Source: Akkermansiaceae bacterium
GTDB lineage: Bacteria; Verrucomicrobiota; Verrucomicrobiia; Verrucomicrobiales; Akkermansiaceae
Reading direction: 5' to 3'
Length of the DNA: 64,000 nucleotides
Assembly (NCBI GenBank): GCA_022510805.1
Contig: JAFLSS010000003.1
Span: 1,323 to 65,322 of the forward strand
The translations under genes and the position numbers were made by a program. Below, one piece after another: positions 1-64,000 of this stretch; positions within the stretch are counted from its first letter, which is position 1, and each line of letters begins with the position of its first letter. Under the pieces are notes generated by a model. It saw nothing but the letters and a program-made list of their open reading frames with translations, had not been told where the DNA came from and ran no database searches.

Positions 1-1674
1 TATTATAAGCGATCGAATCACCCATCGAAAGCCGACTTCATGTGTACGCTTAATCATGCTGCTGAGATATACGCTTCCTTTTTCGCTGCCGAGCCGGGCT
101 ATTCTCCGCGTATACAACATCTCCTGCGGGGGGTGCGAGAGCTAGATCAAACCACGATATATCCTTTCTTATACCTCATATTCAATGATTATCACAATAA
201 AATTATTACAGAGCAAGTTTTAGAGGAAACCCTCCGATTACTGCTCACCTACCTTGTCCGGCGTATTGTATGCGGAGTGCCCTCAAACTCCCTCAAATCC
301 TTGTTCTGCGGGCTCTATGACCGCGTTTTCCGAGTAGAAGCGAATAAAAAACGCTACTGCGACGCTATCAATAAGTTTCTCTTCACACTCTCCAGCAGAG
401 ACAAATTCCCGTCCGAAGAGGATTTCTTATCTCAGCTCGAAAAGGTGGATCTATACAGCAATCCGCGTCTTTGCCGCCTCATTCTCATTGAGTTGGAAAA
501 TGGTAACAGCAAAGAGCATGTGCGTATGGACAACATGACTATTGAGCACATCATGCCTCAGAAGCTCAATGCTGAGTGGGTGCATATCTCGCCCGAGGAG
601 CATAATACCTACCTGCACACTTTGGGGAATCTCACCCTTACGGCAATGAATACCGAGTTATCTAACAATTCATTCGAAAAAAAGAAGGGTATTTTTCGTG
701 AATCGAAGGCAAGGCTGTTAAATCGAGATGTGATCGATAAACAGACGTGGAATATTATCGACATTCAACAGCGCGCCCAAAGACTTGCGCGACTCGTTTG
801 CAAACGGTTCCCCGCACACGCTGTTAATGATCCAACCATTGAATTTGAGACCGCGGGTATCCTCACTCTTGAGACACCGGAGCTTGCCACTGGCTCAAAA
901 ATTCTGTCCTACATATATCGGGGAGAAGAACACACATGCCCCAACTACTACACCCTTATCCGCGAACTTATACTTATCCTTGATCGAGAACGGCCCGAAA
1001 TGCTCCACGAAATGGTGCGTAGATCTCGCGATAAAAGCTCTAAAGGATTTAAAGTTAATTACGAATACGGCGCAGAAAACATGAGACACCCAATAGCGCT
1101 GAGAGATAATATATGTGTTGATATTCACGGTTCCTCTGCCACAGTTCTCCGCAAAATCCGCTATCTATTTGCTCAATATGGTATTGACACAAAACTCCTC
1201 ACCATTCGTATCAAGCAAACAAACCAAGAAAAATCAGATAAGGGACAGACTCTGACCCCTACTCGAGAATTTCAGATAAACTTCTGGAGAGCATCTTATA
1301 CATCTGCTCAGAAAGATAAAGATTTTACAAACAGGTTTACACACGAACTTCCGGCAGCTCATCATTGGAGTGTAGTAAAAATTGGCATTCCGAAATGCCA
1401 TCTTGCGTTTCTCATCTATCCTGCAAAAAACTGTGTCGGCTGTGAATTTTATATCATAGGGAAGAAAGACTTATTCTATGCTCTGAAAAATAAGTGCGAT
1501 CAACTTGAGCGTGAAATTGGAGAGAAACTCCACTGGTATGAAGGAAAAAGGGATGGACGCATAGTTGCTTACCTTGATGGGGATGTCAGCAACCCTAGTG
1601 AGTGGGAAAAGTGGTTTACTTGGATGCGTTTAACTGCTATACGTTTTTACGAAGTATTCAAGTCATATATTTGA
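1..1674 (+). CDS. GmrSD-like DUF262/DUF1524 nuclease-family protein with a C-terminal DUF4268-like region; 5' end lies outside the window
   Basis: Frame 1 is open from nt 1, and the listed ORF 40..1674 is only the first in-frame Met. The His-Me/DUF1524-like segment reads IEHIMPQK...HTLGNLTL. The C-terminal about 150 aa (FWRASYTS...HLAFLIYPAKNCVGCEFYI...) resembles DUF4268. GC is much lower than the rest of the window. Confidence 0.6.
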   Translation, partial: YYKRSNHPSKADFMCTLNHAAEIYASFFAAEPGYSPRIQHLLRGVRELDQTTIYPFLYLIFNDYHNKIITEQVLEETLRLLLTYLVRRIVCGVPSNSLKSLFCGLYDRVFRVEANKKRYCDAINKFLFTLSSRDKFPSEEDFLSQLEKVDLYSNPRLCRLILIELENGNSKEHVRMDNMTIEHIMPQKLNAEWVHISPEEHNTYLHTLGNLTLTAMNTELSNNSFEKKKGIFRESKARLLNRDVIDKQTWNIIDIQQRAQRLARLVCKRFPAHAVNDPTIEFETAGILTLETPELATGSKILSYIYRGEEHTCPNYYTLIRELILILDRERPEMLHEMVRRSRDKSSKGFKVNYEYGAENMRHPIALRDNICVDIHGSSATVLRKIRYLFAQYGIDTKLLTIRIKQTNQEKSDKGQTLTPTREFQINFWRASYTSAQKDKDFTNRFTHELPAAHHWSVVKIGIPKCHLAFLIYPAKNCVGCEFYIIGKKDLFYALKNKCDQLEREIGEKLHWYEGKRDGRIVAYLDGDVSNPSEWEKWFTWMRLTAIRFYEVFKSYI

Positions 1675-1786
1675 ATATAGCAGAACTCATCCCATCCCCA
1701 GAGGCATCCAAAGAGGAGTTTCCATTGAGTCATCGCAGGCACCTTTCCCTGAGCGAAACAAAATGCGTCGAACGCAGCAAAAAAAT

Positions 1787-1820
1787 ATGCAGAAGGTGTC
1801 CCCTTTTGCATTTATACTTT
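1787..1820 (+). terminator. Hairpin plus T-rich tail downstream of the GmrSD-like gene
   Basis: ATGCAGAAGG (1787-1796) pairs with CCTTTTGCAT (1802-1811) at 9 of 10 positions. A TTATACTTT tail follows. Confidence 0.4.
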
Positions 1821-2041
1821 CGCAATGAATCCAAAATCAGGCAGGATACACTGCAATGCTGCCGATGCCGCACGCGCATTTTTTGAGAGCGCTTTTTTAT
1901 CAACTGCATGAGAAAGGAGTCACGCGCACCGCGTTTTGTGCGATGGCGTTTAGGGGTGGGGGTGGTTGTTTGTTCTCGCGTTGGGTGGGGAATGGGTGTA
2001 TGCTGCCGGGGGGGGTGATGTTGTTTTTCCCTATTGAGCGT

Positions 2042-2737
2042 ATGAAACGGAGTTGTGTATGGCAAGAGTTTTTCGATGGGCTGCAGCAAGCCGGGGTTGA
2101 GGAGTTGCGGGGGGTGTTGGTGTCTCTGGCGGAGCCGGGGTATCGTGCGTTTGCGGCGCGGCTTCTTCCCGGGGTGCAGCGTTTGCTGGGGGTGCGGATT
2201 CCTGTGCTCAGGGAGTTGGCGCGGTGTTTGGCGCGGGCGGGGTGGCTGCGTTTGGAGACGCCGCCGGATGCGTATGTGGAGGAGGTGATGCTGCGTGGGT
2301 TTTTGATTGGGTATGCCGGGTGTGAGGTGGGGCTGGGGCGGCGTTTGGAGGAGTTGGAGGCTTTTGTGCCGCTGGTGGATAATTGGTCTGTTTGTGATTC
2401 ATGCTGTGCGTCGCTGCGTTTTGTGCGTGACTGCCGCGCGGAGGTGTGGGATTGGGTGCTGCCTTATGTGTTTTCGGGGTGTGAGTTTGAGGCGCGTTTT
2501 GGTGTGGTGCTGCTGCTGGATCATTTTTTGCAGGAGGAGGTGTGGGCGGCGCGGGTGGCGGAGGTGCTGCCGCAGGTGCCGGCACGCGGGTTTTATGCGG
2601 AGATGGCGCTGGCTTGGTGTGCGTGTGAGCTGTGTTTGCTTTATCCGGCCGGGGCTGAGGGGCTTTTGGCAGCGCTGCGCCCGAGTGTGCAGCGGCTGGC
2701 GCGGCGCAAGCTGCGCGAGTCACGCCGGTGGAGGTGA
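2042..2737 (+). CDS. DNA alkylation repair protein (AlkD-like HEAT-repeat family)
   Basis: The ORF is 1856..2737. I chose the ATG at 2042 (MKRSCVWQEFF...). Sequence such as YRAFAARLLPG...LGVRIPVLRELAR...VDNWSVCDSCC... is typical of the DNA_alkylation family. Confidence 0.6.
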   Translation: MKRSCVWQEFFDGLQQAGVEELRGVLVSLAEPGYRAFAARLLPGVQRLLGVRIPVLRELARCLARAGWLRLETPPDAYVEEVMLRGFLIGYAGCEVGLGRRLEELEAFVPLVDNWSVCDSCCASLRFVRDCRAEVWDWVLPYVFSGCEFEARFGVVLLLDHFLQEEVWAARVAEVLPQVPARGFYAEMALAWCACELCLLYPAGAEGLLAALRPSVQRLARRKLRESRRWR

Positions 2738-2771
2738 GGCCGGGTGTGGGGGCGGGGTGGCCGGGTGTTGT

Positions 2772-3554
2772 TTATTTTCCCGGGGCGTAGGTGCGGCAGC
2801 GGTTGAGCCAGCCGGGGAGCCACTTTTTTTCGCCGCGCTCGGGCGGTGAGTTGCGCACGCGGCGCTGCATGACGCTGGCGGCGGCGCGGGAGAATTCGGC
2901 TGCGGCGGCGGGGCCGGGTGCGGGGGTGCCGCGCATTTCTTCGAGGACTTGCAGGAGTCCCCAGCCTTGGCCGCGGTAGCGCTCGGTGGTTTTGGTGCCT
3001 TCGCCTTTGAAGTTGACGTAGTCGATGAGGCAGTAGAGGCCTTGGGGGGTGCGGGCGAGCGCTTCATACCAGGCGCGCACGGTGTCCGGGCGTTGGGAGG
3101 CGCGCATCATGCGGGGGAGGGCGGCGCGGGAGCGCTCTGCCAGGTATTGTGTTTGGAGTTCGACATGGGCGGCGAGCCAGCGGCGCATTTGGTCGGCTCT
3201 GCCGGAGTGATCTGCCAGGAAGGCGGCGCGGGTGGCCCAGGGGGCGGGGCCGCGAAAGAAGGCGGGGATGGCGGCGCCGCGCCGGGCGGCGTAGGCGATG
3301 AATTGGGGGAAGCTTTCGTCGAAGGGTTCGCGGCAGCCCGCGGGGAACCAGATGAAGTGGCCGATGCCGAGTGAGGGGAATTTTTCTCCGGCGTTCCATG
3401 AGACGAGGCCTTGTGTGCTGCCGGCGCATTCGTTGACCCAGACGCGGCGGCCGATTTCTTTCAGGGCGGAGTTGTCCGCAGCCGAGGCGGCGCTGAGGCT
3501 GCAGATTCCTATACAGAGGAGCCAAAAGAAGCGGAACATGCTGTAGTCTACCAT
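2772..3554 (-). CDS. Secreted hypothetical protein
   Basis: 260-aa ORF with an N-terminal signal-like segment ([20 protein letters not shown]). No family recognised. The start may be the Met at 3539. Confidence 0.6.
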
Positions 3555-3630
3555 GAATTCACCCCTTTTGGCAATGCCAAAGGCCTTTGGGCTTTACAAA
3601 AGGTGTGAGAGTGGTATACTGTGTGCGCGC

Positions 3631-5652
3631 ATGAAGGTGGACATATTACAACGGGCGGCCAATGAGGCTCGAGGTTTAGCTATTGATGCCATTTTTGACA
3701 AGTCTTCCGGGCACATGGGGTTGCCCTTGGGCTGTGCAGAGATCGGCGCAGTATTGTATGGCAAATTGTTGAAAATTAATCCCGATAAGCCGCGCTGGCT
3801 GAACCGCGACAGGTTTATTCTCTCCGGCGGGCACGGGTCTATGTTCCTTTATTCCTGGCTGCATCTGAGTGGCTTTGAGGTGAGCATGGAGGATATTAAG
3901 GCTTTCCGCTCGAAGGGGTCGCGCACGCCCGGGCACCCGGAGTTCGGCTGCTGCCCCGGGGTGGAGTGTACGACGGGGCCTCTGGGGCAGGGTATTGCGA
4001 ATGCGGTGGGTTTTGCCATCTCGGCCAAGCATGCGGCGGCGCGTTTTAATACGCCGGAGTTTGAGATTTTTGACCAGACGATATATTGTTTGGCGGGTGA
4101 TGGGTGTATCCAAGAGGGTATTTCGCGTGAGGCGGCGGCGATTGCCGGCACGCTGAAGTTGGATAATTTGGTGTTGATTTATGATGCCAATGGGATTACG
4201 CTGGATGCGCCGGTGGAGGTGACGCAGGTGGATGATGTGGCGGCTTGTTTCCGCGCTCACGGCTGGGATGCGGTGAGCATCGACGGCCATGATCTGCAGC
4301 AGGTTGAGGCGGCGCTGCGCACGGCGCGGCTGGAGAAGAACGGGCGCCCGAAGCTGATTATTGCGCGCACGCAGATTGCCAAGGGTGTGCCCGGTTTTGA
4401 GGGCACGACGAAGGGGCATGGCGAGGGTGGCGCTAAGGCTTGGGAGCTGGCGCATGCGAATTGGGGGCTGCCGGCCGGGGAGCGCTATTATGTGTCCTCG
4501 GAGGTGCGGGCCTACATGGCTGAGCTCAAGGCGGAGCGCCAAGCGGCGTATGCTGAGTGGGAGCAGTTGTATGAGGCGTGGCGCAGCGCGTGCCCGGATA
4601 AGGCGGCTGAGCTGGATGCGGGTGTGAGCCTTGCCTCGTGTGGCTTGGCGCCGGAGGTGAGTGGTGCGATGATTCCTGAATTTGCTGCCGGCACGAAGAC
4701 GGCGACTCGCTCATCCGGCGCGGTGGCGGAGAATGCGCTGGCGGCTCACTGCCCTGCCCTGCTCTCCACGAGTGCGGATCTTTTCTCGTCCAATAAGAAT
4801 TACCTCAATGGCGCGGGAGATTTTTCCGCGGAGAATTATGCGGGCCGTAATTTCTGGTTTGGGATTCGCGAGCATGCGATGGCGGCTATCTGCAACGGCA
4901 TGGCCTATGATGGTTTGTTCCGCGTGTCGGCCGGTACGTTCTGCGTGTTTGTGGATTACATGCGCGCGGCGATCCGCGTGGCGGCGCTGGCGCAGCTTCC
5001 GGTGACATATGTGCTCACGCATGATTCTGTGGCGGTGGGTGAGGATGGGCCGACGCATCAACCGGTTGAGACGGTGACGGGGCTGCGCGTGATTCCGAAT
5101 TTGGATGTGGTGCGCCCGGCGGATGAGGAGGAGGCTGCCGGTGCTTGGATGTGCGCGATGGAGCGTGCGGATGGGCCGACGGCGCTTATCTTTACGCGCC
5201 AGAATATCCCGAGTCTCACCTCGGCGGCGCCGGAGTTGAGCGCGGAGACGCGGCGCCGGGGCACGCTGCGCGGTGCTTACATTGCCCGCCATGAGAGCAC
5301 GGCGGCGCCGGAGCTCATCATCATAGCGGCCGGCTCGGAGGTGGTGCTTGCTCTGCAGGCGGCGCGCGAGCTCGGGGATGGGGTGCGCGTGGTCTCCATG
5401 CCCTCGATGTGGCGCTTCAACAAGCAGACGCCTGAGTATCAAGAGAGTGTGCTGCCGGCAACCTGTGCGCGCCGCTTGGTGGTGGAAGCAGGGAAGTCGG
5501 ATTTGTGGTATCGCTACGTCGGCCCGCAGGGCTGCATCATCGGCATAGATGATTTCGGCTTCTCGGCACCGGGGGATTGCGTGCTGCATGATCTGGGCAT
5601 GAATGTGCCCAACATCGTGGCGCACGGGCAGGAGCTGCTCCGCCGCGGCTGA
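3631..5652 (+). CDS. tkt: Transketolase
   Basis: The ORF is 3553..5652, with an ATG at 3631 ([21 protein letters not shown]). A ThDP motif ([13 protein letters not shown]) and full-length similarity to Tkt support the call. Confidence 0.9.
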
Positions 5653-5725
5653 GTGCATTTCTTCCCGCTTGACACTATGTGAGTCAGGGCGTACAATCAA
5701 CTTGCGTCTTCCCATTTCTGAAAAT

Positions 5726-6925
5726 ATGTACAACCAAGAATTCAAGAATCGCATCGTGGCAGACTTGGAAAGCCTGAAGTCTGCCGGTCTCTACAAGCAG
5801 GAGCGTTATATCGCGACCCCTCAGTTCTCTGAAGTGGGCTTGCGGGATGGCAGCAAGGTCATCAACATGTGCGCGAACAATTACTTGGGGCTGGCGAATC
5901 ACCCCGAGCTTGAGAAAGCGGCGAAGGAGGCTATTGACCGCTGGGGCTTCGGCATGGCTTCGGTGCGTTTTATCTGCGGCACGCAGACGCTGCACCAGGA
6001 GCTGGAGGAGCGCCTGAGCGCATTCCTCGGCACGGAGGATACGATTTTGTTCGGCTCGTGCTTTGATGCAAATGGCGGCTTGTTCGGCGCGCTGCTCGAC
6101 AAGGAGGACGCCATCATCTCCGATGCGCTGAATCATGCATCTATCATTGATGGTGTGCGCCTTTGCAAGGCTGCGCGCTACCGCTACGCTAACAATGACA
6201 TGGCGGATCTGGAGGCCAAGCTGCAGGAGGCCAAGGCGGCGGGCGCCCGCACGATTATGATTTCTACGGATGGTGTGTTCTCGATGGATGGCATCATCGC
6301 CAGTCTTGATAAGATTCACGAGCTGGCAGAGAAGTACGGCGCGATTGTGCACTTTGATGAGTCGCACGCCACGGGTGTGCTGGGCAAGCGCGGCCGCGGC
6401 ACGCATGAGCACTGCGGCTTGTTCGGCAAGGTGGATATCACCACCGGCACATTCGGCAAGGCGCTGGGAGGCGCCTCGGGCGGCTATATCTCGGCGAGCA
6501 AGGAGATTGTCGACATCCTGCGCCAGAAAGCGCGTCCCTACCTGTTCTCCAACAGTGTGATGCCGGCCATCGCGGCCACCACCATCAAGGTGCTTGACAT
6601 GCTGGAGGCCTCGACAGAGCTCACGGAGCGCGTGCAGCACAATGCCGCCTACTTCCGCAAGGGGATGGAGCAGTGTGGCTTCACACTCGCGGGGGCGGGG
6701 CACGCCATCGTGCCGGTGATGATCGGCGATGCGGCGCTTTCGCAGCGCATGAGCAACAGGCTGCTGGAGCTGGGAGTGTATGCCATGGGCTTCTTCTACC
6801 CTGTGGTGCCCAAGGAGCAGGCGCGCATCCGCACGCAGCTTTCTGCCGCTCATACCGAAGAGCAGCTCGACCGCGCCATAGCCGCCTTTGCGCAGGCCGG
6901 CCGCGAGCTTGGCATCATTCGCTAA
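5726..6925 (+). CDS. kbl: Glycine C-acetyltransferase (2-amino-3-ketobutyrate CoA ligase)
   Basis: ATG at 5726 ([29 protein letters not shown]). Class-II aminotransferase fold with the PLP-lysine context [14 protein letters not shown]. Confidence 0.9.
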
Positions 6926-6941
6926 ATCGGGGGAGCCGCGC

Positions 6942-8306
6942 GTGTATACGAGTCTCTATGAGGTTTTTTCCATCGGCATAGGCCCCTCCAGTTCGCACAC
7001 GATGGGGCCTATGCGGGCGGCTGCTCGCTTTGTGCAGAACCTGCAGCAGCAGGGGCTGGCCAAGCGGGTGCAGCGGGTGGTGGTGCGGCTGTATGGATCC
7101 CTCGCCCTCACGGGTGAGGGGCACGGCACGCCGGCCGCCATCGCCTATGGGCTCATGGGGCTGGATGCGGAGACGCTGCGCGCGTCGGACCTGCACATCG
7201 GCACAGTGCTTCCGCTGGGGGGGAGCCTGCCGATTGCTTTTTCGCTGGCAGACCACATCGTCCTGGATCGCGAGACCACGCTGCCGGAGCATCCGAATGG
7301 CATGAGATTCAGCGCCATGGATGCGACCGGGGCCAGCCTGCTGGATGAGGTGTATTTCTCGATAGGCGGGGGCGCCATCCGCCGCCAAGATGAGATAGGC
7401 CGCCCGCCGGCAGAGCCGCCGCACGTGCCGTATGAGTTCGGCTCGTGCCGCGAGTTGATGCGGCTGTGCGAGCGCGAGGGGCTCAGCATAGCGGAGCTGA
7501 CGCGGCTCAATGAGTATTCCCTGCGCTCGCCGGAGGAGGTGACAAAGCGTGTACGCCTCATTTGCAACACCATGCAAGAGGCGGTTGACCGCGGCATCTC
7601 CACGAATGGCCTGCTGCCCGGCGAGCTGCGGATGAACCGCCGCGCCCCCCTGATCTACGCGCGCTTGGAGGAGCGCTTCCGCCGCAATGAGACGGATGCG
7701 CTCACCATCATTGACTGGATTAACCTGTGGGCATTTGCCGTGGCGGAGGAGAATGCGGGCGGTGGCCGGGTGGTGACAGCGCCGACCATGGGGTCTGCGG
7801 GGATACTGCCGGCGGTGCTGCGCTATTATTGCCGCTATGGCTGCAAGGAGTCGCCCTACTCGGTGGAGCAGGGCATGGAGATCATGCTGCTCACGGCCTC
7901 GGCCATCTGCAGCCTTTACCGCGCCAATGCGTCCATCTCCGGCGCGGAGGTGGGCTGCCAGGGAGAGGTGGGGGTGGCGTGTTCCATGGCGGCGGCGGGG
8001 CTCACGGCGGCGATGGGCGGCACGAATGCCCAGGTGGAGAATGCGGCCGAGATCGCCATGGAGCACAACCTCGGCCTCACGTGTGATCCGGTGTGCGGGC
8101 TGGTGCAGGTGCCTTGTATTGAGCGCAATGCCATCGGCGCTGTGAAGGCGGTGAATGCCGCCCGCTTGGCGATGCGCGGAGATGGCTCACACTATGTGAG
8201 TTTGGATAGTGTGATTGCGACTATGGATGAGACGGGGCGCCACCTCTCGCCGGCGTACCGCGAGACCTCACTGGCCGGGCTGGCGAAAAATGCGCTCACC
8301 TGCTGA
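6942..8306 (+). CDS. sdaA: L-serine ammonia-lyase (iron-sulfur dependent, single chain)
   Basis: An in-frame GTG at 6942 gives [23 protein letters not shown], the canonical SdaA N-terminus. The Cys-rich C-terminal domain is present. Confidence 0.85.
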
Positions 8307-8380
8307 TGGGGTGAGCGGCGGGCTGACTGTTTGCTAACAGTCGTGGAAAAGCGGCGCTGATTGCGCGAGAATAGCGGGGT

Positions 8381-8893
8381 ATGAATCCCGAAATCGCTGA
8401 AGCTCTCCACGAGCAAATCCACAAAGAGTTCACCGCCGCCTTCCTTTACTTGTCCTTCTCGGTGCAGATGCGAGAATACGGCTTGCGCGGGGCGGGCAAA
8501 TGGCTGCGTGTGCAGTACCGCGAGGAATGCGGCCACGCTTTGCGCCTGCTGGACTACCTCGACCGGCGGCGAGTCCCGGCACATGTTCCCCGCATTGACA
8601 CCCCGGACTACACGTGGGAAACGCCGCTGGATGTGTTCCGGCTCGCCCTTGAGCACGAGCAGCAGATCACGCAGTCCATCCACACCCTCGCCAGCCTCTG
8701 CTACCGCGAGCAGGACTACGCCACCCTCGCGGAGCTCACGGACTACATCACAGAGCAGGTGGAGGAGGAGAACCAGGTGGCGGATATTGTGGCGGCGCTC
8801 AAGCGCTGCGGAAATGATGCTTCGGCGCTCTTTCAGCTCGACCTGCGGCTCGAAAATGCACGCGATGCGGGCGAAAAAGTGTGGGCGCAATAA
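8381..8893 (+). CDS. ftn: Non-heme ferritin
   Basis: 170 aa. Ferroxidase-centre pattern EF.AA..YL...., REE..HA..L..Y, and QVEEE. Confidence 0.85.
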   Translation: MNPEIAEALHEQIHKEFTAAFLYLSFSVQMREYGLRGAGKWLRVQYREECGHALRLLDYLDRRRVPAHVPRIDTPDYTWETPLDVFRLALEHEQQITQSIHTLASLCYREQDYATLAELTDYITEQVEEENQVADIVAALKRCGNDASALFQLDLRLENARDAGEKVWAQ

Positions 8894-8923
8894 GAAAAAA
8901 CGCCCCGCTGCCCCAATATGCCC

Positions 8924-8951
8924 TTGCATGTGGGCGCAGAAGCATTATAAT
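8924..8951 (+). promoter_or_regulatory. Sigma70-like promoter for the malic enzyme gene
   Basis: TTGCAT (8924-8929), N16, TATAAT (8946-8951), lying 18 nt upstream of the ATG at 8969. The -10 hexamer sits inside the palindrome GCATTATAATGC. Confidence 0.4.
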
Positions 8952-8968
8952 GCAGAGCTTCTGAACTT

Positions 8969-10285
8969 ATGAAAAACACACTGTCGGAACAAGCGCTCAA
9001 CTACCACGAGCAACCGCGCCCGGGCAAGCTGGAAGTGCTGCCCTGCAAATCATGCTTCACCATCGACGACCTCACCCTGGCCTACTCACCGGGAGTGGCT
9101 GAGCCCTGCCGCGCCATTGCGGCTGATCCTGCGGCCGCCGCCCGCTACACCGGCCGCAGCAATCTGGTGGGAGTCATCAGCAATGGCTCCGCCGTGCTGG
9201 GGCTGGGCAATATCGGCGCCGCGGCCTCCAAGCCTGTGATGGAGGGTAAGGGCCTGCTCTTCAAGATTTATGCAGATGTGGATGTCTTTGACATCGAGCT
9301 GGATATCTCCAAACCTGAGACCCTCATCGAGGTCATCAAAACCATGGAGCCCACGTTCGGCGCCATCAATCTGGAGGACATCAAAGCGCCGGAGTGCTTC
9401 ATCGTGGAGCAGCGCCTGCGCGAGGAGATGAACATCCCCGTCTTCCATGATGACCAGCACGGCACGGCGGTCATCTCCGGCGCCGCGCTGCTGAACGCCG
9501 CGCACCTGACCGGCCGCCTGCTGCAGGACATGAAATGCGTGGTCTGCGGCGCGGGGGCGGCGGGGATTGCCTGCGCCAAGTTCTACATGGCGCTGGGTAT
9601 CCGCCGTGAGAATATCTATATGTTCGACTCCAAGGGGCTCATCCACACAGGGCGTTTGGACCTGCACCCCACCAAGGCCATGTTTGCCCAAAGTGAGGAC
9701 TGCACGCTGGAAGTCGCGCTGCAGGGGGCAGATATCTTCCTGGGCCTCTCACGCAAGGGGCTGCTCAAGCCGGAGATGCTGGCCAGCATGGCGCCCTCGC
9801 CCATCATCTTTGCCTGCGCGAATCCCGACCCGGAGATCACTTATGATGAGGCTAAGGCTGTGCGCCCGGACTGCATCATGGGCTCCGGCCGCAGTGACTG
9901 GCCGAACCAGGTGAACAACGTGAGCTGCTTCCCCTATATTTTCCGCGCTGCGCTGGATATGCAGGCGACCACGATCAACGAGGCGATGAAGATCGCGGCC
10001 TCGCGCGCGCTGGCGGATTTGGCTCGCCAGCCGGTGCCGCAGGAAGTGGTGGAGGCCAACGGAGGCGTGGCGCTGGAGTTCGGCTGTGATTATGTGATCC
10101 CCAAGCCTTTTGACCCGCGCATGATCAGCTACCTCTGCCCGGCCATCGCGCAGGCGGCGGTCATCTCCGGTGTCGCGCGCTGCCCCCTGCCGGACATGGA
10201 GGCCTACAAGGCTGAGCTTCAGGCGCGCGTGCGCAATGTGCGCGCCCGCACTCAAACGCTGGTCCACAGCTACCGCGAGGCCTGA
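8969..10285 (+). CDS. NAD(P)-dependent malic enzyme (short form, no PTA domain)
   Basis: 438 aa. [34 protein letters not shown] and the GAGAAGIA Rossmann motif. Confidence 0.85.
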
Positions 10286-10344
10286 TCTCCCTCCCCCCCT
10301 CACCACCCGGCGGCGCCCCCTCCGCACGCGCTGCCGGCACACAG

Positions 10345-10379
10345 CACACGCCCCGGCAGCGGCTCTGCCGGGGCGTGTG
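10345..10379. terminator. Bidirectional hairpin between the convergent malic enzyme and MBL hydrolase genes
   Basis: Perfect 15-bp stem: CACACGCCCCGGCAG (10345-10359) and CTGCCGGGGCGTGTG (10365-10379), with a 5-nt loop. Confidence 0.5.
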
Positions 10380-10408
10380 TTGTGCCAAGGGAGAGCTAGG
10401 GGGGGGGC

Positions 10409-11182
10409 TCAGAGCTGCAGCTCCAGGGAGTCATACGCCGGCTGCATGAAACCCGGCAGCGCCGCCGCCAGCGCCTCGTATTCTACGCCGTGGCCGCTGT
10501 GCGTGACCAAGCCCCGCGCCGGCGCCAGCTCGCGCATGAGCCGCACATTCTCCTCCACAGACAAGTGAGTGCGGTGCGGCGGGTAGCACAAGCCATCCAT
10601 CGCCAGCGCATCCAGGCCGCAGAGCAGCGGGCGCGACTCCGCCGGCAGTTCCTTGATATCCGGCACATAGCCAAAACTCCGCCCCTCGCAGCGGAAGACG
10701 TAGCCAAAGGTCTCCACCCCGGCGTGCAGCACCGGCACGGGCACCACCTCCACCCCGCCCACGCGGAAAGGGCGGCCGCCGTGGCAGCGCGCCTCCGGGC
10801 GCACATAGCCCTTGTAGCTGTTGGATTCATCAAACGCCCAGGCAAACATGCGGCGCAGGGCAGCCAAGCAGCCCTCCCCGGCATAGACAGGCAGGCGGGA
10901 CTCCCGGTGCCAGCAAAAGGCGCGCAGCTCATCAAAACCGGCTGTGTGGTCCAGGTGCTCATGCGTGTAGAGCACAGCATCCACGGCCGTGATCTCATGG
11001 CGGAGGGCTTGGAGGCGCAGATCCGGGCAGGAATCCACCAGCAGGCGCACCCCGCCGGCCTCCACCAGCACTGAGGAGCGCAAGCGCGTGTTGCGTGGAT
11101 TGGGAGACACACAAACCTCGCATTTGCAACCAATTACGGGCACACCGGTGGAGGTTCCGCTGCCGAGAAAAAGTATCTTCAT
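10409..11182 (-). CDS. MBL-fold metallo-hydrolase (PhnP-like)
   Basis: 257 aa. N-terminal GSGTSTGVP with a CxC..C cluster, and the HEHLDH metal motif. Confidence 0.75.
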   Translation of the reverse strand: MKILFLGSGTSTGVPVIGCKCEVCVSPNPRNTRLRSSVLVEAGGVRLLVDSCPDLRLQALRHEITAVDAVLYTHEHLDHTAGFDELRAFCWHRESRLPVYAGEGCLAALRRMFAWAFDESNSYKGYVRPEARCHGGRPFRVGGVEVVPVPVLHAGVETFGYVFRCEGRSFGYVPDIKELPAESRPLLCGLDALAMDGLCYPPHRTHLSVEENVRLMRELAPARGLVTHSGHGVEYEALAAALPGFMQPAYDSLELQL

Positions 11183-11250
11183 GCGCCGTTTAGGGGTTGA
11201 TTTCCGGCGGCATTATGCCATAATAGCGGCGCAACGAAAAGCGAAAAAAT

Positions 11251-12909
11251 ATGCTCGCGCACCTCAAGATACGCAATCTCGCCCTGGTGGATGAACTGGA
11301 ATGGGAGCCGCACGCCGGGTTCCTGGGCATCACCGGTGAGACAGGTGCCGGCAAGTCGGTGATCATGGGCGGCATCTCCCTCGCGCTGGGAGACAGGGCA
11401 GACAAGAGCATGATCCGCAGTGGCGAGACGCAGTGCTCCCTCGAGGCTCTTTTCACCCTCCCCCACCCGGAAGAGCTCAACCGCCGCCTCGAGGAAGCCG
11501 GCGTGCCCCCGTGTGAGGACGGGCAGCTCATCATCCGCCGCATCATCACCCCCACGGCCAATCGCCAATTTATCAACAGCACCCCTGTCACCCTCAACCT
11601 CCTGCGCCAGATCAGCAGCGGGCTGGTCGACATGCACCACCCGGAGGCGCACCGCTCCCTCACTTCCCAGGAGAGGCAGCTCGCGCTGCTGGATGCCTTT
11701 GCAGAGGCGGACACGCAGCGCGAGGCCTACACTACTGCCTACCGCGCCTGGCAAGAGGCGCGCGCCGCCTACCGCAACCTGCTGGAGAGTGAGGCGGCCA
11801 ATGAGCGCGAGCTGGATTTCCTGCGCCACCAGGTGGAAGAGATTGAGAGTGCCCACCTCACAGCGGCAGAGGCGGACAGCCTCGAAGAGCGCTGGCAGCG
11901 CGCGCGCAATTCGACCCGCCTGCGCGACACGGCGCTGCCCATCGCCGCCGCGCTGGAGGCAGATGAGCAGAGCCTCTTGCCGCGGCTGCGCCAAGTCGTG
12001 CGCCACGCGCGCGAGCTCGAGCGGCTCGATGCCGCCTGCGCCACCTGGCTTCAGCCGCTTGAGGAGTGTGTGGAGGCGCTGAGCGAGGTGGCGGCCAATG
12101 CTCAGGATTATGTGGCGGATCTCTGCACTGACCCCGCCGAGCTCGCGGAGCTTGAGGAGCGCATCAGCACCCTCGATACCCTCAAGCGCAAATACGGGGC
12201 AGAGGTCGACACCATCCTCCGCCACCTTGAGGACTGCCGCGCCAAGCTGGCCAATATCGAGCACCGGGATGAGCGCCTGGCGGAGCTTGAAGCGGCGCAG
12301 CAAGCGCGCAAGGCAGATGTGCTGCGCGCCGCGGCTGCCCTGAGCTCCGCCCGCCGCAAAGCAGCCCCGCGGCTCGAGAAGAGCTTTCTCACCCACGCGG
12401 CGCACCTGGGTTTCCGCCAAGCGCACTTCAGCGCGCAGCTCACCCCCGCGGCAGAGCCCGGCCCCCACGGGGCAGAGGAGGTGGAGTTCCTCTTCGGCCC
12501 GAATCCCGGTGAGCCGCTCAAGCCCCTGCGCCACATCGCCTCCAGCGGTGAGCTCGCGCGGGTCATGCTTGCCCTCAAGAGCGCCCTCGCCAAGCAGGAC
12601 GACACGCCCCTGCTCATTTTTGATGAGATTGATGCCAACGTGGGCGGCGAGATTGCGCGCGCCGTGGGCCGCAAGATGCTCGAGCTCGGGCAGGATCACC
12701 AGGTGATCGCCATCACCCACTTCCCGCAGGTGGCCGCCCTGGCAAACCACCACTACCTCATCTCCAAGCAGACAGAGGGCGGGCGCACCGTGTCGCACCT
12801 CCATGAGGTCTGCGGTGAAGCGCGGGTGAGTGAGCTCATGCGCATGCTCGGCACCACCGGGCCCACCGCCCGCGCCCACGCGCAGGAGCTCCTGCAGAGC
12901 GGCAGCTGA
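11251..12909 (+). CDS. recN: DNA repair protein RecN
   Basis: 552 aa. N-terminal Walker A (GETGAGKS), a long coiled coil, and the C-terminal signature SGGELARVMLALK plus the Walker B segment LLIFDEID. Confidence 0.9.
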   Translation: MLAHLKIRNLALVDELEWEPHAGFLGITGETGAGKSVIMGGISLALGDRADKSMIRSGETQCSLEALFTLPHPEELNRRLEEAGVPPCEDGQLIIRRIITPTANRQFINSTPVTLNLLRQISSGLVDMHHPEAHRSLTSQERQLALLDAFAEADTQREAYTTAYRAWQEARAAYRNLLESEAANERELDFLRHQVEEIESAHLTAAEADSLEERWQRARNSTRLRDTALPIAAALEADEQSLLPRLRQVVRHARELERLDAACATWLQPLEECVEALSEVAANAQDYVADLCTDPAELAELEERISTLDTLKRKYGAEVDTILRHLEDCRAKLANIEHRDERLAELEAAQQARKADVLRAAAALSSARRKAAPRLEKSFLTHAAHLGFRQAHFSAQLTPAAEPGPHGAEEVEFLFGPNPGEPLKPLRHIASSGELARVMLALKSALAKQDDTPLLIFDEIDANVGGEIARAVGRKMLELGQDHQVIAITHFPQVAALANHHYLISKQTEGGRTVSHLHEVCGEARVSELMRMLGTTGPTARAHAQELLQSGS

Positions 12910-12992
12910 TGCCCTGCCCACCCCCCGCAGCGCGCGCCCCCCTCCTCCACCTTGTTTTGATGACTCGGCGCCGCGGCCGCGTCTCACCCTGC

Positions 12993-13271
12993 ATGCACCA
13001 GCCCTACAGCATCATTACCGGCGTGGCGGCAGCAGCGCTGCTCACGGCAGGCCTGCAGCAAGCCCCTGCCCTCACCATCAACCTCGGCCGTGGCAGCGAG
13101 TCCTCCGCTCATCACGCACGCGACTACCGCCGAGAGCGCGCCCCCCGCCGCCACTATGAGCACGAGCGGGAGCGGGACTCCTCCTCGCTCGAGCGCGATA
13201 TACGGCGCGTCATCCACCGCCGCAGCGACTCGCGCCCGGAGCCACCGCCGCCCGGCCCCCGGCGCCGCTAG
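12993..13271 (+). CDS. Possible small secreted Arg/Glu/His-rich protein
   Basis: The ATG at 12993 gives MHQPYSIITGVAAAALLTAGLQQAPA (signal-like), followed by a highly charged RE/H-rich tail. An antisense ORF of equal length exists (12984..13274), so coding is uncertain. Confidence 0.25.
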   Translation: MHQPYSIITGVAAAALLTAGLQQAPALTINLGRGSESSAHHARDYRRERAPRRHYEHERERDSSSLERDIRRVIHRRSDSRPEPPPPGPRRR

Positions 13272-13295
13272 CACCCACCACCGGCGGGAGACGCC

Positions 13296-14279
13296 TCAGA
13301 GCGCCTCCACCAGCTCCAGCCCCAGCTCCTCGAGCTTGGCCATGTCGGCCGCGATCCCGGCGCCGGGGATAGTGAGGTAATTACCGGTCATGAACGCATT
13401 AGCGCCGGCAGCAAACATCTCATACTGCCGCTCCTTGAGCACACTCACGCGCCCGCCGCAGATACGCAGAGTCGCCTCCGGCAGCAGGTGGCGGAACAAC
13501 GCCACAATCCGCAGCGCCTCCTCCGGCGGCATCACCGGCTGATTCGCCAGCGGAGTGCCGGGGTGCGGGTAGAGGAAATTGATCGGGATATTGCGGATCC
13601 CCTCACGCTTGAGCTCCAGGGCAAACGTGATGCGGTCCTCCCAGCTCTCACCCAAGCCGAACAAGCCGCCGCAGCACACCGAAAGCCCATGCTCCTGCGC
13701 CTGATGCACCGTATCCAAACGGTCGCGCCAGGTCTGAGTCGTACACACATGGGGATAAAAACTCTCACAAGTCTCCAGATTGTGGTGCAGGCGCGTGAGC
13801 CCCGCCTGCTTCAGCCGCTCCAGCGCGCGGTCCTTGAGGCGGCCGAGAGAGCCGCAAATCTGCGGGCGCTTCTTGCCGGAGGCCAAGTGCTTCTCAATAA
13901 AGAGCGCCAGCTTCTCCACATCGGCATCCGTGAGCGCCCCGCCGGAGGTCACCACCCCGCAGCGCCCCACCGGGAAAGGCTGCCAGCCCTCCACAATCTC
14001 CTCCAGCTGCTCGGAGCTCATGAACGGGTAGCGCTCAATCTCTGTGCTGTTGAATCCACTCTGAGAGCAAAAGCGGCAGTTCATATTGCAATTACCACTC
14101 TTGGCATTGATGATGAAACACGCCTCCACGCGGCGGCCGAAATAAAACTCACGCAGCTGAGTCGCGCCGGCAAAAAGCTCTGCCTCCGGCAGCTCCACCA
14201 GAGCCCGCGCCTCCTCGCGGCTCAGCCCCCCATTCTCCACAGCCGATTGTGCATACGTTGTCATAACACGGCGCATCAT
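13296..14279 (-). CDS. bioB: Biotin synthase
   Basis: Radical-SAM motif CNMNCRFCSQ with BioB-like full length. The start is ambiguous among 14321, 14279, 14276 and 14264. Confidence 0.85.
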   Translation of the reverse strand: MMRRVMTTYAQSAVENGGLSREEARALVELPEAELFAGATQLREFYFGRRVEACFIINAKSGNCNMNCRFCSQSGFNSTEIERYPFMSSEQLEEIVEGWQPFPVGRCGVVTSGGALTDADVEKLALFIEKHLASGKKRPQICGSLGRLKDRALERLKQAGLTRLHHNLETCESFYPHVCTTQTWRDRLDTVHQAQEHGLSVCCGGLFGLGESWEDRITFALELKREGIRNIPINFLYPHPGTPLANQPVMPPEEALRIVALFRHLLPEATLRICGGRVSVLKERQYEMFAAGANAFMTGNYLTIPGAGIAADMAKLEELGLELVEAL

Positions 14280-14348
14280 ACCACGCACCGGGGGGCTCTG
14301 GCAAGCCTCATGTGGAACCAAGCGCGCGCCGCCGCCTATTAGCTGCCC

Positions 14349-14378
14349 TTGACTTGGGTGGGGTGGTGGTGGTATAGT
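14349..14378 (+). promoter_or_regulatory. Sigma70-like promoter abutting the amidase start codon
   Basis: TTGACT (14349-14354), N18, TATAGT (14373-14378). The ATG at 14385 lies only 6 nt after the -10 hexamer. Confidence 0.35.
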
Positions 14379-14384
14379 ACGGCT

Positions 14385-15290
14385 ATGATAGGACGACTGC
14401 TACTGAGTTGTTTGACGCTGGCGCTGATGTGCTGCGCGCAGGTGCCCACACGCGGGGAGATGCACGGGCCGGTGGTGCTTGATATCGGCCACTTTATCGG
14501 CGGGGATGGCGCGCAGACCCCGAGCCCGGTGCGGGGCAAGGTGATCACTGAATGCACGTTCTGGTACCAATATGCGGCGGAGGTGAAGCAGGTGGTGCAG
14601 GCGGCCGGGTATGACTGCACGATTGTGAACCGCGGGAACGCGCCCACGAAGGAGCCGCTGGCCGGCTATGCCCGCCGCGCCGGGGTGGTGCATCTGCAGC
14701 GGCCGGATGTGAATGCAACGCGCTATCCCTCACGCTACTTTGCAGACCGCGTGGCCTCGGGTATGGTGAGTGCTGATTATGCTATCTCACGCCGGGCGGC
14801 GTGCATGGTGTTCCTGCACCACAACAGCACCTCCTCGCGCTGGACAAGCGGCGCCTCCCCCAGTATGGTGCTGTGCAATAAGTTCAACGGGCGCACGCTG
14901 GCGGAGTGTTTGTGCCGCGCGCTCAATACGGAGATCCTGAACCACGGCATGCCCAATGGCGGGCGCGAGTGCCGGCCGGAGGTGAGCTGTGTGGATGCGC
15001 AGCGTGCGGCGGGCTGGCTGAATGCGTGTGATGATGCGGGGATTCCCGCGGCGGTGATTGAGGCGGCGTTTCTGAACAACCGCGCTCACGCTGAGTTCTT
15101 GGCGCAAGATGCCCAGGCGCGCCGCTATGCGCAGACAGTGGGGCATGGTATTGTGGCCTATCTGCGGGCACACGGGCACGAGCCGCGGCACGTGCGCGCT
15201 AACCCGGATGTGCCGGATCAGGGCTCTTTCGGCTATGCGGCGGAGTCACGCCGCCTCAAGGTGCCCGGGGCTAAGCGCCTGCTGCCGTAG
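14385..15290 (+). CDS. N-acetylmuramoyl-L-alanine amidase family (Amidase_3) lipoprotein
   Basis: Lipobox-like MIGRLLLSCLTLALMCCAQ. Zn-ligand pattern LDIGH...E...FLHHNS...IEAAFLNN. Confidence 0.7.
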   Translation: MIGRLLLSCLTLALMCCAQVPTRGEMHGPVVLDIGHFIGGDGAQTPSPVRGKVITECTFWYQYAAEVKQVVQAAGYDCTIVNRGNAPTKEPLAGYARRAGVVHLQRPDVNATRYPSRYFADRVASGMVSADYAISRRAACMVFLHHNSTSSRWTSGASPSMVLCNKFNGRTLAECLCRALNTEILNHGMPNGGRECRPEVSCVDAQRAAGWLNACDDAGIPAAVIEAAFLNNRAHAEFLAQDAQARRYAQTVGHGIVAYLRAHGHEPRHVRANPDVPDQGSFGYAAESRRLKVPGAKRLLP

Positions 15291-16179
15291 CAAGGGCTTG
15301 GCGCATGGGCTCTATCTCCGGCAGCCGGCCAAACCAGTGCTCAAACGCCAGCGCCCCCTGCCAGAGGAGCATGCTCCGCCCACCCGCCGCAAGACACCCC
15401 CGCTCTGCCGCTGCGCGCAGCAGGGGGGTGGGGTGGGTGATGAGGTCATAGACAGCGGCGCCGGCATGCAGCATTTCCGCCGGGAGCGGCAGGGGATCTG
15501 CCGCAGTGAGGCCGAGGCTGGTGGCATTCACGACTAGGCTGGCGCCGGCCACAGCGGCGCGGAGGCCGGCGGTGTCCGCAAAGCTCAGCGCGCGCAGGGT
15601 GGCGCCGGGGCGGCAGTGGGGCTGCAGCAGCTCGAGCATGGCGCCGAGCTCCGGCCGGGGGCGGTTCACCAAGGTGAGGCAGGGGCAGCCGGAGAGCACG
15701 CACTGCGCGGCCAGGGCAGCGCCGGCGCCGCCGCAGGCGCCGAGCAGCACGATGCTGCGCTGCGCGGCCAGGCCGCAGCCGCAGAGCTCATGAATGGCGC
15801 GCTCAAATCCGGGGCCATCGGTATTGTAACAGGCTGTTTTCTCGCCGCGGAAGACGAGCGTGTTTGCCGCGCCGCAGAGGCGGGAGAGGGGATCTGCCTC
15901 ATCTGCCAGGGCGTAGGCCTGTTTTTTGAATGGCACAGTGACATTGGCCCCCACAAATTGCGCCCGGCGCAAGGCGGAGATGAGGGCGGGGAAAGCGCCC
16001 TCCTCCCGCTCGCAGAGCAGGCGGATGTAGGAGTGCGGGAGGCCGGCGGTGTCGAGAGCGGCCTGCTGCATGGGTGGCGAGACCGAGTGGGCGATGGGGT
16101 TGCCCACCACGCCCAGCCGCGCCCGCGCAGGCAGAGCACCGGCCGCCAGATCAGCGGCTGTGTAGTACGGGGGCTGCAT
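15271..16179 (-). CDS. aroE: Shikimate dehydrogenase
   Basis: The start MQPPYY at 16179 overlaps the yajC stop (TAATG). Motifs GNPIAHSVSP, NVTVPFK, NTDG and GAGGAG are present. The listed 512-aa ORF is an upstream over-extension. Confidence 0.85.
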   Translation of the reverse strand: MQPPYYTAADLAAGALPARARLGVVGNPIAHSVSPPMQQAALDTAGLPHSYIRLLCEREEGAFPALISALRRAQFVGANVTVPFKKQAYALADEADPLSRLCGAANTLVFRGEKTACYNTDGPGFERAIHELCGCGLAAQRSIVLLGACGGAGAALAAQCVLSGCPCLTLVNRPRPELGAMLELLQPHCRPGATLRALSFADTAGLRAAVAGASLVVNATSLGLTAADPLPLPAEMLHAGAAVYDLITHPTPLLRAAAERGCLAAGGRSMLLWQGALAFEHWFGRLPEIEPMRQALATAAGA

Positions 16180-16511
16180 TAGTTCTCCGGAGAGCCATCC
16201 TTGCCAATGGTGTGCATGATGGAGCTCTTCATGATTTTGATGACCACATTGGGCGCGACCTCGAGCTTGACGGCAGCGTCCTGCACTTCGCGGACAATGC
16301 CGTAGATACCGCCGGCGGTGATCACCTTGTCCCCGCCCTTCAGGGCATCCTGGCGGGCCTTGAGCTCTTTTTGGCGCTTGTTGTTGGGGCGGATGGCGAT
16401 GAAGTAGAAGATGAGAATGATGGGGACCAGGGTGATGAGCATGTTGAAAAGACCTCCCTGGGGGGCTTCCTGAGCCGCCTGAGCGGCCTGTGCAATGATG
16501 GAGTAGTTCAT
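16179..16511 (-). CDS. yajC: Preprotein translocase subunit YajC
   Basis: 110 aa with a single TM segment followed by RPNNKRQKELKARQDALKGGDKVITAGGIYG. Confidence 0.85.
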   Translation of the reverse strand: MNYSIIAQAAQAAQEAPQGGLFNMLITLVPIILIFYFIAIRPNNKRQKELKARQDALKGGDKVITAGGIYGIVREVQDAAVKLEVAPNVVIKIMKSSIMHTIGKDGSPEN

Positions 16512-17638
16512 GATAATTGATGGGCTTGGTAACGCGAGATGAAGCTGCGTTTGAAGGCAGCGAATTGACCGGCTTCGATGGCGCTTCTCGCTTGCGCGAC
16601 GAGCCGGAGGTAGAAGTGAAGATTTTGGAAGGAGAGCACGCGCAGGGCGAGCATCTCACCCGCGCGGAAGAAGTGGCGGATGGCGGCGCGGGAGAAGCGG
16701 GTGACATGGGGGTGCCCCTCGGGGTCGATGGGGCGCGGGTCGTTTTTCCACGCTTCGTTTTTGATGTGCATGGGGCCATCCGGCGTGAGGGCAACACCGT
16801 GGCGCGCAAGCCGGGTGGGCATCACGCAGTCAAACATGTCGACCCCGCGCTCAATCATCTCAAGGATCTGCACGGGCGTGCCCAGGCCCATGGCGTAGCG
16901 GGCTTTGTGGGTGGGGAGGTAGGGGGTGGTGTTTTCGATGGCGCGCAGCATCTCCTCCTCCGGCTCGCCCACGGAGACACCGCCGATGGCGTAGCCGTCG
17001 AAATCCATGGCCGCGAGCTCCTCCGCGCAGCTTTTGCGCAGATCCGCATACACGGAGCCCTGCACGATGCCGAAATGCTGCTGGAGGCCGGGGCCGCTCA
17101 TGGGCAGGTGCGAGTCGACCCACGCTTTGCAGCGCTTGGCCCAGCGCAGGGTGTAGCCGAGTGATTTTTCGGCGTAGCGGCGGTCGCAAGGGTAAGGTGG
17201 GCACTCATCAAAAAGCATGGCAATATCGGCGCCGAGGTTGGCTTGTATTTCCATGCTGCGCTCAGGGGTGAGCATCATGTATGCGCCGTCGATATGATTG
17301 CGGAAGCGCACACCATCTTCGGTGATCTTGCGCAGCTGCGCGAGGCTCCACACTTGGAAGCCGCCGGAGTCGGTGAGCATGGGGCGCTCCCAGCCGGCAA
17401 AGGAGTGCAGCCCGCCGAGGCTGCGGATGCTTTCATCCCCCGGGCGCAGGCAGAGGTGGTATGTGTTACCCAGGATGATGCGCGCGCCGAGAGCCTCCAG
17501 ATCCTCAGGGTGCAGGGTTTTCACGGTACCCTGCGTGCCCACGGGCATGAAGATGGGGGTGGGCACGTCACCATGCGGCAGGTGCAGGGTGCCGCGGCGG
17601 GCGCCGGAGGGGTCGACACTGTGCAGTTCGAAGCTCAT
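16508..17638 (-). CDS. tgt: tRNA-guanine transglycosylase (queuine insertase)
   Basis: The ATG at 17638 (MSFELH...) overlaps the trmB stop (ATGA). Motifs TPIFMPVGT, TDSGGFQ and GLGTP are present. The 3' end overlaps the yajC start by 4 nt. Confidence 0.9.
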   Translation of the reverse strand: MSFELHSVDPSGARRGTLHLPHGDVPTPIFMPVGTQGTVKTLHPEDLEALGARIILGNTYHLCLRPGDESIRSLGGLHSFAGWERPMLTDSGGFQVWSLAQLRKITEDGVRFRNHIDGAYMMLTPERSMEIQANLGADIAMLFDECPPYPCDRRYAEKSLGYTLRWAKRCKAWVDSHLPMSGPGLQQHFGIVQGSVYADLRKSCAEELAAMDFDGYAIGGVSVGEPEEEMLRAIENTTPYLPTHKARYAMGLGTPVQILEMIERGVDMFDCVMPTRLARHGVALTPDGPMHIKNEAWKNDPRPIDPEGHPHVTRFSRAAIRHFFRAGEMLALRVLSFQNLHFYLRLVAQARSAIEAGQFAAFKRSFISRYQAHQLS

Positions 17639-18243
17639 GCGGGTAAGGAGGTGTACTTGGCGGAGAAGATCTGCTTGCCCTGGGCTTCCCACTGGCGCTG
17701 GAAATCGGTCTTGGGGTAGAAGGGCTCATCCCACTCCACGCGGCGGAAGAGGGGACTGGCCGCAAAACACTCACACACCCAGGTGAAATACTCCTCATGA
17801 TCCGTGCGGAAGAGGAACTCCCCCTGTGCAGTGAGGGCGCGGTGGAGCACCGGCAGGAAGGAGGGCTGCACCAGGCGGTTTTTGTGGTGTTTTTCCTTGG
17901 GCCAGGGATCAGGGAAGAGGTAGTGCAGGCGCGAGATGCTGCCGGGCTGCACCATCCACTCCAAAAAATAGCGGCTCTCTACGCGCAGGCCGCGCAGGTT
18001 GGCCAGCCGGCGGCGGTCGCCCTCGGCGCATACTTTGCGGATGCGCCCCAGCAGGCGCTCGACACCGAGGAAGAGGCGCTCCGGGTAGTGCTCTGCCATG
18101 GCCAGCAGGAAGCCGCCGTCCCCGCAGCCGAGATCCACCTCACACGCGCTGCCCGCAGGTGCGTCAAATACCTCCGCCACGCTGTATCGGCGGAAAAAGT
18201 CATGCGGTATAAATGCGGTGCCCATCTGCTGCTCATTGTACAT
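17635..18243 (-). CDS. trmB: tRNA (guanine-N7)-methyltransferase
   Basis: 202 aa. SAM motif VDLGCGDGGF and FPDPWPKEKHHKNRL. Confidence 0.85.
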   Translation of the reverse strand: MYNEQQMGTAFIPHDFFRRYSVAEVFDAPAGSACEVDLGCGDGGFLLAMAEHYPERLFLGVERLLGRIRKVCAEGDRRRLANLRGLRVESRYFLEWMVQPGSISRLHYLFPDPWPKEKHHKNRLVQPSFLPVLHRALTAQGEFLFRTDHEEYFTWVCECFAASPLFRRVEWDEPFYPKTDFQRQWEAQGKQIFSAKYTSLPA

Positions 18244-18337
18244 GAGTGCGCGTAGAAAGTCAAAGGGGGATTTCTGAAATTAGCCTAAAATGACGTAGTC
18301 AACAGCAAATGGGCGCTTCTCAAAAGGAGCCCGGTAT

Positions 18338-18400
18338 GACGATTGACTAACGGGAAAAAGGGACGCGCGCTGCGAGCTCTCCTTCTGTTAGTCAATCGTC
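18338..18400. repeat. Perfect 14-bp inverted repeat with a 35-nt loop
   Basis: GACGATTGACTAAC (18338-18351) and GTTAGTCAATCGTC (18387-18400). Confidence 0.6.
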
Positions 18401-18409
18401 GCCGAGCCC

Positions 18410-18973
18410 TCAGGGCATGGGGCTGATGCGGATGACTTCCACTAACTCCTCCTCGCCAGAGGAGCCCTTAATGCGTATGATGCCGCCGATGAGCGCTTTG
18501 CCCTGCACGCGCCATGTCATGCGCATGTGTACCGCGCCCGTGGCCACAGGATACAGCAAATGCAGCGCGGGGTATTCATCATCTGCCGCAGAATCCATCT
18601 CATACACCCCGTATAACGAATGGCGCCGCCCGCTGCATACACAGGCAAAGTGAGTGTCATCCAGCCACATGATTTGCTGTGTGACCTCCGGCGCCTGTAC
18701 ATTGACATGGAAGCAATAAAAGAAGCGCACTGCACCATCTGCCTCCTTTAGCGCGAGGTAATTATTCCACTCGGAATTATTCCCGTCGCGATGGAACACG
18801 ATGATGCGCTGCCCCTTCGAGTTCGGCTCGGAGATGAGCTGTATCTCTTTCTCTTGGATGGGGGCGGTGAGCTCTTGCAGGCACTCGGGCGTGAAGCGGG
18901 GCGCTTTCTCATCCGCTGCCGGGGCAAGCGCGACCAAGAGCATGGCGCCTATGGCACAAATGTACTTTTTCAT
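18410..18973 (-). CDS. Secreted hypothetical protein
   Basis: 187 aa with signal peptide MKKYICAIGAMLLVALAPAA. No family recognised. Confidence 0.6.
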   Translation of the reverse strand: MKKYICAIGAMLLVALAPAADEKAPRFTPECLQELTAPIQEKEIQLISEPNSKGQRIIVFHRDGNNSEWNNYLALKEADGAVRFFYCFHVNVQAPEVTQQIMWLDDTHFACVCSGRRHSLYGVYEMDSAADDEYPALHLLYPVATGAVHMRMTWRVQGKALIGGIIRIKGSSGEEELVEVIRISPMP

Positions 18974-18991
18974 GGGGAAAAAACCGGTAGA

Positions 18992-19999
18992 TTATTTTTT
19001 GACAGGTGGTTTTGCTTTCAGCGGCACGGCGTGGAAGGGCTGCGCCGGGGCGCCTTTGTGCTTGGCGGGGTTCATGGAGGAGATGTGCTCGGGGGTGATG
19101 GTGAAGGTGAAGGTGCCGCCTTTGGCTTCATCTTTGGCATCGAGGATGTGGTCGAACACGCAGACGGGTTGGTTGCCCTGTGTCTCGGGCATCACAAAGA
19201 GGCCGATGCCCATATTGGGGTGCTCTTGGCCGGAGCGGCTGTTGCGGATGGTGTAGGTGATGGTGTTTTTGCCACGGCGCAGCCCGCCGGAGATGGTGTC
19301 GGCCCGGCGCTCATCATCAAACTCATGGAGGGAGACCCCATTGATGCGCATCTCGATCTCGCGGCCGGGGCAGTCCACAAACACCTTGCCGATGAGCTCA
19401 GGCGCGGCGCAGGCAGGCGGCACAGAGGGGAGGCTGGTGTAGGGGTGGAAGCCATCCTGCTCACGCAGCACGGTCAGGTCATGCTCTTTCAGGCGCTTGA
19501 GCACGGCAGGCAGGCGGCTCAGGTCAAAAAAACGCGTCTGGTCAATCTTCCAGCGCCCGTCCTCATTCACCATGAGCACCACAAAGGCGTTGTCGCTCGG
19601 CTTGCCGTCACCCAGCTGCATCTTGCCGATGAAGGTGGCAGCCAGAGTCTTGCCGCCGCAGGCGCCCAAGGCGCCCACGAAGTGAAAGTGCTCCAGCTGG
19701 GGGGCTTGCTGAGCGCTGCGGAAGAAATCTCGGGGGAAGGAGCCGCGCTCGGAGATGATGAGGTTGCGCACGCGCATCTGGCGGGAGGCCGTGGTGTTGC
19801 GGCGCCAGGAGATTTCATCTCCCCGCTGCACGCTGAGGCGCCAGGTGTTGTACACCGTGTCCACCAGAGATCGGGCTTTCTGCTGATCAGGGGTGAGCAG
19901 GGCGGGCGCTTTCTCCGGGGAGGCGGAAGATTGAGCATGGGCTTGCAGGGCACCCCCGCAGGCCACCAGGGCGGACAAGGTCAGAAAAATGGCTCTCAT
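18992..19999 (-). CDS. Secreted hypothetical protein
   Basis: 335 aa with signal peptide MRAIFLTLSALVACGGALQAHA. No family recognised. Confidence 0.65.
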   Translation of the reverse strand: MRAIFLTLSALVACGGALQAHAQSSASPEKAPALLTPDQQKARSLVDTVYNTWRLSVQRGDEISWRRNTTASRQMRVRNLIISERGSFPRDFFRSAQQAPQLEHFHFVGALGACGGKTLAATFIGKMQLGDGKPSDNAFVVLMVNEDGRWKIDQTRFFDLSRLPAVLKRLKEHDLTVLREQDGFHPYTSLPSVPPACAAPELIGKVFVDCPGREIEMRINGVSLHEFDDERRADTISGGLRRGKNTITYTIRNSRSGQEHPNMGIGLFVMPETQGNQPVCVFDHILDAKDEAKGGTFTFTITPEHISSMNPAKHKGAPAQPFHAVPLKAKPPVKK

Positions 20000-20064
20000 G
20001 GCTCCTCTAACCTTACATCAGACTTGCCAATGTGGCAAGAAAATTGCATACTGTAGGGCAGGTT

Positions 20065-20946
20065 ATGACGCCATTTATTCGCCGATACAGCTCCGCCGAG
20101 GACGCGCGCCGCCACAGCAGCCTGCGCAAGGTGCCCTCGCTTGTCTGGAAGCGCTTTGAGGATAAGCACGAGCTGCGGATCAGCTTCTTTGAGCCGGAGG
20201 GGCACAGCGCAGCGCAGCGCACGCCGGCGGTCATGTTCTACTACGGCGGCATGTGGGCGCTGGAATATGAGGAGGAGTTTGTGGCCTGGGCCACTCACTT
20301 GGCCAGCCGCGGCGTCGCCTGCTTTATCCCTGAGTATCGCAACCGCGCCCGCTTTGATGTGACGGCGGACGAGATTGTGCAAGAGGGGATCGAGGCCTGG
20401 CAGTGGCTGCACTCCCAAGCGGAGAATCTGGGCATCGACCCGCGGCGCATCACCCTGGCTGGGGCAGATGCCGGCGGGCTCATGGCGCTCAATGCCGCCA
20501 TGCAGCCCATCGTGCGCAAGCGCAGCTGGTGGCGCTGGGGGAGCCAGGATGAGCTGCCTCTCATGCCGGCCTGTGTGGTGATTTTCCGCGGGGTAGTGGA
20601 TACCGAAGCACCGGAGGCGCGCATGCTGCGCGTGCAGGTGGAAGCGCCGGAGCCGGACAAGATCAACCCCTGCGCCCTGCTGCGCAGGAAGCTCCCGCCG
20701 CTCTTTTGTGTGCACGGCATGCTCGACCCGCTGCTCGATTATGAGATGCGTGAGTGGTTTTGCGAGGAGTGGAAGCGCCACGGCAACAAGGCGGAGCTCA
20801 TCCTCTGCCCGCAGGCAGACCACACCCTCACGCATTTTGCGGTCAATCCGGTAGTCTTTGAGCAAGTGCTGCGCGAGTGGGAGATCTTCATGGTGGAGCT
20901 GGGGCTCTGGCCGGAGGAAACGATCGGCGAGTGTTCGCTGGTGTGA
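20065..20946 (+). CDS. Alpha/beta-hydrolase fold protein (Abhydrolase_3/HSL-like) with an atypical nucleophile elbow
   Basis: YGGMW sits where the family has HGGG/W. GADAGG sits where it has GDSAGG. A C-terminal DPLLD and ADHTL supply the Asp/His candidates. Confidence 0.7.
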   Translation: MTPFIRRYSSAEDARRHSSLRKVPSLVWKRFEDKHELRISFFEPEGHSAAQRTPAVMFYYGGMWALEYEEEFVAWATHLASRGVACFIPEYRNRARFDVTADEIVQEGIEAWQWLHSQAENLGIDPRRITLAGADAGGLMALNAAMQPIVRKRSWWRWGSQDELPLMPACVVIFRGVVDTEAPEARMLRVQVEAPEPDKINPCALLRRKLPPLFCVHGMLDPLLDYEMREWFCEEWKRHGNKAELILCPQADHTLTHFAVNPVVFEQVLREWEIFMVELGLWPEETIGECSLV

Positions 20947-21005
20947 CGAGCCGCCGCTAGTTGTTATGAAACATGTTGAGCGGCGGCGGGGTCATACTGC
21001 ACGCT

Positions 21006-22493
21006 ATGAAGACCGCTTACCGCACACTCGCCATGGCAGCCGCCCTGGCCGCCGCCGCACAGGGGCAGACCGCCCTGCAATATGTGGAAACCATGTTCGG
21101 GTGGGATCCCTACGCCGGCAATCCCTCCCAAGTGTCGGGCAGCCTGCGCCGCGGGCTTGCCACGCATGAGCAGCAGTCGCGCCGCTACCCCGGCGTGCCC
21201 ACACATGAGAGTATTCTCCGGCAGGTAGAGCGCTACCTCTCCGGCACTGATAAAGCCCCGCGCTGCCACGGCTGGCGCCTGCTGCCCTCCACGCCGCAGC
21301 GCTTTATGCCATACCTGGACAGCATCTTTGTGCCGGGCAACACCTGCGCAGAGCCCTGCGGCATCATCTCCGAAGATGCGCTCTCCACCTCTGCCCAGCG
21401 CGTAAAGACAGCCCTCTCGCGCGTGGGCTTGCAGTACAACCTGACCCTCTCTGCCAACTACACGGCCCTGCCCCAGCACTTCACCGGCCGGCAGCGCGAC
21501 TTTATGGCATTCAACAATGTGGCCAACTTCACCTGGTTCCTGCTCAAGCACTGCGATGACACGCAGGGCTTATTCCTCTCGCTGGAGATGGATTGGGGGC
21601 CGGGGGTGAACTACAACGAGCGCAAGCGCAGCGCCCAAGGCTCCATCGGCTCGCTGAGCAACCCGCAGGGCAGCCTGCGCGGCGGGAATGGCGTGTTTAT
21701 CCCCAACCTCGCTTTGGGCTATAGCGCGTTTGACGGCAAGTGGGTGGGCATGGTCGGCACCATCGACACCACGGACTTTCTCGACCAGAACGCCTACTCC
21801 GCCAGCTGGAGCGGCAACCTCACTAATGAGGCGTTCAATTTCAACCCCTGTCTTCCGCTGGAGTGGGCAAACTGGGGCTACCTGACCGCCTGGCAGCCCT
21901 GCAAGCATTTCTACACCATGTACGCCACCACGGGCTGCAATGGCAAGATCAACCACAACCCCTTCCCCTATATCAGCAGCAACGCTTGGGTACACATCGG
22001 CGAGATTGGCCTGATTACGGATAACTTCCTCGGCCTCGGCCCCGGCACGTACCGCTTTCAGTACACCAGCACCCGCTACCGCAAGGAGAATGGCTCCGGC
22101 GTGGCGCTCAACTTTCAGCAGCGCCTCGGCGCCTCATCCCACCTGGGTGCGTTTACCCGCTGCGGCTTGCTGGATGAGGATGCCGCCACGGTGAGCAATG
22201 TGCGCGCCTGTATGACGGGTGGGCTGGTGCTGCAGGCGCCGTTTCGCTCCAGCGGCTGGGGCAGCAAGTCCAACAATGACCAAGTGGCGCTGGGCTTTTT
22301 GTGGGAGCGCGCCGCCCGCTCGGCCAAGCCCTACATGAACAAAGATGAATACGGACTCGAGCTCTCGGCGGTCATGCAGCTCACCCCCACCTTCTACCTC
22401 CAGCCCGATGTGCAGTACATCTTTAACCCCGTGCATGAGACCTCACACGCCGGCGCGCTGGTGCTTCAGCTGCAAGGCGTACTCAAGTTCTGA
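21006..22493 (+). CDS. Carbohydrate-selective porin, OprB family
   Basis: Signal peptide MKTAYRTLAMAAALAAAAQG. OprB-like C-terminus LTPTFYLQPDVQYIFNP... ending in LKF. Confidence 0.7.
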   Translation: MKTAYRTLAMAAALAAAAQGQTALQYVETMFGWDPYAGNPSQVSGSLRRGLATHEQQSRRYPGVPTHESILRQVERYLSGTDKAPRCHGWRLLPSTPQRFMPYLDSIFVPGNTCAEPCGIISEDALSTSAQRVKTALSRVGLQYNLTLSANYTALPQHFTGRQRDFMAFNNVANFTWFLLKHCDDTQGLFLSLEMDWGPGVNYNERKRSAQGSIGSLSNPQGSLRGGNGVFIPNLALGYSAFDGKWVGMVGTIDTTDFLDQNAYSASWSGNLTNEAFNFNPCLPLEWANWGYLTAWQPCKHFYTMYATTGCNGKINHNPFPYISSNAWVHIGEIGLITDNFLGLGPGTYRFQYTSTRYRKENGSGVALNFQQRLGASSHLGAFTRCGLLDEDAATVSNVRACMTGGLVLQAPFRSSGWGSKSNNDQVALGFLWERAARSAKPYMNKDEYGLELSAVMQLTPTFYLQPDVQYIFNPVHETSHAGALVLQLQGVLKF

Positions 22494-22513
22494 GCCCATG
22501 CCGCGCCCCGCTG

Positions 22514-22541
22514 CAGGGGAGGGGGATACCCCCCTCCCCTG
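22514..22541. terminator. Bidirectional hairpin between the convergent porin and integrase genes
   Basis: CAGGGGAGGGGG (22514-22525) and CCCCCTCCCCTG (22530-22541), with a 4-nt loop. Confidence 0.45.
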
Positions 22542-22549
22542 AGGGGTGC

Positions 22550-23650
22550 TTATTTGGAAATGGGGGAGTCCTTGGGGACTCCTAATGCCCAAAATGCTTT
22601 GGCGCTCTTGGCAGTCACGCCGTCCATGGCCAGGTAGCGCGTGCGGAGGAGCTCCAGAGAGGTGTGCCCCATATCAACCTGTAGCGCTGTCAAATCCTTG
22701 AAAAACTTTAGGTGATAAGAGGCAAAGGTGTGGCGCAGGATATCGGGCACCCAATCTGTGCACCCGGCTTCCTGCCGCAAGTTGTACCAGCGCTTGGCCC
22801 ATGTGCGCGGCACGATGGGAGCGGAGGGGGTGAAGTAATACATGCAATTGCGCAGCCAGTAAAAGAGCGGGGGGTACATGGTGACCTGGCGCGCGCCACC
22901 TGTTTTGGCATGCGCGGCGGGGATGGTGATCACCCGGTCTTCGAAGCTGATGTCGCTCTGGTGCAGGCGCAGGATCTCCGTGGGGCGCACGCCGGCCCAG
23001 AGCATGATGCCCAGCGCCGGCGCACAGGCGAGGTGGCGCTCCAGCAGGGAGGTGCGCAGCAGCGTGCTCACCTGCTCGATGGTGAGCACGCGGATGGGCT
23101 GCTCCTCATAGGGCGGCAGCACCACCAGATCCAGCGGGTTCGTGTCGCACCAGCCGTGGAGCCGCGCGTAGGAAAAGAGTGAGTGCAGAATCCGCCGCGC
23201 CTTGCGCCGCATCGGCACGGTCTTGAACACATACTCGATGCTGTGCTGGCAAAAATCTGAGGAGATCTCATTCATGCGCAGCCGGTTCCACTCCGGCATC
23301 TCGGCCACGAGGCGGTTGCACATCTGGCGCACTTCCTCAAAGGTGCGTGATTTGACGCTCGATTTGTATGTCTTATACCCGCGCACCGCTTCTTCGAAGG
23401 TGACGCTGCGCTGTGTCTGCTCAAAGGCGCACACGCCCAGCTTGATCACATGCCGGCAGTGCGTGAGCACGTTGGACATATCTCCCCCGCCCTCCCCCGG
23501 ACACTCCTCGAGCAACTCCATGATGAGCCGCACTGCATCTGTCGATTGCAGCTGCACATCCTTGAGCAGAAAATCAGCGGCTGTCTCATTAGACGTAATG
23601 ACAGTCTTGAGTTCACCCAAATCCAGAGGTAAGTCGTCGCTATTGCACAT
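22550..23650 (-). CDS. Tyrosine-type site-specific recombinase/integrase
   Basis: 366 aa. The catalytic set is present: AGVRPTEI (Arg), LRHTFAS (His-x-x-Arg), MGHTS (His) and RTRYL (Tyr). Confidence 0.85.
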   Translation of the reverse strand: MCNSDDLPLDLGELKTVITSNETAADFLLKDVQLQSTDAVRLIMELLEECPGEGGGDMSNVLTHCRHVIKLGVCAFEQTQRSVTFEEAVRGYKTYKSSVKSRTFEEVRQMCNRLVAEMPEWNRLRMNEISSDFCQHSIEYVFKTVPMRRKARRILHSLFSYARLHGWCDTNPLDLVVLPPYEEQPIRVLTIEQVSTLLRTSLLERHLACAPALGIMLWAGVRPTEILRLHQSDISFEDRVITIPAAHAKTGGARQVTMYPPLFYWLRNCMYYFTPSAPIVPRTWAKRWYNLRQEAGCTDWVPDILRHTFASYHLKFFKDLTALQVDMGHTSLELLRTRYLAMDGVTAKSAKAFWALGVPKDSPISK

Positions 23651-23773
23651 TGCGTACTATTCTACCTCTTTTTTTTCATTTCATCTACAATATCAAAAAA
23701 TTTTTTTTTAGATACTGAATATCAAAGCCTCAAAATTTGACCCATTTTAGCAAAACGTATCCGCCCCTGCATT

Positions 23774-23848
23774 TTTGCGCTCCAAAACACCCTTGCAAAA
23801 CGGCTGCAGCTCGCTTGTGGAGCGGGTTTGCGGCGTTTTGGGCGCAAA
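23774..23848. repeat. Imperfect inverted repeat in the TerL-integrase spacer
   Basis: TTTGCGCTCCAAAAC (23774-23788) faces GTTTTGGGCGCAAA (23835-23848). Nested partial inverted repeats surround a CTGCAG core. Confidence 0.5.
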
Positions 23849-23880
23849 TGAAGGGATGTGAAAAAATGCGAAAAAAAGCC

Positions 23881-25494
23881 TCACATGCGTGCTAAGCGCG
23901 GCGTATGGTGCAGAGTAAGAGGCACTACGAGACCGTGGCTAAGAGCCTCGGCAAACATGCGCGCAGCGTCGGCGCTGTGTGAAAATGCATCATGCACGGG
24001 CACTTCGCGGACTGCGCCTGAGGCGCCGGGCGGGGCGGTGTGGTACATCTCCAGGCAGGTGAGCCCGGAGGGTTCTTTGTCACCGCGCGGGGAGAGGCGC
24101 ACCGCCAGCGTATCGCGGTGAAACCAGCTCTGCGCGAGCAGGCTGCGCAGGGTGTTGATCCCGCGCCACACATCCGGCGTGCGCGGCACCACACGCACCG
24201 CGGAGATGCCGCAGTGGGCCAAGCTCTCCACATAGGACTGGCCGTGCGGGTCGCGGTGGGCGGCATCATGCGGCAGGAAATGCGCGCCGATGCGGCCGTA
24301 GCGCTGCTCCCACTCGTGGATTTTGGCGGCATAATGCTCAAGGGGGAGCTGATTGGCCGCGTAGTGGTTGAGCCAGTAGATCTGCCCGCCGTAGCGCTGC
24401 ACCAGCCAGATGGCCGTGTGGTCGCTCAGGCCGAGATCCCACGAGGTGTAGAACGGCTCAGCCGGGTTGGGCTCAAAATCCGCCCCCACGCGGCCTTGCT
24501 CGCGCAGCAGCGCGATCTGCGAGCCGTAGATGGCGCCGTCATTGCCGGTGGAGAAGGCCTCTTGCGGGGAGGAGGGGTACTCTTGGCGCATGGCAGCGCC
24601 CATCATGCGCTCCATGCGGGCATACCAGAGCTTCTGGCCGTGGCTCAGGGAGATACCGCTCTCGGACTCCAGCTTCTCGAAATAGGCCGCCAGCTCATCG
24701 CTCCACCCGCGGTGTGAGCCCGAGAGGCTGTAGTCCGGGTTGTCAAACCAGCTGAAGAAAAAGAAGCGAAAATCCAGCGGCGAGAGCCGGTGATCCTTGG
24801 CGTTGTTCTCCATGGCGCGCAGCAGCATCTCGTAATTCACGCCGTAGCGGCCGCCCTCATGGGTGCTCTCGAGGATGATGGTACCCTCTGCCGGCACGGT
24901 GTTGATGGCGCCGGTGCGGATTTCTCGGGCGCGCCACGGGGCGTGCACTGACACGTGTGCCAGCTCTGACACGTGCAGCAGCTGGAGGGTGCCGCCGCGC
25001 AGGGTGGTGCCGAGCCGCACATCGCTCCCATTGCTGAAGCTGAGGCGGGAGCGCGCATCGGAAGGCAGGCGCCACTCACCCCGCTTCTGCACGCCGGAGC
25101 CCTGCTTGATGAGGCGGCCGAGCAGGGCGAGCGCCTGCTCGGAGGAGTCAGCGGAGGGAGGCGCGTAGTCGAGGTGCTCCCACGCGAAGCGGATTTTTTC
25201 GAGCTTCTGCTCGGCATCCGGCAGAGTTTTGTCGATGATGCCTGCGTGGAAATTGGGCGTGAAGAGGCAGCGGTCGAGAATCAGCATGGCCACATAGGTG
25301 GAGATGCCGAGCTGGCGCGCTTTGAGGATGGCATTGCGGTGCCACAGGCAGCGGTGAAGCCGCAGCTGCGCGGCATTGAGCGTGAAGCGCTGCAAGTGGC
25401 CGGCTTTATTCTCGATCCAGTAGAGGTGCTGGAGGCGCCAGAGCGGGTCTGCCAAGCGCTCACGCAGGGCGGGGTGTTGGAGGGAATCCATCAT
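23881..25494 (-). CDS. Phage terminase large subunit (TerL)-like protein
   Basis: 537 aa. ATPase motif ILKARQLGISTY is preceded by LNAAQ. The RNaseH-like nuclease part has WDLGLSDHTAIW, HDAAHRD and HDAFSHSADAARM. The start overlaps the stop of the giant ORF (ATGA). Confidence 0.8.
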   Translation of the reverse strand: MMDSLQHPALRERLADPLWRLQHLYWIENKAGHLQRFTLNAAQLRLHRCLWHRNAILKARQLGISTYVAMLILDRCLFTPNFHAGIIDKTLPDAEQKLEKIRFAWEHLDYAPPSADSSEQALALLGRLIKQGSGVQKRGEWRLPSDARSRLSFSNGSDVRLGTTLRGGTLQLLHVSELAHVSVHAPWRAREIRTGAINTVPAEGTIILESTHEGGRYGVNYEMLLRAMENNAKDHRLSPLDFRFFFFSWFDNPDYSLSGSHRGWSDELAAYFEKLESESGISLSHGQKLWYARMERMMGAAMRQEYPSSPQEAFSTGNDGAIYGSQIALLREQGRVGADFEPNPAEPFYTSWDLGLSDHTAIWLVQRYGGQIYWLNHYAANQLPLEHYAAKIHEWEQRYGRIGAHFLPHDAAHRDPHGQSYVESLAHCGISAVRVVPRTPDVWRGINTLRSLLAQSWFHRDTLAVRLSPRGDKEPSGLTCLEMYHTAPPGASGAVREVPVHDAFSHSADAARMFAEALSHGLVVPLTLHHTPRLARM

Positions 25495-28400
25495 TCTTTA
25501 TCTTTCTCTTCTGCTTCTTCCTGGGCTTTTAATCGGCGCTGGCGGGCGTTCTCACTGCGCTCACCATACTTGCGGATGCGGGATTGGCGGCGTTTTTCCT
25601 CAATGGCCTGCCGGGCGGCTTCCTCAGCAGCCTGTAGCTCACGGATGCGCGGCATCGGGTCTTCGAACTCAGCTTTTTTGATGCGGAATGGGGTGGCCAA
25701 CGGGTCGAACGGCCTCTTGGCCTTGGGGTTCTTGCGCCGCTCTTCTTCCTCCGCAGCGCGGATGGCTTCTCGGCGGCGCCTCTCGGCACGCTTGGCGCTC
25801 TCGCTCTTGCGCTTTTCCTCCTCCGCGAGCCGCTTGGCCTCCTCCTCCGGATCCGGCTGGTCAAAGGAGCGCCGCGTCTCGTCGATCACCTGATCCAAGT
25901 GATTTTCCCACGCCTGCTTTCTGGGCTGAGCTTTGCCCTGCGTCTCCACTGCCTCCGGCTCCTCCTGCTCTGCCCGGGCAGCTTTTTTCGCCGGGGCTTT
26001 CCACTCCTCCTGCAGGGTAGAGGGGCGCAGGTGCAGCTTGCGGTTGCCCGCCAGCTTGTCGTTGGAGTAGGTGAGCAGGGAGTAGAGCGGGCGCATCTTG
26101 GCATCCTTGTCGAGCATGCGGGCGGTGGTGTCGACCAGGCGCCGGAGCTCGGCGCGCGGCTTGGGCGCGCAGACCACATGCACCATGTCGCTGAGCATAT
26201 TGACCAGCGAGGCCTCGCCCATGGTGAGGCTGCCGGGCTCTGCCTGCTCCAGGGATTTGGAGAAGCCGCTATCCTCAGCCAGGCGCATGAGATACTCCTG
26301 CATGTAGGTCGTGTGGTAGTCCGTGAGGCCACTCTCGAGGGCGCTGGTGGCGATGCGGTTGATCTGCGTGAGATTGTGGCGCAGCGCCAAATCAGCCCAC
26401 TCGCCACCCTGGCGGTAGTTGTCGCGCTCGCGGGAGCGGTAAAAGAGATGCAGCGGCGCCACACTGTTGGCACCCAGCTCCTGGTCATTCTTGATCACCT
26501 CATAGCTGTCCATGTACATCCCATTGCGGCATTGCACCACGTAGGGCAGGCGCAGGTTCGGGTCACTCAGGTTGATATTGCCCGGCATGAGGCGGTACAC
26601 ATGGGAGCGGTCCTTGTTGTAGCGGTACACGGTGACAGAGTTGATGAGCGGGCTGAGATCCAGATCCGGCGAGATGCCGCGCACGCGCACACCGCACACG
26701 TTGAGCTTGCCTCCCTCTGCGGCGCCCACACTTTGCAGCACGCGCAGCAAGGGGGAGATCGGCAGCTCGATGGAGTAGTTGCGCTCCAGCCCGGGCGGTG
26801 TCTTGCCGTGCAGGCCGCCGTAGGCATCGCCATTCCAAAGCACGCCCTCCTGGGTGGAGCGCGGGTAGTTGATGGCGGCTTGGCGCAGCTCATCCAGCAG
26901 GCCGAGGTAGGACTTGGCGTGCGGCCGGGAGAGGAACTCAGGCAGCTCATCCAGCACGGGCTCGTAGGTGCAGCCGGGGGAGGTTTCCCAGCGGTCACCC
27001 CGGCGGGCGAAACTGCCGGCAGACTCCGGCACGGCGGGCACATCATCCTGCAAGCTGATGCGCAGCAGGCGGGATGTGCCGCCGGCGCCGGCCATGCTGT
27101 AGGCGTGCATCTCCGGGTGTTTTTGCAGCATATCGCCGAGCATACCCATCACCCTATCCACCGAGATATCCCCCTGCTTGTTGCGCCGCAGGGTGGAGAA
27201 ATACGGGTCCTGCTCGCAGTAATCAGCCACAGTATCGTAGAGCATGTTGTAGTGGTAATCCCCCAGCAGCTCGCGCTTCCAGCCGGCGCGGGGGTGGGCG
27301 AGCATGTACCAGAACCCGGCTTGCGGATTCTGCAGCCCCTGGTCCCCCAGCGCGCGGAAGCACCACCCGCGCTCGCAGTTGATATCCTCATTCTCGCCAA
27401 AGGCATCGCTGAGGATGGGGTCCATGAACTCATCCGGGCGGACCTTGGTGCGCGCGGCCTCGATGGCGTCCGACCAGCTGCGCAGCTTCTCAGCCGTGCG
27501 GCGGTTGGCCCAGCTGGCCAGGCGGCGGTTCTCCTCTTCCAGCTTCACGACGGGTGAATTGCGGCCGCGCCCGCGGGGGTCTATCTCCGGCTTGGGGCAG
27601 AAGGCCGACATCCCCACCCACAGTTTCACGGATTCCGGCACATCCAGCTCTTGCATCTTTGCCAGGTAGCGCACGGTGGTGTACTCTGAGAGCGCATGCG
27701 CCACGCTGGTGATGACCTCCTCATTGGGGTTAGACTTGCTCATGCGCTTGGGGATTCTGTAGAGGGGGCTAGCCAGCTGGCTATTGGGCACGCGCACATC
27801 ATCCTCGCCGAGGGCATAGCCCTGCTTCTGCAAGAACTCATGCGCCCGCAGCGGGGTGATCACATGGCTGCGCAGCTGGCGCAGCCAGTACACAAAGAAG
27901 CGCGTCTGCATGAGCGCCAGCGGCGACACGCTCGAGGTGCTGTCCACATCAAACACCGTGCTGCCATTGAGCGCCTCACTCTGCACGATGCGGGGAGTCA
28001 CGCTATCATCCGCCCCGGCATCGGCAAAACCGCGCAGGAAATGCCTGTAGGCCGCCATGTTGATACCGGGCACCAGCTTGGTGGCGGTGGAGCCCCAGAG
28101 GCGCGTGAGATCCTCTGTCGCGTCCATGCTCAGATCATCATGCAGGCAATAGCCCTCCTTGTGGCGCAGGCGATACGGCCCCGGCAGCTGCGACGGGCGG
28201 TTGATCTTGGCCAGGCGGTTCAGGTCGATAGGCGCCTGCTTGGGCAAGAAAAACAGGTGCGCATGCCCCACCAGATCATTCTCTGCGGGCTCTGCGGCGG
28301 GATACCAGCCGGTGTAGGAGCCATCCGGGCGCTGATCACGCGTGTAGGTCACGCCATCGGACTCCTCGCTCTCGGGGTGGTAATTGGTGAGCTGGCGGTA

Positions 28401-31325
28401 GTGCTTGAGGCTGGCGGATCTGGCGATGGGCTCGAAGGCGATGGGCGGCGTGTCGAACTTGCGGCCGTTGTTCTCCCAGCCTTGCATGATGAGCTCCTCA
28501 GACACACCCAAGCCCTTGGCAAGCAGGCGCCCATAGGCCTGCACCGGCGTGAGCCCCTCCACCAGCGCTTGGTGGTACTCTTGCGTGCAGGGAATGGCTT
28601 CCTCCATCTTTTCAATGGTGTCGCAAAGGCCGATGAGCACCTGCTGTGCGCTGAGCTCCTGCCGGCTTTTGACCAGCTCTTGAGCAGCTCGGCTGAGGAT
28701 GGTGTTTTCCTCTTTCCCATGGGGCGGGGTGGCCGACTCTGCCAGCGAATCAGGCGCCTCACCGCCGAATGCGCGTATACTGGTCGGCAGGTAGTCGAAG
28801 ATCTCCTCCTTGAACACGGCATCCCGCGCCTCACCGGCCATCGAGCGCACGATCGTGCGCGCTACTTTGACCAGCAAGTTTCTGCGGTCGAGCTCCACCA
28901 CCTTGCCCAACTCCTCAGCCGGCATAGGATTGCGCACGAGGGTGTCCATGGTATGGAACGCGAGGGCGTGGCGGTATGAGAGCTGCTCAAGCTGGCGGAA
29001 ACCACCGGCCGCGTAGGAATCATAATCTGCATGGGGCGACAAGCGGTAGCTGGCCTCCGCCTGCTCCGAGCCGGCGGCATGCTGATCCGGCAGCTCCGGG
29101 AGGGGCTCTGAGCCGAAGCCGGCGCGGCGCCACCATTGTTCGTAGAGGGAGCGCACCTGCTGCGTGCGCTCATGAGAAGCCGCGCGTATCTCCTCCGGCC
29201 AAGGGATGCCAGCCGACTTCTTCTTGGCAGATGAGGCGGGCGCCGGCAGCTTGAAAAACTCCCGCGCCGTCTTCTTATCCCAGAAGCCGCGGTAGTCCTC
29301 AATCCCCAGCAAGCGGAGCGCGCGCAGCGCGTATTCCGAGAAATCCACACTCTCAAACACCTTGCTCTCGTTGAGAGCCTTGTAGAGCAGCTCCGACCGG
29401 CGCGCCACATCCGGCTCCGCCAGCACCTCCGCGCGCTTCTCTGCGCTGATCCCGAGGCGCTCCATCATGGTGCCATCCCCGAGCACCGCGCGCTGTGAGC
29501 GGAAGTGCTGCAGCCCCAGTTGGCCGGAGCGCAGCAGCAGATACGGCAGCAGAGCCGCCGCCTCGTGCATGTTGCTCTCAATATCCGTCACATTGTCGCC
29601 GAAGCTCTCCCAGTCAATATTGGACGCCACGCCATTCACCCGCGCGGCCATCTCCTGCATCCCCAGCGCGCCGGCGTGCGACAACTTGCCTGCGGTGTAT
29701 TGCTTGAGCATCTCCTCCATGCCGCCGGCAGCCGTGAGATTCAGCGCGCCTATAGAATAGAGCGCACCCTTGCCGCGCGCCTGCGCAAAGCGGCTGATAC
29801 CGCGCTCCATGAGCTTGCCGCCCACCTTGTTGATCCCGGTGTAGATACCTGTTTGCAGCGCCCCGCCCAGCAGTCCGGCAAAGAACTGCAGCTCCTGGCG
29901 GCCCTGGGGCGCGCGCTCACGCGCCTCAGCCACCGCATCGCTCACAGAGCTGAGGGTGACCGCCGCGAACCCGGGCGCGCCGCAAAAACTCAGCACCGTG
30001 CTCGGCACACTCTGCGCCGCGTCCAACAAGTAGGCCGAGTACTCGTTCTCCTTGCCGGCCTGCACCAGCGGCCGCAGCTCCTCCTGCGAGAAGTGGCGCA
30101 GCTTGTTAAACACCTGCGACCTCTTGTCCCAGGCGTTGGCCAGCTCCTCAGCCCCGCCGACACCGGCGGCAGAGCTGTAGAGATGCAGGGAGCTGACACC
30201 CAGCTGCGAGAGCACGCGGTACATCCCGAAATTCATATTGGCAACACCGCGGCGCGAGGCCTGCATCATGCGCGTCACCAGATTCGGCACATCACTCTCC
30301 ACTTTCTTGTCCTGCGCCATGCCGGCGGCGAGGTAGAGCACCGTGTAGAACTCCGGCTCATCCAGCTCTGCCAGCTCATCCACCGCGCGCACCAGATCCG
30401 GCACCGCACCCGCCATGCGCGGCAGGAAAAAGGCATCTTCCTCCAGCGCAGAAAAAGCCTCCAGGCCACGCGTCACCCGCGCCGCCAAATCCTTGTAGCG
30501 CTCACGCGCCGCCTGCCCCTGGCGGAAAGCCTCCTCCGCCAGCTTGGCAGACTTGCCGGGCTTATCCTGGCCGAACAAGCGAGACGCCGTCTCCAGCGTC
30601 AGCGGGTGCATACCATCCAGCGCCGCCATATAACAGCGCTGAGCAATATCGCGCGCCATCTCGCGGATCGGCTCCTGCTCCTCCTGCTGCGAAAGCGCCA
30701 GGAAGAGCTCCTCCTCATTATCGCGCACACCAAAGCTGCGGGTGAGCTCCGCGCGGCGCTGCTTCCAGCGGGCATGCACCTGCTCGCGGGTATCGGAGGA
30801 GTGATCCACCACCCACGAGCGATTCAGCGTGCGCAGCATGCGGTACTCCCGCTGCTCCTCGGGCAGGTTCCACTCATCCGCCCCGGTGCGCTGCCGCACC
30901 TCTGCCGGCACAGTGGAGGGATCCCCCGTGAGTATGGCTCGCCAATACGCGCGCTTGCGGCCGGCAGCAGCGGCATCTGCCGCCTCTGCGGCGGCGGGTG
31001 GCTCCGGCTCAGCAGGCGCCTGCTCAGCAGGGGCCGGCGGCGGCTCCTCCGCGCGCTGGGGCACAGCGGGGGCCTCATCCTCCGGCTCATCCTCATGAAG
31101 CGGCGGCTCCGGCTGAGCATCTGCCGGCTCATCAGGCAAAGCATCTGCCGGCTCTTCCGGCAGGGAATGCGCCTCCTCAGCAGCAGGCGGCAGCTCAGCG
31201 GCGGCATCATCAGCAGCATCAGCGGGCGGCAGCTCAGCGGCAGCATCAGCGGCGGCAGGTGTATCAGCGAGGCTCTGCTCCGGCTCGAGCAGAGTTGTCG
31301 GTTGGTGTGTCATCGTGTCCATCAT
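25491..31325 (-). CDS. Giant hypothetical protein (about 1,944 aa), no recognisable domain
   Basis: Uninterrupted 5.8-kb ORF. The listed start 31334 is a TTG; the first ATG is at 31325. It has an acidic Pro/Ala-rich repetitive N-terminus and a Lys/Arg/Glu-rich C-terminus. Confidence 0.8.
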   Translation of the reverse strand: MMDTMTHQPTTLLEPEQSLADTPAAADAAAELPPADAADDAAAELPPAAEEAHSLPEEPADALPDEPADAQPEPPLHEDEPEDEAPAVPQRAEEPPPAPAEQAPAEPEPPAAAEAADAAAAGRKRAYWRAILTGDPSTVPAEVRQRTGADEWNLPEEQREYRMLRTLNRSWVVDHSSDTREQVHARWKQRRAELTRSFGVRDNEEELFLALSQQEEQEPIREMARDIAQRCYMAALDGMHPLTLETASRLFGQDKPGKSAKLAEEAFRQGQAARERYKDLAARVTRGLEAFSALEEDAFFLPRMAGAVPDLVRAVDELAELDEPEFYTVLYLAAGMAQDKKVESDVPNLVTRMMQASRRGVANMNFGMYRVLSQLGVSSLHLYSSAAGVGGAEELANAWDKRSQVFNKLRHFSQEELRPLVQAGKENEYSAYLLDAAQSVPSTVLSFCGAPGFAAVTLSSVSDAVAEARERAPQGRQELQFFAGLLGGALQTGIYTGINKVGGKLMERGISRFAQARGKGALYSIGALNLTAAGGMEEMLKQYTAGKLSHAGALGMQEMAARVNGVASNIDWESFGDNVTDIESNMHEAAALLPYLLLRSGQLGLQHFRSQRAVLGDGTMMERLGISAEKRAEVLAEPDVARRSELLYKALNESKVFESVDFSEYALRALRLLGIEDYRGFWDKKTAREFFKLPAPASSAKKKSAGIPWPEEIRAASHERTQQVRSLYEQWWRRAGFGSEPLPELPDQHAAGSEQAEASYRLSPHADYDSYAAGGFRQLEQLSYRHALAFHTMDTLVRNPMPAEELGKVVELDRRNLLVKVARTIVRSMAGEARDAVFKEEIFDYLPTSIRAFGGEAPDSLAESATPPHGKEENTILSRAAQELVKSRQELSAQQVLIGLCDTIEKMEEAIPCTQEYHQALVEGLTPVQAYGRLLAKGLGVSEELIMQGWENNGRKFDTPPIAFEPIARSASLKHYRQLTNYHPESEESDGVTYTRDQRPDGSYTGWYPAAEPAENDLVGHAHLFFLPKQAPIDLNRLAKINRPSQLPGPYRLRHKEGYCLHDDLSMDATEDLTRLWGSTATKLVPGINMAAYRHFLRGFADAGADDSVTPRIVQSEALNGSTVFDVDSTSSVSPLALMQTRFFVYWLRQLRSHVITPLRAHEFLQKQGYALGEDDVRVPNSQLASPLYRIPKRMSKSNPNEEVITSVAHALSEYTTVRYLAKMQELDVPESVKLWVGMSAFCPKPEIDPRGRGRNSPVVKLEEENRRLASWANRRTAEKLRSWSDAIEAARTKVRPDEFMDPILSDAFGENEDINCERGWCFRALGDQGLQNPQAGFWYMLAHPRAGWKRELLGDYHYNMLYDTVADYCEQDPYFSTLRRNKQGDISVDRVMGMLGDMLQKHPEMHAYSMAGAGGTSRLLRISLQDDVPAVPESAGSFARRGDRWETSPGCTYEPVLDELPEFLSRPHAKSYLGLLDELRQAAINYPRSTQEGVLWNGDAYGGLHGKTPPGLERNYSIELPISPLLRVLQSVGAAEGGKLNVCGVRVRGISPDLDLSPLINSVTVYRYNKDRSHVYRLMPGNINLSDPNLRLPYVVQCRNGMYMDSYEVIKNDQELGANSVAPLHLFYRSRERDNYRQGGEWADLALRHNLTQINRIATSALESGLTDYHTTYMQEYLMRLAEDSGFSKSLEQAEPGSLTMGEASLVNMLSDMVHVVCAPKPRAELRRLVDTTARMLDKDAKMRPLYSLLTYSNDKLAGNRKLHLRPSTLQEEWKAPAKKAARAEQEEPEAVETQGKAQPRKQAWENHLDQVIDETRRSFDQPDPEEEAKRLAEEEKRKSESAKRAERRRREAIRAAEEEERRKNPKAKRPFDPLATPFRIKKAEFEDPMPRIRELQAAEEAARQAIEEKRRQSRIRKYGERSENARQRRLKAQEEAEEKDKE

Positions 31326-31339
31326 AAGAAACAAAAAAA

Positions 31340-32584
31340 TTAGGAAAGAGAATCAGCCTCAAAGCAAACCCAGCGGTCCGACAAGCGGCGCAGCTCATGC
31401 ACCCACTGCGCCGCGCCCTCGCGCCCGCCCTGCTCCAGCCGCGCCAGGCACTCCTGCTGCAAATCCGCAAGGTGCCGCTGCGCCGCCGCATCCTCCGGGC
31501 AGCCCAGCACCCCATCCCGGTACAAATCCTGCACGCTGCGGCTGAGCAGCAGGCGGTCCTGCGCCGGGAGCCGCAGACTCTGCTCCACCCGCCCCAGCAA
31601 GCGGCGCTTATCCTGCGCCGGCAGCGGCGCCGTGGCGATGGCGAGTCGCAGCTGCTCAGCTGAGGCCTCATCCTCCGGGCACTCATTGGCCCGCTGCACC
31701 CAGTGGTTGAGCTGCGCCGGCGAAAGCTCGGCAGGCGCCTGCTGCAGCGCCGCCTCCGCCTGCTCGCGGGAGATCACGCCGGCCCGTGCAGCGAGATCCA
31801 GAAACTCCGGCTCGGGCGAGAGCTCATTCTGCAGGCAGTACTCCAGATCCTGAAGCACCTGTTTGCGGGCAGAGCGCCGCGCCACCCCCTTGGCCTGCTC
31901 CAGGCGGCGGGCATCTGCCTGCCGGCGGGGGAGCGCCTCCTCTGCCGCCTCTGCCAGCGCGCCCAACCCGCGCAGGGGTTCCACCTCCAAATCCTGCTGC
32001 CAGCGCGCCAAATGCGCCCGGCTCTCCGCCTGCTCATTCTCCTCCTGCATGCCCTCCTCCGGCACAAAAATACCCTGCCCGGCCTGTAGCCACTCCTGAG
32101 CCTGCACCACATTCCCCTGCTCGACAGCATCATCCACCCGCGCCCGCCACTGCGAGCGCGCCCGGTCAATCTTGCGCAGCTCAAAATCCCGCTGCGCCTC
32201 CACAGAAGCGCGGGCGCTATATGCATCTGCCAGCTTGCGGCCGGCGGCGCGCGCCTCCGGCGAGAGCTCCTCGATGGCCTCCGCCAGCTTGGGCGCAGAG
32301 GCCGCCTGCCAGGCGTAATTCCAATCTTGCACCTCCTGCTCCGCCAGCTCATCGCGCGTTTCATGGTCAATCGACTTGAGACGCTCCGAAAAATCAGCCA
32401 GCTCCCCCATCGTCGCCACACGAGCACGCTCCTCCAGCACCTTAGCCCCGCCCATCAGCGCGGCAGAAATACCCTCTCCCATGCGCCGGGCGGCATCAGC
32501 CCAGCCTGTGAGACCATCTGTCGGCACGTGCACCCCCCGAGAGGGCTGCCCCATCATGCCCCATTCTTTCATGCGGATTGACAT
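31340..32584 (-). CDS. Hypothetical, predicted all-helical Ala/Glu/Arg/Gln-rich protein
   Basis: 414-aa ORF ending 14 nt upstream of the giant ORF ATG. No family recognised. Confidence 0.7.
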   Translation of the reverse strand: MSIRMKEWGMMGQPSRGVHVPTDGLTGWADAARRMGEGISAALMGGAKVLEERARVATMGELADFSERLKSIDHETRDELAEQEVQDWNYAWQAASAPKLAEAIEELSPEARAAGRKLADAYSARASVEAQRDFELRKIDRARSQWRARVDDAVEQGNVVQAQEWLQAGQGIFVPEEGMQEENEQAESRAHLARWQQDLEVEPLRGLGALAEAAEEALPRRQADARRLEQAKGVARRSARKQVLQDLEYCLQNELSPEPEFLDLAARAGVISREQAEAALQQAPAELSPAQLNHWVQRANECPEDEASAEQLRLAIATAPLPAQDKRRLLGRVEQSLRLPAQDRLLLSRSVQDLYRDGVLGCPEDAAAQRHLADLQQECLARLEQGGREGAAQWVHELRRLSDRWVCFEADSLS

Positions 32585-32694
32585 GCCACAAGCATGCCCC
32601 CGCTACCCGCTTGGCGTCAACCAAGCAGGGCACCCCCTCCTGAGTATTCCCGGGGGGGAATCCTTGCGCGCCCCCCCCACATTGTGGCGGCAGC

Positions 32695-33102
32695 TTACTG
32701 CGCCCAATGCCAATGCAGCACCTTGGGGATATCCGGGTGCAGGGAATTCCCCACCGGGCAACTCGCCACGGCGGCCTCCATCAGGCGGCGCTGCTGCGGC
32801 TGGGTCGGCATGGGCACCGTGATATCAAAATGAAGGCTCCCCACCCCCTGAGTCCCCTCACCACAAGCAGCTTGGATGCAGATACCCACCGTCTCAAACC
32901 CCTTGCGCTTGCCCGTGTAGGCCACCATGCTCAGCATGCAGGAAGCCACTGTGGCCGCAAGCAAGTCACCGGGCGAGGGCTGCTCACCCAGGCCGCCCAT
33001 CGCGGCATCCACATCAGTGACCACCCGGGTGCGAGTCGCATTATAAAACTCCGTATGGCAGCGCATACCCGTCTCAAGTGTCGTGGCAGATGTATAGTCC
33101 AT
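32695..33102 (-). CDS. OsmC/Ohr family peroxiredoxin-like protein
   Basis: 135 aa. The typical GDLLAATVASCM and AVASCPV cysteine contexts are present. Confidence 0.8.
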   Translation of the reverse strand: MDYTSATTLETGMRCHTEFYNATRTRVVTDVDAAMGGLGEQPSPGDLLAATVASCMLSMVAYTGKRKGFETVGICIQAACGEGTQGVGSLHFDITVPMPTQPQQRRLMEAAVASCPVGNSLHPDIPKVLHWHWAQ

Positions 33103-33252
33103 ACCCGCATTCTAAGCCGCAGAGCCCAAGCTGTCAACCCAACTTATCCGCCCGGTAGAGCCGGCTCATGCACCGCCCGCCGCGGCCGGGCTGCCGGGAG
33201 TGGCTGCAATTTGGGCTTGATTGTCTGCGGCTTGTTTTGTATATAAACGCTC

Positions 33253-34140
33253 ATGCAGATGATCGTGTTTGGCGGGAGCGGGCGAGTGGGGCAAGTGCTG
33301 TGCCGGGCGGCGCGCGCCGCCGGGTGGGATGTGCTGGCCCCGGCGCATGCGGAGTGTGATCTCGCGCAGCCCGGCGCCGCGGCGGAGCTCCTGCTCGCGC
33401 ATGCCGGAGCAGAGGCCGTGGTCAACTGTGCTGCCATCTCCGGCCTGGAAGCCTGCGCTGACAATCCGCTGCGCGCCCACCGCATCAACGCCATGGCTCC
33501 GGCGGAGATGGCCCTCATCTGCCGCCACACCGGCGCGCGCTTCCTGCACCTCTCCACCGACTATGTGCTGGACGGCCGCCGCCCCGGCCTGAAGGCGGAA
33601 TCCGCTAAGTGCAAGCCCATCAGCACCTACGGCGAGAGCAAGCGCGAGGGCGAGCAGCAGATCCTCGACACCCGGGCCGAGGCGCTCATCCTGCGTGTCT
33701 CCTGGGTGTGCGGCAACCCGGAGCGCCCCTCCTTTGTGGAGAGCACGCTGGCCCGCGCCCTGAGCGGGCAGCCCCTCGCTGCCATAGATGACAAATATTC
33801 CCTGCCCACACACGCAGCCGACATCGCGCGCGCCCTCCTGGCCCTCATCCCGCGCCCGGAGAGCGGCATCCTCCACCTCACCAGCGGCAGCTCTGAGCCT
33901 CTCAGCTGGCACTGCTGCGCCACCCTTGCCCTGCAGGAAGCCGTGCGCTCAGGCGCCCTGCCTGAGCTGCCGCCCATCACCCGCCAACACCTGCGCGAAG
34001 CCGCCTTTTTCCGCGAGCCGCGCCCCGTGCACACCGCCATGGACACCACCGCCCTGCAAAGCGCCCTGGGGCACCCCCTGCCCACGGCAGAAGCAACCCT
34101 GCGCCGCGCCGTGCAAGACTACCTGAGCCGCCGCCGCTAA
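33253..34140 (+). CDS. rfbD: dTDP-4-dehydrorhamnose reductase
   Basis: 295 aa. GGSGRVG Rossmann motif, an STDYV-type catalytic region and YGESK. Confidence 0.8.
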   Translation: MQMIVFGGSGRVGQVLCRAARAAGWDVLAPAHAECDLAQPGAAAELLLAHAGAEAVVNCAAISGLEACADNPLRAHRINAMAPAEMALICRHTGARFLHLSTDYVLDGRRPGLKAESAKCKPISTYGESKREGEQQILDTRAEALILRVSWVCGNPERPSFVESTLARALSGQPLAAIDDKYSLPTHAADIARALLALIPRPESGILHLTSGSSEPLSWHCCATLALQEAVRSGALPELPPITRQHLREAAFFREPRPVHTAMDTTALQSALGHPLPTAEATLRRAVQDYLSRRR

Positions 34141-34240
34141 AAGCCGCCACCCCGCGCACCCGCACCCCCCTCGGAAACAAGAAGAGGGCTGCCGGAGTGG
34201 GCAACCCTCTTGAGAAAGGAAACAGAAGCGGCAAAACGCA

Positions 34241-34648
34241 TCAGCGCTTGCTGAACTGGAAGCGCTTGCGGGCGCCGGGACGGCCGGCCTTCTTGCGCTC
34301 CTTCATGCGGGAATCGCGGGTGAGGAGGTGCTGCTCGCGCAGGGGAGCGCGGAACTCCTCATCCACCAGCACCAGAGAGCGGGCAATCGCGAGGCTCATG
34401 GCCGCAGCCTGGCCGTGGATGCCGCCACCCTTGGAGACGATGCGCACATCATACTTCTTGATGGTGTTGGTGGCATAGAAAGGCTGAAGAACCACATTCT
34501 GCAGCGCATCGGTGGTCAGGTACTCCTCGAAGCTGCGGCGGTTGATCGTGATCTTGCCGGACTTGCCCTCCTCCACAGGGGTGAGCCAAGCGTGGGCGAT
34601 GGCCTCCTTGCGGCGACCGGTAGCGTTGTAGGGGGTAGTAGAACTCAT
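34241..34648 (-). CDS. rpsI: 30S ribosomal protein S9
   Basis: 135 aa. GRRKEAIA..., GGG..GQA.A...., and a C-terminal KKAGRPGARKRFQFSKR. Confidence 0.95.
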   Translation of the reverse strand: MSSTTPYNATGRRKEAIAHAWLTPVEEGKSGKITINRRSFEEYLTTDALQNVVLQPFYATNTIKKYDVRIVSKGGGIHGQAAAMSLAIARSLVLVDEEFRAPLREQHLLTRDSRMKERKKAGRPGARKRFQFSKR

Positions 34649-34660
34649 GATGATAAAGGA

Positions 34661-35092
34661 TTAGAGGGTGGACACAGACTCGGGGTTCTGAGCGGTGTGC
34701 GGATGCTCACCACCCTTGTACACCTTGAGACGCGTGGCTTGCGCGCGGCCTTGGCGGGTGTGGGGCACCATGCCCAGCACAGCATGCTCCAGCAAAAACT
34801 CGGGCTTGCGGCGGCGGATCTTCTCCGGCGTCGTCACCACCTGATTGCCCACATAGCCTGTGTAACGGGTGTAGATCTTCGCTTTCTCTTTGTTGCCGGT
34901 GAGTCGGACTTTATCAGCATTCACGATGACAACGTAGTCCCCGCAATCCACATGGGGCGTGAAGATTGTCTTATTCTTACCGCGGAGCAGATTGGCTGCT
35001 ACCACTGCGACCTGACCGAGCACCTTGTCGGCAGCGTCAATCACATACCACTTGCGCTCAATATCCTGAGTTTTGGCAGAGAAGGTTTTCAT
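34661..35092 (-). CDS. rplM: 50S ribosomal protein L13
   Basis: 143 aa. KWYVIDA..K.LG, and FTPHVD.GDYVV..NA. Confidence 0.95.
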   Translation of the reverse strand: MKTFSAKTQDIERKWYVIDAADKVLGQVAVVAANLLRGKNKTIFTPHVDCGDYVVIVNADKVRLTGNKEKAKIYTRYTGYVGNQVVTTPEKIRRRKPEFLLEHAVLGMVPHTRQGRAQATRLKVYKGGEHPHTAQNPESVSTL

Positions 35093-35155
35093 GTTATTTT
35101 CTATTATTCCGTTTGCAGCAGTCGCCCCCCGGTCATTCCGGGGTTCGGGTGAGAG

Positions 35156-35184
35156 AGTCTACCCTCAAACAAGTCGTTTGTCAA
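35156..35184 (-). promoter_or_regulatory. Sigma70-like promoter for rplM-rpsI
   Basis: On the minus strand: TTGACA (35184-35179), N17, TAGACT (35161-35156). The leader of about 57 nt contains the hairpin CCCCGG-AATGA-CCGGGG. Confidence 0.45.
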
Positions 35185-35233
35185 CTGCATTTTAATTTTT
35201 TTCAAATTTCATGCCCTGATCAGTAAAAAGCAC

Positions 35234-35262
35234 TTGCAAAGTACGCGCTACAGTTCTAAACT
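35234..35262 (+). promoter_or_regulatory. Sigma70-like promoter for infA
   Basis: TTGCAA (35234-35239), N17, TAAACT (35257-35262). Confidence 0.4.
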
Positions 35263-35318
35263 AGGCGGAGTTTCCGCTCGAGCTTATTAACAGGCGGAAC
35301 AAATAACCCGAATTATCT

Positions 35319-35669
35319 ATGGCTACTCCTCCCGCACGCAACAACAACAGCAACAGATCCCCCCAGCAGTCGCGCGGCAACTCGTCCCGCGGTTCTCAGG
35401 GCGCGCGCCCTTCTTCTTCTTCCTCTGTCATCAAGCCCAAGAAGGCGAATGAAGATGCCGAGGCAGAGATCGAGATGGAGGGTGTTGTTTCTGCTGTGCT
35501 GGCGGGCACGATGTTCCGAGTGCGCGTAGGGAATGGGCATGAGTTCTTGGCCCATATCTCGGGCAAGATGCGCAAGCGCTTCATCCGCCTCGTGGTGGGC
35601 GACCGCGTGCGCATTGAGGTCTCGCCCTATGATATGAGCAAGGCGCGCATCACCTTCCGCCTCAACTAA
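35319..35669 (+). CDS. infA: Translation initiation factor IF-1 with an N-terminal extension of about 45 aa
   Basis: The C-terminal 70 aa is a canonical S1-like IF-1 (GTMFRVRVGNGHEFLAHISGKMRKRFIRLVVGDRVRIEVSPYDMSKARITFR). The N-terminus is Asn/Ser/Arg-rich low complexity. Confidence 0.85.
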   Translation: MATPPARNNNSNRSPQQSRGNSSRGSQGARPSSSSSVIKPKKANEDAEAEIEMEGVVSAVLAGTMFRVRVGNGHEFLAHISGKMRKRFIRLVVGDRVRIEVSPYDMSKARITFRLN

Positions 35670-35749
35670 TCTCCCCCCCTTCTTTCTCTTCGGTGCGGCA
35701 CCCTGCGTGTGCCTGCCTTTTGGCCCCCGCTCCTGCCCCGCTCTCGGGA

Positions 35750-38700
35750 TCAGGGGCGGTTTTCTTGCAATTTGCGGGCAGAGGAGCGCCCCTTGAGCGC
35801 GAGCATGGGCGCAAAGAGAGTGAGCCGGTATTCTGCCACCATGAACCCATAGGCCACCCAGGCGGCGGAATCCGGGTGCAGGGCGTACTCGGCGTAAAAG
35901 GTATCAGGCACAGCGGCCTCGAGCGCATCGAGCCGCTCCAGCTCGCGCGCGATGGGCTGGTGAGCCAAGCGCTTGATCCGCTCACGCAAGCCGCGGGCAA
36001 AGCGTGAGAGGTCCGCCAGCTGCTCAGGGGCGCCGGCGCAGAGGAAGCCCGGGCGCACCAGCCACGCCCACTCTCGCTCCACATCCTCAACCACGCGGCG
36101 CGCCACAGGCAGGGACGCCGCCGTGGCGAGGTACTCCCGCACCTCCTGATGCACCTCCCCCAGCAGCGCCCAAAGGCGGGAGATGGGGCCGGCGAGGGTG
36201 TCATACACCTGCTCGCGCAGGCGCAGGCAGGCGGCATCGAACTCCCCGAGCGTGCGCGGCAGAGGCGCCAGCGCCGCATCCACCGCCGCCGCGATGCTCT
36301 GCTCAGCATTTTCCTTGGGGCGCGCGCCGAGAGTCTTGCAGGCAAACTGAGCCGTCATGCCCGAGAGCGGCAGGCGCTTGCGCAGGGAGTGCAGGTAATC
36401 CCCGCAGCGCAGCATGGCCAAGCGGCGCACCCCGGCGCGGTGGGCAAATGCCGCCTCTGCCTCTGTGGGGTATATCTTGACGCGCACACGCTCTTTTTCA
36501 TCCACGAGGGCGGGGTAGCCCACACTCGAGCCCACCTCCACCTGCAGCGGCAGGTCCCCGCAGTCCCAATGAGTCATGGGCGAGGCAGAGAACGTGCGCG
36601 CCGCCTGCTTGTGGAAGCGGCGCTCCCGGTAGCCGGTGAGGCGCTCGCGCAGCTCCGGGGCTGAGGTACCCAGCGCCAGCTCGCGGCCGGCGTCATCACA
36701 CACCCAGATCTTGGTGGTAAACTCCTCAGGCATGCGGCAGCTGCTCAGCTGGTCCACATGGCAGAACTGCCCGGTCTTGCGGTGCACAAACTCCGCCAGC
36801 GCCTGCTCCAATGGCCCCTCCGGGGGGAGGTCGGCGCGCTCATCCACAAACTCTGCTGCAGATTCGGCAATGGGCAGCAAGCGGCTGCGCAGCGCTTTGG
36901 GCAGGCTGCGCAGCAGGATCTCCACACGCTGCTCCAAATGCGCGGGCACCCCCCAGCCGGGCAGCCAATCCGGGAAAGCCTCCAGCTGGTCGATGTGCAC
37001 GCCCAGGGTCACACCATCATCCTCCTCACCGGGGGCGTGGCGGTAATACACAGGGAACTCCTGGCCGGCGGCGCAGAGCTCATCCGGGTAGAGCTCCGGG
37101 GCGGCCTCCCCCTCACCTGGGTACACACACTCCTCATACGGGATAAAGAGAAAGCGCGGGCGGCGTTTTTCCACCTGCTCGCGCCATTGGCGGAGGGCTT
37201 TTTCGGAGGTGCACTCAGCGGGGAGCCGCTCTGCAAAAAAACGGTAGACCGAGTCCTCGCACCAGATCAGATCCCGGCGGCGCAGCTTGTGCTCCACCAG
37301 GCTCACGCGCTCACGCATCTCCTCCAGGTGATCCAAGAAGGGCGCGCGCGCCTGCATCTGCAGCGGCAGGATCCCATCGCGGATCATGATGGAGCGCGCC
37401 TCGAGCGGGTGATGGCGCGCGTAGCTGATGCGCCGCCCATCCACCAGAGTCAGGCCGCCGCACACCACCCTCTCCCGGGCATACACCACACCGGCCGCCT
37501 TGTTCCACTCCGGGGCATAAGCATGGCACGCGCAGAGCTGCGGCGCCACCTGCTCCACCCACGCAGGATCCAGCACCGCGGCGCGCCTCATCCACAAGCG
37601 GCCGGTCTCCACCAGCTCCATGCCGAACACCCACTCCGCCCGGCTCTTGCGGCGGAAGAGCCCGGACCCCGGGAACACAGAAAAAGTGCGTCCGCCGGTG
37701 CTGCGGTAGAGCTTGGCCTCGCGGTCCCAGGTGCCGATCTGCAGCGGGGCGCCGGCCAGGATGGCGCGGTGGAGGCGCTCAGCCGTGGCCTGCTGCTCGG
37801 GCGGCGGCAGCGGCGGCGTGCGCCAGCGCAAGAACACCTTGAGCGAGTTGGCCAGATCCTGCTGCAAATTGTGCCACTCCACCATGCGCATGAAACTCAG
37901 GTAATTCGCGCTGCACCACTTGCGCAGCCGGTTGCGCTGCAGCCGCTTGCCCTCATGAAATGCGGCAAAATCCCGCCAGAGCAGCAGCAGCGAGAGAAAA
38001 TCACTCTCCTCATGCCGCCACTGCGCATGCGCCTGATCCGCCTGAGTCGCATACTCCGCCGGCCGCTCCCGCGGGTCCATGATACTCACCCCGGCCACAA
38101 TCACCAGCGCCTCCGCCAGCGCCTGCTCCTCGCGCGCCTCCAGCAGGATGCGCCCCAGGCGCGGGTCGAGCGGCAGGCGCGCCAGCTTGCGCCCGATGGG
38201 GGTGAGCTCCTTGTGTGAATTGATGGCGCCTATCTCGCGCAGGGTGCGGTAACCCTCATTGATGAGGCGGGCACTGGGCGGGTCCGGCAGGGGGAACTCC
38301 GCCAGCGGCGGCAGGTGCAGATCCGCCATGCGCAAAATAACACCCGCCAGCGAACTGCGGCGAATTTCCGGATCCGTGTAGGGCGCGCGCTGCAGCAAAT
38401 CCTCCTCACTGTAGAGGTGCAGGCAGATCCCCTCTGCCACGCGGCCGCAGCGCCCGGCGCGCTGCCGCGCGCTGGCTTGGGAGATAGGCTCCACCTGCAA
38501 GCTCTGAATCTGCCGCCCGGGCAAGTAGCGGGAGATGCGCGCCAGGCCGCTGTCTATCACATACAAAATACCCGGTATCGTGAGCGAAGTCTCGGCCACA
38601 TTGGTGGCAAGCACCACGCGGCGCGTCCCGGGCAGCGGGTGAAAGATGCGCTGCTGCTCCGCGAGGCTCAGGCGGGCAAAGAGCGGCAAGATGAGCGTGT

Positions 38701-39442
38701 GGGGCCACTCCTCAGCCTCCAGAGCATCCGCGCAATCCCGGATCTCACGCTCACCGGGCAGAAACACCAGCACATCCCCCCGGTCATCATACTCAGAGAG
38801 CTGCGCCAGCGCGCGGCACACATGCGCCGAGAGCTCCTCGCGCTCATGCTGCCGGGGCAGGTACACATGCTCCACCGGGTACGTGCGCCCCTCAGCATAG
38901 ACCACAGGCGCCTTGCCGAAAAACTCCGCAAACGCCGCCGCATCCATCGTCGCGGAGGAGATGATGAGCTTCAAATCGCGCCGCCGGGCGAGCAGCAGCT
39001 TCAGAAAGCCCAGCAGGAAATCAATGTTGAGACTACGCTCATGCGCCTCGTCCAGAATAATCGTATGGTAGCGCAGCAAATCGGGATCCTGCTGCGTCTC
39101 CGCCAGCAGAATACCATCCGTCATCAGCTTCATACGCGTCTCAGGCCCGGTGTGGTCATCAAAGCGCACCTGGTAGCCCACATACGCCCCCACCTCACAG
39201 CCCACCTCCTCAGCCAAGCGGCGCGCCACAGCCACCGCCGCCAGACGCCGCGGCTGCGTACAGCCCAGCATCCCCTCGCGCTCCCCGGCCACCTCCATCG
39301 CAATCTTGGGAAGCTGCGTCGTCTTGCCGCTGCCCGTCTCGCCCACCACCACCACCACCTGGTGCTCGCGCAGCGCCGCCGCAATCTCGCGGCGGTGAGC
39401 ACACACAGGAAGATCAGGATAAGTAAACCTCATCATCATCAT
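35750..39442 (-). CDS. hrpA: ATP-dependent RNA helicase HrpA
   Basis: 1230 aa. GETGSGKTTQ, DEAHERS, SATM, TNVAETS and QRAGRCGR, plus a long HrpA C-terminal region. Confidence 0.9.
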   Translation of the reverse strand: MMMMRFTYPDLPVCAHRREIAAALREHQVVVVVGETGSGKTTQLPKIAMEVAGEREGMLGCTQPRRLAAVAVARRLAEEVGCEVGAYVGYQVRFDDHTGPETRMKLMTDGILLAETQQDPDLLRYHTIILDEAHERSLNIDFLLGFLKLLLARRRDLKLIISSATMDAAAFAEFFGKAPVVYAEGRTYPVEHVYLPRQHEREELSAHVCRALAQLSEYDDRGDVLVFLPGEREIRDCADALEAEEWPHTLILPLFARLSLAEQQRIFHPLPGTRRVVLATNVAETSLTIPGILYVIDSGLARISRYLPGRQIQSLQVEPISQASARQRAGRCGRVAEGICLHLYSEEDLLQRAPYTDPEIRRSSLAGVILRMADLHLPPLAEFPLPDPPSARLINEGYRTLREIGAINSHKELTPIGRKLARLPLDPRLGRILLEAREEQALAEALVIVAGVSIMDPRERPAEYATQADQAHAQWRHEESDFLSLLLLWRDFAAFHEGKRLQRNRLRKWCSANYLSFMRMVEWHNLQQDLANSLKVFLRWRTPPLPPPEQQATAERLHRAILAGAPLQIGTWDREAKLYRSTGGRTFSVFPGSGLFRRKSRAEWVFGMELVETGRLWMRRAAVLDPAWVEQVAPQLCACHAYAPEWNKAAGVVYARERVVCGGLTLVDGRRISYARHHPLEARSIMIRDGILPLQMQARAPFLDHLEEMRERVSLVEHKLRRRDLIWCEDSVYRFFAERLPAECTSEKALRQWREQVEKRRPRFLFIPYEECVYPGEGEAAPELYPDELCAAGQEFPVYYRHAPGEEDDGVTLGVHIDQLEAFPDWLPGWGVPAHLEQRVEILLRSLPKALRSRLLPIAESAAEFVDERADLPPEGPLEQALAEFVHRKTGQFCHVDQLSSCRMPEEFTTKIWVCDDAGRELALGTSAPELRERLTGYRERRFHKQAARTFSASPMTHWDCGDLPLQVEVGSSVGYPALVDEKERVRVKIYPTEAEAAFAHRAGVRRLAMLRCGDYLHSLRKRLPLSGMTAQFACKTLGARPKENAEQSIAAAVDAALAPLPRTLGEFDAACLRLREQVYDTLAGPISRLWALLGEVHQEVREYLATAASLPVARRVVEDVEREWAWLVRPGFLCAGAPEQLADLSRFARGLRERIKRLAHQPIARELERLDALEAAVPDTFYAEYALHPDSAAWVAYGFMVAEYRLTLFAPMLALKGRSSARKLQENRP

Positions 39443-39507
39443 CGTAGGGCATGGGCAACCTGCAAATCATGCACCGCCGGCCGGGACCAACCAGCGGGGA
39501 ATACCAC

Positions 39508-40362
39508 TCACCTCCCCCAGCGCTTCACTATATCGCCATATGAGTCAATCCGCCGGTCGCGGAAGAAAGGCCAGATGCGGCGGTGATCCTCCAGCGCCGC
39601 CAAATCCAGATCCGCGCACAGAATCGCCGCCTCATGCACAGGCGCCTTAGCCACCACCTGGCCGCAGAAATCTGCCACAAAACTCTGCCCCCAGAACGTG
39701 GTCTCCCCCTCCACACCGCAGCGATTGACCGCGCACACATAGCAGCCATTGGCCACAGCGTGGCCGCGCTGCACCGTCTCCCACGCGCAATGCTGCGCCG
39801 CATACAGAGGCTCCTCACCGGGAATCCAGCCGATGGCCGTGGGGTAGAACAAGATCTCCGCCCCCTGCAGCGCCGTGAGCCGCGCCGCCTCCGGGTACCA
39901 CTGATCCCAGCAGATCAGCACCCCGATGCGCCCGTAGCGCGTATCAAAACACCTATAGCCCGTATCGCCGGGCGTGAAATAAAACTTCTCCTCAAACCCC
40001 GGATCCTGCGGTATATGCATCTTGCGGTACAGCCCGAGAAACGCGCCATCTGCATCCACCACCCAGGCCGTATTGTGGTATAACCCCGTCGCGCGCTTCT
40101 CAAAACCGGCCACCACCAGCACCACCCCCAGCTGCGCCGCCAGCTCACACAACTCAGCCGACCACTCACCCGGCACCTCCTCCGCCAAATCAAAGGCAGC
40201 GCAATCCTGCGAGCGGCAGAAATAGAGCGTGGTACACATCTCCTGAGTACAAATAATCTGCGCCCCCTGAGAAGCCGCCTCGCGGATTGCCTGCATCTGG
40301 CGGCGCTTATTTTCGGCTGGATCCGCTACAGCGGGTTGCTGGATAAGAGCTACTTTCGGCAT
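39508..40362 (-). CDS. aguB: N-carbamoylputrescine amidase (carbon-nitrogen hydrolase family)
   Basis: ATG at 40362 (MPKVALIQQ...). Nitrilase-superfamily Glu-Lys-Cys triad context, with the nucleophile Cys at ICWDQWYPE. Confidence 0.8.
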   Translation of the reverse strand: MPKVALIQQPAVADPAENKRRQMQAIREAASQGAQIICTQEMCTTLYFCRSQDCAAFDLAEEVPGEWSAELCELAAQLGVVLVVAGFEKRATGLYHNTAWVVDADGAFLGLYRKMHIPQDPGFEEKFYFTPGDTGYRCFDTRYGRIGVLICWDQWYPEAARLTALQGAEILFYPTAIGWIPGEEPLYAAQHCAWETVQRGHAVANGCYVCAVNRCGVEGETTFWGQSFVADFCGQVVAKAPVHEAAILCADLDLAALEDHRRIWPFFRDRRIDSYGDIVKRWGR

Positions 40363-40843
40363 GGGGCACACTATACCACGCCTCAGCCCCTTTGGCAAGC
40401 GCGCAGCGTCAGCCCCGCCCCGCGCCCCCCCGATCCCGATGGGGTGGAATCATTGAGCGTGTCCCGGAAAAAGCGTGCAGAGGCAAAGCCCGATTCCATA
40501 TCATATGCGCCCGAGTCTGATTCTGCTGCCTCCTCCCATGAATATGACGGCTTCTCCTTGCCCCGTTATCGCGCACCGGCCTCAGCGCAATGTGTATTCA
40601 GCCTTCTCTCAATCGGAGCCGATGCCCTGCACCGGCTCCGGCAGGCGGCCGCCGCGTGAGCCACCCCATACACGCCTGGCCCTCCCCTATGAGCCGGATG
40701 AACCTCAAGGCTCATCATCCGAAGTCCGGCAGGATCTCGCGGCTTCTCCTCATCTCCCTCCGCCGGGGCCACTCATCATACACCGCCCACCATCCATTGC
40801 CACCTGCCACTCTCCGCGCCGGCGGCGGAGGCGGCTTTCTGTC

Positions 40844-41446
40844 CTATGGCGCTGAGCCGGAGTTATCATCTCCTTTGGAGATTTCATTAAAATAGCCTTT
40901 GTCGGTGAGAATGAAGTGGCGTTGTTCCGTGCAATGGATGACCGGTATATCCGGCTCGCCGGTGCTTTCTATATGAATCGTGATGGTCATAGCCGGGCGC
41001 CCATCAGCCGCATGATCCAAAATCACTTTTCCGCACGCCGGATTGAACACTATACCATCGTCATGCTCATCATATACTTTGATAGCCTGATATTGATTGC
41101 CCGAAACGGGTATGTACAAAAGCCCATTCCCCTTCTGAGTGATGCCGAAGATGATCACGACTTCCTGATGTGCGTATTTGATATGGTACCGGACATCCCA
41201 CTCCGGAAGCGATTCTATGCGTATGCGCTCAATATCTTTTGTCATGAGGTCATGCAGGCCGTATTCATTCCCTTTTATTTCAACCACACGCACCATGTCA
41301 GGCGCCTCGCTAAGCAGTTCTTTTGAGGGCAAGAAAAAATCATAAGCTCTCCATTCTTTTTCATAGCTTTCTTGGCGGATAGCGCCTGAGCATATGCCGA
41401 GAAAAAGCAGGCCGATGATACTTAATGAGCTGATAGATGTTGTCAC
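40844..41446 (-). CDS. Secreted or membrane-anchored hypothetical protein (low-GC ORFan)
   Basis: 200 aa with N-terminal hydrophobic segment SISSLSIIGLLFLGICSGA. GC looks about 45% against about 63% for its neighbours. Confidence 0.55.
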   Translation of the reverse strand: MTTSISSLSIIGLLFLGICSGAIRQESYEKEWRAYDFFLPSKELLSEAPDMVRVVEIKGNEYGLHDLMTKDIERIRIESLPEWDVRYHIKYAHQEVVIIFGITQKGNGLLYIPVSGNQYQAIKVYDEHDDGIVFNPACGKVILDHAADGRPAMTITIHIESTGEPDIPVIHCTEQRHFILTDKGYFNEISKGDDNSGSAP

Positions 41447-41598
41447 GCACCCACCAATAGCACAGCAAAAAACTCATGTCAACACGCTTTTTCCACCTTT
41501 TGAAGCCGGGGGCTCACACCGGCGTGACGACGGTGGTGCTCATTTTTCACGGAAACCGCGCAGGCCGCCGCCAACTGCACCAGCCCATATTTTTCCGC

Positions 41599-41627
41599 TT
41601 GTCTTTTGATGCAATAGCGCGTAGAAT
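41599..41627 (+). promoter_or_regulatory. Sigma70-like promoter for ssb
   Basis: TTGTCT (41599-41604), N17, TAGAAT (41622-41627). Confidence 0.4.
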
Positions 41628-41713
41628 ATGAACAGGAAAACTGTGCCCGGCTCTCCGCGGGCTGTCGGCACGATGATTATTTACTCCCTCCTCACACACA
41701 CCACTCTACAACT

Positions 41714-42259
41714 ATGGCCAATCTGAATAAGGTAATGATTATCGGCAATCTGACAGCTGATCCGGAGGTGCGCACCACCCCGCGCGGCGCGTCCCTCACG
41801 GAGCTTCGCCTCGCTGTGAATCGCGTGTCCTCCGGTCCCAATGACGGCGAGCGCCGCGAGGAAACGACCTTTTTGGATGTGACATGCTGGGGGCGCACCG
41901 GTGAGGTGGCGGCGCAGTATCTCTCCAAAGGGCGGCCTGTCTTTATCGAGGGGCGCCTGCAGATGGATACTTGGGAGGATAAGCAGACGGGCCAAAAGCG
42001 CAGCCGCATCCGCATCGTGGCGGAGAATCTGCAGCTTCTCGGCGGCAGGGGTGACGCGCCCCAAGGCGGCGGGAGCCCGGCTCCGCAGCGCAGCTACGGC
42101 GGCTACCAACAGCAGGGCGGCTACCAGCAAGGCGGCTACCAGCAGGGCGGGTCTGACTACGCGCCCTCCCGCCCGGCCAATGATGGCTACGGCCGCCCGC
42201 AGGCTTCAGCTCCGGCGGCGCCCATGCCCCTGGAGGATGATGATGACATCCCGTTCTGA
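41714..42259 (+). CDS. ssb: Single-stranded DNA-binding protein
   Basis: OB-fold N-terminus MANLNKVMIIGNLTADPEVR, a Gly/Gln/Tyr-rich linker, and the acidic tip DDDIPF. Confidence 0.95.
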   Translation: MANLNKVMIIGNLTADPEVRTTPRGASLTELRLAVNRVSSGPNDGERREETTFLDVTCWGRTGEVAAQYLSKGRPVFIEGRLQMDTWEDKQTGQKRSRIRIVAENLQLLGGRGDAPQGGGSPAPQRSYGGYQQQGGYQQGGYQQGGSDYAPSRPANDGYGRPQASAPAAPMPLEDDDDIPF

Positions 42260-42396
42260 TGCGCAGCAGCAGGATGGGGGGGCATCCCTTCTTTTTCAGG
42301 AGTGGGGTGTAGAATCTCAACTCAATTTTGCGTACTATGACAGCGTAGTACGCCACGCGCGGCGCATGCCGTAACTCAGACCAACATTAGCAGATC

Positions 42397-43803
42397 GTGA
42401 AAACAGTATACAAGGGAATGATCGGGGTAGGCATTGTACTGGGCGCTGCCGGCGCCTGGGCCTACTTCTCCGGCCACAAAGAGAATCAAATCCAGTTTTT
42501 GACCACGCAGATCACGCGCGGTGACTTTGTGAGCAAGGTGCAAGCCACCGGTACCTTGGAGCCGGAGGAGCTTGTCGACGTGGGCGCTCAAGTGACCGGC
42601 GAGATCAAGGAATTCGGCACGGATCTGCAGGGCAAGCGCGTGGACTACGGCAGTGAGGTGAAAGCGGGGCAGCTTCTCGCCCGCATTGACGACACGCTGG
42701 TGGAGCTCAATATCAAGCGCGCTGAGGCGCAGGTGGCGCAGGCGCAGGCGCAGATTCTCTCTGCCGAGGCATCGCTGGCGCAGGCCAAGGCCAGTATCAC
42801 CCAGTCTACGGCTAATAAAAACCGGGCCGACCGCGATATGCAGCGCGCGAAAAATCTGGGGGTGGGCATTGCCCTCTCGCAGATGGATTATGACCAGTAT
42901 ATGAATGCGGCCGAGAGCGCAGCCGCGGCTTTGGAGGGCGCCCAGGCCCAGCTCCGCACGGCGGAGGCTCAGCAAGCCAGCGCCCAAGCCCAGCTTCAGA
43001 GCGCCCAAGCCCAGCTGGAAAGTGAGCTGCGCAACCGCGATTACACCCGCATCACAACCCCGGTGGATGGCACCATCGTGGTGCGCCAAGTCAATGTTGG
43101 CCAAACGGTGGTGAGCAGCATGAATGCCACCACGCTCTTCCTTGTCGCGCGCGACCTGACGCACATGCAGATATGGTCCAGCGTGAATGAGGCCGACATC
43201 GCCAAAGTCACCCCGGGCCAGGAGGTGCGCTACACGGTGGATGCCCTGCCCAATGAGACCTTCACCGGCAAGGTGAACAAGATCCGCCCCAATGCCACGA
43301 TGTCTTCCAACGTGGTGACCTATATCGTGGAGATCGACATCGAAAACCCTGATCGCAAGCTGCTGCCCTACATGAGCGCCAATGCGAACTTCATCATCGA
43401 AGAGATCAAAGACTGCCTCATGGTCGCGGACTCTGCGTTCGATTTCCACCCGAAGCCGAACCTGGTCGCCTCACCGCCGGCGCCTCCGGCAGAGGGCGCC
43501 ACGCTCATCTGGAAAGTTGTCGGCGACAAGGTGCAGCCCGTGCAAGTCATCCGCGGGCAGGGAGATGGCACGCGCAGCATCATCACCCCTGTGGAAGAGG
43601 CCGCGCTGACAGAGCATGACCGCATCGCCACGGGGGTGATCTCGGCCGCGGCCGGCAAGTCCTCCTCCAAACCCAGCGGGGAGAACAACCTCTTCGGCAT
43701 GAAGCGTCCGGAGCGCCGCCAGCGCAGCACCGGCGGAGCCGAGGCCAAGTCCGGCCAACCCGCCAGAGGCGGCGCCCGCCCCGGCGGCCCCCCGCCCATG
43801 TGA
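42397..43803 (+). CDS. macA: Efflux periplasmic adaptor (HlyD/MacA family)
   Basis: GTG start at 42397 with an N-terminal TM segment. A long Ala/Gln coiled-coil hairpin is followed by VDGTIV..QVNVGQ and TGKV beta-barrel segments. Confidence 0.8.
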   Translation: MKTVYKGMIGVGIVLGAAGAWAYFSGHKENQIQFLTTQITRGDFVSKVQATGTLEPEELVDVGAQVTGEIKEFGTDLQGKRVDYGSEVKAGQLLARIDDTLVELNIKRAEAQVAQAQAQILSAEASLAQAKASITQSTANKNRADRDMQRAKNLGVGIALSQMDYDQYMNAAESAAAALEGAQAQLRTAEAQQASAQAQLQSAQAQLESELRNRDYTRITTPVDGTIVVRQVNVGQTVVSSMNATTLFLVARDLTHMQIWSSVNEADIAKVTPGQEVRYTVDALPNETFTGKVNKIRPNATMSSNVVTYIVEIDIENPDRKLLPYMSANANFIIEEIKDCLMVADSAFDFHPKPNLVASPPAPPAEGATLIWKVVGDKVQPVQVIRGQGDGTRSIITPVEEAALTEHDRIATGVISAAAGKSSSKPSGENNLFGMKRPERRQRSTGGAEAKSGQPARGGARPGGPPPM

Positions 43804-43867
43804 GGCCCCGCCGCCGCCCTGTCATCATACCCCACCCATCCCCCCTACTCTAGCACACTGAACACCC

Positions 43868-44575
43868 GTGATTGAGCTTCGGAACATCACCAAGGTCTAC
43901 CATCTGGGCGAGCTCGACCTCCCCGTCCTCAAGGGCATCTCGCTGCGAATTGAGGATGGTGAGTTCGTGTCGCTCACCGGCGCCTCCGGCAGCGGCAAAT
44001 CAACGCTCATGAACCTGCTGGGCTGCCTGGATCACCCCACCAGCGGAGAATACCTGCTGGATGGGCGCGATGTGGCCGGCTTGAATGCCGACGAGCGCGC
44101 CCGCATGCGCAACGCCCGCATCGGCTTCGTCTTTCAGAATTTCAACCTGCTGCCGCGCACCTCAGCCCTGGAGAACGTGATGATGCCGGCGCACTACCAC
44201 CACCCCGCGCTGCCCACAGCCGAGATCCGCGCCCGCGCGCTGGAGCTCATCCGCCTCGTCGGGCTGGAGGAGCGCATGCACCACACACCCGCCCAGCTCT
44301 CCGGCGGCCAGCAGCAGCGCGTCGCCATCGCACGCTCCCTCATCAACAACCCCGGCATCCTGCTGGCAGATGAACCCACCGGCAACCTCGACTCCACCAC
44401 CTCGGTGGAGGTGATGCACATGTTCCGCGAGCTCAACCGCCAAAAGGGCATCACCGTCATCATCGTGACACATGATCCGAAGACGGCAGCCTTCACCGAC
44501 CGCGCTATTAACATGAGCGACGGCCTCATCCTCGAAGGAGTGGCCAATGAGCTCCAAGCCACGCTAGCCAAATGA
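43868..44575 (+). CDS. ABC transporter ATP-binding protein (MacB/LolD type)
   Basis: GASGSGKST, LSGGQQQRVAIAR and LLADEPTGNLD. Confidence 0.85.
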   Translation: MIELRNITKVYHLGELDLPVLKGISLRIEDGEFVSLTGASGSGKSTLMNLLGCLDHPTSGEYLLDGRDVAGLNADERARMRNARIGFVFQNFNLLPRTSALENVMMPAHYHHPALPTAEIRARALELIRLVGLEERMHHTPAQLSGGQQQRVAIARSLINNPGILLADEPTGNLDSTTSVEVMHMFRELNRQKGITVIIVTHDPKTAAFTDRAINMSDGLILEGVANELQATLAK

Positions 44576-45942
44576 GATACGCCACACTATTTCTCACCTG
44601 CCTGCGCGGCCTCGTGCGCAACCCCATGCGCGCCGCCCTCACCGTACTCGGCATTGTCATCGGCATCGCAGCCGTGGTGGCCATCATGGAGATCGGCGAG
44701 GGCTCCAAGCAGCAGATCGCTGACAAATTCTCCTCACTCGGCGCCAATGTGGTCAATATCTTCGGCGCCTCCGTGAGCACCTCCGGCGTGAACTCCGGCA
44801 TGGGCGGCCGCGCCTCCCTCTTCCCGAGCGATGCCGACGCCATCATGCAGGAATGCACCGACACGGTCATCTCCGCCTCCCCGCTTGTCCGCGCCAGCGG
44901 CCAGGTCATCGTGGGCAACCTGAACTGGAGCCCCAACTCCATCAAAGGCGGCAATGAGCACTACCTGGACATCGAGGGCTGGGAAGTGGAAAAAGGCCGC
45001 GCCTTCACAAAATCACAAGTCGACTCCGCGGCGCGGGTGTGCCTCATCGGCCAGACCATCGCCAAGGAACTCTATGCGAATCAAGACCCCATCGGCCAAG
45101 ATATCCGCATCAAGGATGTTGTCTTCACCATCATCGGCGTGCTGGCCTCCAAGGGGGCAGATGGCATGGGCAATGACCAGGATGACTGCCTGATCCTGCC
45201 CTGGACCAGCATCCGCACGCGCCTCATGGGCGCTTCCGGCAGCGCCACCATCACCAAAGGCGGCGCCGCCAACAGCACGAGCAAAGTCTCCTCCACCGAT
45301 ACATTCTCCACCTCGGCGGTGAACTTCTACCCCGGCTGTGACCTGCAGCCATTCTCCGGCGCGCCCCACCCGCTGCGCACCCGCACCGTCGACTCCATCC
45401 TGGTGAAAATCCGCAATGGGGAGAACGCCACCCCGGCCATGGATGAGATGACCCCCGTCCTGCGCCGGCAGCACAAGCTGGAACCCGGCGTGCTGGATGA
45501 CTTTGAGCTGCGCGACCGCTCCCAGTTTGCCAAGATGATGACCGGCACGAGCGAGACCATGAGCAACCTGCTCATCGCCGTGGCCATGATCTCACTCATC
45601 GTCGGCGGGGTGGGCATCATGAACATCATGATGGTATCCGTCACCGAGCGCACACGAGAAATCGGCCTGCGCATGGCCGTGGGCGCCCGCCCGCGCGACA
45701 TCATGCAGCAATTCCTGCTGGAGGCCGTGCTGCTCTGCCTCGTGGGCGGCGTCATCGGCATCATCGTCGGGCGCATCGCCTCCCAACTCGTCAGCAGCCA
45801 CTACGGGTGGCCCGTGGCCAGCTCACCGGCCGCCATGGCACTCTCCGTCACCGTGGCAGCCGTCATCGGCATCATCTTCGGCTGGTACCCGGCCTACAAA
45901 GCCTCGCGGCTCGACCCCATCGAAGCCCTGCACCACGAGTAA
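44572..45942 (+). CDS. ABC transporter permease (MacB_PCD plus FtsX domains)
   Basis: 4-nt overlap with the ATPase gene. A large periplasmic domain lies between TM1 and TM2. The C-terminal FtsX segment is TREIGLRMAVGARPRDI. Confidence 0.85.
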   Translation: MRYATLFLTCLRGLVRNPMRAALTVLGIVIGIAAVVAIMEIGEGSKQQIADKFSSLGANVVNIFGASVSTSGVNSGMGGRASLFPSDADAIMQECTDTVISASPLVRASGQVIVGNLNWSPNSIKGGNEHYLDIEGWEVEKGRAFTKSQVDSAARVCLIGQTIAKELYANQDPIGQDIRIKDVVFTIIGVLASKGADGMGNDQDDCLILPWTSIRTRLMGASGSATITKGGAANSTSKVSSTDTFSTSAVNFYPGCDLQPFSGAPHPLRTRTVDSILVKIRNGENATPAMDEMTPVLRRQHKLEPGVLDDFELRDRSQFAKMMTGTSETMSNLLIAVAMISLIVGGVGIMNIMMVSVTERTREIGLRMAVGARPRDIMQQFLLEAVLLCLVGGVIGIIVGRIASQLVSSHYGWPVASSPAAMALSVTVAAVIGIIFGWYPAYKASRLDPIEALHHE

Positions 45943-45989
45943 CCCCCTCCTCCTCCCCCCCTCAATTTTCCTCCACTCCCTGAGCCTAC

Positions 45990-47366
45990 ATGAAACAAGC
46001 TTTTTACCTCCTCCTCTCAACCCTGGTGCTGAGCAGCTGCAAGTTCGGGCCGGACTTCCACGGCGCCACCTCGCCGGAGCTCCCCGCCACATGGGTGAAT
46101 GACCTGCCGCCGGCCAGCGGAGAGGGGGACCTGCGCACCTGGTGGCTCGGCTTCCGCGACCCGCAGCTCACCGGCCTCATCGACCGCGCTTTTGCCGGCA
46201 ACCCCGACATGGTGACAGCGGCGCTGGCCATGCAGCGGGCAGAGGTGGAGCTGCGCAACTCCAAGGCCAAGCTCTACCCAACAGGCGCAATCAGCACCGG
46301 CGGCGGCAACAGCGGCAGCTTTGAGACCTCCACCTCCCACGGCCGGTGGAATGGCGGCCTCTCCGCCTCATGGACACCTGATATCTGGGGCAGCACCCGC
46401 CGAGAAATAGAAGCCGCCTTTGCCTCCCTGGGCTCAGCGCGCGCCTCAGCCGCCGCCACCCGCACCGCCCTCGCTGCCAGTGTGGCAAGCGTCTATTTCG
46501 AGTGGATCTCAGCCAAGGAGAGCCTGCGCATCGCCCGCGAGCAGCTCACCTACCAGGAAGAAACATACAAGGTGGTCTCCCAGCGCGTGCAGGCCGGTTT
46601 CCAAAGCTCGCTCGACCTCGCTGAAGCCAAAATCTCCATCCTCAACACCCGCGCGCAGATCCCCACCTACGAGGCCAACATCAAAACCTGCCTCAACACC
46701 CTGGCGATCTACCTGGGCACCACGGCAGATCAAGTGCAGCTCACCCTGCCCTCCCCCGGCACCTACAACCGCATCATGCGCGTGCCCACGGGCCTGCCGG
46801 CAGATCTCCTGCGCCGCCGGCCGGACATCATCCGCGCCGAGTTCCAGCTTCACGAGGCCACGGCCGCCATCGGCATGCGCGTAGCGGCGCTCTTCCCGAG
46901 CATCAGCCTCACCGGCAGCACCTCCGCCTCCTCCGGCACAGACTTCGCGCGCTTCTTCAGCAGCGCCGGCTGGAGCCTCTCCGGCTCTGCCTCACAGTCC
47001 ATATTCAACCGCACGCAGCTGCGCTCCAATGTCCAACTCGCGCGGCTGGCACAGCAAGAAGCAGCCCAGAGCTACCGCAAAGTCGTGCTGGCCGCCTTTG
47101 CAGAAGTAGAGGAATGCCTCATCACCTACGCCCGCCTTGCCAACCAGCTCCCACTCTATGAGCAATCTGCCCGCGCCAGCAAAGAAGCAGCCGAAATCTC
47201 GCTCTTCATCTACCGCCAGGGCAATTCCAACTACCTCAACGTGGCAGCGGCCGAGCGCTCATGGCTGAATGCAGAGCTGAACCTCATCGCCACGCGCCAG
47301 CAAATCCGCATGACACTTGCCCGCCTCAGCACAGCCCTCGGCGGCGGCTGGACCTCCTCCCCATAG
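45990..47366 (+). CDS. Outer-membrane efflux lipoprotein, NodT/TolC family
   Basis: Lipobox LSTLVLSSC. Two OEP repeats and a C-terminal LGGGW. Confidence 0.8.
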   Translation: MKQAFYLLLSTLVLSSCKFGPDFHGATSPELPATWVNDLPPASGEGDLRTWWLGFRDPQLTGLIDRAFAGNPDMVTAALAMQRAEVELRNSKAKLYPTGAISTGGGNSGSFETSTSHGRWNGGLSASWTPDIWGSTRREIEAAFASLGSARASAAATRTALAASVASVYFEWISAKESLRIAREQLTYQEETYKVVSQRVQAGFQSSLDLAEAKISILNTRAQIPTYEANIKTCLNTLAIYLGTTADQVQLTLPSPGTYNRIMRVPTGLPADLLRRRPDIIRAEFQLHEATAAIGMRVAALFPSISLTGSTSASSGTDFARFFSSAGWSLSGSASQSIFNRTQLRSNVQLARLAQQEAAQSYRKVVLAAFAEVEECLITYARLANQLPLYEQSARASKEAAEISLFIYRQGNSNYLNVAAAERSWLNAELNLIATRQQIRMTLARLSTALGGGWTSSP

Positions 47367-47469
47367 CCCAGCCCCCCCTGCCGGCACACACTCCGCCGGC
47401 CTCCCGCGCATGACATAACTCCCGCGCTTTGGAATTGCATGTCCGGGCAGAATGGGATATGATGGAGGC

Positions 47470-48855
47470 ATGAGTTATGATCTGATTGTCATCGGCGGCG
47501 GCCCCGCCGGGTATGTGGGCGCCATTCGTGCGGCGCAGCTGGGGAAAAAAGTGGTCTGTGTCGAGCGCGACCGCGTGGGCGGCACCTGCCTGAACTGGGG
47601 CTGCATCCCCACCAAAGCCCTGCTCAGCAATGGCGAGATCTACCACACCCTCGCCAAGCGCGCCGCGGAATTCGGCATCATGGCTGAGGGAGTCAGCGTG
47701 GACTGGCCGGCCGTCATCGCCCGCTCACGCAGCATCAGCGAGCGCCTCTCCGGCGGCATCTCATTCCTCTTTAAGAAAAACAAGATCGACCACCTCGAGG
47801 GCGAGGCGCGCATCCTCGCGCCGGGTCAGGTGCAAGTCACCGCGGCAGATGGCAGCACCTCCCTGCTGGAGGGCAGCCACATCCTCATCGCCACCGGCGC
47901 CCGCACCCGCGAAGTCCCGGTTTTCCCCTTCAACGGCAAAACCATCATCGGCAGCAAAGACGCCCTCACCCTGCCCACCCTGCCGAGCAGCATGATCGTC
48001 ATCGGCTCCGGCGCCATCGGCACCGAGCTCTCCTATGTGTACCACTGCTTCGGCACCAAGGTCACCCTCATCGAAGCTCTCCCGCGCATCCTGCCCAATG
48101 AGGATGACGACGTGAGCACCGCCATGGAGCGCGCCTTCAAGAAACGCGGCATCACCTGCATGGCAGGCGCCAAGGTCGAAAGCCTGCAGGACCATGGCGA
48201 CAGTGTCACCGCCACCATCACCGCCAAAAACGGCAAGACCCAAGACATCACGGCCGAGGTATGCCTGGTGGCCGTGGGTGTGGTGCCCGTGGTGCCGGAG
48301 GCAGAGGGCCTGCAGCTCACCGAGCGCGGCTTTATCCAAGTGGATGATCACTACCGCACCAACCTGCCGGGCGTCTATGCCGCGGGGGACTGCATCGGCG
48401 GCATCATGCTTGCCCACACCGCCAGTTATGAAGCAGAGCAAGCCGTGGAGGGCATGTTTGTGGAGGGCCACACCCCCAAGCGCCCCGAGCTTGTGCCGGG
48501 CTGCACCTACTGCCACCCGCAGGTCGCCAGCGTCGGCAAGCGCGAGCGCGAGCTCAAAGAAGCCGGAATCGCCTACAAAGTGGGCAAATTCCCCTTCCAA
48601 GCCATCGGCCGCGCTGTCGCTGCCGGCGAGACAGAGGGCTTTGTGAAACTCCTCTTCGGCGCTGAGCACGGCGAGCTTCTGGGAGCACACATCATGGGCG
48701 AGGGCGCCACAGAACTCATCGCCACCCCGGAGCTCGGCATGAGCGCCGAACTCACCGATGCCGACCTCAACGCCATGATCTACGCCCACCCCAGCATGGC
48801 CGAAGCCATCCATGAAGCCGTCCTCGCGGCAGATGGTCGCGCCATCCATGCCTGA
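47470..48855 (+). CDS. lpdA: Dihydrolipoyl dehydrogenase
   Basis: ATG at 47470. GGGPAGY, the redox-active GGTCLNWGCIPTK, and the C-terminal HAHPS.AE interface motif. Confidence 0.9.
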   Translation: MSYDLIVIGGGPAGYVGAIRAAQLGKKVVCVERDRVGGTCLNWGCIPTKALLSNGEIYHTLAKRAAEFGIMAEGVSVDWPAVIARSRSISERLSGGISFLFKKNKIDHLEGEARILAPGQVQVTAADGSTSLLEGSHILIATGARTREVPVFPFNGKTIIGSKDALTLPTLPSSMIVIGSGAIGTELSYVYHCFGTKVTLIEALPRILPNEDDDVSTAMERAFKKRGITCMAGAKVESLQDHGDSVTATITAKNGKTQDITAEVCLVAVGVVPVVPEAEGLQLTERGFIQVDDHYRTNLPGVYAAGDCIGGIMLAHTASYEAEQAVEGMFVEGHTPKRPELVPGCTYCHPQVASVGKRERELKEAGIAYKVGKFPFQAIGRAVAAGETEGFVKLLFGAEHGELLGAHIMGEGATELIATPELGMSAELTDADLNAMIYAHPSMAEAIHEAVLAADGRAIHA

Positions 48856-48879
48856 TGGCTCCTCCCCCACCCCTTCCGT

Positions 48880-49236
48880 ATGGCACGCAAGTTCTTCTAC
48901 GATACCGGCGAGCAAAAAGTCGGCCCCGTCACAGGCAACCGGCTCGTGCAACTGCGCGCCAGAGGCGAGATCAACAACGCCACGTGGGTGCGCCGCGCGG
49001 ACTCCTCCACGTGGCGCCCCCTCGGTAGTGTCGACCTGCGCGCAGAAGAGGAACAAGAGGCCAACCCCAGCCTCTGGCGCCTGCTGCTCAGCCACTTCTC
49101 ATGGCAGTCCATCCTGCTGGCAGTCTCGCTGGGCATCATCATCATCATCTGCCTCATCGGCCTCATCTCATTTGCCTGGCCGCTGCTGCTCATTTTGTTC
49201 ATCTTCATCCTGCTGCACCGCCTCACCCACTCCTGA
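48880..49236 (+). CDS. GYF_2 (DUF4339) domain membrane protein
   Basis: 118 aa. FFYDTGEQKVGPVTG..L..L...G.I...TWV......W, followed by two hydrophobic helices. Confidence 0.6.
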   Translation: MARKFFYDTGEQKVGPVTGNRLVQLRARGEINNATWVRRADSSTWRPLGSVDLRAEEEQEANPSLWRLLLSHFSWQSILLAVSLGIIIIICLIGLISFAWPLLLILFIFILLHRLTHS

Positions 49237-49366
49237 GCCGGCCAGCCGCAGCCCTGCCAGGCTCAGGCCAAGCCCCGCCACCCGGCCCCGCGCCCGCGCG
49301 CACCGCGGGTGAGCTGCCCCGCCGCCGTGTTTTCTCCGATTCCATGGTTGCCAGCTCCCCCTCAAT

Positions 49367-51592
49367 ATGCTACACTTTACCTCGTCATCCATGAATTCAG
49401 TCCCCACCAGCATCGAAGGCGCCCACAACCTGCCGAAAGAGCCCATCCTCATGATCCCCAACAGGGTCAACCTGCAGGTGCTGCGCGAACTCGAGCAGGC
49501 GCTTGGCAGCCTGGACAAGGCGGAGTGGCTTGTTGTCGGTAATCGCCCGGCAGAGGACATCTGCACCTACATGCGCAGCCAAAAATACCGCCCCATCGCC
49601 TGGGCTCTGAACAACGCGCCGGATGCCAATCTCACATGCATCGAAAACGCCTTTGCCAAGGGGAAGCACGTGGTGGTGCTGCCGGCGCGCCCGGCTCAGC
49701 CCCCCGCCCATGAATCCGACCTGCCGGCGCGCTTCCTCCACCACTTGCTCGACTCCTACCCGCACAAGGTGCTGCCCATCTACGCCGGCATGTACAACCC
49801 CTCCCGGCCGAGTGTCTACACCTCACAGGAGCCATATGACAAACTCATGCTGAGCATCCTGCCCCCCCTGGCGCCCGGCGGGGATCTCGCGGCAGAGCTC
49901 CAGGCCACCTGGCTGACTACCGGCGCCCGGCAGGCGGCGCAGCTCCTCCCAGAGCCGGGCGGCTGGTGCTCCTCCACCCTCCCGCAGGCACTCCTCCAAA
50001 GTCTCCTTGCCGCGCCCAAGGCAGTCATCATCGACGGCGTGGACGACTCGCGCATGACCTATGCCCAGCTTCTGTCACTGGCCGCCTCTCTAGCCTCAGA
50101 ACTGCGCCGCATCGTCGGGCAAAAACGCATCGGCATCCTCCTGCCGCCCGGCAAATACGCCATCATTGCCAATGTTGCCTGCCTGCTCGGCAATATACGC
50201 CCTGTCAACCTGGACTACCACTGCGACAGCGACGCCTCCTTCCACCGCATGCGCGCCCTGGCAGGTTTCGACCGCATCATCACTTATCGGCACTTCAAGC
50301 TCAACAAAAAGAACTTCCCCTGGCCGCCGAAGCGCGATATTTTGTACATCGATGACGCCTTGGCCGCCAACAAGATCTCCCCATTCTCCGGCTTCGGCCT
50401 CTCCGGACTGCTCAACTTCATCAACCGCAAAATCGTCCTCAGCCGCGTCAGGAAATGGATATACGCCGCCTCCGCTTCACCGGAAGCCGAAGCACTCTCC
50501 ACTTTCACCACCGCAGCAGATGGCACCGCCCTGCGCGGCAGCCGCCTCAGCCACCGCGCCATCCTCGCCGGCGCCGCCTCCTACAGCAGCCGCTTCGCCT
50601 CACAAAAGGGGGAAAACGTGCTGAGCATCCTGCCATTCTACCACCGCGCAGGACTCTTCTCCGGCCTCATCTACCCCCTGCTCTTCAGGCAAAACATCAT
50701 CACCTACCCCGTGGAGAACATTGAGCGCTTCTGCGAGCTGATATCAACATACCGCCCCAGCCGCACTCTCTTCACCCCCACCATCGCACGCAAAATTCTC
50801 GAATCCGCCGATAAAGAGTCCCTCTCCTCCCTCAAGTACTTCCACATCATCGGCGAAACGGCCCGGCAGGAGCCTACCCCCCGCGCCGCCGCCGACCACA
50901 GCCTCTACCTCTGCACACTCTACCAACCCGAGATGTGCGCCCAGCCCATCGCGTGCAACACCGCACCCGAAGCCGGCGCACGCTATGCGCACACCAGCTA
51001 CTCCCACAACTCCGCCGGGCTCATCCTGCCCGGTGTCAGCATCCGCATCAGCGATATCGAGTACACAGAAAACACCCTCCCCCCCTCCGAGCCCGGCCTG
51101 CTGTGGGTCAAAACCCCCTCTCTCTTCAGCGGCTACCTCAGCCCAAACGGCGACACCTCCGGCCCCGACCTCAACAGCTGGGTCTGCACGGGAAATGTGG
51201 CCTACATCCGGCAGGATGGCCTGCTGTGCCTCTGTGGCCCGCTGAGCCGCTTTGTGAAGATCGACAACCACCTCGTATCACTGGATGACACCGAAAGCAA
51301 GGTGATCGAGATCATGAAACTCAACGAGCAGCCCCTGCCGCCCCGCGTTGCCGTCGTCAGCGTCACCGACCCCAACACCGGCGTGTGCCATATCGCCCTC
51401 GCCACCACACTCTTCAAGCCTGATGATCTGCTCATACTGAAGTACGGCTTCCGAAACATGCACTCCAATGACTACGAGGTGCCCAGCATCATCGAACCCG
51501 TCGCCTCCATCCCCACCCTGGCCGACGGCACCACCGACTATGCGCGCTGCACCAGACACGTCCAATACTCCCACTTCAAGTCCCGAGCCTAA
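49367..51592 (+). CDS. Aas-like fusion (PlsC-type acyltransferase plus AMP-binding domain) with degenerate catalytic motifs
   Basis: The architecture and many framework residues match the acyltransferase and acyl-ACP-synthetase families. The catalytic motifs are altered (see finding). Confidence 0.65.
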   Translation: MLHFTSSSMNSVPTSIEGAHNLPKEPILMIPNRVNLQVLRELEQALGSLDKAEWLVVGNRPAEDICTYMRSQKYRPIAWALNNAPDANLTCIENAFAKGKHVVVLPARPAQPPAHESDLPARFLHHLLDSYPHKVLPIYAGMYNPSRPSVYTSQEPYDKLMLSILPPLAPGGDLAAELQATWLTTGARQAAQLLPEPGGWCSSTLPQALLQSLLAAPKAVIIDGVDDSRMTYAQLLSLAASLASELRRIVGQKRIGILLPPGKYAIIANVACLLGNIRPVNLDYHCDSDASFHRMRALAGFDRIITYRHFKLNKKNFPWPPKRDILYIDDALAANKISPFSGFGLSGLLNFINRKIVLSRVRKWIYAASASPEAEALSTFTTAADGTALRGSRLSHRAILAGAASYSSRFASQKGENVLSILPFYHRAGLFSGLIYPLLFRQNIITYPVENIERFCELISTYRPSRTLFTPTIARKILESADKESLSSLKYFHIIGETARQEPTPRAAADHSLYLCTLYQPEMCAQPIACNTAPEAGARYAHTSYSHNSAGLILPGVSIRISDIEYTENTLPPSEPGLLWVKTPSLFSGYLSPNGDTSGPDLNSWVCTGNVAYIRQDGLLCLCGPLSRFVKIDNHLVSLDDTESKVIEIMKLNEQPLPPRVAVVSVTDPNTGVCHIALATTLFKPDDLLILKYGFRNMHSNDYEVPSIIEPVASIPTLADGTTDYARCTRHVQYSHFKSRA

Positions 51593-51618
51593 CCCACCAC
51601 TCCACACACACACACGCC

Positions 51619-52557
51619 ATGTCCGCCACCCCCACCTCCTCGCGGGTTACAGCCGGCGCCCAGCCCACGCTGGAATACGCTCTGCCACCCGGCCACTCCC
51701 TGCGCGGCTACCGCATCCTGCACACCATCGGCGCGGGCGGATTCGGCATCACCTACCTCGCAGAAGAACCCACCACCCACCGCCGCGTGGTGCTCAAAGA
51801 AAACTTCCCCGCCTCACTGTGCTACCGCCGGCCCGACTCACCGGAAGTGCTGCTCAACCCCGCAGACTCGGCAGAATCCTCCTTCGCCTGGGCACACAAC
51901 AACTTCATGCGCGAAGCACGCCTCCTCGCCTCACTCCATCACCCCCACATCGCCAAGGTCTACACCTTTTTTGAAGCCTACAACACCTCCTACTACGTCA
52001 CCGAACACATAGCGGGCCAGCCCCTCGCAGAAGTCGCCGCCGCCCACGCACAGCTCGGCCAGCTCCTGCCCCAAGCCGGCCTGCTCGGCACCCTGGTGCG
52101 CGTGCTCGACGCGCTGGACTACATCCACTCCCGCGACCTGCTGCACCGCGATATCAAGCCAAATAATATCCTCATCCGCAAAAACGGCCTGCCCGTGCTC
52201 ATCGACTTCGGCGCCGCGCGCGACGCCTGCGGCGATGCGGATCCCAACGTGGTCGAATCCCTCGGCTTCAGCCCGGCAGAGCAAGGCAACTCCGGCAGCG
52301 ACAACATGGGCCCGTGGACAGATCTCTACTCCCTCGGCGCGACTCTCTACTACATCACCACCGGCCAGCCGCTCCTGCCCTGCCGCCAGCGCGAGCTCTA
52401 TGACACGGCAGATACCCTCTCCGAACTCCCCGAGCTGCTCGCCGTGTATGACAAAGTATTTCTGGCCACCATCGACCGCGCCATCCGCCCCATCATCGCC
52501 GGTCGCTTTGCCAGCGCGGCCGAGTGGATTGCTGCTCTGCGCCCCCTCTTTGGCTGA
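51619..52557 (+). CDS. Serine/threonine protein kinase (kinase domain only)
   Basis: GAGGFGITY, VLKE, HRDIKPNNIL and DFGAAR. Confidence 0.8.
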   Translation: MSATPTSSRVTAGAQPTLEYALPPGHSLRGYRILHTIGAGGFGITYLAEEPTTHRRVVLKENFPASLCYRRPDSPEVLLNPADSAESSFAWAHNNFMREARLLASLHHPHIAKVYTFFEAYNTSYYVTEHIAGQPLAEVAAAHAQLGQLLPQAGLLGTLVRVLDALDYIHSRDLLHRDIKPNNILIRKNGLPVLIDFGAARDACGDADPNVVESLGFSPAEQGNSGSDNMGPWTDLYSLGATLYYITTGQPLLPCRQRELYDTADTLSELPELLAVYDKVFLATIDRAIRPIIAGRFASAAEWIAALRPLFG

Positions 52558-52663
52558 ATTTCAGCCCTCCCAAGGCCATTTTTTCAGAGTTCAATACAAA
52601 GAACTGCAAAAATGACCAGATAATGTCTTGACCTAACGCATTTTATAAGGCATCATAAGCGAC

Positions 52664-55231
52664 ATGAGAGCGCGCCCACTGCACTGGTCATCTGCATTCG
52701 TTTCAACCTGCATGGTTATCGCATCCCTTTCTTCTGTGTCAGCCCAGCAGTCGACAGGTGATGCATACTTGGATTCCATCCTGAGTAATCAATTTGACAA
52801 CAACACCGAGCAACAAGCTGAGGCAGAATCCTCCGCCTCCAAGGCTCCCACACCCAAACCCCAACTCATCGACACCGCACACGACACCAGACTGGTGGAT
52901 GACGCGGTGGCCCTGCGTGAGCTTGGCGCCTCCACCGGCCTCGGCCTGCTGGGCGGCCCGGCCAATTATGACGGCCTCGTGGTGCAGAGCGTAAGGATCC
53001 GCTACACCTCCGGCAAACCCACCGTGCCCGACCAGCGCCTGCTGGATGTCATCCAAACCTCCCCCGGCTCCCGCTACTCCTCCTCACGCATCAATGATGA
53101 CCTGGAGCGCCTCATGGAAAAAGGGCTCGTGAGCGGTGACGCCCGAGTGGCTGTGGCGCCTCAGGGTAGAGGCGTGAGTGTCATCTTCGAGGTAGCGCCC
53201 GCCAGCGTGATGGGCGGTGTCGGCTTCACCGGCAACCGCAGATACAGCGACAAAAAGCTGCGCGAAACCACAAAACTCCTCTCCAGCAAGGTCATCAATG
53301 ACCGCGCCCTCGCTGCGGCACGCGCAGAAATCATCCGCCTCTACCAAGAGGCCGGCTACCCGGATGTCAAAGTCTCCTGGCGCCACACCAAAACCGCCCG
53401 CACCGGGTATGATGACATCATCTTCGACATCCAAGAAGGCCGTGAGGTGCGCATGATGAACATCAAGTTCACCGGCAACCGCCAGTTTGACTCGAAGCAG
53501 CTGCGCCAGATGATGAAAACAGAAGAGCGCGGGCCCTTCCACCTCCTCACCAACTCCGGCCGCGTCATCCGCGAACAGCTCGATGACGACCTTCAGGAAA
53601 TCATCCGCCACTACCGCAACTACGGCTACCTGCGCGCCCGCATCGCCAAAGTCGAATTCATTGACAGCGGCAAACCGAACGGCCCCCAGAAGCTCACCAT
53701 GATCACCCACATCGACGAAGGCCCGCGCTACCGCGTGCGCCACGTCAGCTTCAGGGGCAACACCATCTACAAATCCAAAGAGCTCGAGCCCGGCATGAGC
53801 ATGCTGGATGGTGATGTGTACTCCCTGCAGAAAGTCTCTGATGACACCACCATGATCCGCCGCTACTACGGCGCCAAAGGCTATGCTGACGCCGACGCCC
53901 GCCCGGATATCAACGAAGTCGGCGTGGATAAAGACGGCACACGCGTCATCGACATCTGCTACAACATCACCGAAGGAAAACGCTACGCCGTGGGCCGTGT
54001 CAATGTGCGCGGTAACACCAAAACCAAGCGCCACGTCATCCTCCGCGAGCTCCCCCTCAAGCCCGGCCAGAACATGAACTCTGTCGACTTGGAAACCGCC
54101 AAGAAACGCCTTGAAAACCTCGGCTACTTCGCTGGCGTAGATGTTTCTCAAGCCGCCTCCGACCGCGCCGGCTACCGCGATATCAACGTCACCGTGCATG
54201 AGCGCATGACCGGCAACCTCACCGTGGGTGCCGCCATCTCCTCCATCGAGAGTGTCTACCTGTATGCCAACGTCACCCAGTCGAACTTCGACGTGCGCGG
54301 CCTCTTCGGCAGCGGCTCACTGGTGGGCGGCGGCCAGCGCCTCTCCATCTCCGGCAAGCTCGGCTTCGACTTCCAGAGTGCATCCATCAGCCTGCTCGAG
54401 CCCTGGTTCCTGGACCGCAAGCTCGCCCTGGGCAATGAGATCTACTTCTCGAACTCCTCCTACTTCAGCGATTACTACGTGCAGAAAAACTACGGCTACG
54501 CCGTGTCCCTGCGCCGCGCTCTCGATGAGAAAAACTCCGTCAAACTCGAGTACCGCATCGAACACTACAACCTGACTCCCCAAGGTGCCGCCCCGCTCTA
54601 CTTCCTCTACAGCTGCGGCGACTACAACCGGAGCAACATCAATCTCGCGTACGAGTTCGACTCGCGTGATGCCATCATCAACCCGCGCAAGGGTGGCAAC
54701 TTCGAGGCCCACATCGGCTACAGCGGCCCCGGCAGCACCATCCAAACCTACAGCGCCGGCATGAGCGGCTCCGTCTACTACAACTCCATCTGGGATTCCA
54801 TCCTCAGCCTCAACTTCGGCGTAGAAACTGTCGACTCCGTGAAGAAAGACGAGATGGTGCCCATCTTCGAGCGCTGCTACCTCGGCGGCCCGATGAACCT
54901 GCGCGGCTTCCGCTTCCGCGACGTCGGCATGATCGACGAGCGCATCACGGGTGATGAAACTATGGGCGGCAACTCCTCCGCATTCGTCCAGGCAGAAGTC
55001 ACCATACCCGTGGTAGAAACAGTTCGATTCGCCATGTTCGTGGATGCCGGCTTCGTGCACGAAGACTCGTTCGACTTCGGATTCAACAGCATCTCCGCTG
55101 ACTATGGTATCGGCCTGCGCATCAACCTGCCCATGGGCCCGCTCGCCGTAGACTACGCCATCCCGTTCAAGATCGGCAATGCTGTTGACCGCGACGGCCA
55201 ATTCCAATTCTACGTAGATTACAAATACTAA
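52664..55231 (+). CDS. bamA: Outer membrane protein assembly factor BamA
   Basis: 855 aa with a signal peptide, repeated POTRA segments, and a C-terminal Omp85 barrel ending in FYVDYKY. Confidence 0.9.
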   Translation: MRARPLHWSSAFVSTCMVIASLSSVSAQQSTGDAYLDSILSNQFDNNTEQQAEAESSASKAPTPKPQLIDTAHDTRLVDDAVALRELGASTGLGLLGGPANYDGLVVQSVRIRYTSGKPTVPDQRLLDVIQTSPGSRYSSSRINDDLERLMEKGLVSGDARVAVAPQGRGVSVIFEVAPASVMGGVGFTGNRRYSDKKLRETTKLLSSKVINDRALAAARAEIIRLYQEAGYPDVKVSWRHTKTARTGYDDIIFDIQEGREVRMMNIKFTGNRQFDSKQLRQMMKTEERGPFHLLTNSGRVIREQLDDDLQEIIRHYRNYGYLRARIAKVEFIDSGKPNGPQKLTMITHIDEGPRYRVRHVSFRGNTIYKSKELEPGMSMLDGDVYSLQKVSDDTTMIRRYYGAKGYADADARPDINEVGVDKDGTRVIDICYNITEGKRYAVGRVNVRGNTKTKRHVILRELPLKPGQNMNSVDLETAKKRLENLGYFAGVDVSQAASDRAGYRDINVTVHERMTGNLTVGAAISSIESVYLYANVTQSNFDVRGLFGSGSLVGGGQRLSISGKLGFDFQSASISLLEPWFLDRKLALGNEIYFSNSSYFSDYYVQKNYGYAVSLRRALDEKNSVKLEYRIEHYNLTPQGAAPLYFLYSCGDYNRSNINLAYEFDSRDAIINPRKGGNFEAHIGYSGPGSTIQTYSAGMSGSVYYNSIWDSILSLNFGVETVDSVKKDEMVPIFERCYLGGPMNLRGFRFRDVGMIDERITGDETMGGNSSAFVQAEVTIPVVETVRFAMFVDAGFVHEDSFDFGFNSISADYGIGLRINLPMGPLAVDYAIPFKIGNAVDRDGQFQFYVDYKY

Positions 55232-55267
55232 TCTACCCACCCACCCACAACAAACCATCATACAGCG

Positions 55268-55319
55268 CCTGCTGTGCCGGAACACCCGCCTCAAGCGGAC
55301 ACGGCACAGCAGGTTTTTT
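55268..55319 (+). terminator. Rho-independent terminator of bamA
   Basis: 12-bp stem CCTGCTGTGCCG (55268-55279) and CGGCACAGCAGG (55302-55313), followed by TTTTTT. Confidence 0.7.
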
Positions 55320-55523
55320 ATACCTACCCCCTGCCCCGGACCATACACCACCACCACACCCACCCCAAACAAGCCAGAAAGCGCCTACAACGCCACAGAA
55401 CCACCCGCAGCCTATAGATACCGCAGAACCACCCACCAACGCGCAGGAAAAGCCCCCTGAGAGCCTACAACGCCACACCACACCCGCACACGACACACCC
55501 ACACACCCGAAAACAAAAAAAAG

Positions 55524-55698
55524 CCGCTGTGCCGTCAGCAGTATGGAAGCCACGTTCCCTAAAGCTAGGTGGGTGCGGAGCCGGGTTTACCTGAGGTATC
55601 CACTGAAGGACGGAACATGAAACCCTGAGCTTTGATGCCCCTTGTGATATTATAACGGTCCGGGCCTATGATACCGCGTGTCACGAGCACAGCAGCGC
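55524..55698 (-). ncRNA. Candidate structured small RNA of about 175 nt (rod-like, possibly 6S-like); identity unknown
   Basis: Minus-strand promoter: TTGCCA (55732-55727), N17, TATGTA (55709-55704). The predicted 5' end GCGCUGCUGUGCU pairs over 11 bp with the 3' end GGCACAGCGGC, which is followed by U8. Further 5'/3' arm pairings exist (GUAU/AUAC, AGGCC/GGCUU). No credible ORF. Confidence 0.35.
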
Positions 55699-55782
55699 AT
55701 ATATACATACCATATCCCCCGCGGCCTGGCAAGCCCTTTTTCCGCCATACTACTATCAATTAGACAACAAAACCGGCGCAAA

Positions 55783-55799
55783 TGTTCCACATGGAACAA
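55783..55799. repeat. 17-nt palindromic motif TGTTCCACATGGAACAA, copy 1 (upstream of argS)
   Basis: Exact 17-mer, also present at 57634-57650. It ends 27 nt upstream of the argS -35 hexamer. Confidence 0.9.
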
Positions 55800-55825
55800 A
55801 GTGGTATTTCTTTTCCTGTGTAAGA

Positions 55826-55854
55826 TTGACAAAAAGCAGATAAACGTGTATAAA
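55826..55854 (+). promoter_or_regulatory. Near-consensus sigma70 promoter for argS
   Basis: TTGACA (55826-55831), N17, TATAAA (55849-55854), lying 12 nt upstream of the ATG at 55867. Confidence 0.5.
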
Positions 55855-55866
55855 TGGAGAGCTTTT

Positions 55867-57630
55867 ATGACTATTCCAGCACTATTATCCGACCAGGTTG
55901 CACAGGCTTTTCGCGCTATTTTAGGTGATTCACTGCCGGAGGGTTTCTGCCCTGTTGTATCCGCCTCACAAGATTTGCGCTTTGGCGATTACCAGTGCAA
56001 CGCCGCCATGATTCTTGCCAAGCAGGTAAAAATGAACCCGCGAGAACTCGCCGGCAAGGTCGTAGAAGCGCTGCGCGCCTCCTGCTCACAGGCTATTCCT
56101 GAGATCGCCGGGCCCGGCTTCATCAATTTCCGCATCAACGCTGCGTATTATGCAGAGCGCATGAAAAGCATGCTCGGGGATGAACGCCTCGGTGTGCCGC
56201 TCGCTGCAGAGCCCAAGTCCATCGTCATCGACTTCTCTGCTCCCAATGTGGCCAAGCCCATGCACATCGGCCATATCCGCTCCACGATCATCGGCGACAC
56301 GCTTGCCCGCCTGGCGCGCTTCATGGGGCACACGGTGATCACTGATAACCACATCGGCGACTGGGGCACGCAGTTCGGCATGATTCTCTGGGGCTGGAAA
56401 CACCTTCTCAACCAGGAGAATCTCGCCAAGGATCCCATCGAAACCCTCCTCTCCGTCTACAAGGAGGTCAATAAACTCTGCAAGGAATCACCCGATCTGC
56501 TGGTCGATTGCAAAGCCGAGCTCGTGAAGCTGCAGGGCGGTGACCCCGAGAATCTGAGCATCTGGAAACGCTGCGTCAGCCTCACTCAATCCGGCCTTGA
56601 GAAAATCTACGAACAGCTGGATATTCACTTCGATTACTGGCTCGGCGAGAGTTTCTACAATGATGCCCTCGAGCCCCTGGTAAATGACCTGCTGAACAAA
56701 GGCATCGCCCGCGTGAGCGAGGGCGCGGTGTGCGTGTTCTCTGACGGCTTCCACAAGCCGCAGCAGGACCCCTTCCTCGTCAATAAAGATGGCGAGTGGC
56801 AGCCGGTGCCGGCCATTATCCGCAAGGCAGATGGCGCATTCCTCTACGCCACCACAGATCTGGCCACGCTGGATTACCGCATCGCCCACTTCAATGCTGA
56901 CTCGATCTGGTATGTGGTGGGCGCTCCGCAGGACAAGCATTTTAAGCAGATTTTTGACATCGAGCGCATGCGCGGCGTGCAGGGTGACTTCCGCCACGTG
57001 GCGTTCGGCTCCATCCTCGGTCATGACCGCCGGCCATTCAAGACGCGTGATGGCGAGACCGTGAGCCTGCAAGATGTCATCGACGAAGCCATCCAGCGCG
57101 CCACCCGAGTCATCGAAGAAAAGAGCCCCGACATGCCGGCAGATGAGAAAGCACGCATCGCGCGCATGGTAGGTGTCGGCGCCGTGAAGTTCGCTGAGCT
57201 CTCCCAAAACCGCCTCAGTGATTACATCTTCGACTGGGACAAGATGCTCGCCCTCACCGGCGATACCGCGCCCTACCTGCAGAACTCCTACGTGCGAGTC
57301 AAATCCATCTTCCGCAAACTCGAAGAGGGAGAATATACACCCGCCGCTGCAAGCCCGGAGCTTAGTGAAGATGCAGAAATCCACCTCGCGCGCCTCCTCG
57401 CGCGCTATGCTGAGATCGTGCCCTCCACACTCGATGACTGCCGCCCGAATCTCCTGGCGGCCTACCTGTACGAGCTGGCGCGCGCATTCCACAGCTTCTA
57501 TGAAGCTTGCCCCGTGCTCAAGAGCTCGGGAGATACCCGCACCACGCGCCTCAGCCTTTGCGACCTCACAGCCCGCGTCCTCAAGCAGGGCATGGGACTG
57601 CTCGGCATCGAAATGCCGGATCGTATGTAA
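55867..57630 (+). CDS. argS: Arginine--tRNA ligase
   Basis: ATG at 55867 (MTIPALLSDQV...). Class-I HIGH variant (PNVAKPMHIGHIRS) and a C-terminal DALR anticodon-binding domain ending in IEMPDRM. Confidence 0.9.
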   Translation: MTIPALLSDQVAQAFRAILGDSLPEGFCPVVSASQDLRFGDYQCNAAMILAKQVKMNPRELAGKVVEALRASCSQAIPEIAGPGFINFRINAAYYAERMKSMLGDERLGVPLAAEPKSIVIDFSAPNVAKPMHIGHIRSTIIGDTLARLARFMGHTVITDNHIGDWGTQFGMILWGWKHLLNQENLAKDPIETLLSVYKEVNKLCKESPDLLVDCKAELVKLQGGDPENLSIWKRCVSLTQSGLEKIYEQLDIHFDYWLGESFYNDALEPLVNDLLNKGIARVSEGAVCVFSDGFHKPQQDPFLVNKDGEWQPVPAIIRKADGAFLYATTDLATLDYRIAHFNADSIWYVVGAPQDKHFKQIFDIERMRGVQGDFRHVAFGSILGHDRRPFKTRDGETVSLQDVIDEAIQRATRVIEEKSPDMPADEKARIARMVGVGAVKFAELSQNRLSDYIFDWDKMLALTGDTAPYLQNSYVRVKSIFRKLEEGEYTPAAASPELSEDAEIHLARLLARYAEIVPSTLDDCRPNLLAAYLYELARAFHSFYEACPVLKSSGDTRTTRLSLCDLTARVLKQGMGLLGIEMPDRM

Positions 57631-57633
57631 TTT

Positions 57634-57650
57634 TGTTCCACATGGAACAA
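57634..57650. repeat. 17-nt palindromic motif TGTTCCACATGGAACAA, copy 2 (4 nt after the argS stop)
   Basis: Identical to 55783-55799. Confidence 0.9.
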
Positions 57651-57654
57651 TTAT

Positions 57655-57700
57655 CAGCCCTGCTTCATTATCTGAAGCAGGGCTGTATTTGTATTGTGTT
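57655..57700. terminator. Bidirectional Rho-independent terminator (argS and the outer membrane protein gene)
   Basis: 13-bp stem CAGCCCTGCTTCA (57655-57667) and TGAAGCAGGGCTG (57673-57685), followed by a T-rich tail. Confidence 0.7.
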
Positions 57701-57766
57701 TTGTTCGCGTTGGCAGGTGCAGCGGCGCTCTCAGCGCAGGAGGGCGCCGCGCTCTGCACAGCTGCA

Positions 57767-58390
57767 TCAGAAGTCAAAACTCACGCCACCGCGGATGCAG
57801 TGGTAAAGCTGAGAGCGGGTGTTGCTGCCCTCAATGCTGTTCAATCCCGGCTCCGCTGTTGATCCGAAGAATTGGTAGGCGAGGAAGAGATCAAAGTTTT
57901 GCGTGAGGTAGAACTTGAGTCCTGCTTCGGCAGAGTATGCAAAGCCGTACTCTGATCCGTGGTAGCGGCGTGTCTCCAGCGGGGTGGTGTATTTGTATTT
58001 GAGGCTTTCGTTGATGACACCGATATTGGCGCCGATGAAGCCATGTACATGCTCGCTCATGCGGTGCGTGTAGCGGTAGCCGGGCATGAGGTAGAAATTA
58101 TTGACGCGGACATCATTGCCGAATTCACCGTTACCCTTGTCATCGGACCCGGTGGCGAATCCGAAGCGCAGGTTGAAGGATGAGTTATCATTCACGGTGT
58201 AGACTCCCGTGAGGTCCACTCCGAGGGTATCCACCTTCGGGCCGTTTGCATCATTAGTGCGCACGAGGTCGCGGGCGGCGAAATTGTAGCTCACGCCGAG
58301 CTCCAGAGAGTAGGGGTTCACAGGCTCAGTATATGTGCCGGCCAGTGCAGCGGGCGCCAGTGCGGCCAAAGCGAGTAATGTAGTTTTCAT
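57767..58390 (-). CDS. Outer-membrane beta-barrel protein (OmpA-like/OmpW-like small barrel)
   Basis: The ATG at 58390 gives MKTTLLALAALAPAALAG. Alternating amphipathic strands, with a C-terminal GGVSFDF. Confidence 0.75.
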   Translation of the reverse strand: MKTTLLALAALAPAALAGTYTEPVNPYSLELGVSYNFAARDLVRTNDANGPKVDTLGVDLTGVYTVNDNSSFNLRFGFATGSDDKGNGEFGNDVRVNNFYLMPGYRYTHRMSEHVHGFIGANIGVINESLKYKYTTPLETRRYHGSEYGFAYSAEAGLKFYLTQNFDLFLAYQFFGSTAEPGLNSIEGSNTRSQLYHCIRGGVSFDF

Positions 58391-58696
58391 GGTTGTGTTA
58401 TTTATCATTTTTGTACCTGGGTGCTACAAAATCGCTTGTAGCCAAGGATTGCCCCGATTGTAACCACGAGGAGTCCGAATTGTCAAGTAGCCCCAATCCA
58501 ATAGTTATACACACTCTATCAATATGTTACGTATTAAATTTCTATTCTCTGCGCCTGTTGGATCAGTATGACAGGCGGCGATTTTGGGCTTAATTGTTGG
58601 GTTGTGGGGCGCTTTTGTTCTCTGCCGGGCCCGGGTGGGCAAAAAAGCCTGCCTGCTTGCTTGACAAGTCAAGCTTTCTTTTGGTACTCTGGAGTT

Positions 58697-59317
58697 ATGA
58701 ACTCGATGCTGCGACTTGTACTCCTGTGTTTTGGGCTGATGCTATGCTCCTGTGCCTATGTGCAAACACACAAGCGGGTGGAGGAGATGGGCAGTTATTA
58801 TGAGGGGTATTTGCTGAAGTCGGATTCCATGCGCCTGTTCCGCCAGGGGGATTCATGGTTTCTCTCTGCCTCTAAGGCTCGCTACAAGCGCACATTCCCT
58901 CTGGTGCATGATTCTGTGTTCCGCAGAAATAATTATGAGCCTTCCTTTGAGTTGGTGCATGATGCCTCTGCGCCCATGGTATACCATGAGATTTCTTCCA
59001 ATGCGGCGGCTATCTTGCAGCGGTCAGATGGCTATTTTGACCTGCGGGCTCTTGTGGGGGATATGCAGCGCTGCTCTGACACCTGGCTGGAGGAGCTGCC
59101 CGGCGCCGTTTCCTACCCCATCGCGGCCCATATCGGCGGTGATCAGTCATTCTCCATCCCCGGGTCTCGCGTGCCGCACTCGACTTCTCTCTCAAAAAAG
59201 GCGCTCGGCAAGCTGGATCTCGTGGTGGTGGATGCTCCGCTGACTGTTGGCTACAATGTGGCCATCCCGCTGGTGGCGCCTTTTGTCTTCTTCTATGAAT
59301 TCCTCCAAGAAGATTAA
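58697..59317 (+). CDS. Hypothetical lipoprotein
   Basis: ATG at 58697 with lipobox MNSMLRLVLLCFGLMLCSC. No family recognised. Confidence 0.6.
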   Translation: MNSMLRLVLLCFGLMLCSCAYVQTHKRVEEMGSYYEGYLLKSDSMRLFRQGDSWFLSASKARYKRTFPLVHDSVFRRNNYEPSFELVHDASAPMVYHEISSNAAAILQRSDGYFDLRALVGDMQRCSDTWLEELPGAVSYPIAAHIGGDQSFSIPGSRVPHSTSLSKKALGKLDLVVVDAPLTVGYNVAIPLVAPFVFFYEFLQED

Positions 59318-59351
59318 GTCACAAGCTGTTTGTGTAGATATTAACATGAGG

Positions 59352-59552
59352 TGTCAATAAGTAGGTGAATAAATGGTGGGTAAACATGTGGATAAGTGAG
59401 TCATTCGCATTCATGGCGGATTATTCTCTTGTTTGTCGACATGCTTTTTTCTCTCCAAGATCATGATTTTCATGAGGTCCTGTTTTCTTATTCACTTATT
59501 CACACACCTGATGATGATGAATTTAAATAGGTATATATATTCTTCTTCTTCA
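59352..59552. promoter_or_regulatory. DnaA-box-like 9-mer array plus an AT-rich trinucleotide-repeat segment
   Basis: Four same-orientation 9-mers lie at 59352, 59364, 59375 and 59387; the last is a perfect TGTGGATAA, the reverse complement of TTATCCACA. Two opposite-orientation boxes lie at 59488-59496 and 59496-59504 (TTATTCACA). These are followed by GATGATGATGAA, TATATATAT and TTCTTCTTCTTC. Confidence 0.45.
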
Positions 59553-59569
59553 AGCTAGCCTTTTTTGCC

Positions 59570-60655
59570 ATGCCTTGTTCTCCTGTCTCAGCTGATGATT
59601 CTCGCTGGATGCGCCGCGCGCTCGAGTTGGCTCAGCGCGGTGTGGGCACCACCAGCCCGAATCCGCCGGTGGGTGCAGTTGTTGTGAAAGATGGGCATGT
59701 GCTGGGTGAGGGGTACCACGAGCGCGCCGGGGAAGCGCATGCTGAGCGCCGCGCGCTGCAGGATGCGCGTGATCGCGGGTGGGAGCATGAGCTCGCCGGC
59801 GCCACGCTTTATGTGACATTGGAGCCCTGCTCGAGCCATGGGCGCACGCCTCCCTGCACGGAGGCTATCCTTGAATCAGGTATTGGCCGGGTGGTGTATG
59901 GGGCGGTGGATCCTGATAAACGCCACAGAGGGCGCGCAGACGCGCTTTTGCAGGCGGCCGGGGTACTGGTGCAGGGCAGGGTGGAGGAAGAGGCTTGTAG
60001 GGCCTTTCTGGAGCCTTGGGCGCATGCTGTGAGGACGGGTCGCCCCTGGGTACTGGCAAAAGTGGCGAGCACGCTGGATGGGAGGCTCACGCGGCGCACG
60101 GAGCGCTGGCTGAGCTGCCGGGAGTCACTAGCCTTTGCACATCTGCTGCGTGTGCAGAGTGATGCCATCTTGGTGGGGGGGCAGACAGTGCGGGCGGATT
60201 TGCCGGCGCTCACGATACGCTGCCCTCAGGAGCCGGCGCCTGCAGCCAAGCAGCAGCCGTGGCGGGTGGTGCTCACGCGGCGGCGCGAGTCCCTGCCGGC
60301 GGAGGCGCCGCTGTTTGCAGATGAGTATGCTGAGCGCACGCTTGTCTATGAGGATGTGCAGGATGCTGAGGCGATGCTTCGCGAGCTATATGAGTGCTAT
60401 GGAGTGGTGAGGCTCATGCTGGAGTGCGGCGGCAGGCTGCTGAGGTATTTTCTGGAGCAGGGGCTAGTGAATGAGTGGGTGCAGATCATGACTCCTTATG
60501 TGGGGGGAGGGCCGGAGCTGCTGCTGCCCGGGGAGTGGCTGCCGCGCGAGCTGCGCTTGGAGGAGATGGAGTGCAAGGCGCTGGGGCGGGATGTGCTGCT
60601 GCGCGGCCGGGTGGCTGCATCACATGGACTCGAGCATCTGCAACGCCTCGGCTAA
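59570..60655 (+). CDS. ribD: Bifunctional riboflavin biosynthesis protein RibD (deaminase/reductase)
   Basis: CMP/dCMP deaminase zinc motif HAE...PCSHGRTPPC, followed by a RibD_C reductase domain. Confidence 0.9.
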   Translation: MPCSPVSADDSRWMRRALELAQRGVGTTSPNPPVGAVVVKDGHVLGEGYHERAGEAHAERRALQDARDRGWEHELAGATLYVTLEPCSSHGRTPPCTEAILESGIGRVVYGAVDPDKRHRGRADALLQAAGVLVQGRVEEEACRAFLEPWAHAVRTGRPWVLAKVASTLDGRLTRRTERWLSCRESLAFAHLLRVQSDAILVGGQTVRADLPALTIRCPQEPAPAAKQQPWRVVLTRRRESLPAEAPLFADEYAERTLVYEDVQDAEAMLRELYECYGVVRLMLECGGRLLRYFLEQGLVNEWVQIMTPYVGGGPELLLPGEWLPRELRLEEMECKALGRDVLLRGRVAASHGLEHLQRLG

Positions 60656-63600
60656 TTTATCTGCCGCATTTTTCTTCTGCAGGCGGGGGAAGCGGCGGTT
60701 GAGCAAGATGTAGTCATTATTGCGCGTGAGCATGAGCTTTTGGCCGCTGATCTCCACCATGGAAATATGCCTCCCCGAGGCGAGTATCTTGATTTTTTGA
60801 AGAATGATCAGCTGCTTAGCCTCGTCGGGCAGGCGGCCGAAGCGGTCCTCCCACTGCTTGGCCAGCTCATCCAGCCCCTCGGTGCGGGTGGCTTTGGCGA
60901 GCTGAGTGTAGCACTCCATGCGCGTTTTGGTGGCCGGCACATAGGAGGCGGGGATGTAGGCGCCCAGCAGGCTGGAGGTATCGCTTCGCGTGGCCATGAT
61001 CGCTTCGCTCACGCACAGGAAATCTGCCTTGACTTGAGCGCTCACGCGCAGGGAGGGCTTGATGCCGCGCAGGCGGTCGATGGACTGCCGGAGCAGCTGG
61101 CAGTAGAGCTCGAACCCGATGGCGGCAATATGGCCGCTTTGCTGGGTGCCCAGCAGGTTGCCGGCGCCGCGGATCTCCAGATCTCGCATGGCGATCTTGA
61201 AGCCGCTTCCCAATGCGGTGTATTGCTTGATGGCCGACACGCGCTTGCGGGCATCTCCTGTGCACAGCGCCTCCTCCGGCAGCAGCAAGTAGGCATAGGC
61301 GCGCTGGTTGCCGCGCCCCACGCGGCCGCGCAGCTGGTACAGGTCCGCCAGGCCGAAGCGGTCTGCCCGGTCGATGATGATCGTATTGGCATTGGGGATG
61401 TCGATACCGCTTTCAATGATCGTGGTCGAGAGGAGCACATCTGCCTTGCCCTCCACGAATTGGGTCATGATTTTTTCGAGCTCTGCCTTGTCCATCTGCC
61501 CGTGGCCGGTGACGATGCGCGCCTGCGGCACGAGTTGCCGCAGCAGGGCTTCCATCTTGTAGATGGTCTGCACGCGGTTGTGCAGGAAGAAGACTTGGCC
61601 TTTGCGCGCGAGCTCGGCACGGATGGCTTTTGTGATGAGCTCCTCATTGAAGGGGCACACGCTGGTGCTCACCGGCAGGCGGTTGGAGGGCGGGGTGTCG
61701 ATGGTGCTCATATCGCGCGCGCCCATGAGCGCCACATAGAGAGTGCGCGGGATGGGGGTGGCGGAGAGGGTCAGCATATCCACCATGCGGAAAAAGCGCT
61801 TGAACTGCTCCTTGTGCCGCACGCCGAAGCGCTGTTCTTCATCAATGATGGCAAGCCCGAGATTCTTGAATGTCACATCCTTGGAGAGCAGGCGGTGCGT
61901 GCCGATGACGAGGTCGACATCGCCATTTTTCAGGCCGGCCAAGATCTCTGTTGCCTTGCGCGCAGAGGTAAAGCGGCTGAGCATTTCGATGCGGATGGGG
62001 TACTCGCTCATGCGCGCGCGGAAGTTGCGGTAGTGCTGATCTGCCAGCACAGTGGTGGGCGCGAGGAGGGCGGCCTGCTTGCCGCCGGTCACGCATTTGA
62101 ACGCCGCGCGCAGGGCCACCTCAGTCTTGCCGAAGCCGACATCCCCGCAGATGAGGCGGTCCATGGGCCGCGCGGCCTCCATATCAGCCTTCGTTTCCTG
62201 GATAGCGCGCAGCTGGTCAGGTGTCTCGCGGAAGGGGAAGGAAGATTCAAATTGCCACATCCACGCAGAATCTGCCGGGTGGGCATAGCCGGGGTTGCTC
62301 TCGCGCTCGGCCTGCACCTCGAGCATCTGGGCGGCGTAGTCTGCCACGGCGCGCTCGGCCGCTTGGCAGGCGCGCTTCCAGCGGGCATCTCCCAAGCGGT
62401 TGAGCTCCGGTGTTTTCGAGCCGAGCCCCACATATTTGGACACAAGGTGTGCCTGGTGCAGGGGGATGCGCAGCAGCACCCCGCCCGCGTAGCGGATGTG
62501 CATCTCTTCCTCACCCGTCTCTTCATGCCGCACTATACCCACAAATTGCCCGAGCCCGTGGGCGGCGTGGATCACCAAATCCCCGGATTCGATTTCGCGC
62601 AGGGGGGCCTGAGCCTCAGCGAGCCGTATGCGGCTCTCGCGGGTGCGCATGCGGCGGTGGCGCGGCGAGGTATGGCGGCCGAAAATCTCTGCCGCAGAGA
62701 GCACTGCCAGCTGCGCGCCGGGTATGGTGAATCCGAAAGGCAGGTTGCCATCCCGCGCCTGCACGGCATCCCATGCAGGATCCTGCCCGCATATCTCCTC
62801 AAATCTCTTTTTCTCACCCTCGTGCGGGAAATACATGACCACGCGCCACTTCTCCCTGCGCCAGCGCAGAAGGATGGAGTTCACATACTGCCGCCGGGCT
62901 TCCTGCATCACAAAATCCCCGGATTCGAAGGACCCCAGCGGCGTGGGGTAAAAAGCCAGGCCATCCTTCTTTCGGAAGCCGTCAATCTCCGGCGCGATGT
63001 CTGCGACATCCGGCAGAGTCTCATACACCAGCACATCCCCCGGCACCCCGCACCCGGGCAGGGAGATCACGCAGTCCTCCGGCCGGATCCAGTCCTGCAG
63101 ATTCTGATTCTCCGGCGGCTCATCCAGCAGCAGATCCGCCCGTTCCAACTTGCGGAACGAGAGTTGCGAATCCACATCAAACGCGCGGATGCTGTCGATC
63201 TCATCCCCAAAATACTCAATGCGCAAAGGCCAGGCTGTCTGCAGGGGGAAGACATCGAGAATACCGCCGCGCAGGCTCCACTGATTACGTGCTGTCACCT
63301 GATCTTGGCGCTCAAAGCCGCGCTCGGTCAAGATCTCCGCCAGCCTCTGCAGGCTCAGGGAGTCATCCCCCGTGCGCAGCGAGAGGGACACCTGCTGCGC
63401 CGGGGAGAAATCCGGCACCGCCTGGCGCAGGCAAGCCGCCGTCACCACCACCACCTGTGCCTCACCCGGGCTCGTATACAAGCGGTGCAGCGCTTCCAGG
63501 CGCTCGGCGCTCACATCCGGGTCACCCATACCCTGCCGGGCATTCCACTCTTGCTCAGGCACAAAGATGCAGGGCAGGTGGCTCCATATCGGCCATTCGG

Positions 63601-63907
63601 CGGCTATGCGCTCTTGAGTCGGCAAGGAGTCTGCCACCACCCACACACGGCGTGCCCGCGGCTGGCGGCTCGCCACCAGAGCAGCCACAAATGAGAACGC
63701 CGCCTGGCAGGTGCCGGGGAAGACCAAGGGCTCCTCCCGCGTGTCATCCCGGCAAAGCTTAGCCAGCTCCTCTGCAAAAAGCGGAGAAGAAGCCACGATC
63801 TCTGTGAGTGGTTTAGCGATGGTGGGTGCAGTATAATAAAATGAGAATTCAATGTCAACGCAAGTGTGCCTATCAATCTGAAAAAGATGCACCGAGGGGG
63901 AAAACAA
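60620..63907 (-). CDS. mfd: Transcription-repair coupling factor
   Basis: 1095 aa. CarD-like segment GDLVIHAAHGLGQF and SF2 helicase motifs GDVGFGKTEVA, DEEQRFGV and SATPIPRT. The C-terminal TRCF domain is present. The 3' end overlaps ribD by 36 nt. Confidence 0.9.
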   Translation of the reverse strand: MFSPSVHLFQIDRHTCVDIEFSFYYTAPTIAKPLTEIVASSPLFAEELAKLCRDDTREEPLVFPGTCQAAFSFVAALVASRQPRARRVWVVADSLPTQERIAAEWPIWSHLPCIFVPEQEWNARQGMGDPDVSAERLEALHRLYTSPGEAQVVVVTAACLRQAVPDFSPAQQVSLSLRTGDDSLSLQRLAEILTERGFERQDQVTARNQWSLRGGILDVFPLQTAWPLRIEYFGDEIDSIRAFDVDSQLSFRKLERADLLLDEPPENQNLQDWIRPEDCVISLPGCGVPGDVLVYETLPDVADIAPEIDGFRKKDGLAFYPTPLGSFESGDFVMQEARRQYVNSILLRWRREKWRVVMYFPHEGEKKRFEEICGQDPAWDAVQARDGNLPFGFTIPGAQLAVLSAAEIFGRHTSPRHRRMRTRESRIRLAEAQAPLREIESGDLVIHAAHGLGQFVGIVRHEETGEEEMHIRYAGGVLLRIPLHQAHLVSKYVGLGSKTPELNRLGDARWKRACQAAERAVADYAAQMLEVQAERESNPGYAHPADSAWMWQFESSFPFRETPDQLRAIQETKADMEAARPMDRLICGDVGFGKTEVALRAAFKCVTGGKQAALLAPTTVLADQHYRNFRARMSEYPIRIEMLSRFTSARKATEILAGLKNGDVDLVIGTHRLLSKDVTFKNLGLAIIDEEQRFGVRHKEQFKRFFRMVDMLTLSATPIPRTLYVALMGARDMSTIDTPPSNRLPVSTSVCPFNEELITKAIRAELARKGQVFFLHNRVQTIYKMEALLRQLVPQARIVTGHGQMDKAELEKIMTQFVEGKADVLLSTTIIESGIDIPNANTIIIDRADRFGLADLYQLRGRVGRGNQRAYAYLLLPEEALCTGDARKRVSAIKQYTALGSGFKIAMRDLEIRGAGNLLGTQQSGHIAAIGFELYCQLLRQSIDRLRGIKPSLRVSAQVKADFLCVSEAIMATRSDTSSLLGAYIPASYVPATKTRMECYTQLAKATRTEGLDELAKQWEDRFGRLPDEAKQLIILQKIKILASGRHISMVEISGQKLMLTRNNDYILLNRRFPRLQKKNAADKLAEALQMLESM

Positions 63908-64000
63908 AAGCCCACCCGGCAGGAGCCGCCCTCACCACCGGTGGCGGGTTAGCCCAGGTGCCCCGGAGTCCAGAACTGCTTGGCATGCCGGCTGGTGATG

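Follow-up and report, generated by a model that had tools for sequence, protein, structure and literature searches.

A probable replication origin upstream of ribD in a mosaic of strand skew in an uncultured Akkermansia-like bacterium

The oriC basal unwinding system, which comprises DnaA boxes, DnaA-trios and an AT-rich unwinding element, was defined in Bacillus subtilis and is predicted widely (PMC8287927, PMC6669920); its generic pattern is a box, a spacer of at most 16 bp and at least three NAN triplets (PMC8287927). Clusters of parS sites together with a skew shift are an accepted means of locating origins, and an adjacent dnaA is not required (PMC10197239). Chromosomes of Akkermansia muciniphila are rearranged even between strains at 97.6% ANI, which are already two inversions and 200-kb rearrangements apart, and the study of strains MucT and H2 described a prophage-like, integrase-bearing insertion of 50 kb and another, of 40 kb, with low G+C (PMC9415379).

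Here we analyse 64,000 nucleotides of a contig from an Akkermansiaceae bacterium (the window). An earlier note had described in it a 49-kb block, 8,307-57,766, with GC skew opposite to both flanks, and had offered two readings: a recent inversion of the block, or an oriC at its right-hand border with the left flank as a separate rearranged or acquired segment. On balance, we favour the view that the window is origin-proximal chromosome of an uncultured Akkermansia-like gut bacterium, in which an origin upstream of ribD lies within a mosaic of skew. The closest ArgS match among 185,579 species genomes is 79% identical, and the top matches are nearly all metagenome-assembled Akkermansia or Akkermansiaceae.

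The second of these readings survives in substance, since the locus has a conserved DnaA-box cluster with a GAT repeat and an AT tract, parS-like sites, and, in most Akkermansia species, the skew polarity of an origin. The position near the right-hand switch also stands; the candidate, however, is not the spacer between argS and the outer-membrane-protein gene but the spacer upstream of ribD, 1.6-1.9 kb further right. Its elements are the following.

59,318-59,608: candidate oriC, an AT-rich 291-bp spacer from a hypothetical gene (58,697-59,317) to ribD, with five DnaA-box-like sites, a GAT repeat and an AT tract
59,352-59,372, minus strand: two DnaA-box-like sites, TGTCAATAA (59,352-59,360) and GGTGAATAA (59,364-59,372), one mismatch each to TGTGAATAA, in columns conserved in the alignment
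59,387-59,395, minus strand: DnaA box without mismatch, read as TTATCCACA on that strand; no other perfect match occurs in the 64-kb window
59,488-59,504, plus strand: tandem overlapping DnaA-box-like sites TTATTCACT / TTATTCACA
59,510-59,542, plus strand: GATGATGATGAA trinucleotide repeat (59,510-59,521), then an AT-rich tract; candidate DnaA-trio and unwinding element

The spacer has 43-44% G+C in 300-bp windows, versus about 63% around it. TGTGAATAA is the reverse complement of the genus consensus box TTATTCACA, and besides the perfect box the same 291 bp contain four one-mismatch sites. No element of the spacer is more highly conserved than the second tandem box, ACTTATTCACA (47 species). 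The GATGATGATGAA repeat starts 5 bp past the tandem boxes, with which it forms the published box, spacer and NAN-triplet pattern (PMC8287927). GATGATGATGAATTT is almost invariant among species in the 47-sequence alignment, and the order of boxes, GATGATGATGAA repeat and AT tract is kept in the 47 aligned Akkermansia sequences. When 62 spacers were compared (61 Akkermansia loci and the window), they were mostly 250-360 bp long with 29-37% G+C, and most contained one to six box-like sites. They contained 6.36 DnaA boxes per kb, roughly 23-29-fold over background. The remainder of the loci, 1.24 Mb flanking the spacers, had 0.22 per kb, spacers after shuffling had 0.28, and other windows with less than 40% G+C had 0.43. 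No dnaA, dnaN or parAB was found within the 74 kb examined. The genes and parS-like sites beside the spacer are listed below.

55,783-55,798: parS-like palindrome of 16 bp, TGTTCCACATGGAACA, upstream of argS and one mismatch away from the genus consensus TGTTCCACGTGGAACA
55,867-57,630, plus strand: argS, arginine-tRNA ligase (NCBIfam TIGR00456, E 7e-154; 587 aa), with parS-like sites on both sides
57,634-57,649: second parS-like palindrome, 4 bp past the argS stop codon
57,767-58,390, minus strand: outer-membrane beta-barrel protein gene (Pfam OMP_b-brl), plus-strand GC4 skew +0.44
58,697-59,317, plus strand: hypothetical 206-aa gene, always adjoining the origin spacer
59,609-60,655, plus strand: ribD, to the right of the spacer (NCBIfam TIGR00326, E 3.5e-77), GC4 skew +0.35

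The genus consensus TGTTCCACGTGGAACA differs from canonical parS, TGTTTCACGTGAAACA, by two mismatches. The form TGTTCCAC(G/A)TGGAACA occurs at 55,783 and 57,634, with no other copies in 73.8 kb. All 80 Akkermansia argS loci contain the motif (293 sites; at least two sites in 73 loci), control loci elsewhere in the genomes (223 kb) contain none, and 84% of the mapped sites are found left of the spacer, no more than 10 kb away. The hypothetical gene, which has no match in Pfam or NCBIfam, remains linked to ribD in 62 of 80 argS-centred loci despite scrambled surroundings. In the argS/outer-membrane-protein spacer we found, besides the parS-like palindrome, two GC-rich hairpins that by eye resemble convergent terminators; the apparent skew switch is displaced 1.7 kb leftward to this place by the minus-strand outer-membrane-protein gene, because its coding strand is strongly C-rich at fourfold sites.

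Of 51 species, 43-47 show a rise in skew across the ribD spacer: when g58568 and ribD are left out, GC skew of the right 6 kb exceeds that of the left 6 kb in 43, and keto skew does so in 47 (P about 1e-5), counts that overstate independence because the 51-80 species are phylogenetically related. The right-hand excess is seen in all three classes of gene arrangement, and the skew of argS depends on which way the gene points with respect to the spacer (P 0.003). Where relatives have the commonest arrangement, mean skew on the right is near zero, not positive. Taken together, these observations suggest that the spacer upstream of ribD is probably the replication origin.

We recounted the nine hand tallies of G and C behind the earlier note, and each agreed to within one count. 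Pooled over the plus strand, 1-8,306 has a GC skew of +0.150, 8,307-57,766 of -0.071 and 57,767-64,000 of +0.067, and both proposed borders are genuine change points in binary segmentation of the G/C walk, at 8,387 (z 8.1) and 57,585 (z -9.7). When an equally large block of genes was placed by 48 circular shifts across the window, the contrast between flanks and block was largest for the original partition. The central tallies, however, were -0.025 to -0.078 on 190-314 G+C, each at most about 1.1 binomial standard errors from zero, and the uniform negative block dissolves into four internal segments (-0.08, +0.055, -0.09, -0.19), as seen from the segmentation.

1,433-8,387: left positive-skew segments, +0.27 to 5,176 and +0.10 after
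8,387-14,351: weakly negative segment, -0.076; ftn, maeB, MBL hydrolase, recN, bioB
14,351-29,259: positive or neutral segment inside the claimed negative block, +0.055; amiC, aroE, yajC, tgt, trmB and others
29,259-57,585: negative segment, -0.09, then -0.19 from 43,775
57,585-62,074: short positive segment over the origin candidate, +0.13, ending inside mfd
62,074-64,000: negative skew resumes, and goes on to at least 73,796 on an identical contig

The strongest change point of the whole window, 29,259 (z 15.5), falls within a 1,947-aa gene; the earlier note, which sampled the block at four spots only, missed this. At fourfold sites the genes of 14.4-20 kb have GC skews between +0.14 and +0.58, and two opposite-strand genes at 1,856-3,554 have plus-strand GC4 skew of +0.78 and +0.80. 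The left part is discordant as several blocks rather than the one separate segment that had been proposed. The right flank is positive for the 4.5 kb of 57,585-62,074, but from inside mfd it is negative or neutral: on a metagenome contig that is identical to the window over 13,381 bases and extends it by 9.8 kb, mean skew is -0.069 over the 11.7 kb of 62,074-73,796. Origin-type positive skew is not sustained rightward. With the extension included, a three-block model explains 17% of the variance of the keto index and a multi-block model 56%.

Gene orientation does not account for this profile, as the earlier note had held. By itself, orientation accounts for 7.5% of the variance between genes in keto excess (G+T excess at fourfold-degenerate sites). 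With orientation removed, the lag-1 autocorrelation of neighbouring genes is 0.62, a value reached in none of 20,000 permutations, and adjacent opposite-strand genes are correlated at r = 0.61. The block structure is genuine and independent of orientation. In the genes of 43.9-52.6 kb, G versus C and T versus A move jointly in the keto direction, and such a joint shift is typical of replication asymmetry. At fourfold sites of 43.9-55.2 kb the plus strand is C-rich and A-rich together, with a keto index of -0.38 to -0.50; the composition of 29,259-57,585 is that expected for the lagging strand left of an origin.

Could the pattern instead be gene-scale compositional noise, set by codon usage, amino-acid content or expression level and unrelated to replication, with the DnaA- and parS-like motifs serving the promoters of ribD and argS as regulatory sites? 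At fourfold sites the average coding strand is C-rich (orientation coefficient -0.13, R2 0.18), strongly so in rpsI, the outer-membrane-protein gene, fucI and recA; G-minus-C falls 5' to 3' within genes (slope -0.093 per kb, P 1e-10), a gradient kept among orthologues (argS, 77 of 80); and four of the eight change points fall within genes or an operon. A single origin switch at 59.46 kb explains essentially none of the between-gene fourfold-site keto index in this genome (R2 0.001, versus 0.56 for the multi-block model). Against an origin here, too, positive skew extends only about 2.5 kb to the right of the candidate before the 11.7 kb of negative or neutral sequence, and about 19 kb to its left has the wrong sign (1.4-8.4 and 14.4-28 kb). 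With eight change points in 74 kb, we estimate that in about one case in five any given site would by chance have one of suitable polarity less than 2 kb away. Noise, however, would not produce the correlation between neighbours, including those on opposite strands, and the keto shift of the 43.9-52.6 kb genes is unlike the bias of fucI, which is pyrimidine-ending. Nor would a promoter need the DnaA-box enrichment, a conserved GAT repeat with an AT tract, or 2-9 locus-confined parS-type palindromes, and skew polarity about the spacer is steady across species with differing flanking genes. We therefore consider this explanation unlikely.

A second possibility, which we also judge improbable, is that the discordant blocks are not in-place inversions but homologous-recombination imports, or horizontally acquired DNA, from relatives whose genes are oppositely oriented to replication. 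Recombination tracts, unlike inversions, could have the intragenic borders seen in mfd and the 1,947-aa gene. The window's left end varies between strains and has a low G+C content (a GmrSD-like gene of 44% G+C, with a different gene there in another strain), two tyrosine-recombinase genes are present (22,550-23,650 and 63,949-64,989), and opposite-skew insertions of 40-50 kb are reported in A. muciniphila (PMC9415379). The discordant blocks, however, hold housekeeping genes (tkt, sdaA, aroE, yajC, tgt, trmB) of normal 60-66% G+C, and the changes within genes match the general 5'-to-3' gradient common to orthologues.

The remaining alternative, one recent inversion of about 49 kb (8.3-57.7 kb) in one replication arm with the skew of the former orientation retained, would fit the pooled opposite sign, the two change points, the top-ranking partition and the frequency of inversions in Akkermansia, but it is highly improbable given the mixed signs of the block (negative, positive, negative, negative) with its strongest change point inside a gene, the 4.5-kb right flank, which leaves no consistent outer polarity for the block to oppose, and the origin-type locus at the right border, which explains the sign change there without an inversion. 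No inverted repeat pairing the two borders was found, and the window has no tRNA genes. Gene order was identical in every strain-level assembly recovered, on independently assembled contigs from at least three samples; these include a 72-kb contig that by coordinates should span the whole window and of which 19.8 kb and 20.5 kb were read, both collinear. The block is thus not an assembly artefact, and the feature is very probably not one 49-kb inversion.

We return to an origin upstream of ribD within a mosaic. DnaA would bind the TTATTCACA/TTATCCACA box cluster in the spacer and next open the neighbouring GAT repeat and AT tract. The parS-like palindromes around argS, 1.7 and 3.5 kb to the left, would be the loading sites of ParB. 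The C- and A-rich plus strand of about 29-57.6 kb would be the lagging strand of the leftward replication arm, and the opposite composition of ribD and the 3' half of mfd would be that of a leading strand. Since origin and lagging-strand composition would account for the skew, the 49-kb "block" would be neither a unit nor one inversion. The remaining sign changes (8.4, 14.35, 29.3 and 62.1 kb) would form a mosaic, most likely caused by frequent local rearrangement together with gene-intrinsic composition: blocks that were inverted or relocated may keep the skew of their former orientation, and C-rich coding strands and the 5'-to-3' fall of G-minus-C may add to this, the latter accounting for sign changes inside long genes. 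Between species, recA, the FMN reductase gene and a kinase/acyl-ligase pair swap side and strand about the spacer, some relatives have local inversions of argS, bamA and the outer-membrane-protein gene, and gene order beyond pairs or operons is not kept at about 70% amino-acid identity, nor at 84-91%. Because none of the relatives found is close enough to show any single block un-rearranged, we infer the rearrangement history of each block, like origin firing at the spacer in this genome, from what was directly observed: the motifs, with their conservation and confinement to this locus, the polarity of skew among species and the scrambling of gene order.

The candidate resembles a B. subtilis-type oriC in that its AT-rich spacer holds TTATCCACA-type boxes in both orientations, in that 5 bp separate its tandem boxes from a run of at least four NAN triplets (GAT GAT GAT GAA), beyond which is an AT tract, and in that it lies at a negative-to-positive change of GC skew with parS-like sites near. 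Unlike that type, it has no dnaA/dnaN neighbour within 74 kb, its preferred box is TTATTCACA, and the predicted origin has origin-like flanking skew only locally; the candidate DnaA-trio reads 5'-GAT-3' on the strand of the TTATTCACA box and could run with or against the published 3'-GAT-5' consensus. The parS-like sites share with canonical parS (TGTTTCACGTGAAACA, bound by ParB/Spo0J) a 16-bp palindrome, with two symmetric mismatches (TGTTCCACGTGGAACA), and several intergenic copies confined to a few kb by the candidate origin in every species examined. They differ in that both copies in the window have a central CA instead of CG, making them imperfect palindromes, and in that they are predicted sites in a window that carries no parAB genes. 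Compared with the blocks of A. muciniphila MucT and H2 (PMC9415379), those of the window consist of housekeeping genes of normal G+C, with no un-rearranged comparator among the relatives recovered. In both cases, however, within the same genus, GC skew runs opposite to the surroundings in blocks of 5-50 kb and rearrangement is frequent even among close strains, and a patchwork of skew beside a probable origin is an ordinary kind of feature.

An earlier note on this DNA, based on nine hand tallies of G and C, had described a block at 8,307-57,766 whose GC skew was opposite to that of both flanks, and had explained it either by an inversion of about 49 kb or by a replication origin at the right-hand switch. 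All nine tallies were reproduced with a difference of at most one count, and pooled GC skew was +0.150 for 1-8,306, -0.071 for 8,307-57,766 and +0.067 for 57,767-64,000. More structure than three blocks, however, appeared in a sliding profile of 2-kb windows and in a binary segmentation of the G/C walk, the latter continued for 9.8 kb to the right of the window on an identical metagenome contig (73.8 kb together). Change points fell at 1,433, 5,176, 8,387, 14,351, 29,259, 43,775, 57,585 and 62,074, of which 29,259, inside a gene for a 1,947-aa protein, was the largest (z 15.5).

GC skew of the segments between change points
1,433-5,176: +0.27
5,176-8,387: +0.10
8,387-14,351: -0.08
14,351-29,259: +0.055
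29,259-43,775: -0.09
43,775-57,585: -0.19
57,585-62,074: +0.13
62,074-73,796 (into the extension): -0.07

Both proposed borders are genuine change points (computed at 8,387 and 57,585). The block between them, however, is not uniformly negative, because a 15-kb positive stretch lies between the four points that the note had sampled, and positive skew in the right flank ends after 4.5 kb (57,585-62,074), where the sign turns negative. The borders, the tallies and the regional asymmetry were thus borne out, while the single uniform block was not.

Two parts of the window stand out in other respects. At 1856-3554, two adjoining genes on opposite strands have a plus strand extremely rich in G and T at fourfold-degenerate sites (GC skew +0.78 and +0.80, AT skew -0.66 and -0.87), far above the rest of the window; they encode a 293-aa protein with a by-eye likeness to a DNA alkylation repair enzyme (no family match) and a 260-aa secreted hypothetical protein. 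At 23881-32584, three successive minus-strand genes (537, 1,947 and 414 aa) have no Pfam match; the 537- and 414-aa proteins have no NCBIfam match either, the 1,947-aa protein having been scanned in Pfam only.

The window was placed on metagenome contigs by exact-protein look-ups. A 64-kb contig is identical to it over 13,381 bases and reaches coordinate 73,796, where the sequence examined ends; a 72-kb contig from a second sample should, by its coordinates, cover the whole window, and 19.8 kb and 20.5 kb of it were read. The 31.7-52.3 kb stretch is collinear in contigs from at least three samples, and the sdaA/ferritin or the ferritin/malic-enzyme junction is present in at least eight contigs. 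Agreement among several independent assemblies excludes a chimera as the cause of the pattern, and the contig is correctly assembled. Among 185,579 species genomes, ArgS has no match above 79% identity, the best matches being nearly all metagenome-assembled Akkermansia or Akkermansiaceae; the source is an uncultured, high-G+C (~63%) relative of Akkermansia.

Strain differences were seen at two places. The left end (40-1674 and upstream) looks like a strain-variable defence islet: it carries a GmrSD-family restriction-endonuclease-like gene of low G+C (44%), which is replaced by a T5orf172/DUF4268 gene in another strain, and most assemblies break nearby. In one sample the assembly of 35600-41700 breaks at ~35.6 and 41.06 kb, the gap being bridged by a separate 8.8-kb contig; 40.4-41.7 kb is low in G+C and holds a small gene of unknown function whose strand and length (150 or 190 aa) differ by strain call.

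The earlier note had also held the asymmetry to be independent of gene orientation and of a replication type. We called 48 genes in the window and 8 to 10 in the extension, and measured skew at third positions and at fourfold-degenerate sites; the signs were the same at both, which rules out amino-acid composition as the source of the third-position skew. On average, coding strands carry more C than G (orientation coefficient -0.13), and orientation alone accounts for only 7.5-18% of the variance. With orientation removed, neighbouring genes correlate at 0.62, a value reached in none of 20,000 permutations, and neighbours on opposite strands at r = 0.61; in the genes of 43.9-52.6 kb, G/C and T/A move together. 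A regional asymmetry of replication type, independent of orientation, stands, but as a mosaic and not as one block: of the variance in the keto index (G+T excess), a multi-block model accounts for 56%, the three blocks of the note for 17% and a single switch at 59.46 kb for 0.1%.

A recent inversion of about 49 kb should have produced a uniform reversal between flanks of consistent polarity. The region instead consists of four inner segments of mixed sign, and the polarity on the right is gone after 4.5 kb. Both borders are short spacers, and no inverted repeat links the one at 8.3 kb to that at 57.7 kb; across the whole window only short, imperfect G+C-rich matches were found, none joining the borders. 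The window has no tRNA gene and no match to an Rfam family, including no FMN riboswitch upstream of ribD. Every strain-level assembly keeps the gene order of the window, with no alternative arrangement in any strain, and the next relatives in the species-genome and metagenome collections (ArgS at most 79%, RecN ~70%) are too divergent or rearranged for any single breakpoint to be tested. Given this lack of uniformity, the absence of terminal repeats, tRNA genes and Rfam elements, and the one arrangement in all strains, a single inversion is not supported. A search of the 73.8 kb for the 28-bp XerCD site dif found nothing that credibly matches the site of E. coli, B. subtilis or Caulobacter (the best, inside bamA, had 8 of 28 mismatches), so that no evidence points to a terminus here.

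The alternative, that the right-hand switch marks oriC, fared better, at a site slightly displaced from the switch.

Features around the right-hand switch
55,783: parS-like palindrome
55,867-57,630, plus strand: argS
57,631-57,766: spacer of 136 bp between convergent genes
57,634: parS-like palindrome
57,767-58,390, minus strand: outer-membrane-protein gene
58,697-59,317, plus strand: hypothetical gene, here g58568
59,318-59,608: spacer of 291 bp, origin candidate
59,609-60,655, plus strand: ribD

The argS/outer-membrane-protein spacer itself is not origin-like, having two hairpins and a parS-like palindrome but no cluster of DnaA boxes. Origin-like motifs, their conservation and cross-species skew point instead to the non-coding spacer upstream of ribD, 1.6-1.9 kb further right, where G+C falls to 43-44% in 300-bp windows. 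It contains five DnaA-box sites with at most one mismatch (to the box TTATCCACA or a species variant), one of which is the only perfect box of the window, the other four having one mismatch each. The tandem boxes TTATTCACT/TTATTCACA are followed after 5 bp by GATGATGATGAA and then by an AT tract (59,496-59,542 from TTATTCACA onward). This layout fits the search pattern for a basal unwinding system, in which three or more NAN triplets stand no further than 16 bp from a box (PMC8287927), the fit being judged by the triplets irrespective of their polarity against the 3'-GAT-5' consensus.

We then compared 80 Akkermansia loci fetched around argS, in 61 of which the hypothetical gene and ribD flank an equivalent spacer. 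Together with that of the window, these 62 spacers are mostly 250-360 bp long, with 29-37% G+C, and most have 1-6 box-like sites, a 23-29-fold enrichment over background.

DnaA-box-like sites per kb
62 spacers: 6.36
Rest of the loci: 0.22
Shuffled spacers: 0.28
Other AT-rich windows: 0.43

An alignment of 47 sequences, each from a different species, has about eight conserved box positions, and its best-conserved part is the nearly invariant ACTTATTCACA-(5)-GATGATGATGAATTT with the AT tract. In a subset of Akkermansia species (loci L020, L028, L031, L033, L050, L051, L055, L057, L063, L064, L066, L070, L072 and L080) the spacer is ~1 kb long as against ~300 bp, and in some it has two to four perfect DnaA boxes, a pattern suggestive of inserted or duplicated sequence inside the origin region. 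Over the whole window, box-like 9-mers with at most one mismatch number 17 against 5.35 expected (~3-fold); three lie inside bioB (13,750-14,241), the only non-coding cluster being that upstream of ribD.

Genes for dnaA, dnaN, gidA and parAB are absent from the window and the 9.8-kb extension. Origins away from dnaA are documented, and dnaA is not always at the origin (PMC10197239); a dnaA/dnaN neighbourhood is thus a non-essential feature. Origins of gut bacteria, A. muciniphila among them, have been placed by a parS cluster together with a skew shift (PMC10197239). Here, argS has a 16-bp palindrome, TGTTCCACATGGAACA, on either side, one copy after the gene and the other upstream at 55,783; the 73.8 kb contain no further copy, and both of these lie within 3.7 kb of the origin candidate. 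TGTTCCACATGGAACA differs by three mismatches from the strict parS consensus TGTTNCACGTGAAACA and by one from the form found in the genus, TGTTCCACGTGGAACA, which itself has two mismatches to canonical parS, forming one symmetric pair. All 80 argS loci contain such sites (293 in total, at least two copies in 73 loci), Akkermansia-type control loci taken from elsewhere in the genome, 223 kb in all, have none, and 84% of the mapped copies are within 10 kb of the spacer on the g58568 side. Judged by sequence, these palindromes would be parS sites, being 16 bp long, near the consensus, clustered at the candidate origin and rare elsewhere. The window has no parB gene.

Skew across the genus has the direction expected of an origin. 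With loci oriented from g58568 to ribD and divided into 2-kb bins on either side of the spacer, skew is negative in 75-84% of loci for the five bins on the left and positive in 76-77% for the two nearest bins on the right. A comparison of 6 kb on each side, leaving out the two flanking genes, gives a higher GC skew on the right in 43 of 51 species and a higher keto skew there in 47, counts that are not independent because the species are related; the difference holds in all three classes of gene arrangement. Third-position skew of argS is -0.14 where the gene points toward the spacer, and -0.08 and -0.04 where it is co-directional with a fork leaving it (P 0.003). In this genome the local switch of the right polarity is at 57,585, 1.7 kb from the spacer, and positive skew extends to its right for only ~2.5 kb. 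Motif, conservation and cross-species skew support 59,318-59,608 as a candidate oriC, and an uncultured Akkermansia species probably has its replication origin and parS cluster on this contig. No description of an Akkermansia oriC was found in the literature searched.

An origin leaves much of the local pattern over. On the ribD side of the spacer, positive skew is confined to ribD and the 3' half of mfd and gives way to negative skew in the 5' half of mfd, a tyrosine-recombinase gene and the fucose operon; on the other side, the sign at 1.4-8.4 kb and at 14.4-28 kb is the opposite of that expected from an origin. A change point falls within each of tkt, the 1,947-aa gene, mfd and the macA-macB operon, and none of these four can be an inversion breakpoint. 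Part of the leftover skew is probably intrinsic to genes. In window genes of at least 400 codons, coding-strand third-position G-minus-C skew declines along the gene from its 5' end, by 0.093 per kb (P 1e-10), a profile repeated in orthologues regardless of genomic context (loci L003-L082; argS 77 of 80, bamA 5 of 5, mfd 4 of 4), with the reverse gradient in 55 of 66 ribD genes. The gradient could come from transcript position or from domain-specific codon choice. The coding strands of rpsI, the outer-membrane-protein gene, recA and fucI are strongly C-rich, which would reflect high expression; this C-richness accounts for an apparent switch at 57.6 and not at 59.4 kb. The remainder is attributed to blocks that would retain the skew of an earlier orientation, the relatives found being too distant to show such a block before rearrangement.

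Gene order around the spacer is unstable. Between species, recA, the FMN reductase gene and a kinase/acyl-ligase pair are found on opposite sides of the spacer and on opposite strands, the expected product of origin-spanning inversions; argS, bamA and the outer-membrane-protein gene are locally inverted or moved in some species, and elsewhere only gene pairs or operons are kept (MBL hydrolase with recN, the fucose operon). Order is poorly conserved at ~70% amino-acid identity and likewise at 84-91%; a search with the fucose isomerase found a 91%-identical representative in another Akkermansia genome. Strains of A. muciniphila at 97.6% ANI are two inversions and 200-kb rearrangements apart, and carry 40-50-kb insertions of opposite skew (PMC9415379).

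Mobile or shifted genes were also noticed nearby. Tyrosine-recombinase paralogues, weakly matched by XerC/XerD models, lie at 22550-23650 and 63949-64989 (the latter partly past the window, on contigs L091 and L128); the second adjoins mfd, ahead of a lower-G+C stretch at 64-67 kb with two small genes of unknown function, with which it may form a small integrated element. A gene for a 247-aa hypothetical protein follows ribD directly as a tandem duplicate in many Akkermansia species (L004-L080), and here, at 65617-66360, is separated from it by mfd and the recombinase gene, which suggests that an insertion or inversion brought this pair to the right of the origin in this clade.

Taken together, we tentatively propose, with somewhat less than even confidence, that the Akkermansia origin may be a fixed module away from dnaA, made up of the hypothetical gene, a ~300-bp spacer with a GAT repeat and many DnaA boxes, and ribD, with 2-9 variant parS sites around argS on one side. 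This module would be nearly the sole conserved item among genes that swap side and strand, a turnover that would have left the first tens of kb on both sides, in this high-G+C species, as a patchwork of very strong but mutually discordant strand asymmetry. Skew switches in metagenome contigs serve to flag origins, termini, inversions and misassemblies, and reading the true switch described here as a single inversion would put it in the wrong class. Should the origin call be right, and the origin previously undescribed, peak-to-trough estimates of growth rate and reconstructions of genome rearrangement would gain a sequence-level anchor in an important gut genus. A known origin locus would help in orienting and checking metagenome-assembled genomes, in reading coverage-based estimates of Akkermansia growth, and in studying how often rearrangements occur close to the origin. 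The mechanisms involved (DnaA/oriC, ParB/parS and skew remnants after rearrangement) are all well known.

Follow-up and report, generated by a model that had tools for sequence, protein, structure and literature searches.

The locus analysed here raises the question of what the large terminase (TerL) of a tailed phage is doing in a bacterial chromosome, placed among housekeeping genes and accompanied by a tyrosine recombinase (integrase) and two further proteins of no evident kinship. The initial annotation of this DNA had regarded the four genes as an island, with two ORFans among them, and had offered three readings: a capsid-hijacking satellite, a domesticated TerL-driven module or a minimal mobile element. 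These readings are considered here with the window, that is, the whole 64-kb stretch of Akkermansiaceae DNA that was analysed, together with related loci of other genomes.

Organization of the locus

Calling of open reading frames confirmed the four uninterrupted minus-strand ORFs already proposed (Table 1), as well as the finer details of their arrangement: the ATGA overlap between the stop of the giant gene and the start of TerL, the 14 nt that separate the 414-aa ORF from the giant gene, the AT-rich spacer, and the housekeeping character of the neighbours (OprB, OsmC, RmlD and S9/L13). It also held true that no further phage structural gene occurs in the 64-kb window. Searches for tRNA and tmRNA genes in the window, and for Rfam families within positions 22000-33400, were negative. 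The OsmC-like gene that lies upstream of the operon is kept across the closest clade (the window and loci L002, L004, L005 and L094). Ahead of this gene, at positions 33137-33109, a strong match (11/12) to a sigma-70-like promoter is predicted, and therefore the co-transcription of OsmC and the operon is possible.

Table 1. Features of the terminase locus and its surroundings, in coordinates of the window
Feature	Position	Strand	Remarks
Housekeeping segment bioB...OprB	13296-22493		Inverted relative to locus L004; context, outside the module
Tyrosine recombinase (integrase)	22550-23650	minus	366 aa; ORF call and family matches
AT-rich spacer	23651-23880		230 bp, 40% GC; between TerL and integrase
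Three-gene operon (414-aa protein, giant, TerL)	23881-32584		
Recombinant 3′ tract of TerL	23881-24114	minus	Codons ~461-537; comparison with locus L094
TerL	23881-25494	minus	537 aa; intact large terminase
Giant protein	25491-31334	minus	1,947 aa from TTG at 31334; 1,944 aa from ATG at 31325
414-aa protein	31340-32584	minus	First gene of the operon; ORF call
OsmC-like gene	32695-33102	minus	Upstream neighbour of the operon

An intact terminase in a clade-wide operon

Judged by its sequence, TerL is an intact, full-length large terminase. It matches 607 phage records, with 33-35% identity to annotated phage TerLs over 94-97% of its length and E values down to 1e-62 among the matches listed, and it falls in PHROG family phrog_2 (E = 7e-25) and Pfam family PF17289 (24.2 bits against a cut-off of 22.6). 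A profile search of the PDB by sequence gave no relative. The protein contains the ATPase motifs KARQLGIST (residues 58-66), RGGT...HVSE (166-177) and ESTHEG (209-214), followed by the nuclease motifs WDLGLSDHT (352-360), PHD (408-410) and SHSADAAR (505-512). The N-terminal ASCE ATPase retains its Walker A, Walker B and coupling motifs, as KARQxG[IF][ST]T, RGGT..HVSE and ESTxEG do not vary when the window protein is aligned with the TerLs of phages Cimandef, PS-1 and Mcat8, nor across seven members of the family. In the C-terminal RNaseH-like nuclease, the acidic residues D353, D358, D410 and D509 are invariant against phage TerLs. Every motif that had been read from the sequence at the outset is invariant against real phage TerLs, and the alignment revealed no substitution of a catalytic residue relative to them. 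The nearest outgroup TerLs (55-59% identity) are encoded by the last gene of a compact cluster with a T7-type portal, tail tubular proteins A and B, an internal virion protein and an endolysin. In the Akkermansiaceae, no portal or small terminase (TerS) gene was found beside TerL within 10 kb at any of the 86 loci recovered, nor in the window.

These 86 loci include 80 species-representative genomes, and all of them belong to Akkermansia, Akkermansiaceae or Verrucomicrobiales. The gene order 414-aa gene, giant gene, TerL was found in every sufficiently long locus, and the synteny search that had been proposed for the TerL-giant pair thus gave a conserved adjacency among the recovered loci. The presence/absence polymorphism typical of a mobile island was not seen, as every relative examined has the operon and the variable part is the region downstream of TerL. 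Altogether, the operon occurs in at least 82 species genomes of gut Akkermansiaceae, at loci with differing housekeeping neighbours. A search of the literature on Akkermansia, terminases and gene transfer agents found no description of it.

The three genes evolve at very different rates. TerL is 66-84% identical to the window protein in the loci from genome collections, and down to 60% identical among metagenomic proteins that have no assigned locus. Its median pairwise identity (76%) is comparable to the values of the housekeeping genes bioB (85%) and trmB (77%), in contrast to medians of 36% for the 414-aa gene and 30% for the giant. The giant proteins are 24-37% identical to that of the window, and their ORFs of 5.2-6.1 kb persist uninterrupted in about 80 species. 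An orthologue of the 414-aa gene, with 23-60% identity, lies upstream of the giant in 83 of the 86 loci. When the window is compared with the 99%-identical locus L094, nonsynonymous and synonymous differences amount to 4 and 20 in the giant gene, 0 and 2 in the 414-aa gene, and 3 and 9 in codons 1-460 of TerL. The giant and the 414-aa genes are fast-evolving, yet under purifying selection. Pairwise identities of the three operon genes show correlations of only 0.30-0.56 with one another.

With regard to base composition, the GC content is 65% in the module and 62% in the host, compared with 60% in the integrase and 40% in the spacer. The GC content of the module follows that of its flanks (r = 0.66), which suggests a long residence in the host. 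Vertical inheritance of the operon is suggested by its distribution, GC tracking and partial synteny. The three-gene operon is a fixed chromosomal locus, probably inherited across the Akkermansiaceae.

The integrase and the 3′ end of TerL

The integrase shows a PF00589 catalytic domain (E = 1.5e-14). The set R..HxxR..H..Y that had been ascribed to it was only partly recovered in an alignment with XerD, where the first R, the K, the second R, the second H and a candidate Tyr are kept, that is, five of the six canonical catalytic positions. The first His, on the other hand, is replaced by Asp (DILR), a change shared by the orthologue at locus L002 (58% identity). The window and L002 are the only two of the 86 loci in which an integrase adjoins TerL, and the spacer of the window (23651-23880) is not conserved with L002.

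The comparison with L094 locates the variation more precisely. Both sequences are about 99% identical up to TerL codon ~461, about 69% identical within the 3′ tract of this gene and unrelated downstream, and L094 shows no integrase within the 368 bp available downstream of TerL. The window and L094 versions of the 3′ tract are equally distant from relatives, so that either strain may carry the foreign one. Moreover, a 9-kb segment of the window is inverted with respect to L004, and one of its ends abuts the integrase. A search for att-type direct repeats was negative, both around the region and for pairs that the 3′ end of TerL might share with one or the other junction of the inversion. From these alignments, the last ~77 codons of TerL are probably a hot spot of integration or recombination. 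The integrase, which varies from strain to strain, does not belong to the operon and lies at a recombination breakpoint within the 3′ end of TerL, and the notion of four genes forming a single unit had to be abandoned, given the rarity of an adjacent integrase and the differences of a 99%-identical strain downstream of TerL.

Podoviral relatives of the giant and the position of the 414-aa protein

The giant protein begins with a disordered, Pro/Ala/Glu-rich N-terminus (aa 1-120), followed by an all-helical conserved module (aa ~121-700). Its C-terminal half is mixed alpha/beta, with a tail (aa ~1750-1947) rich in Lys, Arg and Glu. Scans of the window protein against Pfam, NCBIfam, PHROG and PADLOC found no domain, and hence no recognisable effector (enzymatic) domain, and no lytic transglycosylase domain was found in it either. 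Nevertheless, its description as an ORFan was refuted by a profile search, by two shared modules and by tblastn. In the profile search, giant proteins of phages appeared as second-tier matches (E values of 1e-25 to 1e-8) that have two modules in common with the window protein, and a phage giant used as tblastn query matched 74 module loci. AlphaFold models of the window protein reached pLDDT values of 61 and 70, and a Foldseek search with its N-terminal half retrieved ART-PolyVal-like phage giants with E values of 1.7e-4 to 2.5e-3, at low TM-scores of ~0.2. Searching BFVD and the PDB for folds like that of the C-terminal half gave no significant match. Podoviral 'internal protein / lysozyme' entries that came up for this half were set aside, their probabilities being ≤0.06.

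The phage relatives are proteins of 2,200-3,700 aa, one of which (P0210) carries an ART-PolyVal domain (PF18760), and they are encoded by podoviruses with a T7-like structural module. On at least 20 IMG/VR contigs, the gene order of these phages is portal, scaffold, capsid, tubular A, tubular B, internal virion protein, a gene of ~487 aa and the giant. The phage homologues thus hold the position of T7 gp16-type proteins, after tail tubular A/B and a small internal virion protein, a position that the window giant does not hold, as its locus lacks tail tubular A/B and internal virion genes upstream of it. In hhalign comparisons, the giant family showed no similarity to T7 gp14/15/16, with probabilities ≤0.4% for gp15 and gp16. 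Homology links the giant to the largest internal virion (polyvalent-type) proteins of such podoviruses, namely to their N-terminal modules.

The 414-aa protein is acidic and contains neither a signal peptide nor a hydrophobic segment. It had no match in Pfam, PHROG, PADLOC or NCBIfam, and so no recognisable family, and in hhalign comparisons its orthologues resembled neither the 487-aa phage protein nor T7 gp14/15/16. By position only, it may be considered analogous to the ~487-aa protein that the podoviruses encode directly upstream of the giant.

Taken as a whole, the operon has its ancestry in a podovirus whose structural module was T7-like. Among the findings that would speak against its island, the initial annotation had named ordinary phage proteins behind the giant and the 414-aa ORF, together with a normal prophage at the same locus in related genomes. 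The giant does have phage relatives, but no normal prophage was found at the locus in those genomes.

A second locus with a portal

A second locus, apparently in the same genomes, encodes a conserved portal of T7 type and an adaptor resembling tail tubular A, and also has a Bbp19-like and a scaffold/protease-like gene. This last gene lies downstream of the portal at the Akkermansia locus and is followed by a low-GC island. The portal locus of Akkermansia is already listed as viral in IMG/VR. Portal homologues of 53-59% identity occur in over 100 clusters that bear the name Akkermansia or Akkermansiaceae, and are 58-75% identical among themselves. The portal and TerL occur together in at least eight metagenome-assembled genomes, as judged by accession series, with NCBI accession numbers 135-706 apart.

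Further relics are scattered over individual loci: in L007 a tail-tubular-B-like (nozzle-like) gene directly after TerL, seen otherwise only in the outgroup, and in L008 an endolysin-like gene ~3.3 kb upstream of the operon. The gene set found consists of portal, adaptor-like, scaffold-like, TerS-like and TerL genes together with those for internal proteins. Replication, lysogeny and regulatory modules, including repressor genes, are absent from the operon and portal loci. Searches by tblastn with two phage capsid proteins found no major capsid gene in the window or in the module loci (10 kb around each of the 86), and no capsid was detected beside the Akkermansia portal by a lenient search after the scaffold-like gene or by Pfam/PHROG scans of unknown ORFs. 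Because no capsid gene was found, the function of the dispersed set remains inferred.

Possible roles of the operon

The explanation that we favour, to which we would give about even chances, is that the operon belongs to a podovirus remnant that is fixed in the chromosome, dispersed over several loci and possibly similar to a gene transfer agent. One trait of such agents is present, in that structural and packaging genes of phage origin have become fixed in a whole clade, with no module for replication or lysogeny. The domesticated remnant would still assemble a DNA-packaging structure, most likely gene-transfer-agent-like or defective-phage particles, where TerL would pump DNA through the portal and the two other operon products would be taken up as internal core proteins. 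Upon delivery, these internal proteins would be ejected, and could form or protect a DNA conduit into the recipient cell. Their fast divergence would fit a contact with variable envelopes or host defences, TerL and portal being the conserved motor. A circumstantial hint of DNA-transferring particles may be seen in the mouse gut, where Verrucomicrobia contigs are 3.5-fold over-represented among contigs with transduction-type coverage (PMC7667829).

Among the three readings offered at the outset, the domesticated TerL-driven module comes nearest to this evidence. The minimal mobile element does not agree with an operon that is fixed in so many species, that tracks the GC content of its hosts and that lacks the integrase except in the window and L002. 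A more specific proposal can be put forward only tentatively: Akkermansiaceae, among them the Akkermansia lineage of the human gut, might carry a gene transfer agent of podoviral origin or else a DNA-delivery machine that has no capsid, encoded at dispersed loci, in which TerL is translationally coupled to two fast-evolving ejection proteins that open the envelope of the recipient.

Other explanations can be weighed against the remnant. Prophage-derived genes are often retained for exclusion, and the operon could be an anti-phage or superinfection-exclusion module. The nuclease/ATPase of TerL and the two internal-protein homologues would then act on infecting podoviruses of their own lineage by poisoning packaging, cutting concatemers or preventing the ejection channel from forming. 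Both the giant and the 414-aa gene do diverge very fast beside a frozen TerL, as happens in arms races, and gut viromes hold related temperate podoviruses with homologous giants. However, none of the four proteins has a PADLOC match at E ≤ 0.1, at least 82 species carry the operon as a fixed locus amid housekeeping genes and not as a patchy part of defence islands, interference needs no conserved set of portal, adaptor and scaffold-like genes, and recent pN/pS is low rather than diversifying, so that an exclusion role seems unlikely. The recovered genes could also be read as the non-shell parts of a phage (portal, tubular A/B, internal virion proteins, TerS-like and TerL). As no capsid gene was found and T7 gp14/15/16 form a trans-envelope DNA conduit, a capsid-independent DNA translocation machine is conceivable, in which TerL, portal, adaptor/nozzle and ejection-type proteins would make up a headless, envelope-spanning device of export or import. 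Such a machine is improbable in view of the scaffold/protease-like gene after the portal, which implies head assembly; terminases are not known to act on portals outside a procapsid, and a capsid gene may have been missed by a search that spans 10 kb on each side.

An equally improbable alternative is a chromosomally fixed, helper-dependent module, whose TerL would redirect packaging into the capsids of infecting or resident podoviruses, with the internal proteins loaded and the locus itself immobile. This would amount to satellite-like piracy or to lateral transduction, and retains the helper-dependent action of the capsid-hijacking satellite proposed initially, whose mobility and presence/absence behaviour did not hold. 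The operon has its own TerL and no capsid nearby, and related phages with compatible portals and capsids share the habitat. Against such a module, no integrase, att sites or presence/absence behaviour are tied to the operon, and a helper would be less needed by genomes that hold portal and scaffold-like genes of their own. Much less probable is functionless prophage debris whose decay is still pending. Its phage origin is clear and other phage genes have been lost at the operon locus, but the giant ORFs have stayed intact in ~80 species that differ as much as described above, the excess of synonymous changes is strong, and TerL is conserved at a housekeeping level. Finally, an integrative island of integrase, TerL and two ORFans moving as a unit is contradicted by the data and hardly tenable. 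The integrase does lie beside TerL on the same strand in the window and L002, with the AT-rich spacer between both genes. In ~84 of the 86 loci, however, no integrase is adjacent, a 99%-identical strain lacks it over the stretch available, flanking direct repeats are missing, the GC content of the module is not below that of the host, and the members of the clade have OsmC in common as the gene upstream of the operon.

In any case, it is unusual that an intact terminase has been kept through the radiation of a whole family at a housekeeping level of conservation, and an operon of terminase and internal virion proteins matches no described gene transfer agent or satellite. If the dispersed remnant does act as proposed, it would constitute an unrecognised route of gene transfer or DNA release in Akkermansia, a genus under probiotic development, and thereby a built-in route of DNA exchange in a medically interesting gut symbiont. 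It would also be the first domesticated element of this kind with a podoviral origin, and the first in Verrucomicrobia. From a practical point of view, prophage and virome tools will flag the operon and portal loci as viral, though they are apparently fixed host genes. The conserved 3′ end of TerL, in turn, seems to be a target of integration or recombination.

Comparison with known systems

The closest parallels of the dispersed remnant are gene transfer agents such as that of Rhodobacter capsulatus (RcGTA) and defective phages such as PBSX, with which it shares phage genes fixed across a clade and spread over several loci, the lack of replication and lysogeny genes, purifying selection, and TerL and portal as the best conserved components. 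Known gene transfer agents have siphovirus- or myovirus-like ancestors, an identified capsid gene and demonstrated particles, whereas the Akkermansiaceae set has a podoviral, T7-like ancestry and has yielded no capsid gene. In addition, the Akkermansiaceae locus pairs TerL with internal virion proteins, and not with portal and capsid.

Phage satellites (PICI, capsid-forming PICI, P4-like elements and PLE) resemble the locus in that they combine a few phage-derived genes, including packaging ones, with the absence of a full phage, and in the window also in the adjacent integrase. Unlike these mobile, patchy and att-bounded elements, the operon is fixed and devoid of att repeats, and the integrase beside it is not a conserved neighbour.

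The likeness to the internal core of T7 and other Autographiviridae (gp14, gp15 and gp16) lies in gene position, with the phage giants in that of gp16 and a mid-sized gene in that of gp15, and in the character of the proteins, all of which are large and fast-evolving and consist mostly of helices. In sequence, no similarity to the T7 proteins could be detected, and the assignment comes from position and from homology to non-T7 phage giants. Lastly, polyvalent proteins are described by Iyer et al. (2017, PMC5512222) from phages and conjugative elements, and the N-terminal modules of the giant are homologous to phage proteins of 2,200-3,700 aa, among which P0210 has the ART-PolyVal domain. Compared with these relatives, the window giant is ~1,000-1,800 aa shorter and has no recognisable effector domain; in contrast to polyvalent proteins, it is the product of a gene fixed throughout a clade and translationally coupled to a terminase.

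The three-gene operon

The 414-aa gene, the giant ORF and TerL form a fixed three-gene operon of podoviral descent that is kept under purifying selection. The initial annotation had described a four-gene island made of an integrase, TerL and two ORFans, and ORF calling recovered all four minus-strand ORFs as claimed, together with the ATGA overlap between the giant stop and the TerL start, the 14-nt gap between the 414-aa ORF and the giant's ATG, the 230-bp spacer (40% GC) before the integrase, and ordinary neighbours (esterase and OprB on one side; OsmC, RmlD and the S9/L13 ribosomal proteins on the other). The notion of four genes as one unit was not borne out, since the order of 414-aa gene, giant and TerL recurs at every sufficiently long locus of the 86 recovered, and the integrase adjoins it, besides the window, only in L002, a locus of the closest clade.

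A word-based search of a 5.8-billion-protein collection found ten relatives of the giant, whose contigs show the same order throughout (~405-aa gene, giant, ~535-aa TerL), with an integrase present in one only. A scan of one genome per species gave 82 relatives, and the 80 loci kept, which are of animal and human gut origin, carry the names Akkermansia, Akkermansiaceae or Verrucomicrobiales in nearly all cases. When the window proteins were used as tblastn queries against all 86 loci, the three-gene order was kept at every locus with a sufficiently long contig, at identities to the window of 66-84% for TerL, 23-60% for the 414-aa gene and 24-37% for the giant; OsmC lies upstream of the operon in the closest clade only. 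Junctions between the operon genes are tight, a 4-nt overlap being common, and the GC content of the module tracks that of each genome's flanks (49-66%, r = 0.66). Just upstream of OsmC in the window there is a sigma-70-like promoter match, so that OsmC could head a transcript including the three-gene operon.

Features of the window and of related loci (window coordinates unless a locus is named)
Feature	Position	Strand	Remarks
Inverted 9-kb block	13296-22493		bioB, amidase, aroE, yajC, tgt, trmB, ~279-aa gene (size from the L004 call; 335 aa in the window ORF list), esterase, OprB
Same block in L004 (closest clade)	L004:9503-17885		opposite orientation
Hairpin and T-run	22531-22546	+	GC-rich hairpin; 57-bp gap between convergent OprB and integrase
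Integrase	22550-23650	-	366 aa, uninterrupted ORF
TerL-like	23881-25494	-	537 aa, uninterrupted ORF
Giant ORF	25491-31334	-	1,947 aa from first TTG; 1,944 aa from ATG at 31325
Giant aa 440-500	about 29835-30015	-	most conserved stretch of the giant
414-aa ORF	31340-32584	-	uninterrupted ORF
Promoter match	33109-33137	-	TTGACA, 17 nt, TAGAAT; 11/12
Outgroup clusters	L087:1250-11689, L088:1567-11653, L089:1644-11677		tail-tubular-A-like (phrog_394), tail-tubular-B-like (phrog_376), internal virion protein (phrog_418), endolysin, T7-type portal (PF12236 / phrog_332), small Bbp19-like gene, ~140-aa gene (possibly TerS), TerL at the end
Low-GC island, Akkermansia portal locus	L101:12760-21557		32-50% GC
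L136 (79.5-kb IMG/VR contig)	9965-21303		phage-like relative
Lone giant P0208	L096:10001-15244		1,747 aa

Judged by its sequence, TerL is a real and intact terminase. It matches phrog_2 and PF17289 as well as 607 phage records, the top hits listed having 33-35% identity over 94-97% of its length, and, in agreement with the claim of intact motifs, KARQxG[IF][ST]T, RGGT..HVSE, ESTxEG, WDxG..D.T, PHD and S..ADA.R are all invariant in an alignment to the annotated TerLs of Ralstonia phage Cimandef, Pseudomonas phage PS-1 and Moraxella phage Mcat8. Two short insertions separate it from these three proteins and are partly present in L136, which makes them lineage traits and not decay. Relatives of TerL form a continuous series down to ~55% identity. 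The L136 TerL, 49% identical to the window's and closer than any in the deposited-phage collection, sits between tubular-B-like and tubular-A-like genes, a shuffled order with respect to T7. A 415-aa TerL fragment (P0121), 72% identical to the window's, has been filed in the databases under the nematode Cylicocyclus nassatus and is probably gut-bacterial contamination of that assembly.

Compared with L004, the window shows identities of 84% for TerL, 85% for bioB, 77% for trmB and 65% for aroE, so that the conservation of TerL, in terms of protein identity, is at the level of neighbouring housekeeping enzymes, whereas divergence is much greater in the 414-aa gene (60% identity) and the giant (37%). 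Substitutions were counted against L094, a strain whose DNA is 99% identical to that of the window: 4 nonsynonymous and 20 synonymous changes in the giant (its indel-shifted low-complexity start left out), 0 and 2 in the 414-aa gene, and 3 and 9 in TerL codons 1-460, which indicates that all three genes are maintained by purifying selection.

The integrase and the TerL breakpoint

The integrase is extraneous to the operon. It matches PF00589, but the HxxR motif that had been proposed for it is not confirmed: aligned to XerD, it reads DILR, with the first His replaced by Asp, and the L002 orthologue carries the same change. The window and L094 are ~99-100% identical from rplM to about TerL codon 460, identity falls to ~69% over the last ~77 TerL codons, and the downstream sequences are unrelated, L094 having a different gene on the other strand before its contig ends. 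In L004 and L005, also of the closest clade, TerL abuts a convergent bioB, and the bioB to OprB segment is inverted relative to L004 in an arrangement common to the window and L002, with the integrase located exactly at one junction. Beyond the other junction there are RecN and metabolic genes and no mobile-element cargo, and no att-like repeats were found around the region or between the TerL 3′ end and the inversion junctions; the whole window contains no tRNA. In the simplest reading, the conserved TerL 3′ end would be a recombination or integration hot spot, and the integrase a remnant of an element that used it. The hairpin and T-run next to the integrase may be a terminator shared with OprB.

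The giant is homologous to podoviral internal virion proteins

The giant is not an ORFan, as homologous phage giants were found by Foldseek, profile search and tblastn. AlphaFold models built on a 9-10-sequence alignment show an all-helical region (aa 121-880, pLDDT 61) and a mixed alpha/beta one (aa 860-1760, pLDDT 70, pTM 0.63). The C-terminal half has no significant fold match in BFVD or PDB, and for the N-terminal half the top three BFVD matches come from uncultured tailed phages, being giants labelled 'ART-PolyVal-like' or uncharacterised (E 1.7e-4 to 2.5e-3, TM-scores only ~0.2). Sequence searches led to these proteins independently: with aa 121-700 as a profile, a search of 1.84 billion representatives gave ~75 full-length family members and a second tier of 2,000-3,700-aa proteins (E 1e-25 to 1e-8), one of which, P0210, carries PF18760 (ART-PolyVal), and a family HMM from 82 giants matches second-tier proteins in two modules in the same order. 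Moreover, the window's giant matches the N-terminal part of phage giants directly (tblastn), and P0210 matches 74 of the Akkermansiaceae loci. The P0210 phage contig runs T7-type portal, scaffold/protease, major capsid protein, tubular A, tubular B, phrog_418 internal virion protein, a 487-aa gene and the giant, an order seen in at least 20 of the 29 IMG/VR contigs carrying such giants, some with an endolysin-like gene and/or integrase after the giant. Fold, profile, gene-order and tblastn evidence together identify the largest internal virion protein of a broad podovirus group as the giant's homologue. The 414-aa gene occupies the place of the phages' ~487-aa gene, a purely positional correspondence, its product showing no detectable sequence similarity to that protein or to T7 gp14/15/16.

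The most conserved stretch of the giant, aa 440-500, comprises two Gly/Ala-rich, weakly hydrophobic helices and includes its sole segment (aa 446-464) with a Kyte-Doolittle hydropathy above 1.4 in a 19-residue window; AlphaFold confidence is lowest here despite the conservation, and the region may be membrane-inserting or partner-dependent. The ~25-37-kb viral contigs L172-L183 (IMG/VR, mostly human-gut metagenomes) encode giants of 2,700-3,700 aa that follow the genes for capsid, tubular A and tubular B and are directly similar to the window's giant (23-28% identity); these contigs may represent present-day Akkermansia podoviruses. P0208, a divergent but full-length giant, is surrounded by cobalamin and housekeeping genes and has neither a 414-aa gene nor TerL next to it; its sample belongs to the series that also yielded one of the outgroup TerL clusters.

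A dispersed set of phage genes

The operon is one part of a set of conserved phage genes for structure and packaging that is spread over several loci; replication or lysogeny modules were not seen in the recovered loci. The nearest outgroup TerLs (55-59% identity) lie at the end of a compact ~10-kb cluster. This cluster is conserved across differing housekeeping flanks, holds neither a capsid gene nor an integrase, and seems to be another domesticated form of the same T7-like phage lineage. L007 has a tubular-B-like gene directly after TerL, and L008 an endolysin homologue ~3.3 kb upstream of the operon. Homologues of the outgroup portal fall into more than 100 clusters (53-59% identity). Several of these bear the name portal or head-tail connector, are assigned to Akkermansia sp. 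or Akkermansiaceae, and come from contigs of up to 226 kb; the portals are mutually 58-75% identical, a conservation similar to that of TerL. No portal lies in the window or within 10 kb of any module locus, and NCBI accession series, in which TerL and portal are 135-706 numbers apart, place both in the same genome for at least eight metagenome-assembled genomes, L007's included. The Akkermansia portal locus, as seen in its IMG/VR copies, places the portal between a TerS-like fragment with a tubular-A-like gene on one side and Bbp19-like and scaffold/protease-like genes on the other. In L101, a low-GC island with a KAP-family NTPase directly follows the scaffold-like gene, where related phages have the capsid gene. 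Many IMG/VR provirus calls end exactly where this type of island starts.

Possible functions and relation to known systems

The dispersed gene set could still assemble a structure that packages DNA. The simplest candidate would be a particle resembling a gene transfer agent or a defective phage, with the giant and the 414-aa protein inside it as proteins to be ejected. What this particle reading chiefly lacks is a capsid gene, found neither in the window, nor within 10 kb of the module loci, nor beside the Akkermansia portal locus. A circumstantial point comes from the mouse gut: among contigs whose coverage in virus-like-particle DNA was of the transduction type, those of Verrucomicrobia were 3.5-fold over-represented (Kleiner et al., PMC7667829). 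Among the alternatives, a role in exclusion or defence ranks first, ahead of a translocator working without a capsid and helper-dependent piracy, which are about equally likely; inert debris is improbable.

With respect to T7, the phage relatives of the giant hold the position of gp16. The giant also falls in the polyvalent protein class of Iyer et al. (PMC5512222), although the window's protein is without a recognisable effector domain. The module is not described in the literature that was searched. Domesticated phage gene sets as such are already known; new here are the descent from a podovirus, the linkage of a terminase with internal virion proteins, and the finding of such a set in Akkermansiaceae.

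Follow-up and report, generated by a model that had tools for sequence, protein, structure and literature searches.

Phage genes for the large terminase subunit (TerL) normally keep company with those for TerS, portal and capsid, and terminases are generally seen as enzymes of virion assembly whose activity is confined to the portal vertex. The window considered here, by which we mean the whole 64-kb stretch of Akkermansiaceae DNA that was analysed, raises the question of what a TerL gene without such company is doing among the housekeeping genes of a host chromosome, as the last member of a three-gene operon whose middle member encodes a giant protein of 1,944 aa. The order of this operon, which we call the trio, is p414 - giant - TerL, all three genes being read from the minus strand. 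A limited search of the literature on Akkermansia terminases and prophages returned nothing on this locus, and homologues of the giant, where NCBI names them at all, are called 'hypothetical protein'.

Organization and chromosomal setting of the trio

The giant gene occupies positions 25491..31325 (minus strand), starting with an ATG at 31325 and ending in a stop codon at 25491-25493; the ORF that the first-pass annotation had placed here is a real gene of 1,944 codons plus stop, at the position proposed. By chance, an open frame of this length would arise with a probability of about 1e-22, given the ~2.7% of stop codons expected at the local base composition, and its GC3 of 0.81 equals that of the neighbouring host genes. 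A second possible start, a TTG at 31334, would yield a product of 1,947 aa. The stop codon of the giant overlaps the start codon of TerL in a 4 nt ATGA (25491..25494, minus strand), and an overlap is kept in 46 of 50 related loci, 19 of those 46 having the identical ATGA; the translational coupling of giant to TerL that had been read from this junction is thus present in the window and conserved across its relatives.

The downstream gene (23881..25494, minus strand) had also been correctly named, its 537 aa product being a genuine TerL by Pfam (Terminase_6C), PHROGs (phrog_2), tblastn and motif comparison. Searches with tblastn match it to 642 phage records at ~35% identity over 96% of its length (E 1e-60), and its Walker A (K58-T66), Walker B (E177) and ESTxEG motifs are intact, as are the nuclease acids D353, D358, D410 and D509. 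When Akkermansiaceae copies are compared with three phage TerLs, the ATPase motifs KARQLG[IF][ST]T, LHVSE and ESTxEG are invariant, and so are the nuclease motifs WDxGxxD, PHD and SHxxDAxR, the Terminase_6C match (3.6e-5) lying above the Pfam cutoff. Judged by these residues, TerL is catalytically intact and a complete terminase ATPase-nuclease. Two insertions, at residues 131-150 and 469-480, were considered as adaptations to domestication and set aside, the same insertions being present in the phage TerLs of contigs L065, L070 and L074. The closest TerLs in IMG/VR are 49-50% identical, and there too a large gene overlaps the TerL start; this gene was rejected as a parallel to the trio, as it matches neither the giant nor the p414 profile, and to the eye its sequence suggests a tail nozzle protein, with a capsid-like protein encoded ahead of it.

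The gene order p414 - giant - TerL recurs in every one of the 54 genome loci of adequate length, as well as in loci L001-L003 and L147-L149, and p414 precedes the giant in every related locus of sufficient length. Nearly all carriers are Akkermansia or Akkermansiaceae MAGs. The flanks are housekeeping genes, which differ between clades; in the window the trio is chromosomal and lies between osmC and oprB, and its codon-position GC matches that of host genes. The first-pass annotation had implied the setting of a phage packaging module, which is wrong for this locus: genes for portal, capsid, TerS or tail are missing from the 64-kb window and from the 10 kb on either side of each of the 50+ related trios. 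Akkermansiaceae do harbour T7-like prophages with related portals (L150). The relatives of the portal encoded by phage contig L065, which is discussed below, occur as rare singletons, in clusters of 1-6 members, as against 237 members in one TerL cluster.

A tyrosine integrase gene (22550..23650, minus strand; Pfam Phage_integrase, phrog_1) neighbours the trio in the window and stands outside its conserved part, forming a separate transcription unit across a 230 bp AT-rich spacer. An integrase adjoins the trio in just two loci, the window and L001, and att-like flanking direct repeats and a tRNA gene, both sought at the window locus, were not found, so that the locus does not have the make-up of an integrated prophage or mobile island.

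Podovirus relatives of the giant and p414

The giant had been described as having no recognisable domain, and in so far as curated domains are concerned this stands. Neither Pfam nor PHROGs gave a family match, and 47 homologues, scanned against Pfam as two halves, gave just scattered chance matches with no family shared among them. PADLOC-DB returned zero matches to described defence proteins for the giant, p414, TerL or the integrase, p414 likewise matches nothing in Pfam or PHROGs, and PDB sequence and profile searches (with the TerL sequence and with alignments A1, A9, A10 and A13) gave nothing meaningful. AlphaFold2 models of the giant searched with Foldseek against PDB and BFVD gave no match at E < 0.3.

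The giant is nevertheless not an orphan. A word-indexed homologue search repeated with a 47-sequence profile returned the same nine proteins. An hmmsearch of 1.84 billion representative proteins with a profile of residues 121-960 reached proteins of 2,200-3,300 aa (E 8e-20 to 1e-14). Four of these relatives (P0150, P0155, P0156 and P0158) are encoded by uncultured T7-like podovirus contigs (L061-L063 and L065), and their N-termini align with residues ~160-653 of the giant (hhalign of A3 with A13: 99.9%, E 6.6e-32, 468 columns). These profile alignments show homology between residues ~160-653 and the N-terminal module of podovirus giants of the internal-virion/polyvalent type. The first-pass annotation had named a confident profile match over most of the length as the result that would overturn its view; a match to a phage family does exist, but it covers only ~25% of the giant and the family is itself uncharacterised. 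No member of the giant family was found among the viral contigs of IMG/VR, and neither its N-terminal module nor the phage giants matched GenBank phages in tblastn searches.

The phage giants lie inside a full portal-capsid-tail module, where they are encoded after the portal (Head-tail_con), the scaffold, Phage_capsid_2 and tail proteins (phrog_394 and phrog_376). The order that follows the tail genes is an 'internal virion protein' (phrog_418; gp14-like), a medium-sized protein and then the giant, in the position of T7 gp16, and in prophage L150 the corresponding small internal virion protein has a T7_gp14 match. The medium-sized protein in this 'gp15 slot' is the counterpart of p414 (31340..32584, minus strand), a 414 aa alpha-helical protein. 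Alignment of the two profiles (hhalign of A9 with A10: 92.4%, E 5.2e-7, 235 columns) indicates that p414 is homologous to the protein immediately upstream of the phage giants. One contig, L065, carries all three components, a gp15-slot protein, a giant and a TerL of the same clade as that of the window (42% identity, E 1e-115).

The order small internal virion protein, medium protein, giant, after the tail tubular genes, as seen in these phages, is that of T7 gp14/gp15/gp16, whereas the window lacks tail tubular and gp14-like genes, and neither the giant nor p414 resembles T7 gp15 or gp16 in sequence or profile, has a lytic transglycosylase domain or matches a solved structure. The equivalence is therefore positional, and the label 'ejection protein' for the giant would rest on gene position in its distant phage relatives. 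The window giant and the podovirus giants share the N-terminal module of ~500 aa and the homologous upstream partner, but their C-terminal ~1,000 aa are different, and in the host chromosome the giant is encoded directly upstream of TerL. Seven distant relatives were scanned against Pfam; LPD37 was found in one (5.9e-29), ART-PolyVal in one (2.6e-16) and LPD3, just under the Pfam cutoff, in one, the two carriers of an LPD37 or ART-PolyVal effector domain being podovirus giants.

Such domains are characteristic of polyvalent proteins, for which the acquisition by host genomes from mobile-element remnants has been described as a third context (Iyer et al. 2017, PMC5512222). The window giant resembles polyvalent proteins in its very large size, its probable phage origin and the LPD and ART-PolyVal domains of its relatives. 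However, a polyvalent protein combines at least two disparate domains, and Pfam detects no effector or LPD domain in the window giant or in the 47 members of its family; encoding by a phage or conjugative element applies to the distant relatives and not to the chromosomal locus of the window; and family-wide conservation with TerL, as seen in the trio, is not described in that study (PMC5512222).

The conserved core of the giant comprises residues ~121-1745, with variation among homologues in the first 120 aa and the final 150-200 aa. The compositional features reported earlier, namely an acidic Pro/Ala/Glu start, hydrophobic Gly/Ala stretches and a Lys/Arg/Glu end, are all borne out by composition and hydropathy. 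The low-complexity tail of residues 1-120 (30966..31325, minus strand) contains 29% Ala, 21% Pro, 17% Glu and 10% Asp with a net charge of -31, and is unconserved among homologues. The conserved N-terminal module (29367..30848, minus strand), defined by hmmsearch, hhalign and tblastn hits to the podovirus giants, is marked by the motifs NRSWVVDH, ASNIDW..FGDN and LPxxLxxxGxxxLxHFRS and includes the Gly/Ala-rich segments. The most hydrophobic of these, both in the reference and in the family average, is the conserved segment at residues 443-461 (29943..29999, minus strand), and hydropathy identifies others at residues 481-499 (29829-29885) and 590-608 (29502-29558), on the same strand. They are moderately hydrophobic, the best Kyte-Doolittle mean over 19 residues being 1.45 where 1.6 is the customary threshold for a transmembrane helix, and hydropathy and composition reveal neither a canonical transmembrane helix nor a signal peptide in the giant.

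The region of residues ~750-1745 (26091..29078, minus strand) is specific to the family, with the invariant motifs EQGWC, CGV, RLMPG and PYVV; its relatives were detected only among the bacterial giants, and hhalign finds no similarity to the phage giants. AlphaFold2 models it as mixed alpha/beta, with a pLDDT of 69.7 and a pTM of 0.64 for residues 900-1760 from an alignment of only nine sequences; the N-terminal half, likewise from nine sequences, is modelled poorly (pTM 0.36), with low confidence around the Gly/Ala segments. The C-terminal tail, residues 1790-1944 (25494..25958, minus strand; 20% Glu, 17% Arg, 14% Ala, 10% Lys), had been read as a nucleic-acid-binding or coiled-coil tail. 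It is an appendage limited to the lineage of the window, with gap fractions of 0.45-0.94 over the 47 homologues, and since almost all homologues are without it, it cannot be core to the conserved function.

Selection and allele exchange

All three genes of the trio are under purifying selection, with NG86 dN/dS values of 0.03-0.06 for TerL, 0.10-0.22 for p414 and 0.09-0.22 for the giant; the value for TerL is at the level of housekeeping genes, and p414 and the giant change 4-10 times faster. Even where synonymous sites are saturated between lineages, the genes retain their order and the overlap of stop and start codons. In syntenic pairs of loci the dS of TerL equals that of the flanking host genes, which argues for vertical descent of TerL, whereas alleles of p414 and the giant are sometimes replaced or exchanged. 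In the pair L045-L055, for example, dS is 1.2-1.6 for p414 and the giant and 0.03-0.45 for TerL and the flanks, the corresponding ranges in the pair L013-L044 being 1.3-1.5 and 0.64-0.76. Vertical inheritance and purifying selection within the host clade, by which a domesticated module may be recognized, are therefore both observed.

Origin of the trio and its possible role

We consider it probable, with a likelihood of roughly 0.6 for origin, identity and domesticated status taken jointly, that the trio is a domesticated ejection-protein/terminase module derived from T7-like podoviruses. A single lineage of temperate T7-like podoviruses would have been the source of all three genes, the giant descending from the very large internal-virion protein found where T7 has gp16, a protein of polyvalent type in the phage relatives, and p414 from its immediate upstream neighbour in the gp15 position. 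Capture by an ancestor of a large Akkermansiaceae clade would have been followed by vertical inheritance among housekeeping genes, the trio no longer being part of a phage. The products of p414 and the giant may still form a complex in the manner of phage core/ejection proteins, perhaps relying on the N-terminal module, which is conserved and has amphipathic Gly/Ala helices, and possibly doing so at a membrane, with the family-specific C-terminal ~1,000 residues in place of the phage effector domains; the co-translated TerL would supply ATP-driven DNA translocation and cleavage.

What such a module might do is a matter for more tentative suggestion. The trio has the pattern of conflict genes, in which a conserved enzyme stands beside rapidly diverging and recombining partners, and this points to involvement in conflict with phages or with other foreign DNA, for which exclusion or defence would be our guess. 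It is conceivable, though on balance we doubt it, that the trio forms a capsid-less cellular machine in which TerL acts without portal or capsid, either against phages, with a sensor or decoy derived from the ejection proteins turning the nuclease-translocase TerL on DNA that enters the cell or on the packaging of that DNA, or as a TerL-driven DNA conduit. We know of no terminase activity in the absence of a portal.

There are other ways in which a vertically inherited, selected and intact TerL might have come to be kept, of which gene transfer agents and domesticated prophages offer an example, being phage-derived and having those same properties. The trio could accordingly be one locus of a dispersed, domesticated particle system with its portal, capsid and tail genes elsewhere, TerL filling heads that also receive p414 and the giant as their core/ejection proteins. 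In T7-like phages TerL and the core proteins do both work at the portal vertex, and T7-like prophages whose portals are related, such as L150, are present in the family. We think this unlikely, however, in view of a locus that keeps three genes and has no structural gene or TerS in the window or in the 10-kb flanks of the 50+ trios, of the rarity of L065-portal relatives beside the abundant TerL cluster, which gives no sign of a family-wide portal, and of the TerL of prophage L150, just 34% identical to that of the window. A device for DNA translocation that serves the cell itself, by taking DNA up, exporting it to vesicles or biofilm or processing the chromosome, with TerL as motor and p414 and the giant as an ejectosome-like conduit, is a somewhat remoter prospect. 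The core proteins of T7-type phages build a conduit for DNA that spans the envelope, the hydrophobic Gly/Ala segments and the strict translational coupling are conserved, and TerL, as its intact motifs suggest, would be a DNA pump-nuclease; but no transmembrane helix or secretion signal was found, a TerL working without a portal ring is to our knowledge without precedent, and the rapid evolution of p414 and the giant, with its replacement of alleles, fits conflict better than housekeeping transport.

Mobility and decay explain the locus less well still. A minimal mobile element or a phage satellite, equipped with a TerL and cargo proteins of its own and using capsids commandeered from a helper podovirus, would account for the differing chromosomal contexts between clades, the adjacent integrase in two loci and the allele exchange indicated for p414 and the giant, yet we regard it as very unlikely: the dS of TerL indicates vertical descent, genes for replication, regulation or excision are missing from the loci examined, as are att sites, codon usage is wholly host-like, and the giant family is missing from IMG/VR viral contigs. 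A decaying prophage remnant, functionless debris left beside an integrase, is already strongly disfavoured and must be rated highly improbable. The integrase directly downstream in the window and L001 and the phage ancestry of all three genes are what one would expect of it; but the 5-6 kb ORF is unbroken in essentially every locus, dN/dS is far below 1 throughout, order and overlap have outlasted the saturation of synonymous sites, and nearly all loci have no integrase, with att-like repeats and tRNA gene likewise not found.

If the trio is indeed a domesticated podoviral module, a terminase has been kept through the whole Akkermansiaceae radiation with two descendants of ejection proteins as its sole partners, an arrangement for which a limited literature search found no reported case. 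Such retention would imply an undescribed cellular use of a phage DNA motor or nuclease, and should the trio prove to be a defence or DNA-transfer device, it would bear on phage resistance and gene flow in therapeutically relevant gut bacteria. The comparisons also provide a first evolutionary anchor for a family of 'hypothetical proteins' of ~1,800 aa, and define an N-terminal module of ~500 aa common to the giant internal-virion/polyvalent proteins of uncultured podoviruses. A distant sister family of like-sized giants (P0149 and P0151) is solitary, being encoded apart from TerL and p414, which suggests that the giant may not need TerL.

The giant ORF and its phage homologues

The ORF noted in the first-pass annotation is present as described, running on the minus strand from an ATG at 31325 to a TGA stop at 25491-25493 (1,944 aa), and its stop overlaps the start codon of a genuine large terminase (TerL) gene as ATGA (25491-25494). 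A random origin of this open frame is excluded (calculated estimate, p ~1e-22 at this composition), and GC at third codon positions (0.81) equals that of the adjoining genes. Composition analysis reveals an acidic, Pro/Ala/Glu-rich N-terminal 120 aa, moderately hydrophobic Gly/Ala-rich segments at residues 443-461, 481-499 and 590-608, and a Lys/Arg/Glu-rich C-terminal tail. Comparison of homologues places the conserved core at approximately residues 121-1745 with both tails lineage-specific, and the charged C-terminal tail, first read as a nucleic-acid-binding or coiled-coil tail, is incidental.

As far as curated libraries go, the giant indeed contains no recognisable domain, with no match in Pfam, PHROG or PADLOC, but the protein is not an orphan, as its N-terminal module is homologous to giant phage proteins. 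There is no PDB sequence match, and AlphaFold2 models built from an alignment of nine sequences (residues 121-960, all-helical, pTM 0.36; residues 900-1760, mixed alpha/beta, pTM 0.64) gave no match when compared with PDB and BFVD by Foldseek. A profile covering residues 121-960, run exhaustively with HMMER against 1.84 billion representative proteins, recovered about 70 full-length family members, together with proteins of 2,200-3,300 aa that match in the N-terminal module only (E 8e-20 to 1e-14). Homology of this module with the phage giants is confirmed by profile-profile comparison (99.9% probability, E 6.6e-32, 468 columns), which aligns residues ~160-653 with phage-protein residues ~112-605; nothing in the phage proteins corresponds to the C-terminal ~1,000 residues of the giant. 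Seven distant relatives were scanned, and LPD37 (5.9e-29), ART-PolyVal (2.6e-16) and, slightly under the cutoff, LPD3 were each found in one; all three are domains that characterise polyvalent proteins (Iyer et al., 2017; PMC5512222).

The contigs encoding the phage giants are T7-like structural modules, in which portal (Head-tail_con), scaffold, Phage_capsid_2 and tail proteins (phrog_394, phrog_376) are followed by an 'internal virion protein' (phrog_418), a 490-680 aa protein and the giant, the last three corresponding to the gp14, gp15, gp16 order of T7. An Akkermansiaceae T7-like prophage (L150) has a T7_gp14 match at the corresponding place. The helical 414 aa protein encoded upstream of the giant (p414) has no family match of its own, and its family aligns with the proteins preceding the phage giants (92.4% probability, E 5e-7, 235 columns, with motifs in common). 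The TerL of one phage contig, L065, is 42% identical to that of the window (E 1e-115), nearer than any GenBank phage, and is encoded upstream of portal, internal virion protein, gp15-position protein and giant. The three genes of the trio thus go back to a single podovirus lineage; this lineage is uncultured and has no tblastn match among GenBank phages. Locus L150 (GCA_028342645.1, Akkermansiaceae) is an apparently complete T7-like temperate prophage with YqaJ/RusA recombination genes, TerS, TerL, portal, scaffold, capsid and tail genes, a T7_gp14-like protein and a 734 aa protein in the gp15 position; its TerL shares just 34% identity with that of the trio.

Setting, distribution and selection of the trio

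The 537 aa TerL matches Pfam Terminase_6C and phrog_2, and 642 phage records align with it by tblastn across 96% of its length (~35% identity, E ~1e-60). Alignment with phage TerLs shows all of its catalytic motifs to be unchanged, including the ATPase motifs (Walker A KARQLGIST, Walker B LHVSE, and ESTxEG) and the nuclease acidic residues within WDLGLSD, PHD and SHSADAAR. The setting is not that of a phage: the trio is a three-gene module kept by the host and flanked by ordinary chromosomal genes, upstream by osmC, rmlD, rpsI/rplM, infA and hrpA, and downstream by a tyrosine integrase gene and then oprB, an esterase gene, trmB, and shikimate dehydrogenase, amidase and bioB genes. The remainder of the window is likewise housekeeping (transketolase, ArgRS, BamA, Mfd), no tRNA gene, Rfam match or att-like repeat was found, and the locus is not a prophage.

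A word-indexed protein search returned only eight relatives. Scanning a single genome for each species gave 54 loci, nearly all from animal-gut MAGs and, with few exceptions, carrying the label Akkermansia sp., Akkermansiaceae or Verrucomicrobiales. The order p414, giant, TerL is kept in every locus of sufficient length, including the most divergent full-length members (L147-L149), and in 46 of 50 loci the stop codon of the giant and the start of TerL overlap. The flanks are housekeeping genes that differ from clade to clade, with no further gene consistently linked to the trio; where NCBI names the homologues, it does so as 'hypothetical protein'. The sole disrupted trio seen, L051 (2522-17329), has about 8 kb inserted between giant and TerL. 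The MAG JAZRJB01 holds two trios (L034 and L056) whose giants share only 47% identity, the result of either a genuine duplication or the binning of two strains into one MAG.

Identity to the window proteins is 66-84% for TerL, 31-60% for p414 and 24-37% for the giant, and NG86 dN/dS values of 0.03-0.06, 0.10-0.22 and 0.09-0.22 respectively show that all three are functional genes. In syntenic pairs TerL and the host genes on its flanks have the same dS, which indicates that TerL has long been inherited vertically. The upstream two genes have sometimes been swapped for divergent alleles, since dS of p414 and the giant is far higher than that of TerL and the flanking host genes in the pairs L045-L055 (1.2-1.6 versus 0.03-0.45) and L013-L044 (1.3-1.5 versus 0.64-0.76), and that of the giant alone, not p414, in L002/L018; these values indicate that replacement was restricted to p414 and the giant in the first two pairs and to the giant in the third.

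Origin and possible role

The best-supported reading is that the trio was left by a temperate T7-like podovirus and has been domesticated, a remnant consisting of two large core or ejection protein genes plus TerL, which was fixed in an ancestor of this Akkermansiaceae clade and has been maintained by selection. As such it would represent phage-gene domestication of a polyvalent or internal virion protein; the conservation of a terminase without a capsid is unexpected, and the importance of the clade in gut biology adds to the interest of the trio. By inference, the conserved N-terminal module probably still holds p414 and the giant together in a complex, and TerL, co-translated with the giant, would supply ATP-dependent DNA translocation and cleavage. 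The combination of a conserved enzyme with fast-evolving, recombining partners resembles conflict systems, and for this reason we favour a role in countering phages or other foreign DNA.

Alternatively, the trio could be part of a GTA-like particle system whose loci are dispersed, although it counts weakly against this that related portals are rare singletons, or it could be a TerL-driven DNA conduit serving the cell itself. A satellite is disfavoured by the vertical dS and by the lack of att sites and replication genes, and inert debris is excluded by the selection acting on the trio genes. Some caution comes from a distantly related sister family whose giants measure 1,750-1,850 aa (P0149, P0151, P0157, P0165 and P0181; loci include L064 10001-15244 and L146 2533-7941). 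P0149 matches both the N- and C-terminal giant profiles, and it and P0151 are solitary among housekeeping genes, with neither TerL nor p414, such that the giant may act independently of TerL.

Neighbouring genes

A near-consensus sigma-70-type promoter lies just upstream of osmC (33109-33137, minus strand; TTGACA-17-TAGAAT, 11 of 12 matches), and none was scored in the 110 bp that separate osmC from p414. Transcription of the trio may therefore be shared with osmC. The tyrosine integrase region (22550-23880, minus strand) has its own 230 bp AT-rich stretch upstream of the gene. Only the window and L001 have the integrase beside the trio; L003 lacks it and has the bioB to oprB block inverted relative to the window, which places the integrase at an inversion boundary. 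Between trmB and the esterase gene is a 421 aa ORF (18791-20056, plus strand) that has no Pfam match and whose codon bias is host-like. At 40-1674 (plus strand), in a segment of low GC content (44.6% versus ~63% elsewhere), is a 544 aa gene matching GmrSD_C (8e-25) and DUF4268, which we read as probably a type IV restriction or defence gene gained horizontally.

Follow-up and report, generated by a model that had tools for sequence, protein, structure and literature searches.

A DnaA-box cluster between a lipoprotein gene and ribD is a probable chromosomal replication origin in the Akkermansia family

Main

We propose that a 252-bp intergenic region at positions 59318–59569 of the window (the whole 64-kb stretch of DNA analysed here) is the chromosomal oriC of an uncultured Akkermansia-family bacterium of the Verrucomicrobiota, a reading to which we assign a probability of about 0.8. 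The proposal draws on a cluster of DnaA boxes, a layout preserved in 11 lineages, an unwinding module, the instability of its AT-rich tract, neighbouring parS-like sites, a switch in GC skew, gene swaps that are symmetric about the site and the independence of the element from the ribD promoter. An initial annotation had put forward a candidate oriC here, and the conserved layout, the unstable tract, the parS-like sites, the skew switch and the symmetric swaps all lend weight to that suggestion.

The locus and its neighbours

The intergenic region is bounded by the end of a lipoprotein gene (59317) and the start of ribD (59570). Its GC content is 36%, compared with about 60% in the surroundings, in agreement with the AT-rich gap of about 250 bp described in the initial annotation. 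The left flank encodes a lipoprotein of 206 amino acids (58697–59317, plus strand) from a lineage-restricted family. The mechanically called start of this open reading frame (ORF), at 58568, is too early; the conserved protein begins at 58697 and has a conserved Ser-Cys at residues 18–19, which we read as a lipobox. A search found 44 clusters of the family, every traced one of which comes from relatives of Akkermansia, and no Pfam domain was found in it. On the right, RibD (59570–60655, plus strand; Pfam RibD_C and deaminase domains) is followed by Mfd (60620–63907, minus strand). Further left are a small beta-barrel OMP (57767–58408, minus strand) and the housekeeping neighbours ArgS (about 55867–57630), BamA (52664–55231) and SSB (41714–42259), all on the plus strand.

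Linkage to dnaA and dnaN is common for oriC but not defining. A Pfam-type domain scan of the ORFs detected no dnaA, dnaN or parAB in the 64-kb window, which bears out the initial observation for dnaA and dnaN. A 72-kb metagenome contig, L019, matches the window at 252 of 252 bases of the intergenic region and reaches about 7 kb further right than the window does; none of these genes was among those called in the extension, and linkage to dnaA or dnaN is thus lacking across the window and the extension together. The nearest genomes in a genome scan were two Akkermansia metagenome-assembled genomes, with RibD proteins 58–59% identical to that of the window; the scan gave one further hit, which was unrelated. 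Exact protein matches came from metagenome contigs only, of at most 172 kb, and a metagenome scan added two short loci.

Searches for RNA features at the locus were negative. A possible FMN riboswitch upstream of ribD was dismissed, because nothing in the window matched an Rfam family at the gathering threshold; at E values of up to 10, the segment 59200–59700 returned two chance-level hits and nothing more, and the window contains no tRNAs. Elsewhere in the window, positions 1–1674 hold a gene with a GmrSD-type restriction endonuclease C-terminal domain and DUF4268, with about 45% GC compared with about 62% elsewhere; because its composition is sharply unlike that of the rest, it is probably a horizontally acquired defence gene. 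Three consecutive minus-strand ORFs without a Pfam match occupy 23881–32584, one of them a giant of 1947 amino acids (25491–31334). Just outside the right end of the window, directly past mfd, relatives share a conserved tyrosine-recombinase gene (L019 14380–15420, L012 15223–16200 and L013 5444–6448), with 62% identity between the L012 and L019 copies.

A cluster of DnaA boxes unique in the window

The 9-mers, box pair, GAT repeat and AT tract quoted in the initial annotation are all where it had placed them. Four DnaA boxes, reading TTATCCACA on the minus strand, form a reverse array at 59352–59395 (TGTCAATAA starting at 59352, GGTGAATAA at 59364, GGTGGGTAA at 59375 and TGTGGATAA at 59387), a candidate DnaA-oligomerisation array. 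The start-to-start spacings of 12, 11 and 12 nt held on recount, as did the description of the fourth box as perfect and of the other three as carrying two mismatches each; the fourth is the sole perfect DnaA box (TTATCCACA) in the 64-kb window. Boxes of the opposite orientation lie on both sides of this array. To its left, the alignment of orthologous intergenic regions revealed a degenerate forward box, ATATTAACA (59338–59346). To its right are a weak forward box with two mismatches, TTGTCGACA, in a variable middle segment (59433–59441) and a forward tandem at 59488–59504, composed of TTATTCACT (59488; two mismatches to TTATCCACA) and TTATTCACA (59496; one mismatch), which overlap by 1 nt through a shared T.

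Region 59318–59569 contains eight sites within two mismatches of TTATCCACA (shuffle mean 1.16, maximum 6) and five within one mismatch of TTAT[CT]CACA (shuffle mean 0.27, maximum 3), as judged against 5000 dinucleotide-preserving shuffles made from the AT-rich intergenic region itself. AT-richness does not account for the cluster, since every one of these composition-matched sequences fell short of the observed number of sites. Elsewhere in the 64 kb, the richest 300-bp stretches contain four weak sites, and the cluster is thus unique in the window. The region therefore has the three or more DnaA boxes in non-coding DNA that are expected of an oriC. We also considered a second box cluster in the gap between the OMP and lipoprotein genes, and rejected it: this gap holds just one near-consensus box (58505) and a divergent promoter.

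The layout is conserved in eleven lineages

We compared the region across eleven lineages: the window (with L019), L003, L006, L008, L012, L014, L015, L017 (with L018), L020, L021 and L022. In all eleven, the element sits between the lipoprotein gene and ribD, the syntenic conservation expected of an oriC; the upstream lipoprotein gene is clearly homologous in L020 and L022 and weakly so in L021, and in the relatives, too, this gene adjoins the element. Across lineages, identity of the flanking lipoprotein is as low as about 27–57%, and most of the intergenic DNA cannot be aligned. The order of parts is nevertheless kept: a forward box, the reverse array, about 100 bp of variable sequence, a final forward box, a spacer, four triplets and an AT tract.

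The first forward box reads cTTATTCACA in relatives and starts 14 nt before the reverse array, leaving a 5-nt gap between them; it is TTATTCACA in L003, L006, L014, L020 and L021, TTATCCACA in L017 and the degenerate ATATTAACA in the window. The reverse array (TGTSAATAA in relatives) has two to four boxes, mostly three or four, spaced every 11–12 nt at the same position. Between one and three forward boxes occupy the middle segment in relatives, at positions that do not align. The final forward box is often doubled and is TTATTCACA in 8 of the 11 lineages and TTATTAACC in L020. Boxes are retained in L008 and L017, in which the spacer, triplets and AT tract are present in degenerate form only. 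Pooling 71 boxes from the regions of the 11 lineages gave the consensus TTATTCACA, in agreement with the relaxed DnaA-box consensus TTWTNCACA (PMC7561715). Every box-dense 300-bp window in L020–L022 covers the lipoprotein–ribD intergenic region.

Comparison of the lineages also separates the element from the ribD promoter. In L020, the core adjoins the upstream gene, and about 480 bp separate it from a canonical ribD promoter further downstream, and in L003, L006, L021 and L022 a separate promoter of the TTGACA-N17-TACAAT type stands between the core and ribD; the element is therefore not the ribD promoter. Near-consensus ribD promoters were located at 1941–1969 in L003, 1183–1211 in L006, 9964–9992 in L020, 9965–9993 in L021 and 9966–9994 in L022. 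These promoters end about 5–11 nt ahead of the called ATG, a distance that suggests that the ribD mRNA of the relatives is leaderless or nearly so. The ribD gene of the window has no promoter of the TTGACA-N17-TACAAT type. A promoter scan at the core gave only one 9-of-12 site (59436–59464), and we discarded a reading of the core as a sigma-70 promoter, since its TTCACA and TTTAAA, 17 nt apart, match poorly and are not conserved.

A triplet repeat and an unstable AT-rich tract follow the last box

In a basal unwinding system (BUS), a short spacer separates tandem DnaA boxes from DnaA-trios, beyond which lies an AT-rich tract (Richardson 2016, 2019; Pelliciari 2021, PMC8287927). In the window, the last box is followed by the 5-bp spacer CACCT (59505–59509) and then by the triplet repeat GATGATGATGAA, that is, GAT GAT GAT GAA (59510–59521, plus strand), which reads 3′-CTACTACTACTT on the minus strand. 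Directly past the triplets lies an AT-rich tract (59520–59551; AT-rich from 59522), a candidate DNA-unwinding element. In a nearest-neighbour stability profile of 30-bp windows across the 64 kb, the 30 bp from 59520 are the least stable duplex of all (−30.1 kcal/mol, compared with a mean of −46.9 and an s.d. of 4.1), and 59520–59550 is about 4 s.d. from the window mean; the boxes are thus adjoined by an AT-rich tract, as expected of an oriC. In relatives, the repeat is directly followed by about 20 bp of T/A-rich sequence with ATTC at its end, in the place of the AT-rich tract of a BUS. The tract of the window overlaps a TTC repeat, TTCTTCTTCTTC, that the initial annotation had counted as part of the layout. 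This repeat is present, at 59540–59551, one base off the earlier count; it is missing from every relative, and we therefore dropped it as a component of the element and regard it as probably incidental.

Under the published search rule for a BUS, a box, single or in tandem, may have no more than two mismatches and must be followed within 16 bp by three or more consecutive 3′-NAN-5′ triplets (PMC8287927). Both TTATTCACT and TTATTCACA fall within two mismatches and lie within 16 bp of the triplets. The spacer measures 3 bp in the canonical trio frame and 5 bp to the GAT frame, both within the 16-bp limit. In the canonical DnaA-trio frame, the minus strand reads 3′-GAC TAC TAC TAC-5′ from 59508, so that the window, in the format of the published table, is AATAAGTGT GTG GAC TAC TAC TAC. 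On the complement of TTATCCACA, the triplets of the window and of 7 of the 11 lineages pass this permissive 3′-NAN-5′ rule, and those of L015 and L021 do not. The trio consensus 3′-GAT-5′ itself is unmatched by GATGATGATGAA in every frame and on both strands.

The initial annotation had cautioned that a 5′-GAT repeat does not have the polarity of the DnaA-trio motif, and published scaffolds and tables uphold this caveat. In the supplementary table of PMC8287927, the complement of TTATCCACA is written 3′ to 5′ as AATAGGTGT, followed by the spacer and (NAN)n trios, and the E. coli-type (Shigella) row reads AATAGGTGT CCCGTCACGC TAG GAT TAT. In the published scaffold of S. elongatus, the boxes are followed by GCCCC-TACTACTAC on the box strand, and the C. 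difficile origin reads 5′-CACCTACTACTATTACTACTATGA-3′ (PMC7561715). From the table, the S. elongatus scaffold and the C. difficile sequence, we conclude that canonical origins carry 5′-CTA-3′ repeats on the box strand.

What is conserved in this family is a four-triplet element, 5′-(G/T)A(T/A/G)-3′, placed 5 bp past the last box on the strand that reads TTATTCACA. Four top-strand 5′-NAN-3′ triplets are present in 9 of the 11 lineages, and the central A of the box-strand triplets is invariant (36 of 36), the changes being GAT to GAA, GAT to TAT and GAA to GAG. In L015 and L021 (GATGAAGATGAA), the canonical bottom-strand NAN frame is broken and the box-strand 5′-NAN-3′ pattern is kept. The spacer is exactly 5 bp in all nine lineages that carry the repeat (L003 and L006 were re-read by eye), and this constancy speaks for a reading of the repeat whose register is fixed by the last box. 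The pattern of triplet conservation favours the box strand over the canonical strand as the one that would be read. Triplet polarity is the one non-textbook feature of the element.

parS-like sites, GC skew and symmetric swaps centre on the locus

Clusters of parS sites near replication origins are well established, and their clustering has been used to place origins in a Hi-C study (PMC10197239). The window contains two identical copies of a parS-like palindrome, TGTTCCACATGGAACA, which flank argS: one at 55783–55798, upstream of the gene, and the other at 57634–57649, 4 nt past its stop codon. They are 3.6 and 1.7 kb to the left of the box cluster. At 13 of its 16 positions, TGTTCCACATGGAACA equals the parS consensus TGTTNCACGTGAAACA, and it carries a symmetric T-to-C and A-to-G change; only 0.02–0.15 such 16-mers would be expected in the window by chance. 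This parS variant also occurs near the cluster in L003, L007, L008, L012, L014, L015, L020, L021 and L022, and most relatives have between one and five parS-like sites within 10 kb of it, with up to five in L021. Both sites in the window are thus 16-bp near-consensus palindromes that are close to the proposed origin and present in more than one copy, like chromosomal parS. They share with chromosomal parS the 16-bp palindromic form and a grouping of several copies no more than 10 kb from the boxes, and differ from it in their variant sequence (TGTTCCAC[A/G]TGGAACA) and in having no parB gene in view.

The third-codon GC skew of the plus strand is negative (−0.1 to −0.53) from about 28 to 57.6 kb in almost every gene, whichever its strand, reaching −0.46 to −0.53 at 49–55 kb, and takes values of +0.48, +0.12 and +0.43 in the next three genes past about 57.7 kb. 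The switch from negative to positive thus falls at about 57.7 kb, some 1.7 kb to the left of the boxes. L008, L012, L015 and L017 likewise change from negative to positive at the argS/OMP boundary. The positive skew to the right of the site extends for about 4–5 kb only; the skew is weak past 62 kb and close to zero beyond mfd. An oriC is expected to lie at the GC-skew minimum of the whole chromosome, and the switch seen here is a local one. The skew switch reported in the initial annotation is real, but the window contains other sign changes, with positive skew also at 1.8–8 kb and 14–25 kb. The further caveat that the 16 kb of plus-strand genes on the left would be head-on to forks leaving the site is sound.

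Within the same skew profile, two ORFs without a Pfam match (1856–2737, plus strand, and 2772–3554, minus strand) have plus-strand third-codon skews of +0.79 and +0.66, far beyond the range of every other gene in the window. A tyrosine-recombinase gene of the phage integrase family (22550–23650, minus strand) adjoins one of the window's least stable AT tracts, at about 23684, and lies within the 14–25-kb stretch, whose skew is opposite to that of the 28–57-kb stretch; this may be a mobile-element boundary.

Comparison of gene order gave a further indication that the locus is a centre of symmetry. Origins and termini characteristically lie at the centre of symmetric inversions. The genes for MatE and FMN_red lie 8–10 kb to the left of the cluster in L012 (495–2578) and 8–10 kb to the right, inverted, in L019 (17994–19990; 71% and 77% identity). 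BamA is on the left and on the plus strand in most lineages (L019 3145–5664) and on the right and on the minus strand in L015 (18727–19498; 76% identity). Because the swapped blocks keep their distance from, and orientation relative to, the cluster, we conclude that the inversions are symmetric about the site.

Alternative explanations

Several observations count against an oriC: the window lacks dnaA, the right-hand skew is short, there are additional sign changes, genes on the left are head-on, the repeat is not 3′-GAT-5′ and the module is degenerate in L008 and L017. Sites rich in DnaA boxes that are not origins are known in model bacteria, such as datA and DARS in E. coli and the DnaA-box clusters of B. 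subtilis. The region could likewise be a site that titrates or reactivates DnaA, or a promoter region under DnaA control that serves ribD or the lipoprotein gene, in which case the true oriC would lie elsewhere, for instance beside dnaA. The position of dnaA outside the window, where its locus could carry a rival box cluster, the need for a ribD promoter in or near the region and the weak right-hand skew past 62 kb would all suit this explanation. Sites of this type are, however, not known to combine a box tandem, phased triplets and the locally least stable AT tract; the roughly 480 bp between the element and the ribD promoter in L020, together with the separate promoters of L003, L006, L021 and L022, argue against a promoter function; and it is around this locus that the skew changes sign, parS-like sites cluster and genes have swapped sides symmetrically. 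We therefore consider a non-origin role unlikely.

It is also conceivable, but very improbable, that the region is an auxiliary or former origin, or one half of a bipartite origin such as those known from B. subtilis, H. pylori and C. difficile (PMC7561715). The middle segment of the window does have fewer strong boxes than that of relatives, but a bipartite arrangement would need a second box cluster outside the region examined: the 64 kb holds none, its best other 300-bp windows having four weak sites and the OMP–lipoprotein gap the single near-consensus box at 58505, and the box-dense windows of L020–L022 all fall on one intergenic region. Finally, AT-rich DNA favours near-matches, and three of the four phased boxes carry two mismatches, as might be expected if 9-mers and repeats without a DnaA-related function had arisen by chance in AT-rich promoter DNA. 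This explanation fails on the shuffles, of which 0 of 5000 equalled the observed count, and is effectively refuted by conservation, as the positions, orientation and spacing of the boxes, the 5-bp spacer and the triplets are kept in 11 lineages in which the surroundings are not. Taken together, these comparisons leave oriC as our preferred reading of the region.

Discussion

If region 59318–59569 is the oriC, DnaA binding, unwinding and helicase loading are predicted to take place there, a model that we infer from the arrangement of motifs. DnaA would bind the boxes of the lineage, with their consensus TTATTCACA; the four boxes spaced 11–12 bp apart at 59352–59395 would nucleate a helically phased DnaA oligomer, and the opposed tandem boxes at 59488–59504 would place DnaA beside the triplet repeat at 59510–59521. 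The oligomer would then engage one strand and open the very unstable AT tract at about 59520–59550, which would serve as the site of helicase loading. ParB would be loaded at the parS-like sites, 1.7 and 3.6 kb to the left, and these sites would mark the domain of the origin.

The element resembles a BUS in that only a few bp separate tandem boxes in the orientation of TTATCCACA from successive triplets, with an AT-rich tract beyond them, and its spacer begins with CAC, as does that of C. difficile (5′-CACCTACTACTA...). It differs from a BUS in that its box strand carries 5′-GAT/GAA-3′ rather than the canonical 5′-CTA-3′ (which is 3′-GAT-5′ on the opposite strand), its triplets in the canonical frame being 3′-TAC-5′. 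The oriC of E. coli has a DnaA-oligomerisation region with two opposed box arrays and an unwinding element beside its R1 box. With it the element shares two sub-arrays of opposed orientation with boxes about 11 bp apart, an unwinding element that flanks the outermost box on the side predicted by its orientation (the E. coli layout is seen in the Shigella row) and a location that does not adjoin dnaA. Unlike E. coli, however, it has no 13-mer repeats or GATC clusters, its AT tract is much shorter (about 20–30 bp), its box consensus is TTATTCACA and not TTATCCACA, and its flanks are the lipoprotein gene and ribD instead of gidA and mioC.

Within the family, DoriC lists a predicted origin of A. 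muciniphila ATCC BAA-835 (NC_010655) at about 958.7 kb (ORI94030296, positions 958,674–958,698; table of PMC8287927). Its module, written 3′–5′ as AATAATTGT AAACTT TAC TAT GAG, resembles that of the window: a box of the TTATTAACA type is joined by 6 bp of spacer to triplets of the TAC type. The triplet run is shorter and more degenerate than in the window, and the comparison is one of module sequence and not of locus. In the part of the published table that the search covered, we found no other origins with TAC-type trios. In the literature searched, this DoriC-derived entry was the only record, and no experimental origin mapping in the Akkermansia family was found. In one study, dnaA was simply taken as the origin (PMC6624636), and another study points out that the origin of a gut bacterium is not necessarily found at dnaA.

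Our analysis provides a sequence-level origin candidate for the Akkermansia family, a medically prominent gut lineage. Knowing the correct origin helps to estimate growth rates from metagenomic coverage, to orient assemblies and to build shuttle vectors. More tentatively, and at odds that we rate as low, Akkermansia-family origins may use an unwinding module of non-canonical polarity, a mirror image of the DnaA-trio. Were this true, DnaA would engage the opposite strand or have specificity for 3′-TAC-5′ trios, or another factor would read the repeat. The conserved off-consensus triplet block thus offers a cheap natural test of how strict the single-strand motif of the BUS is.
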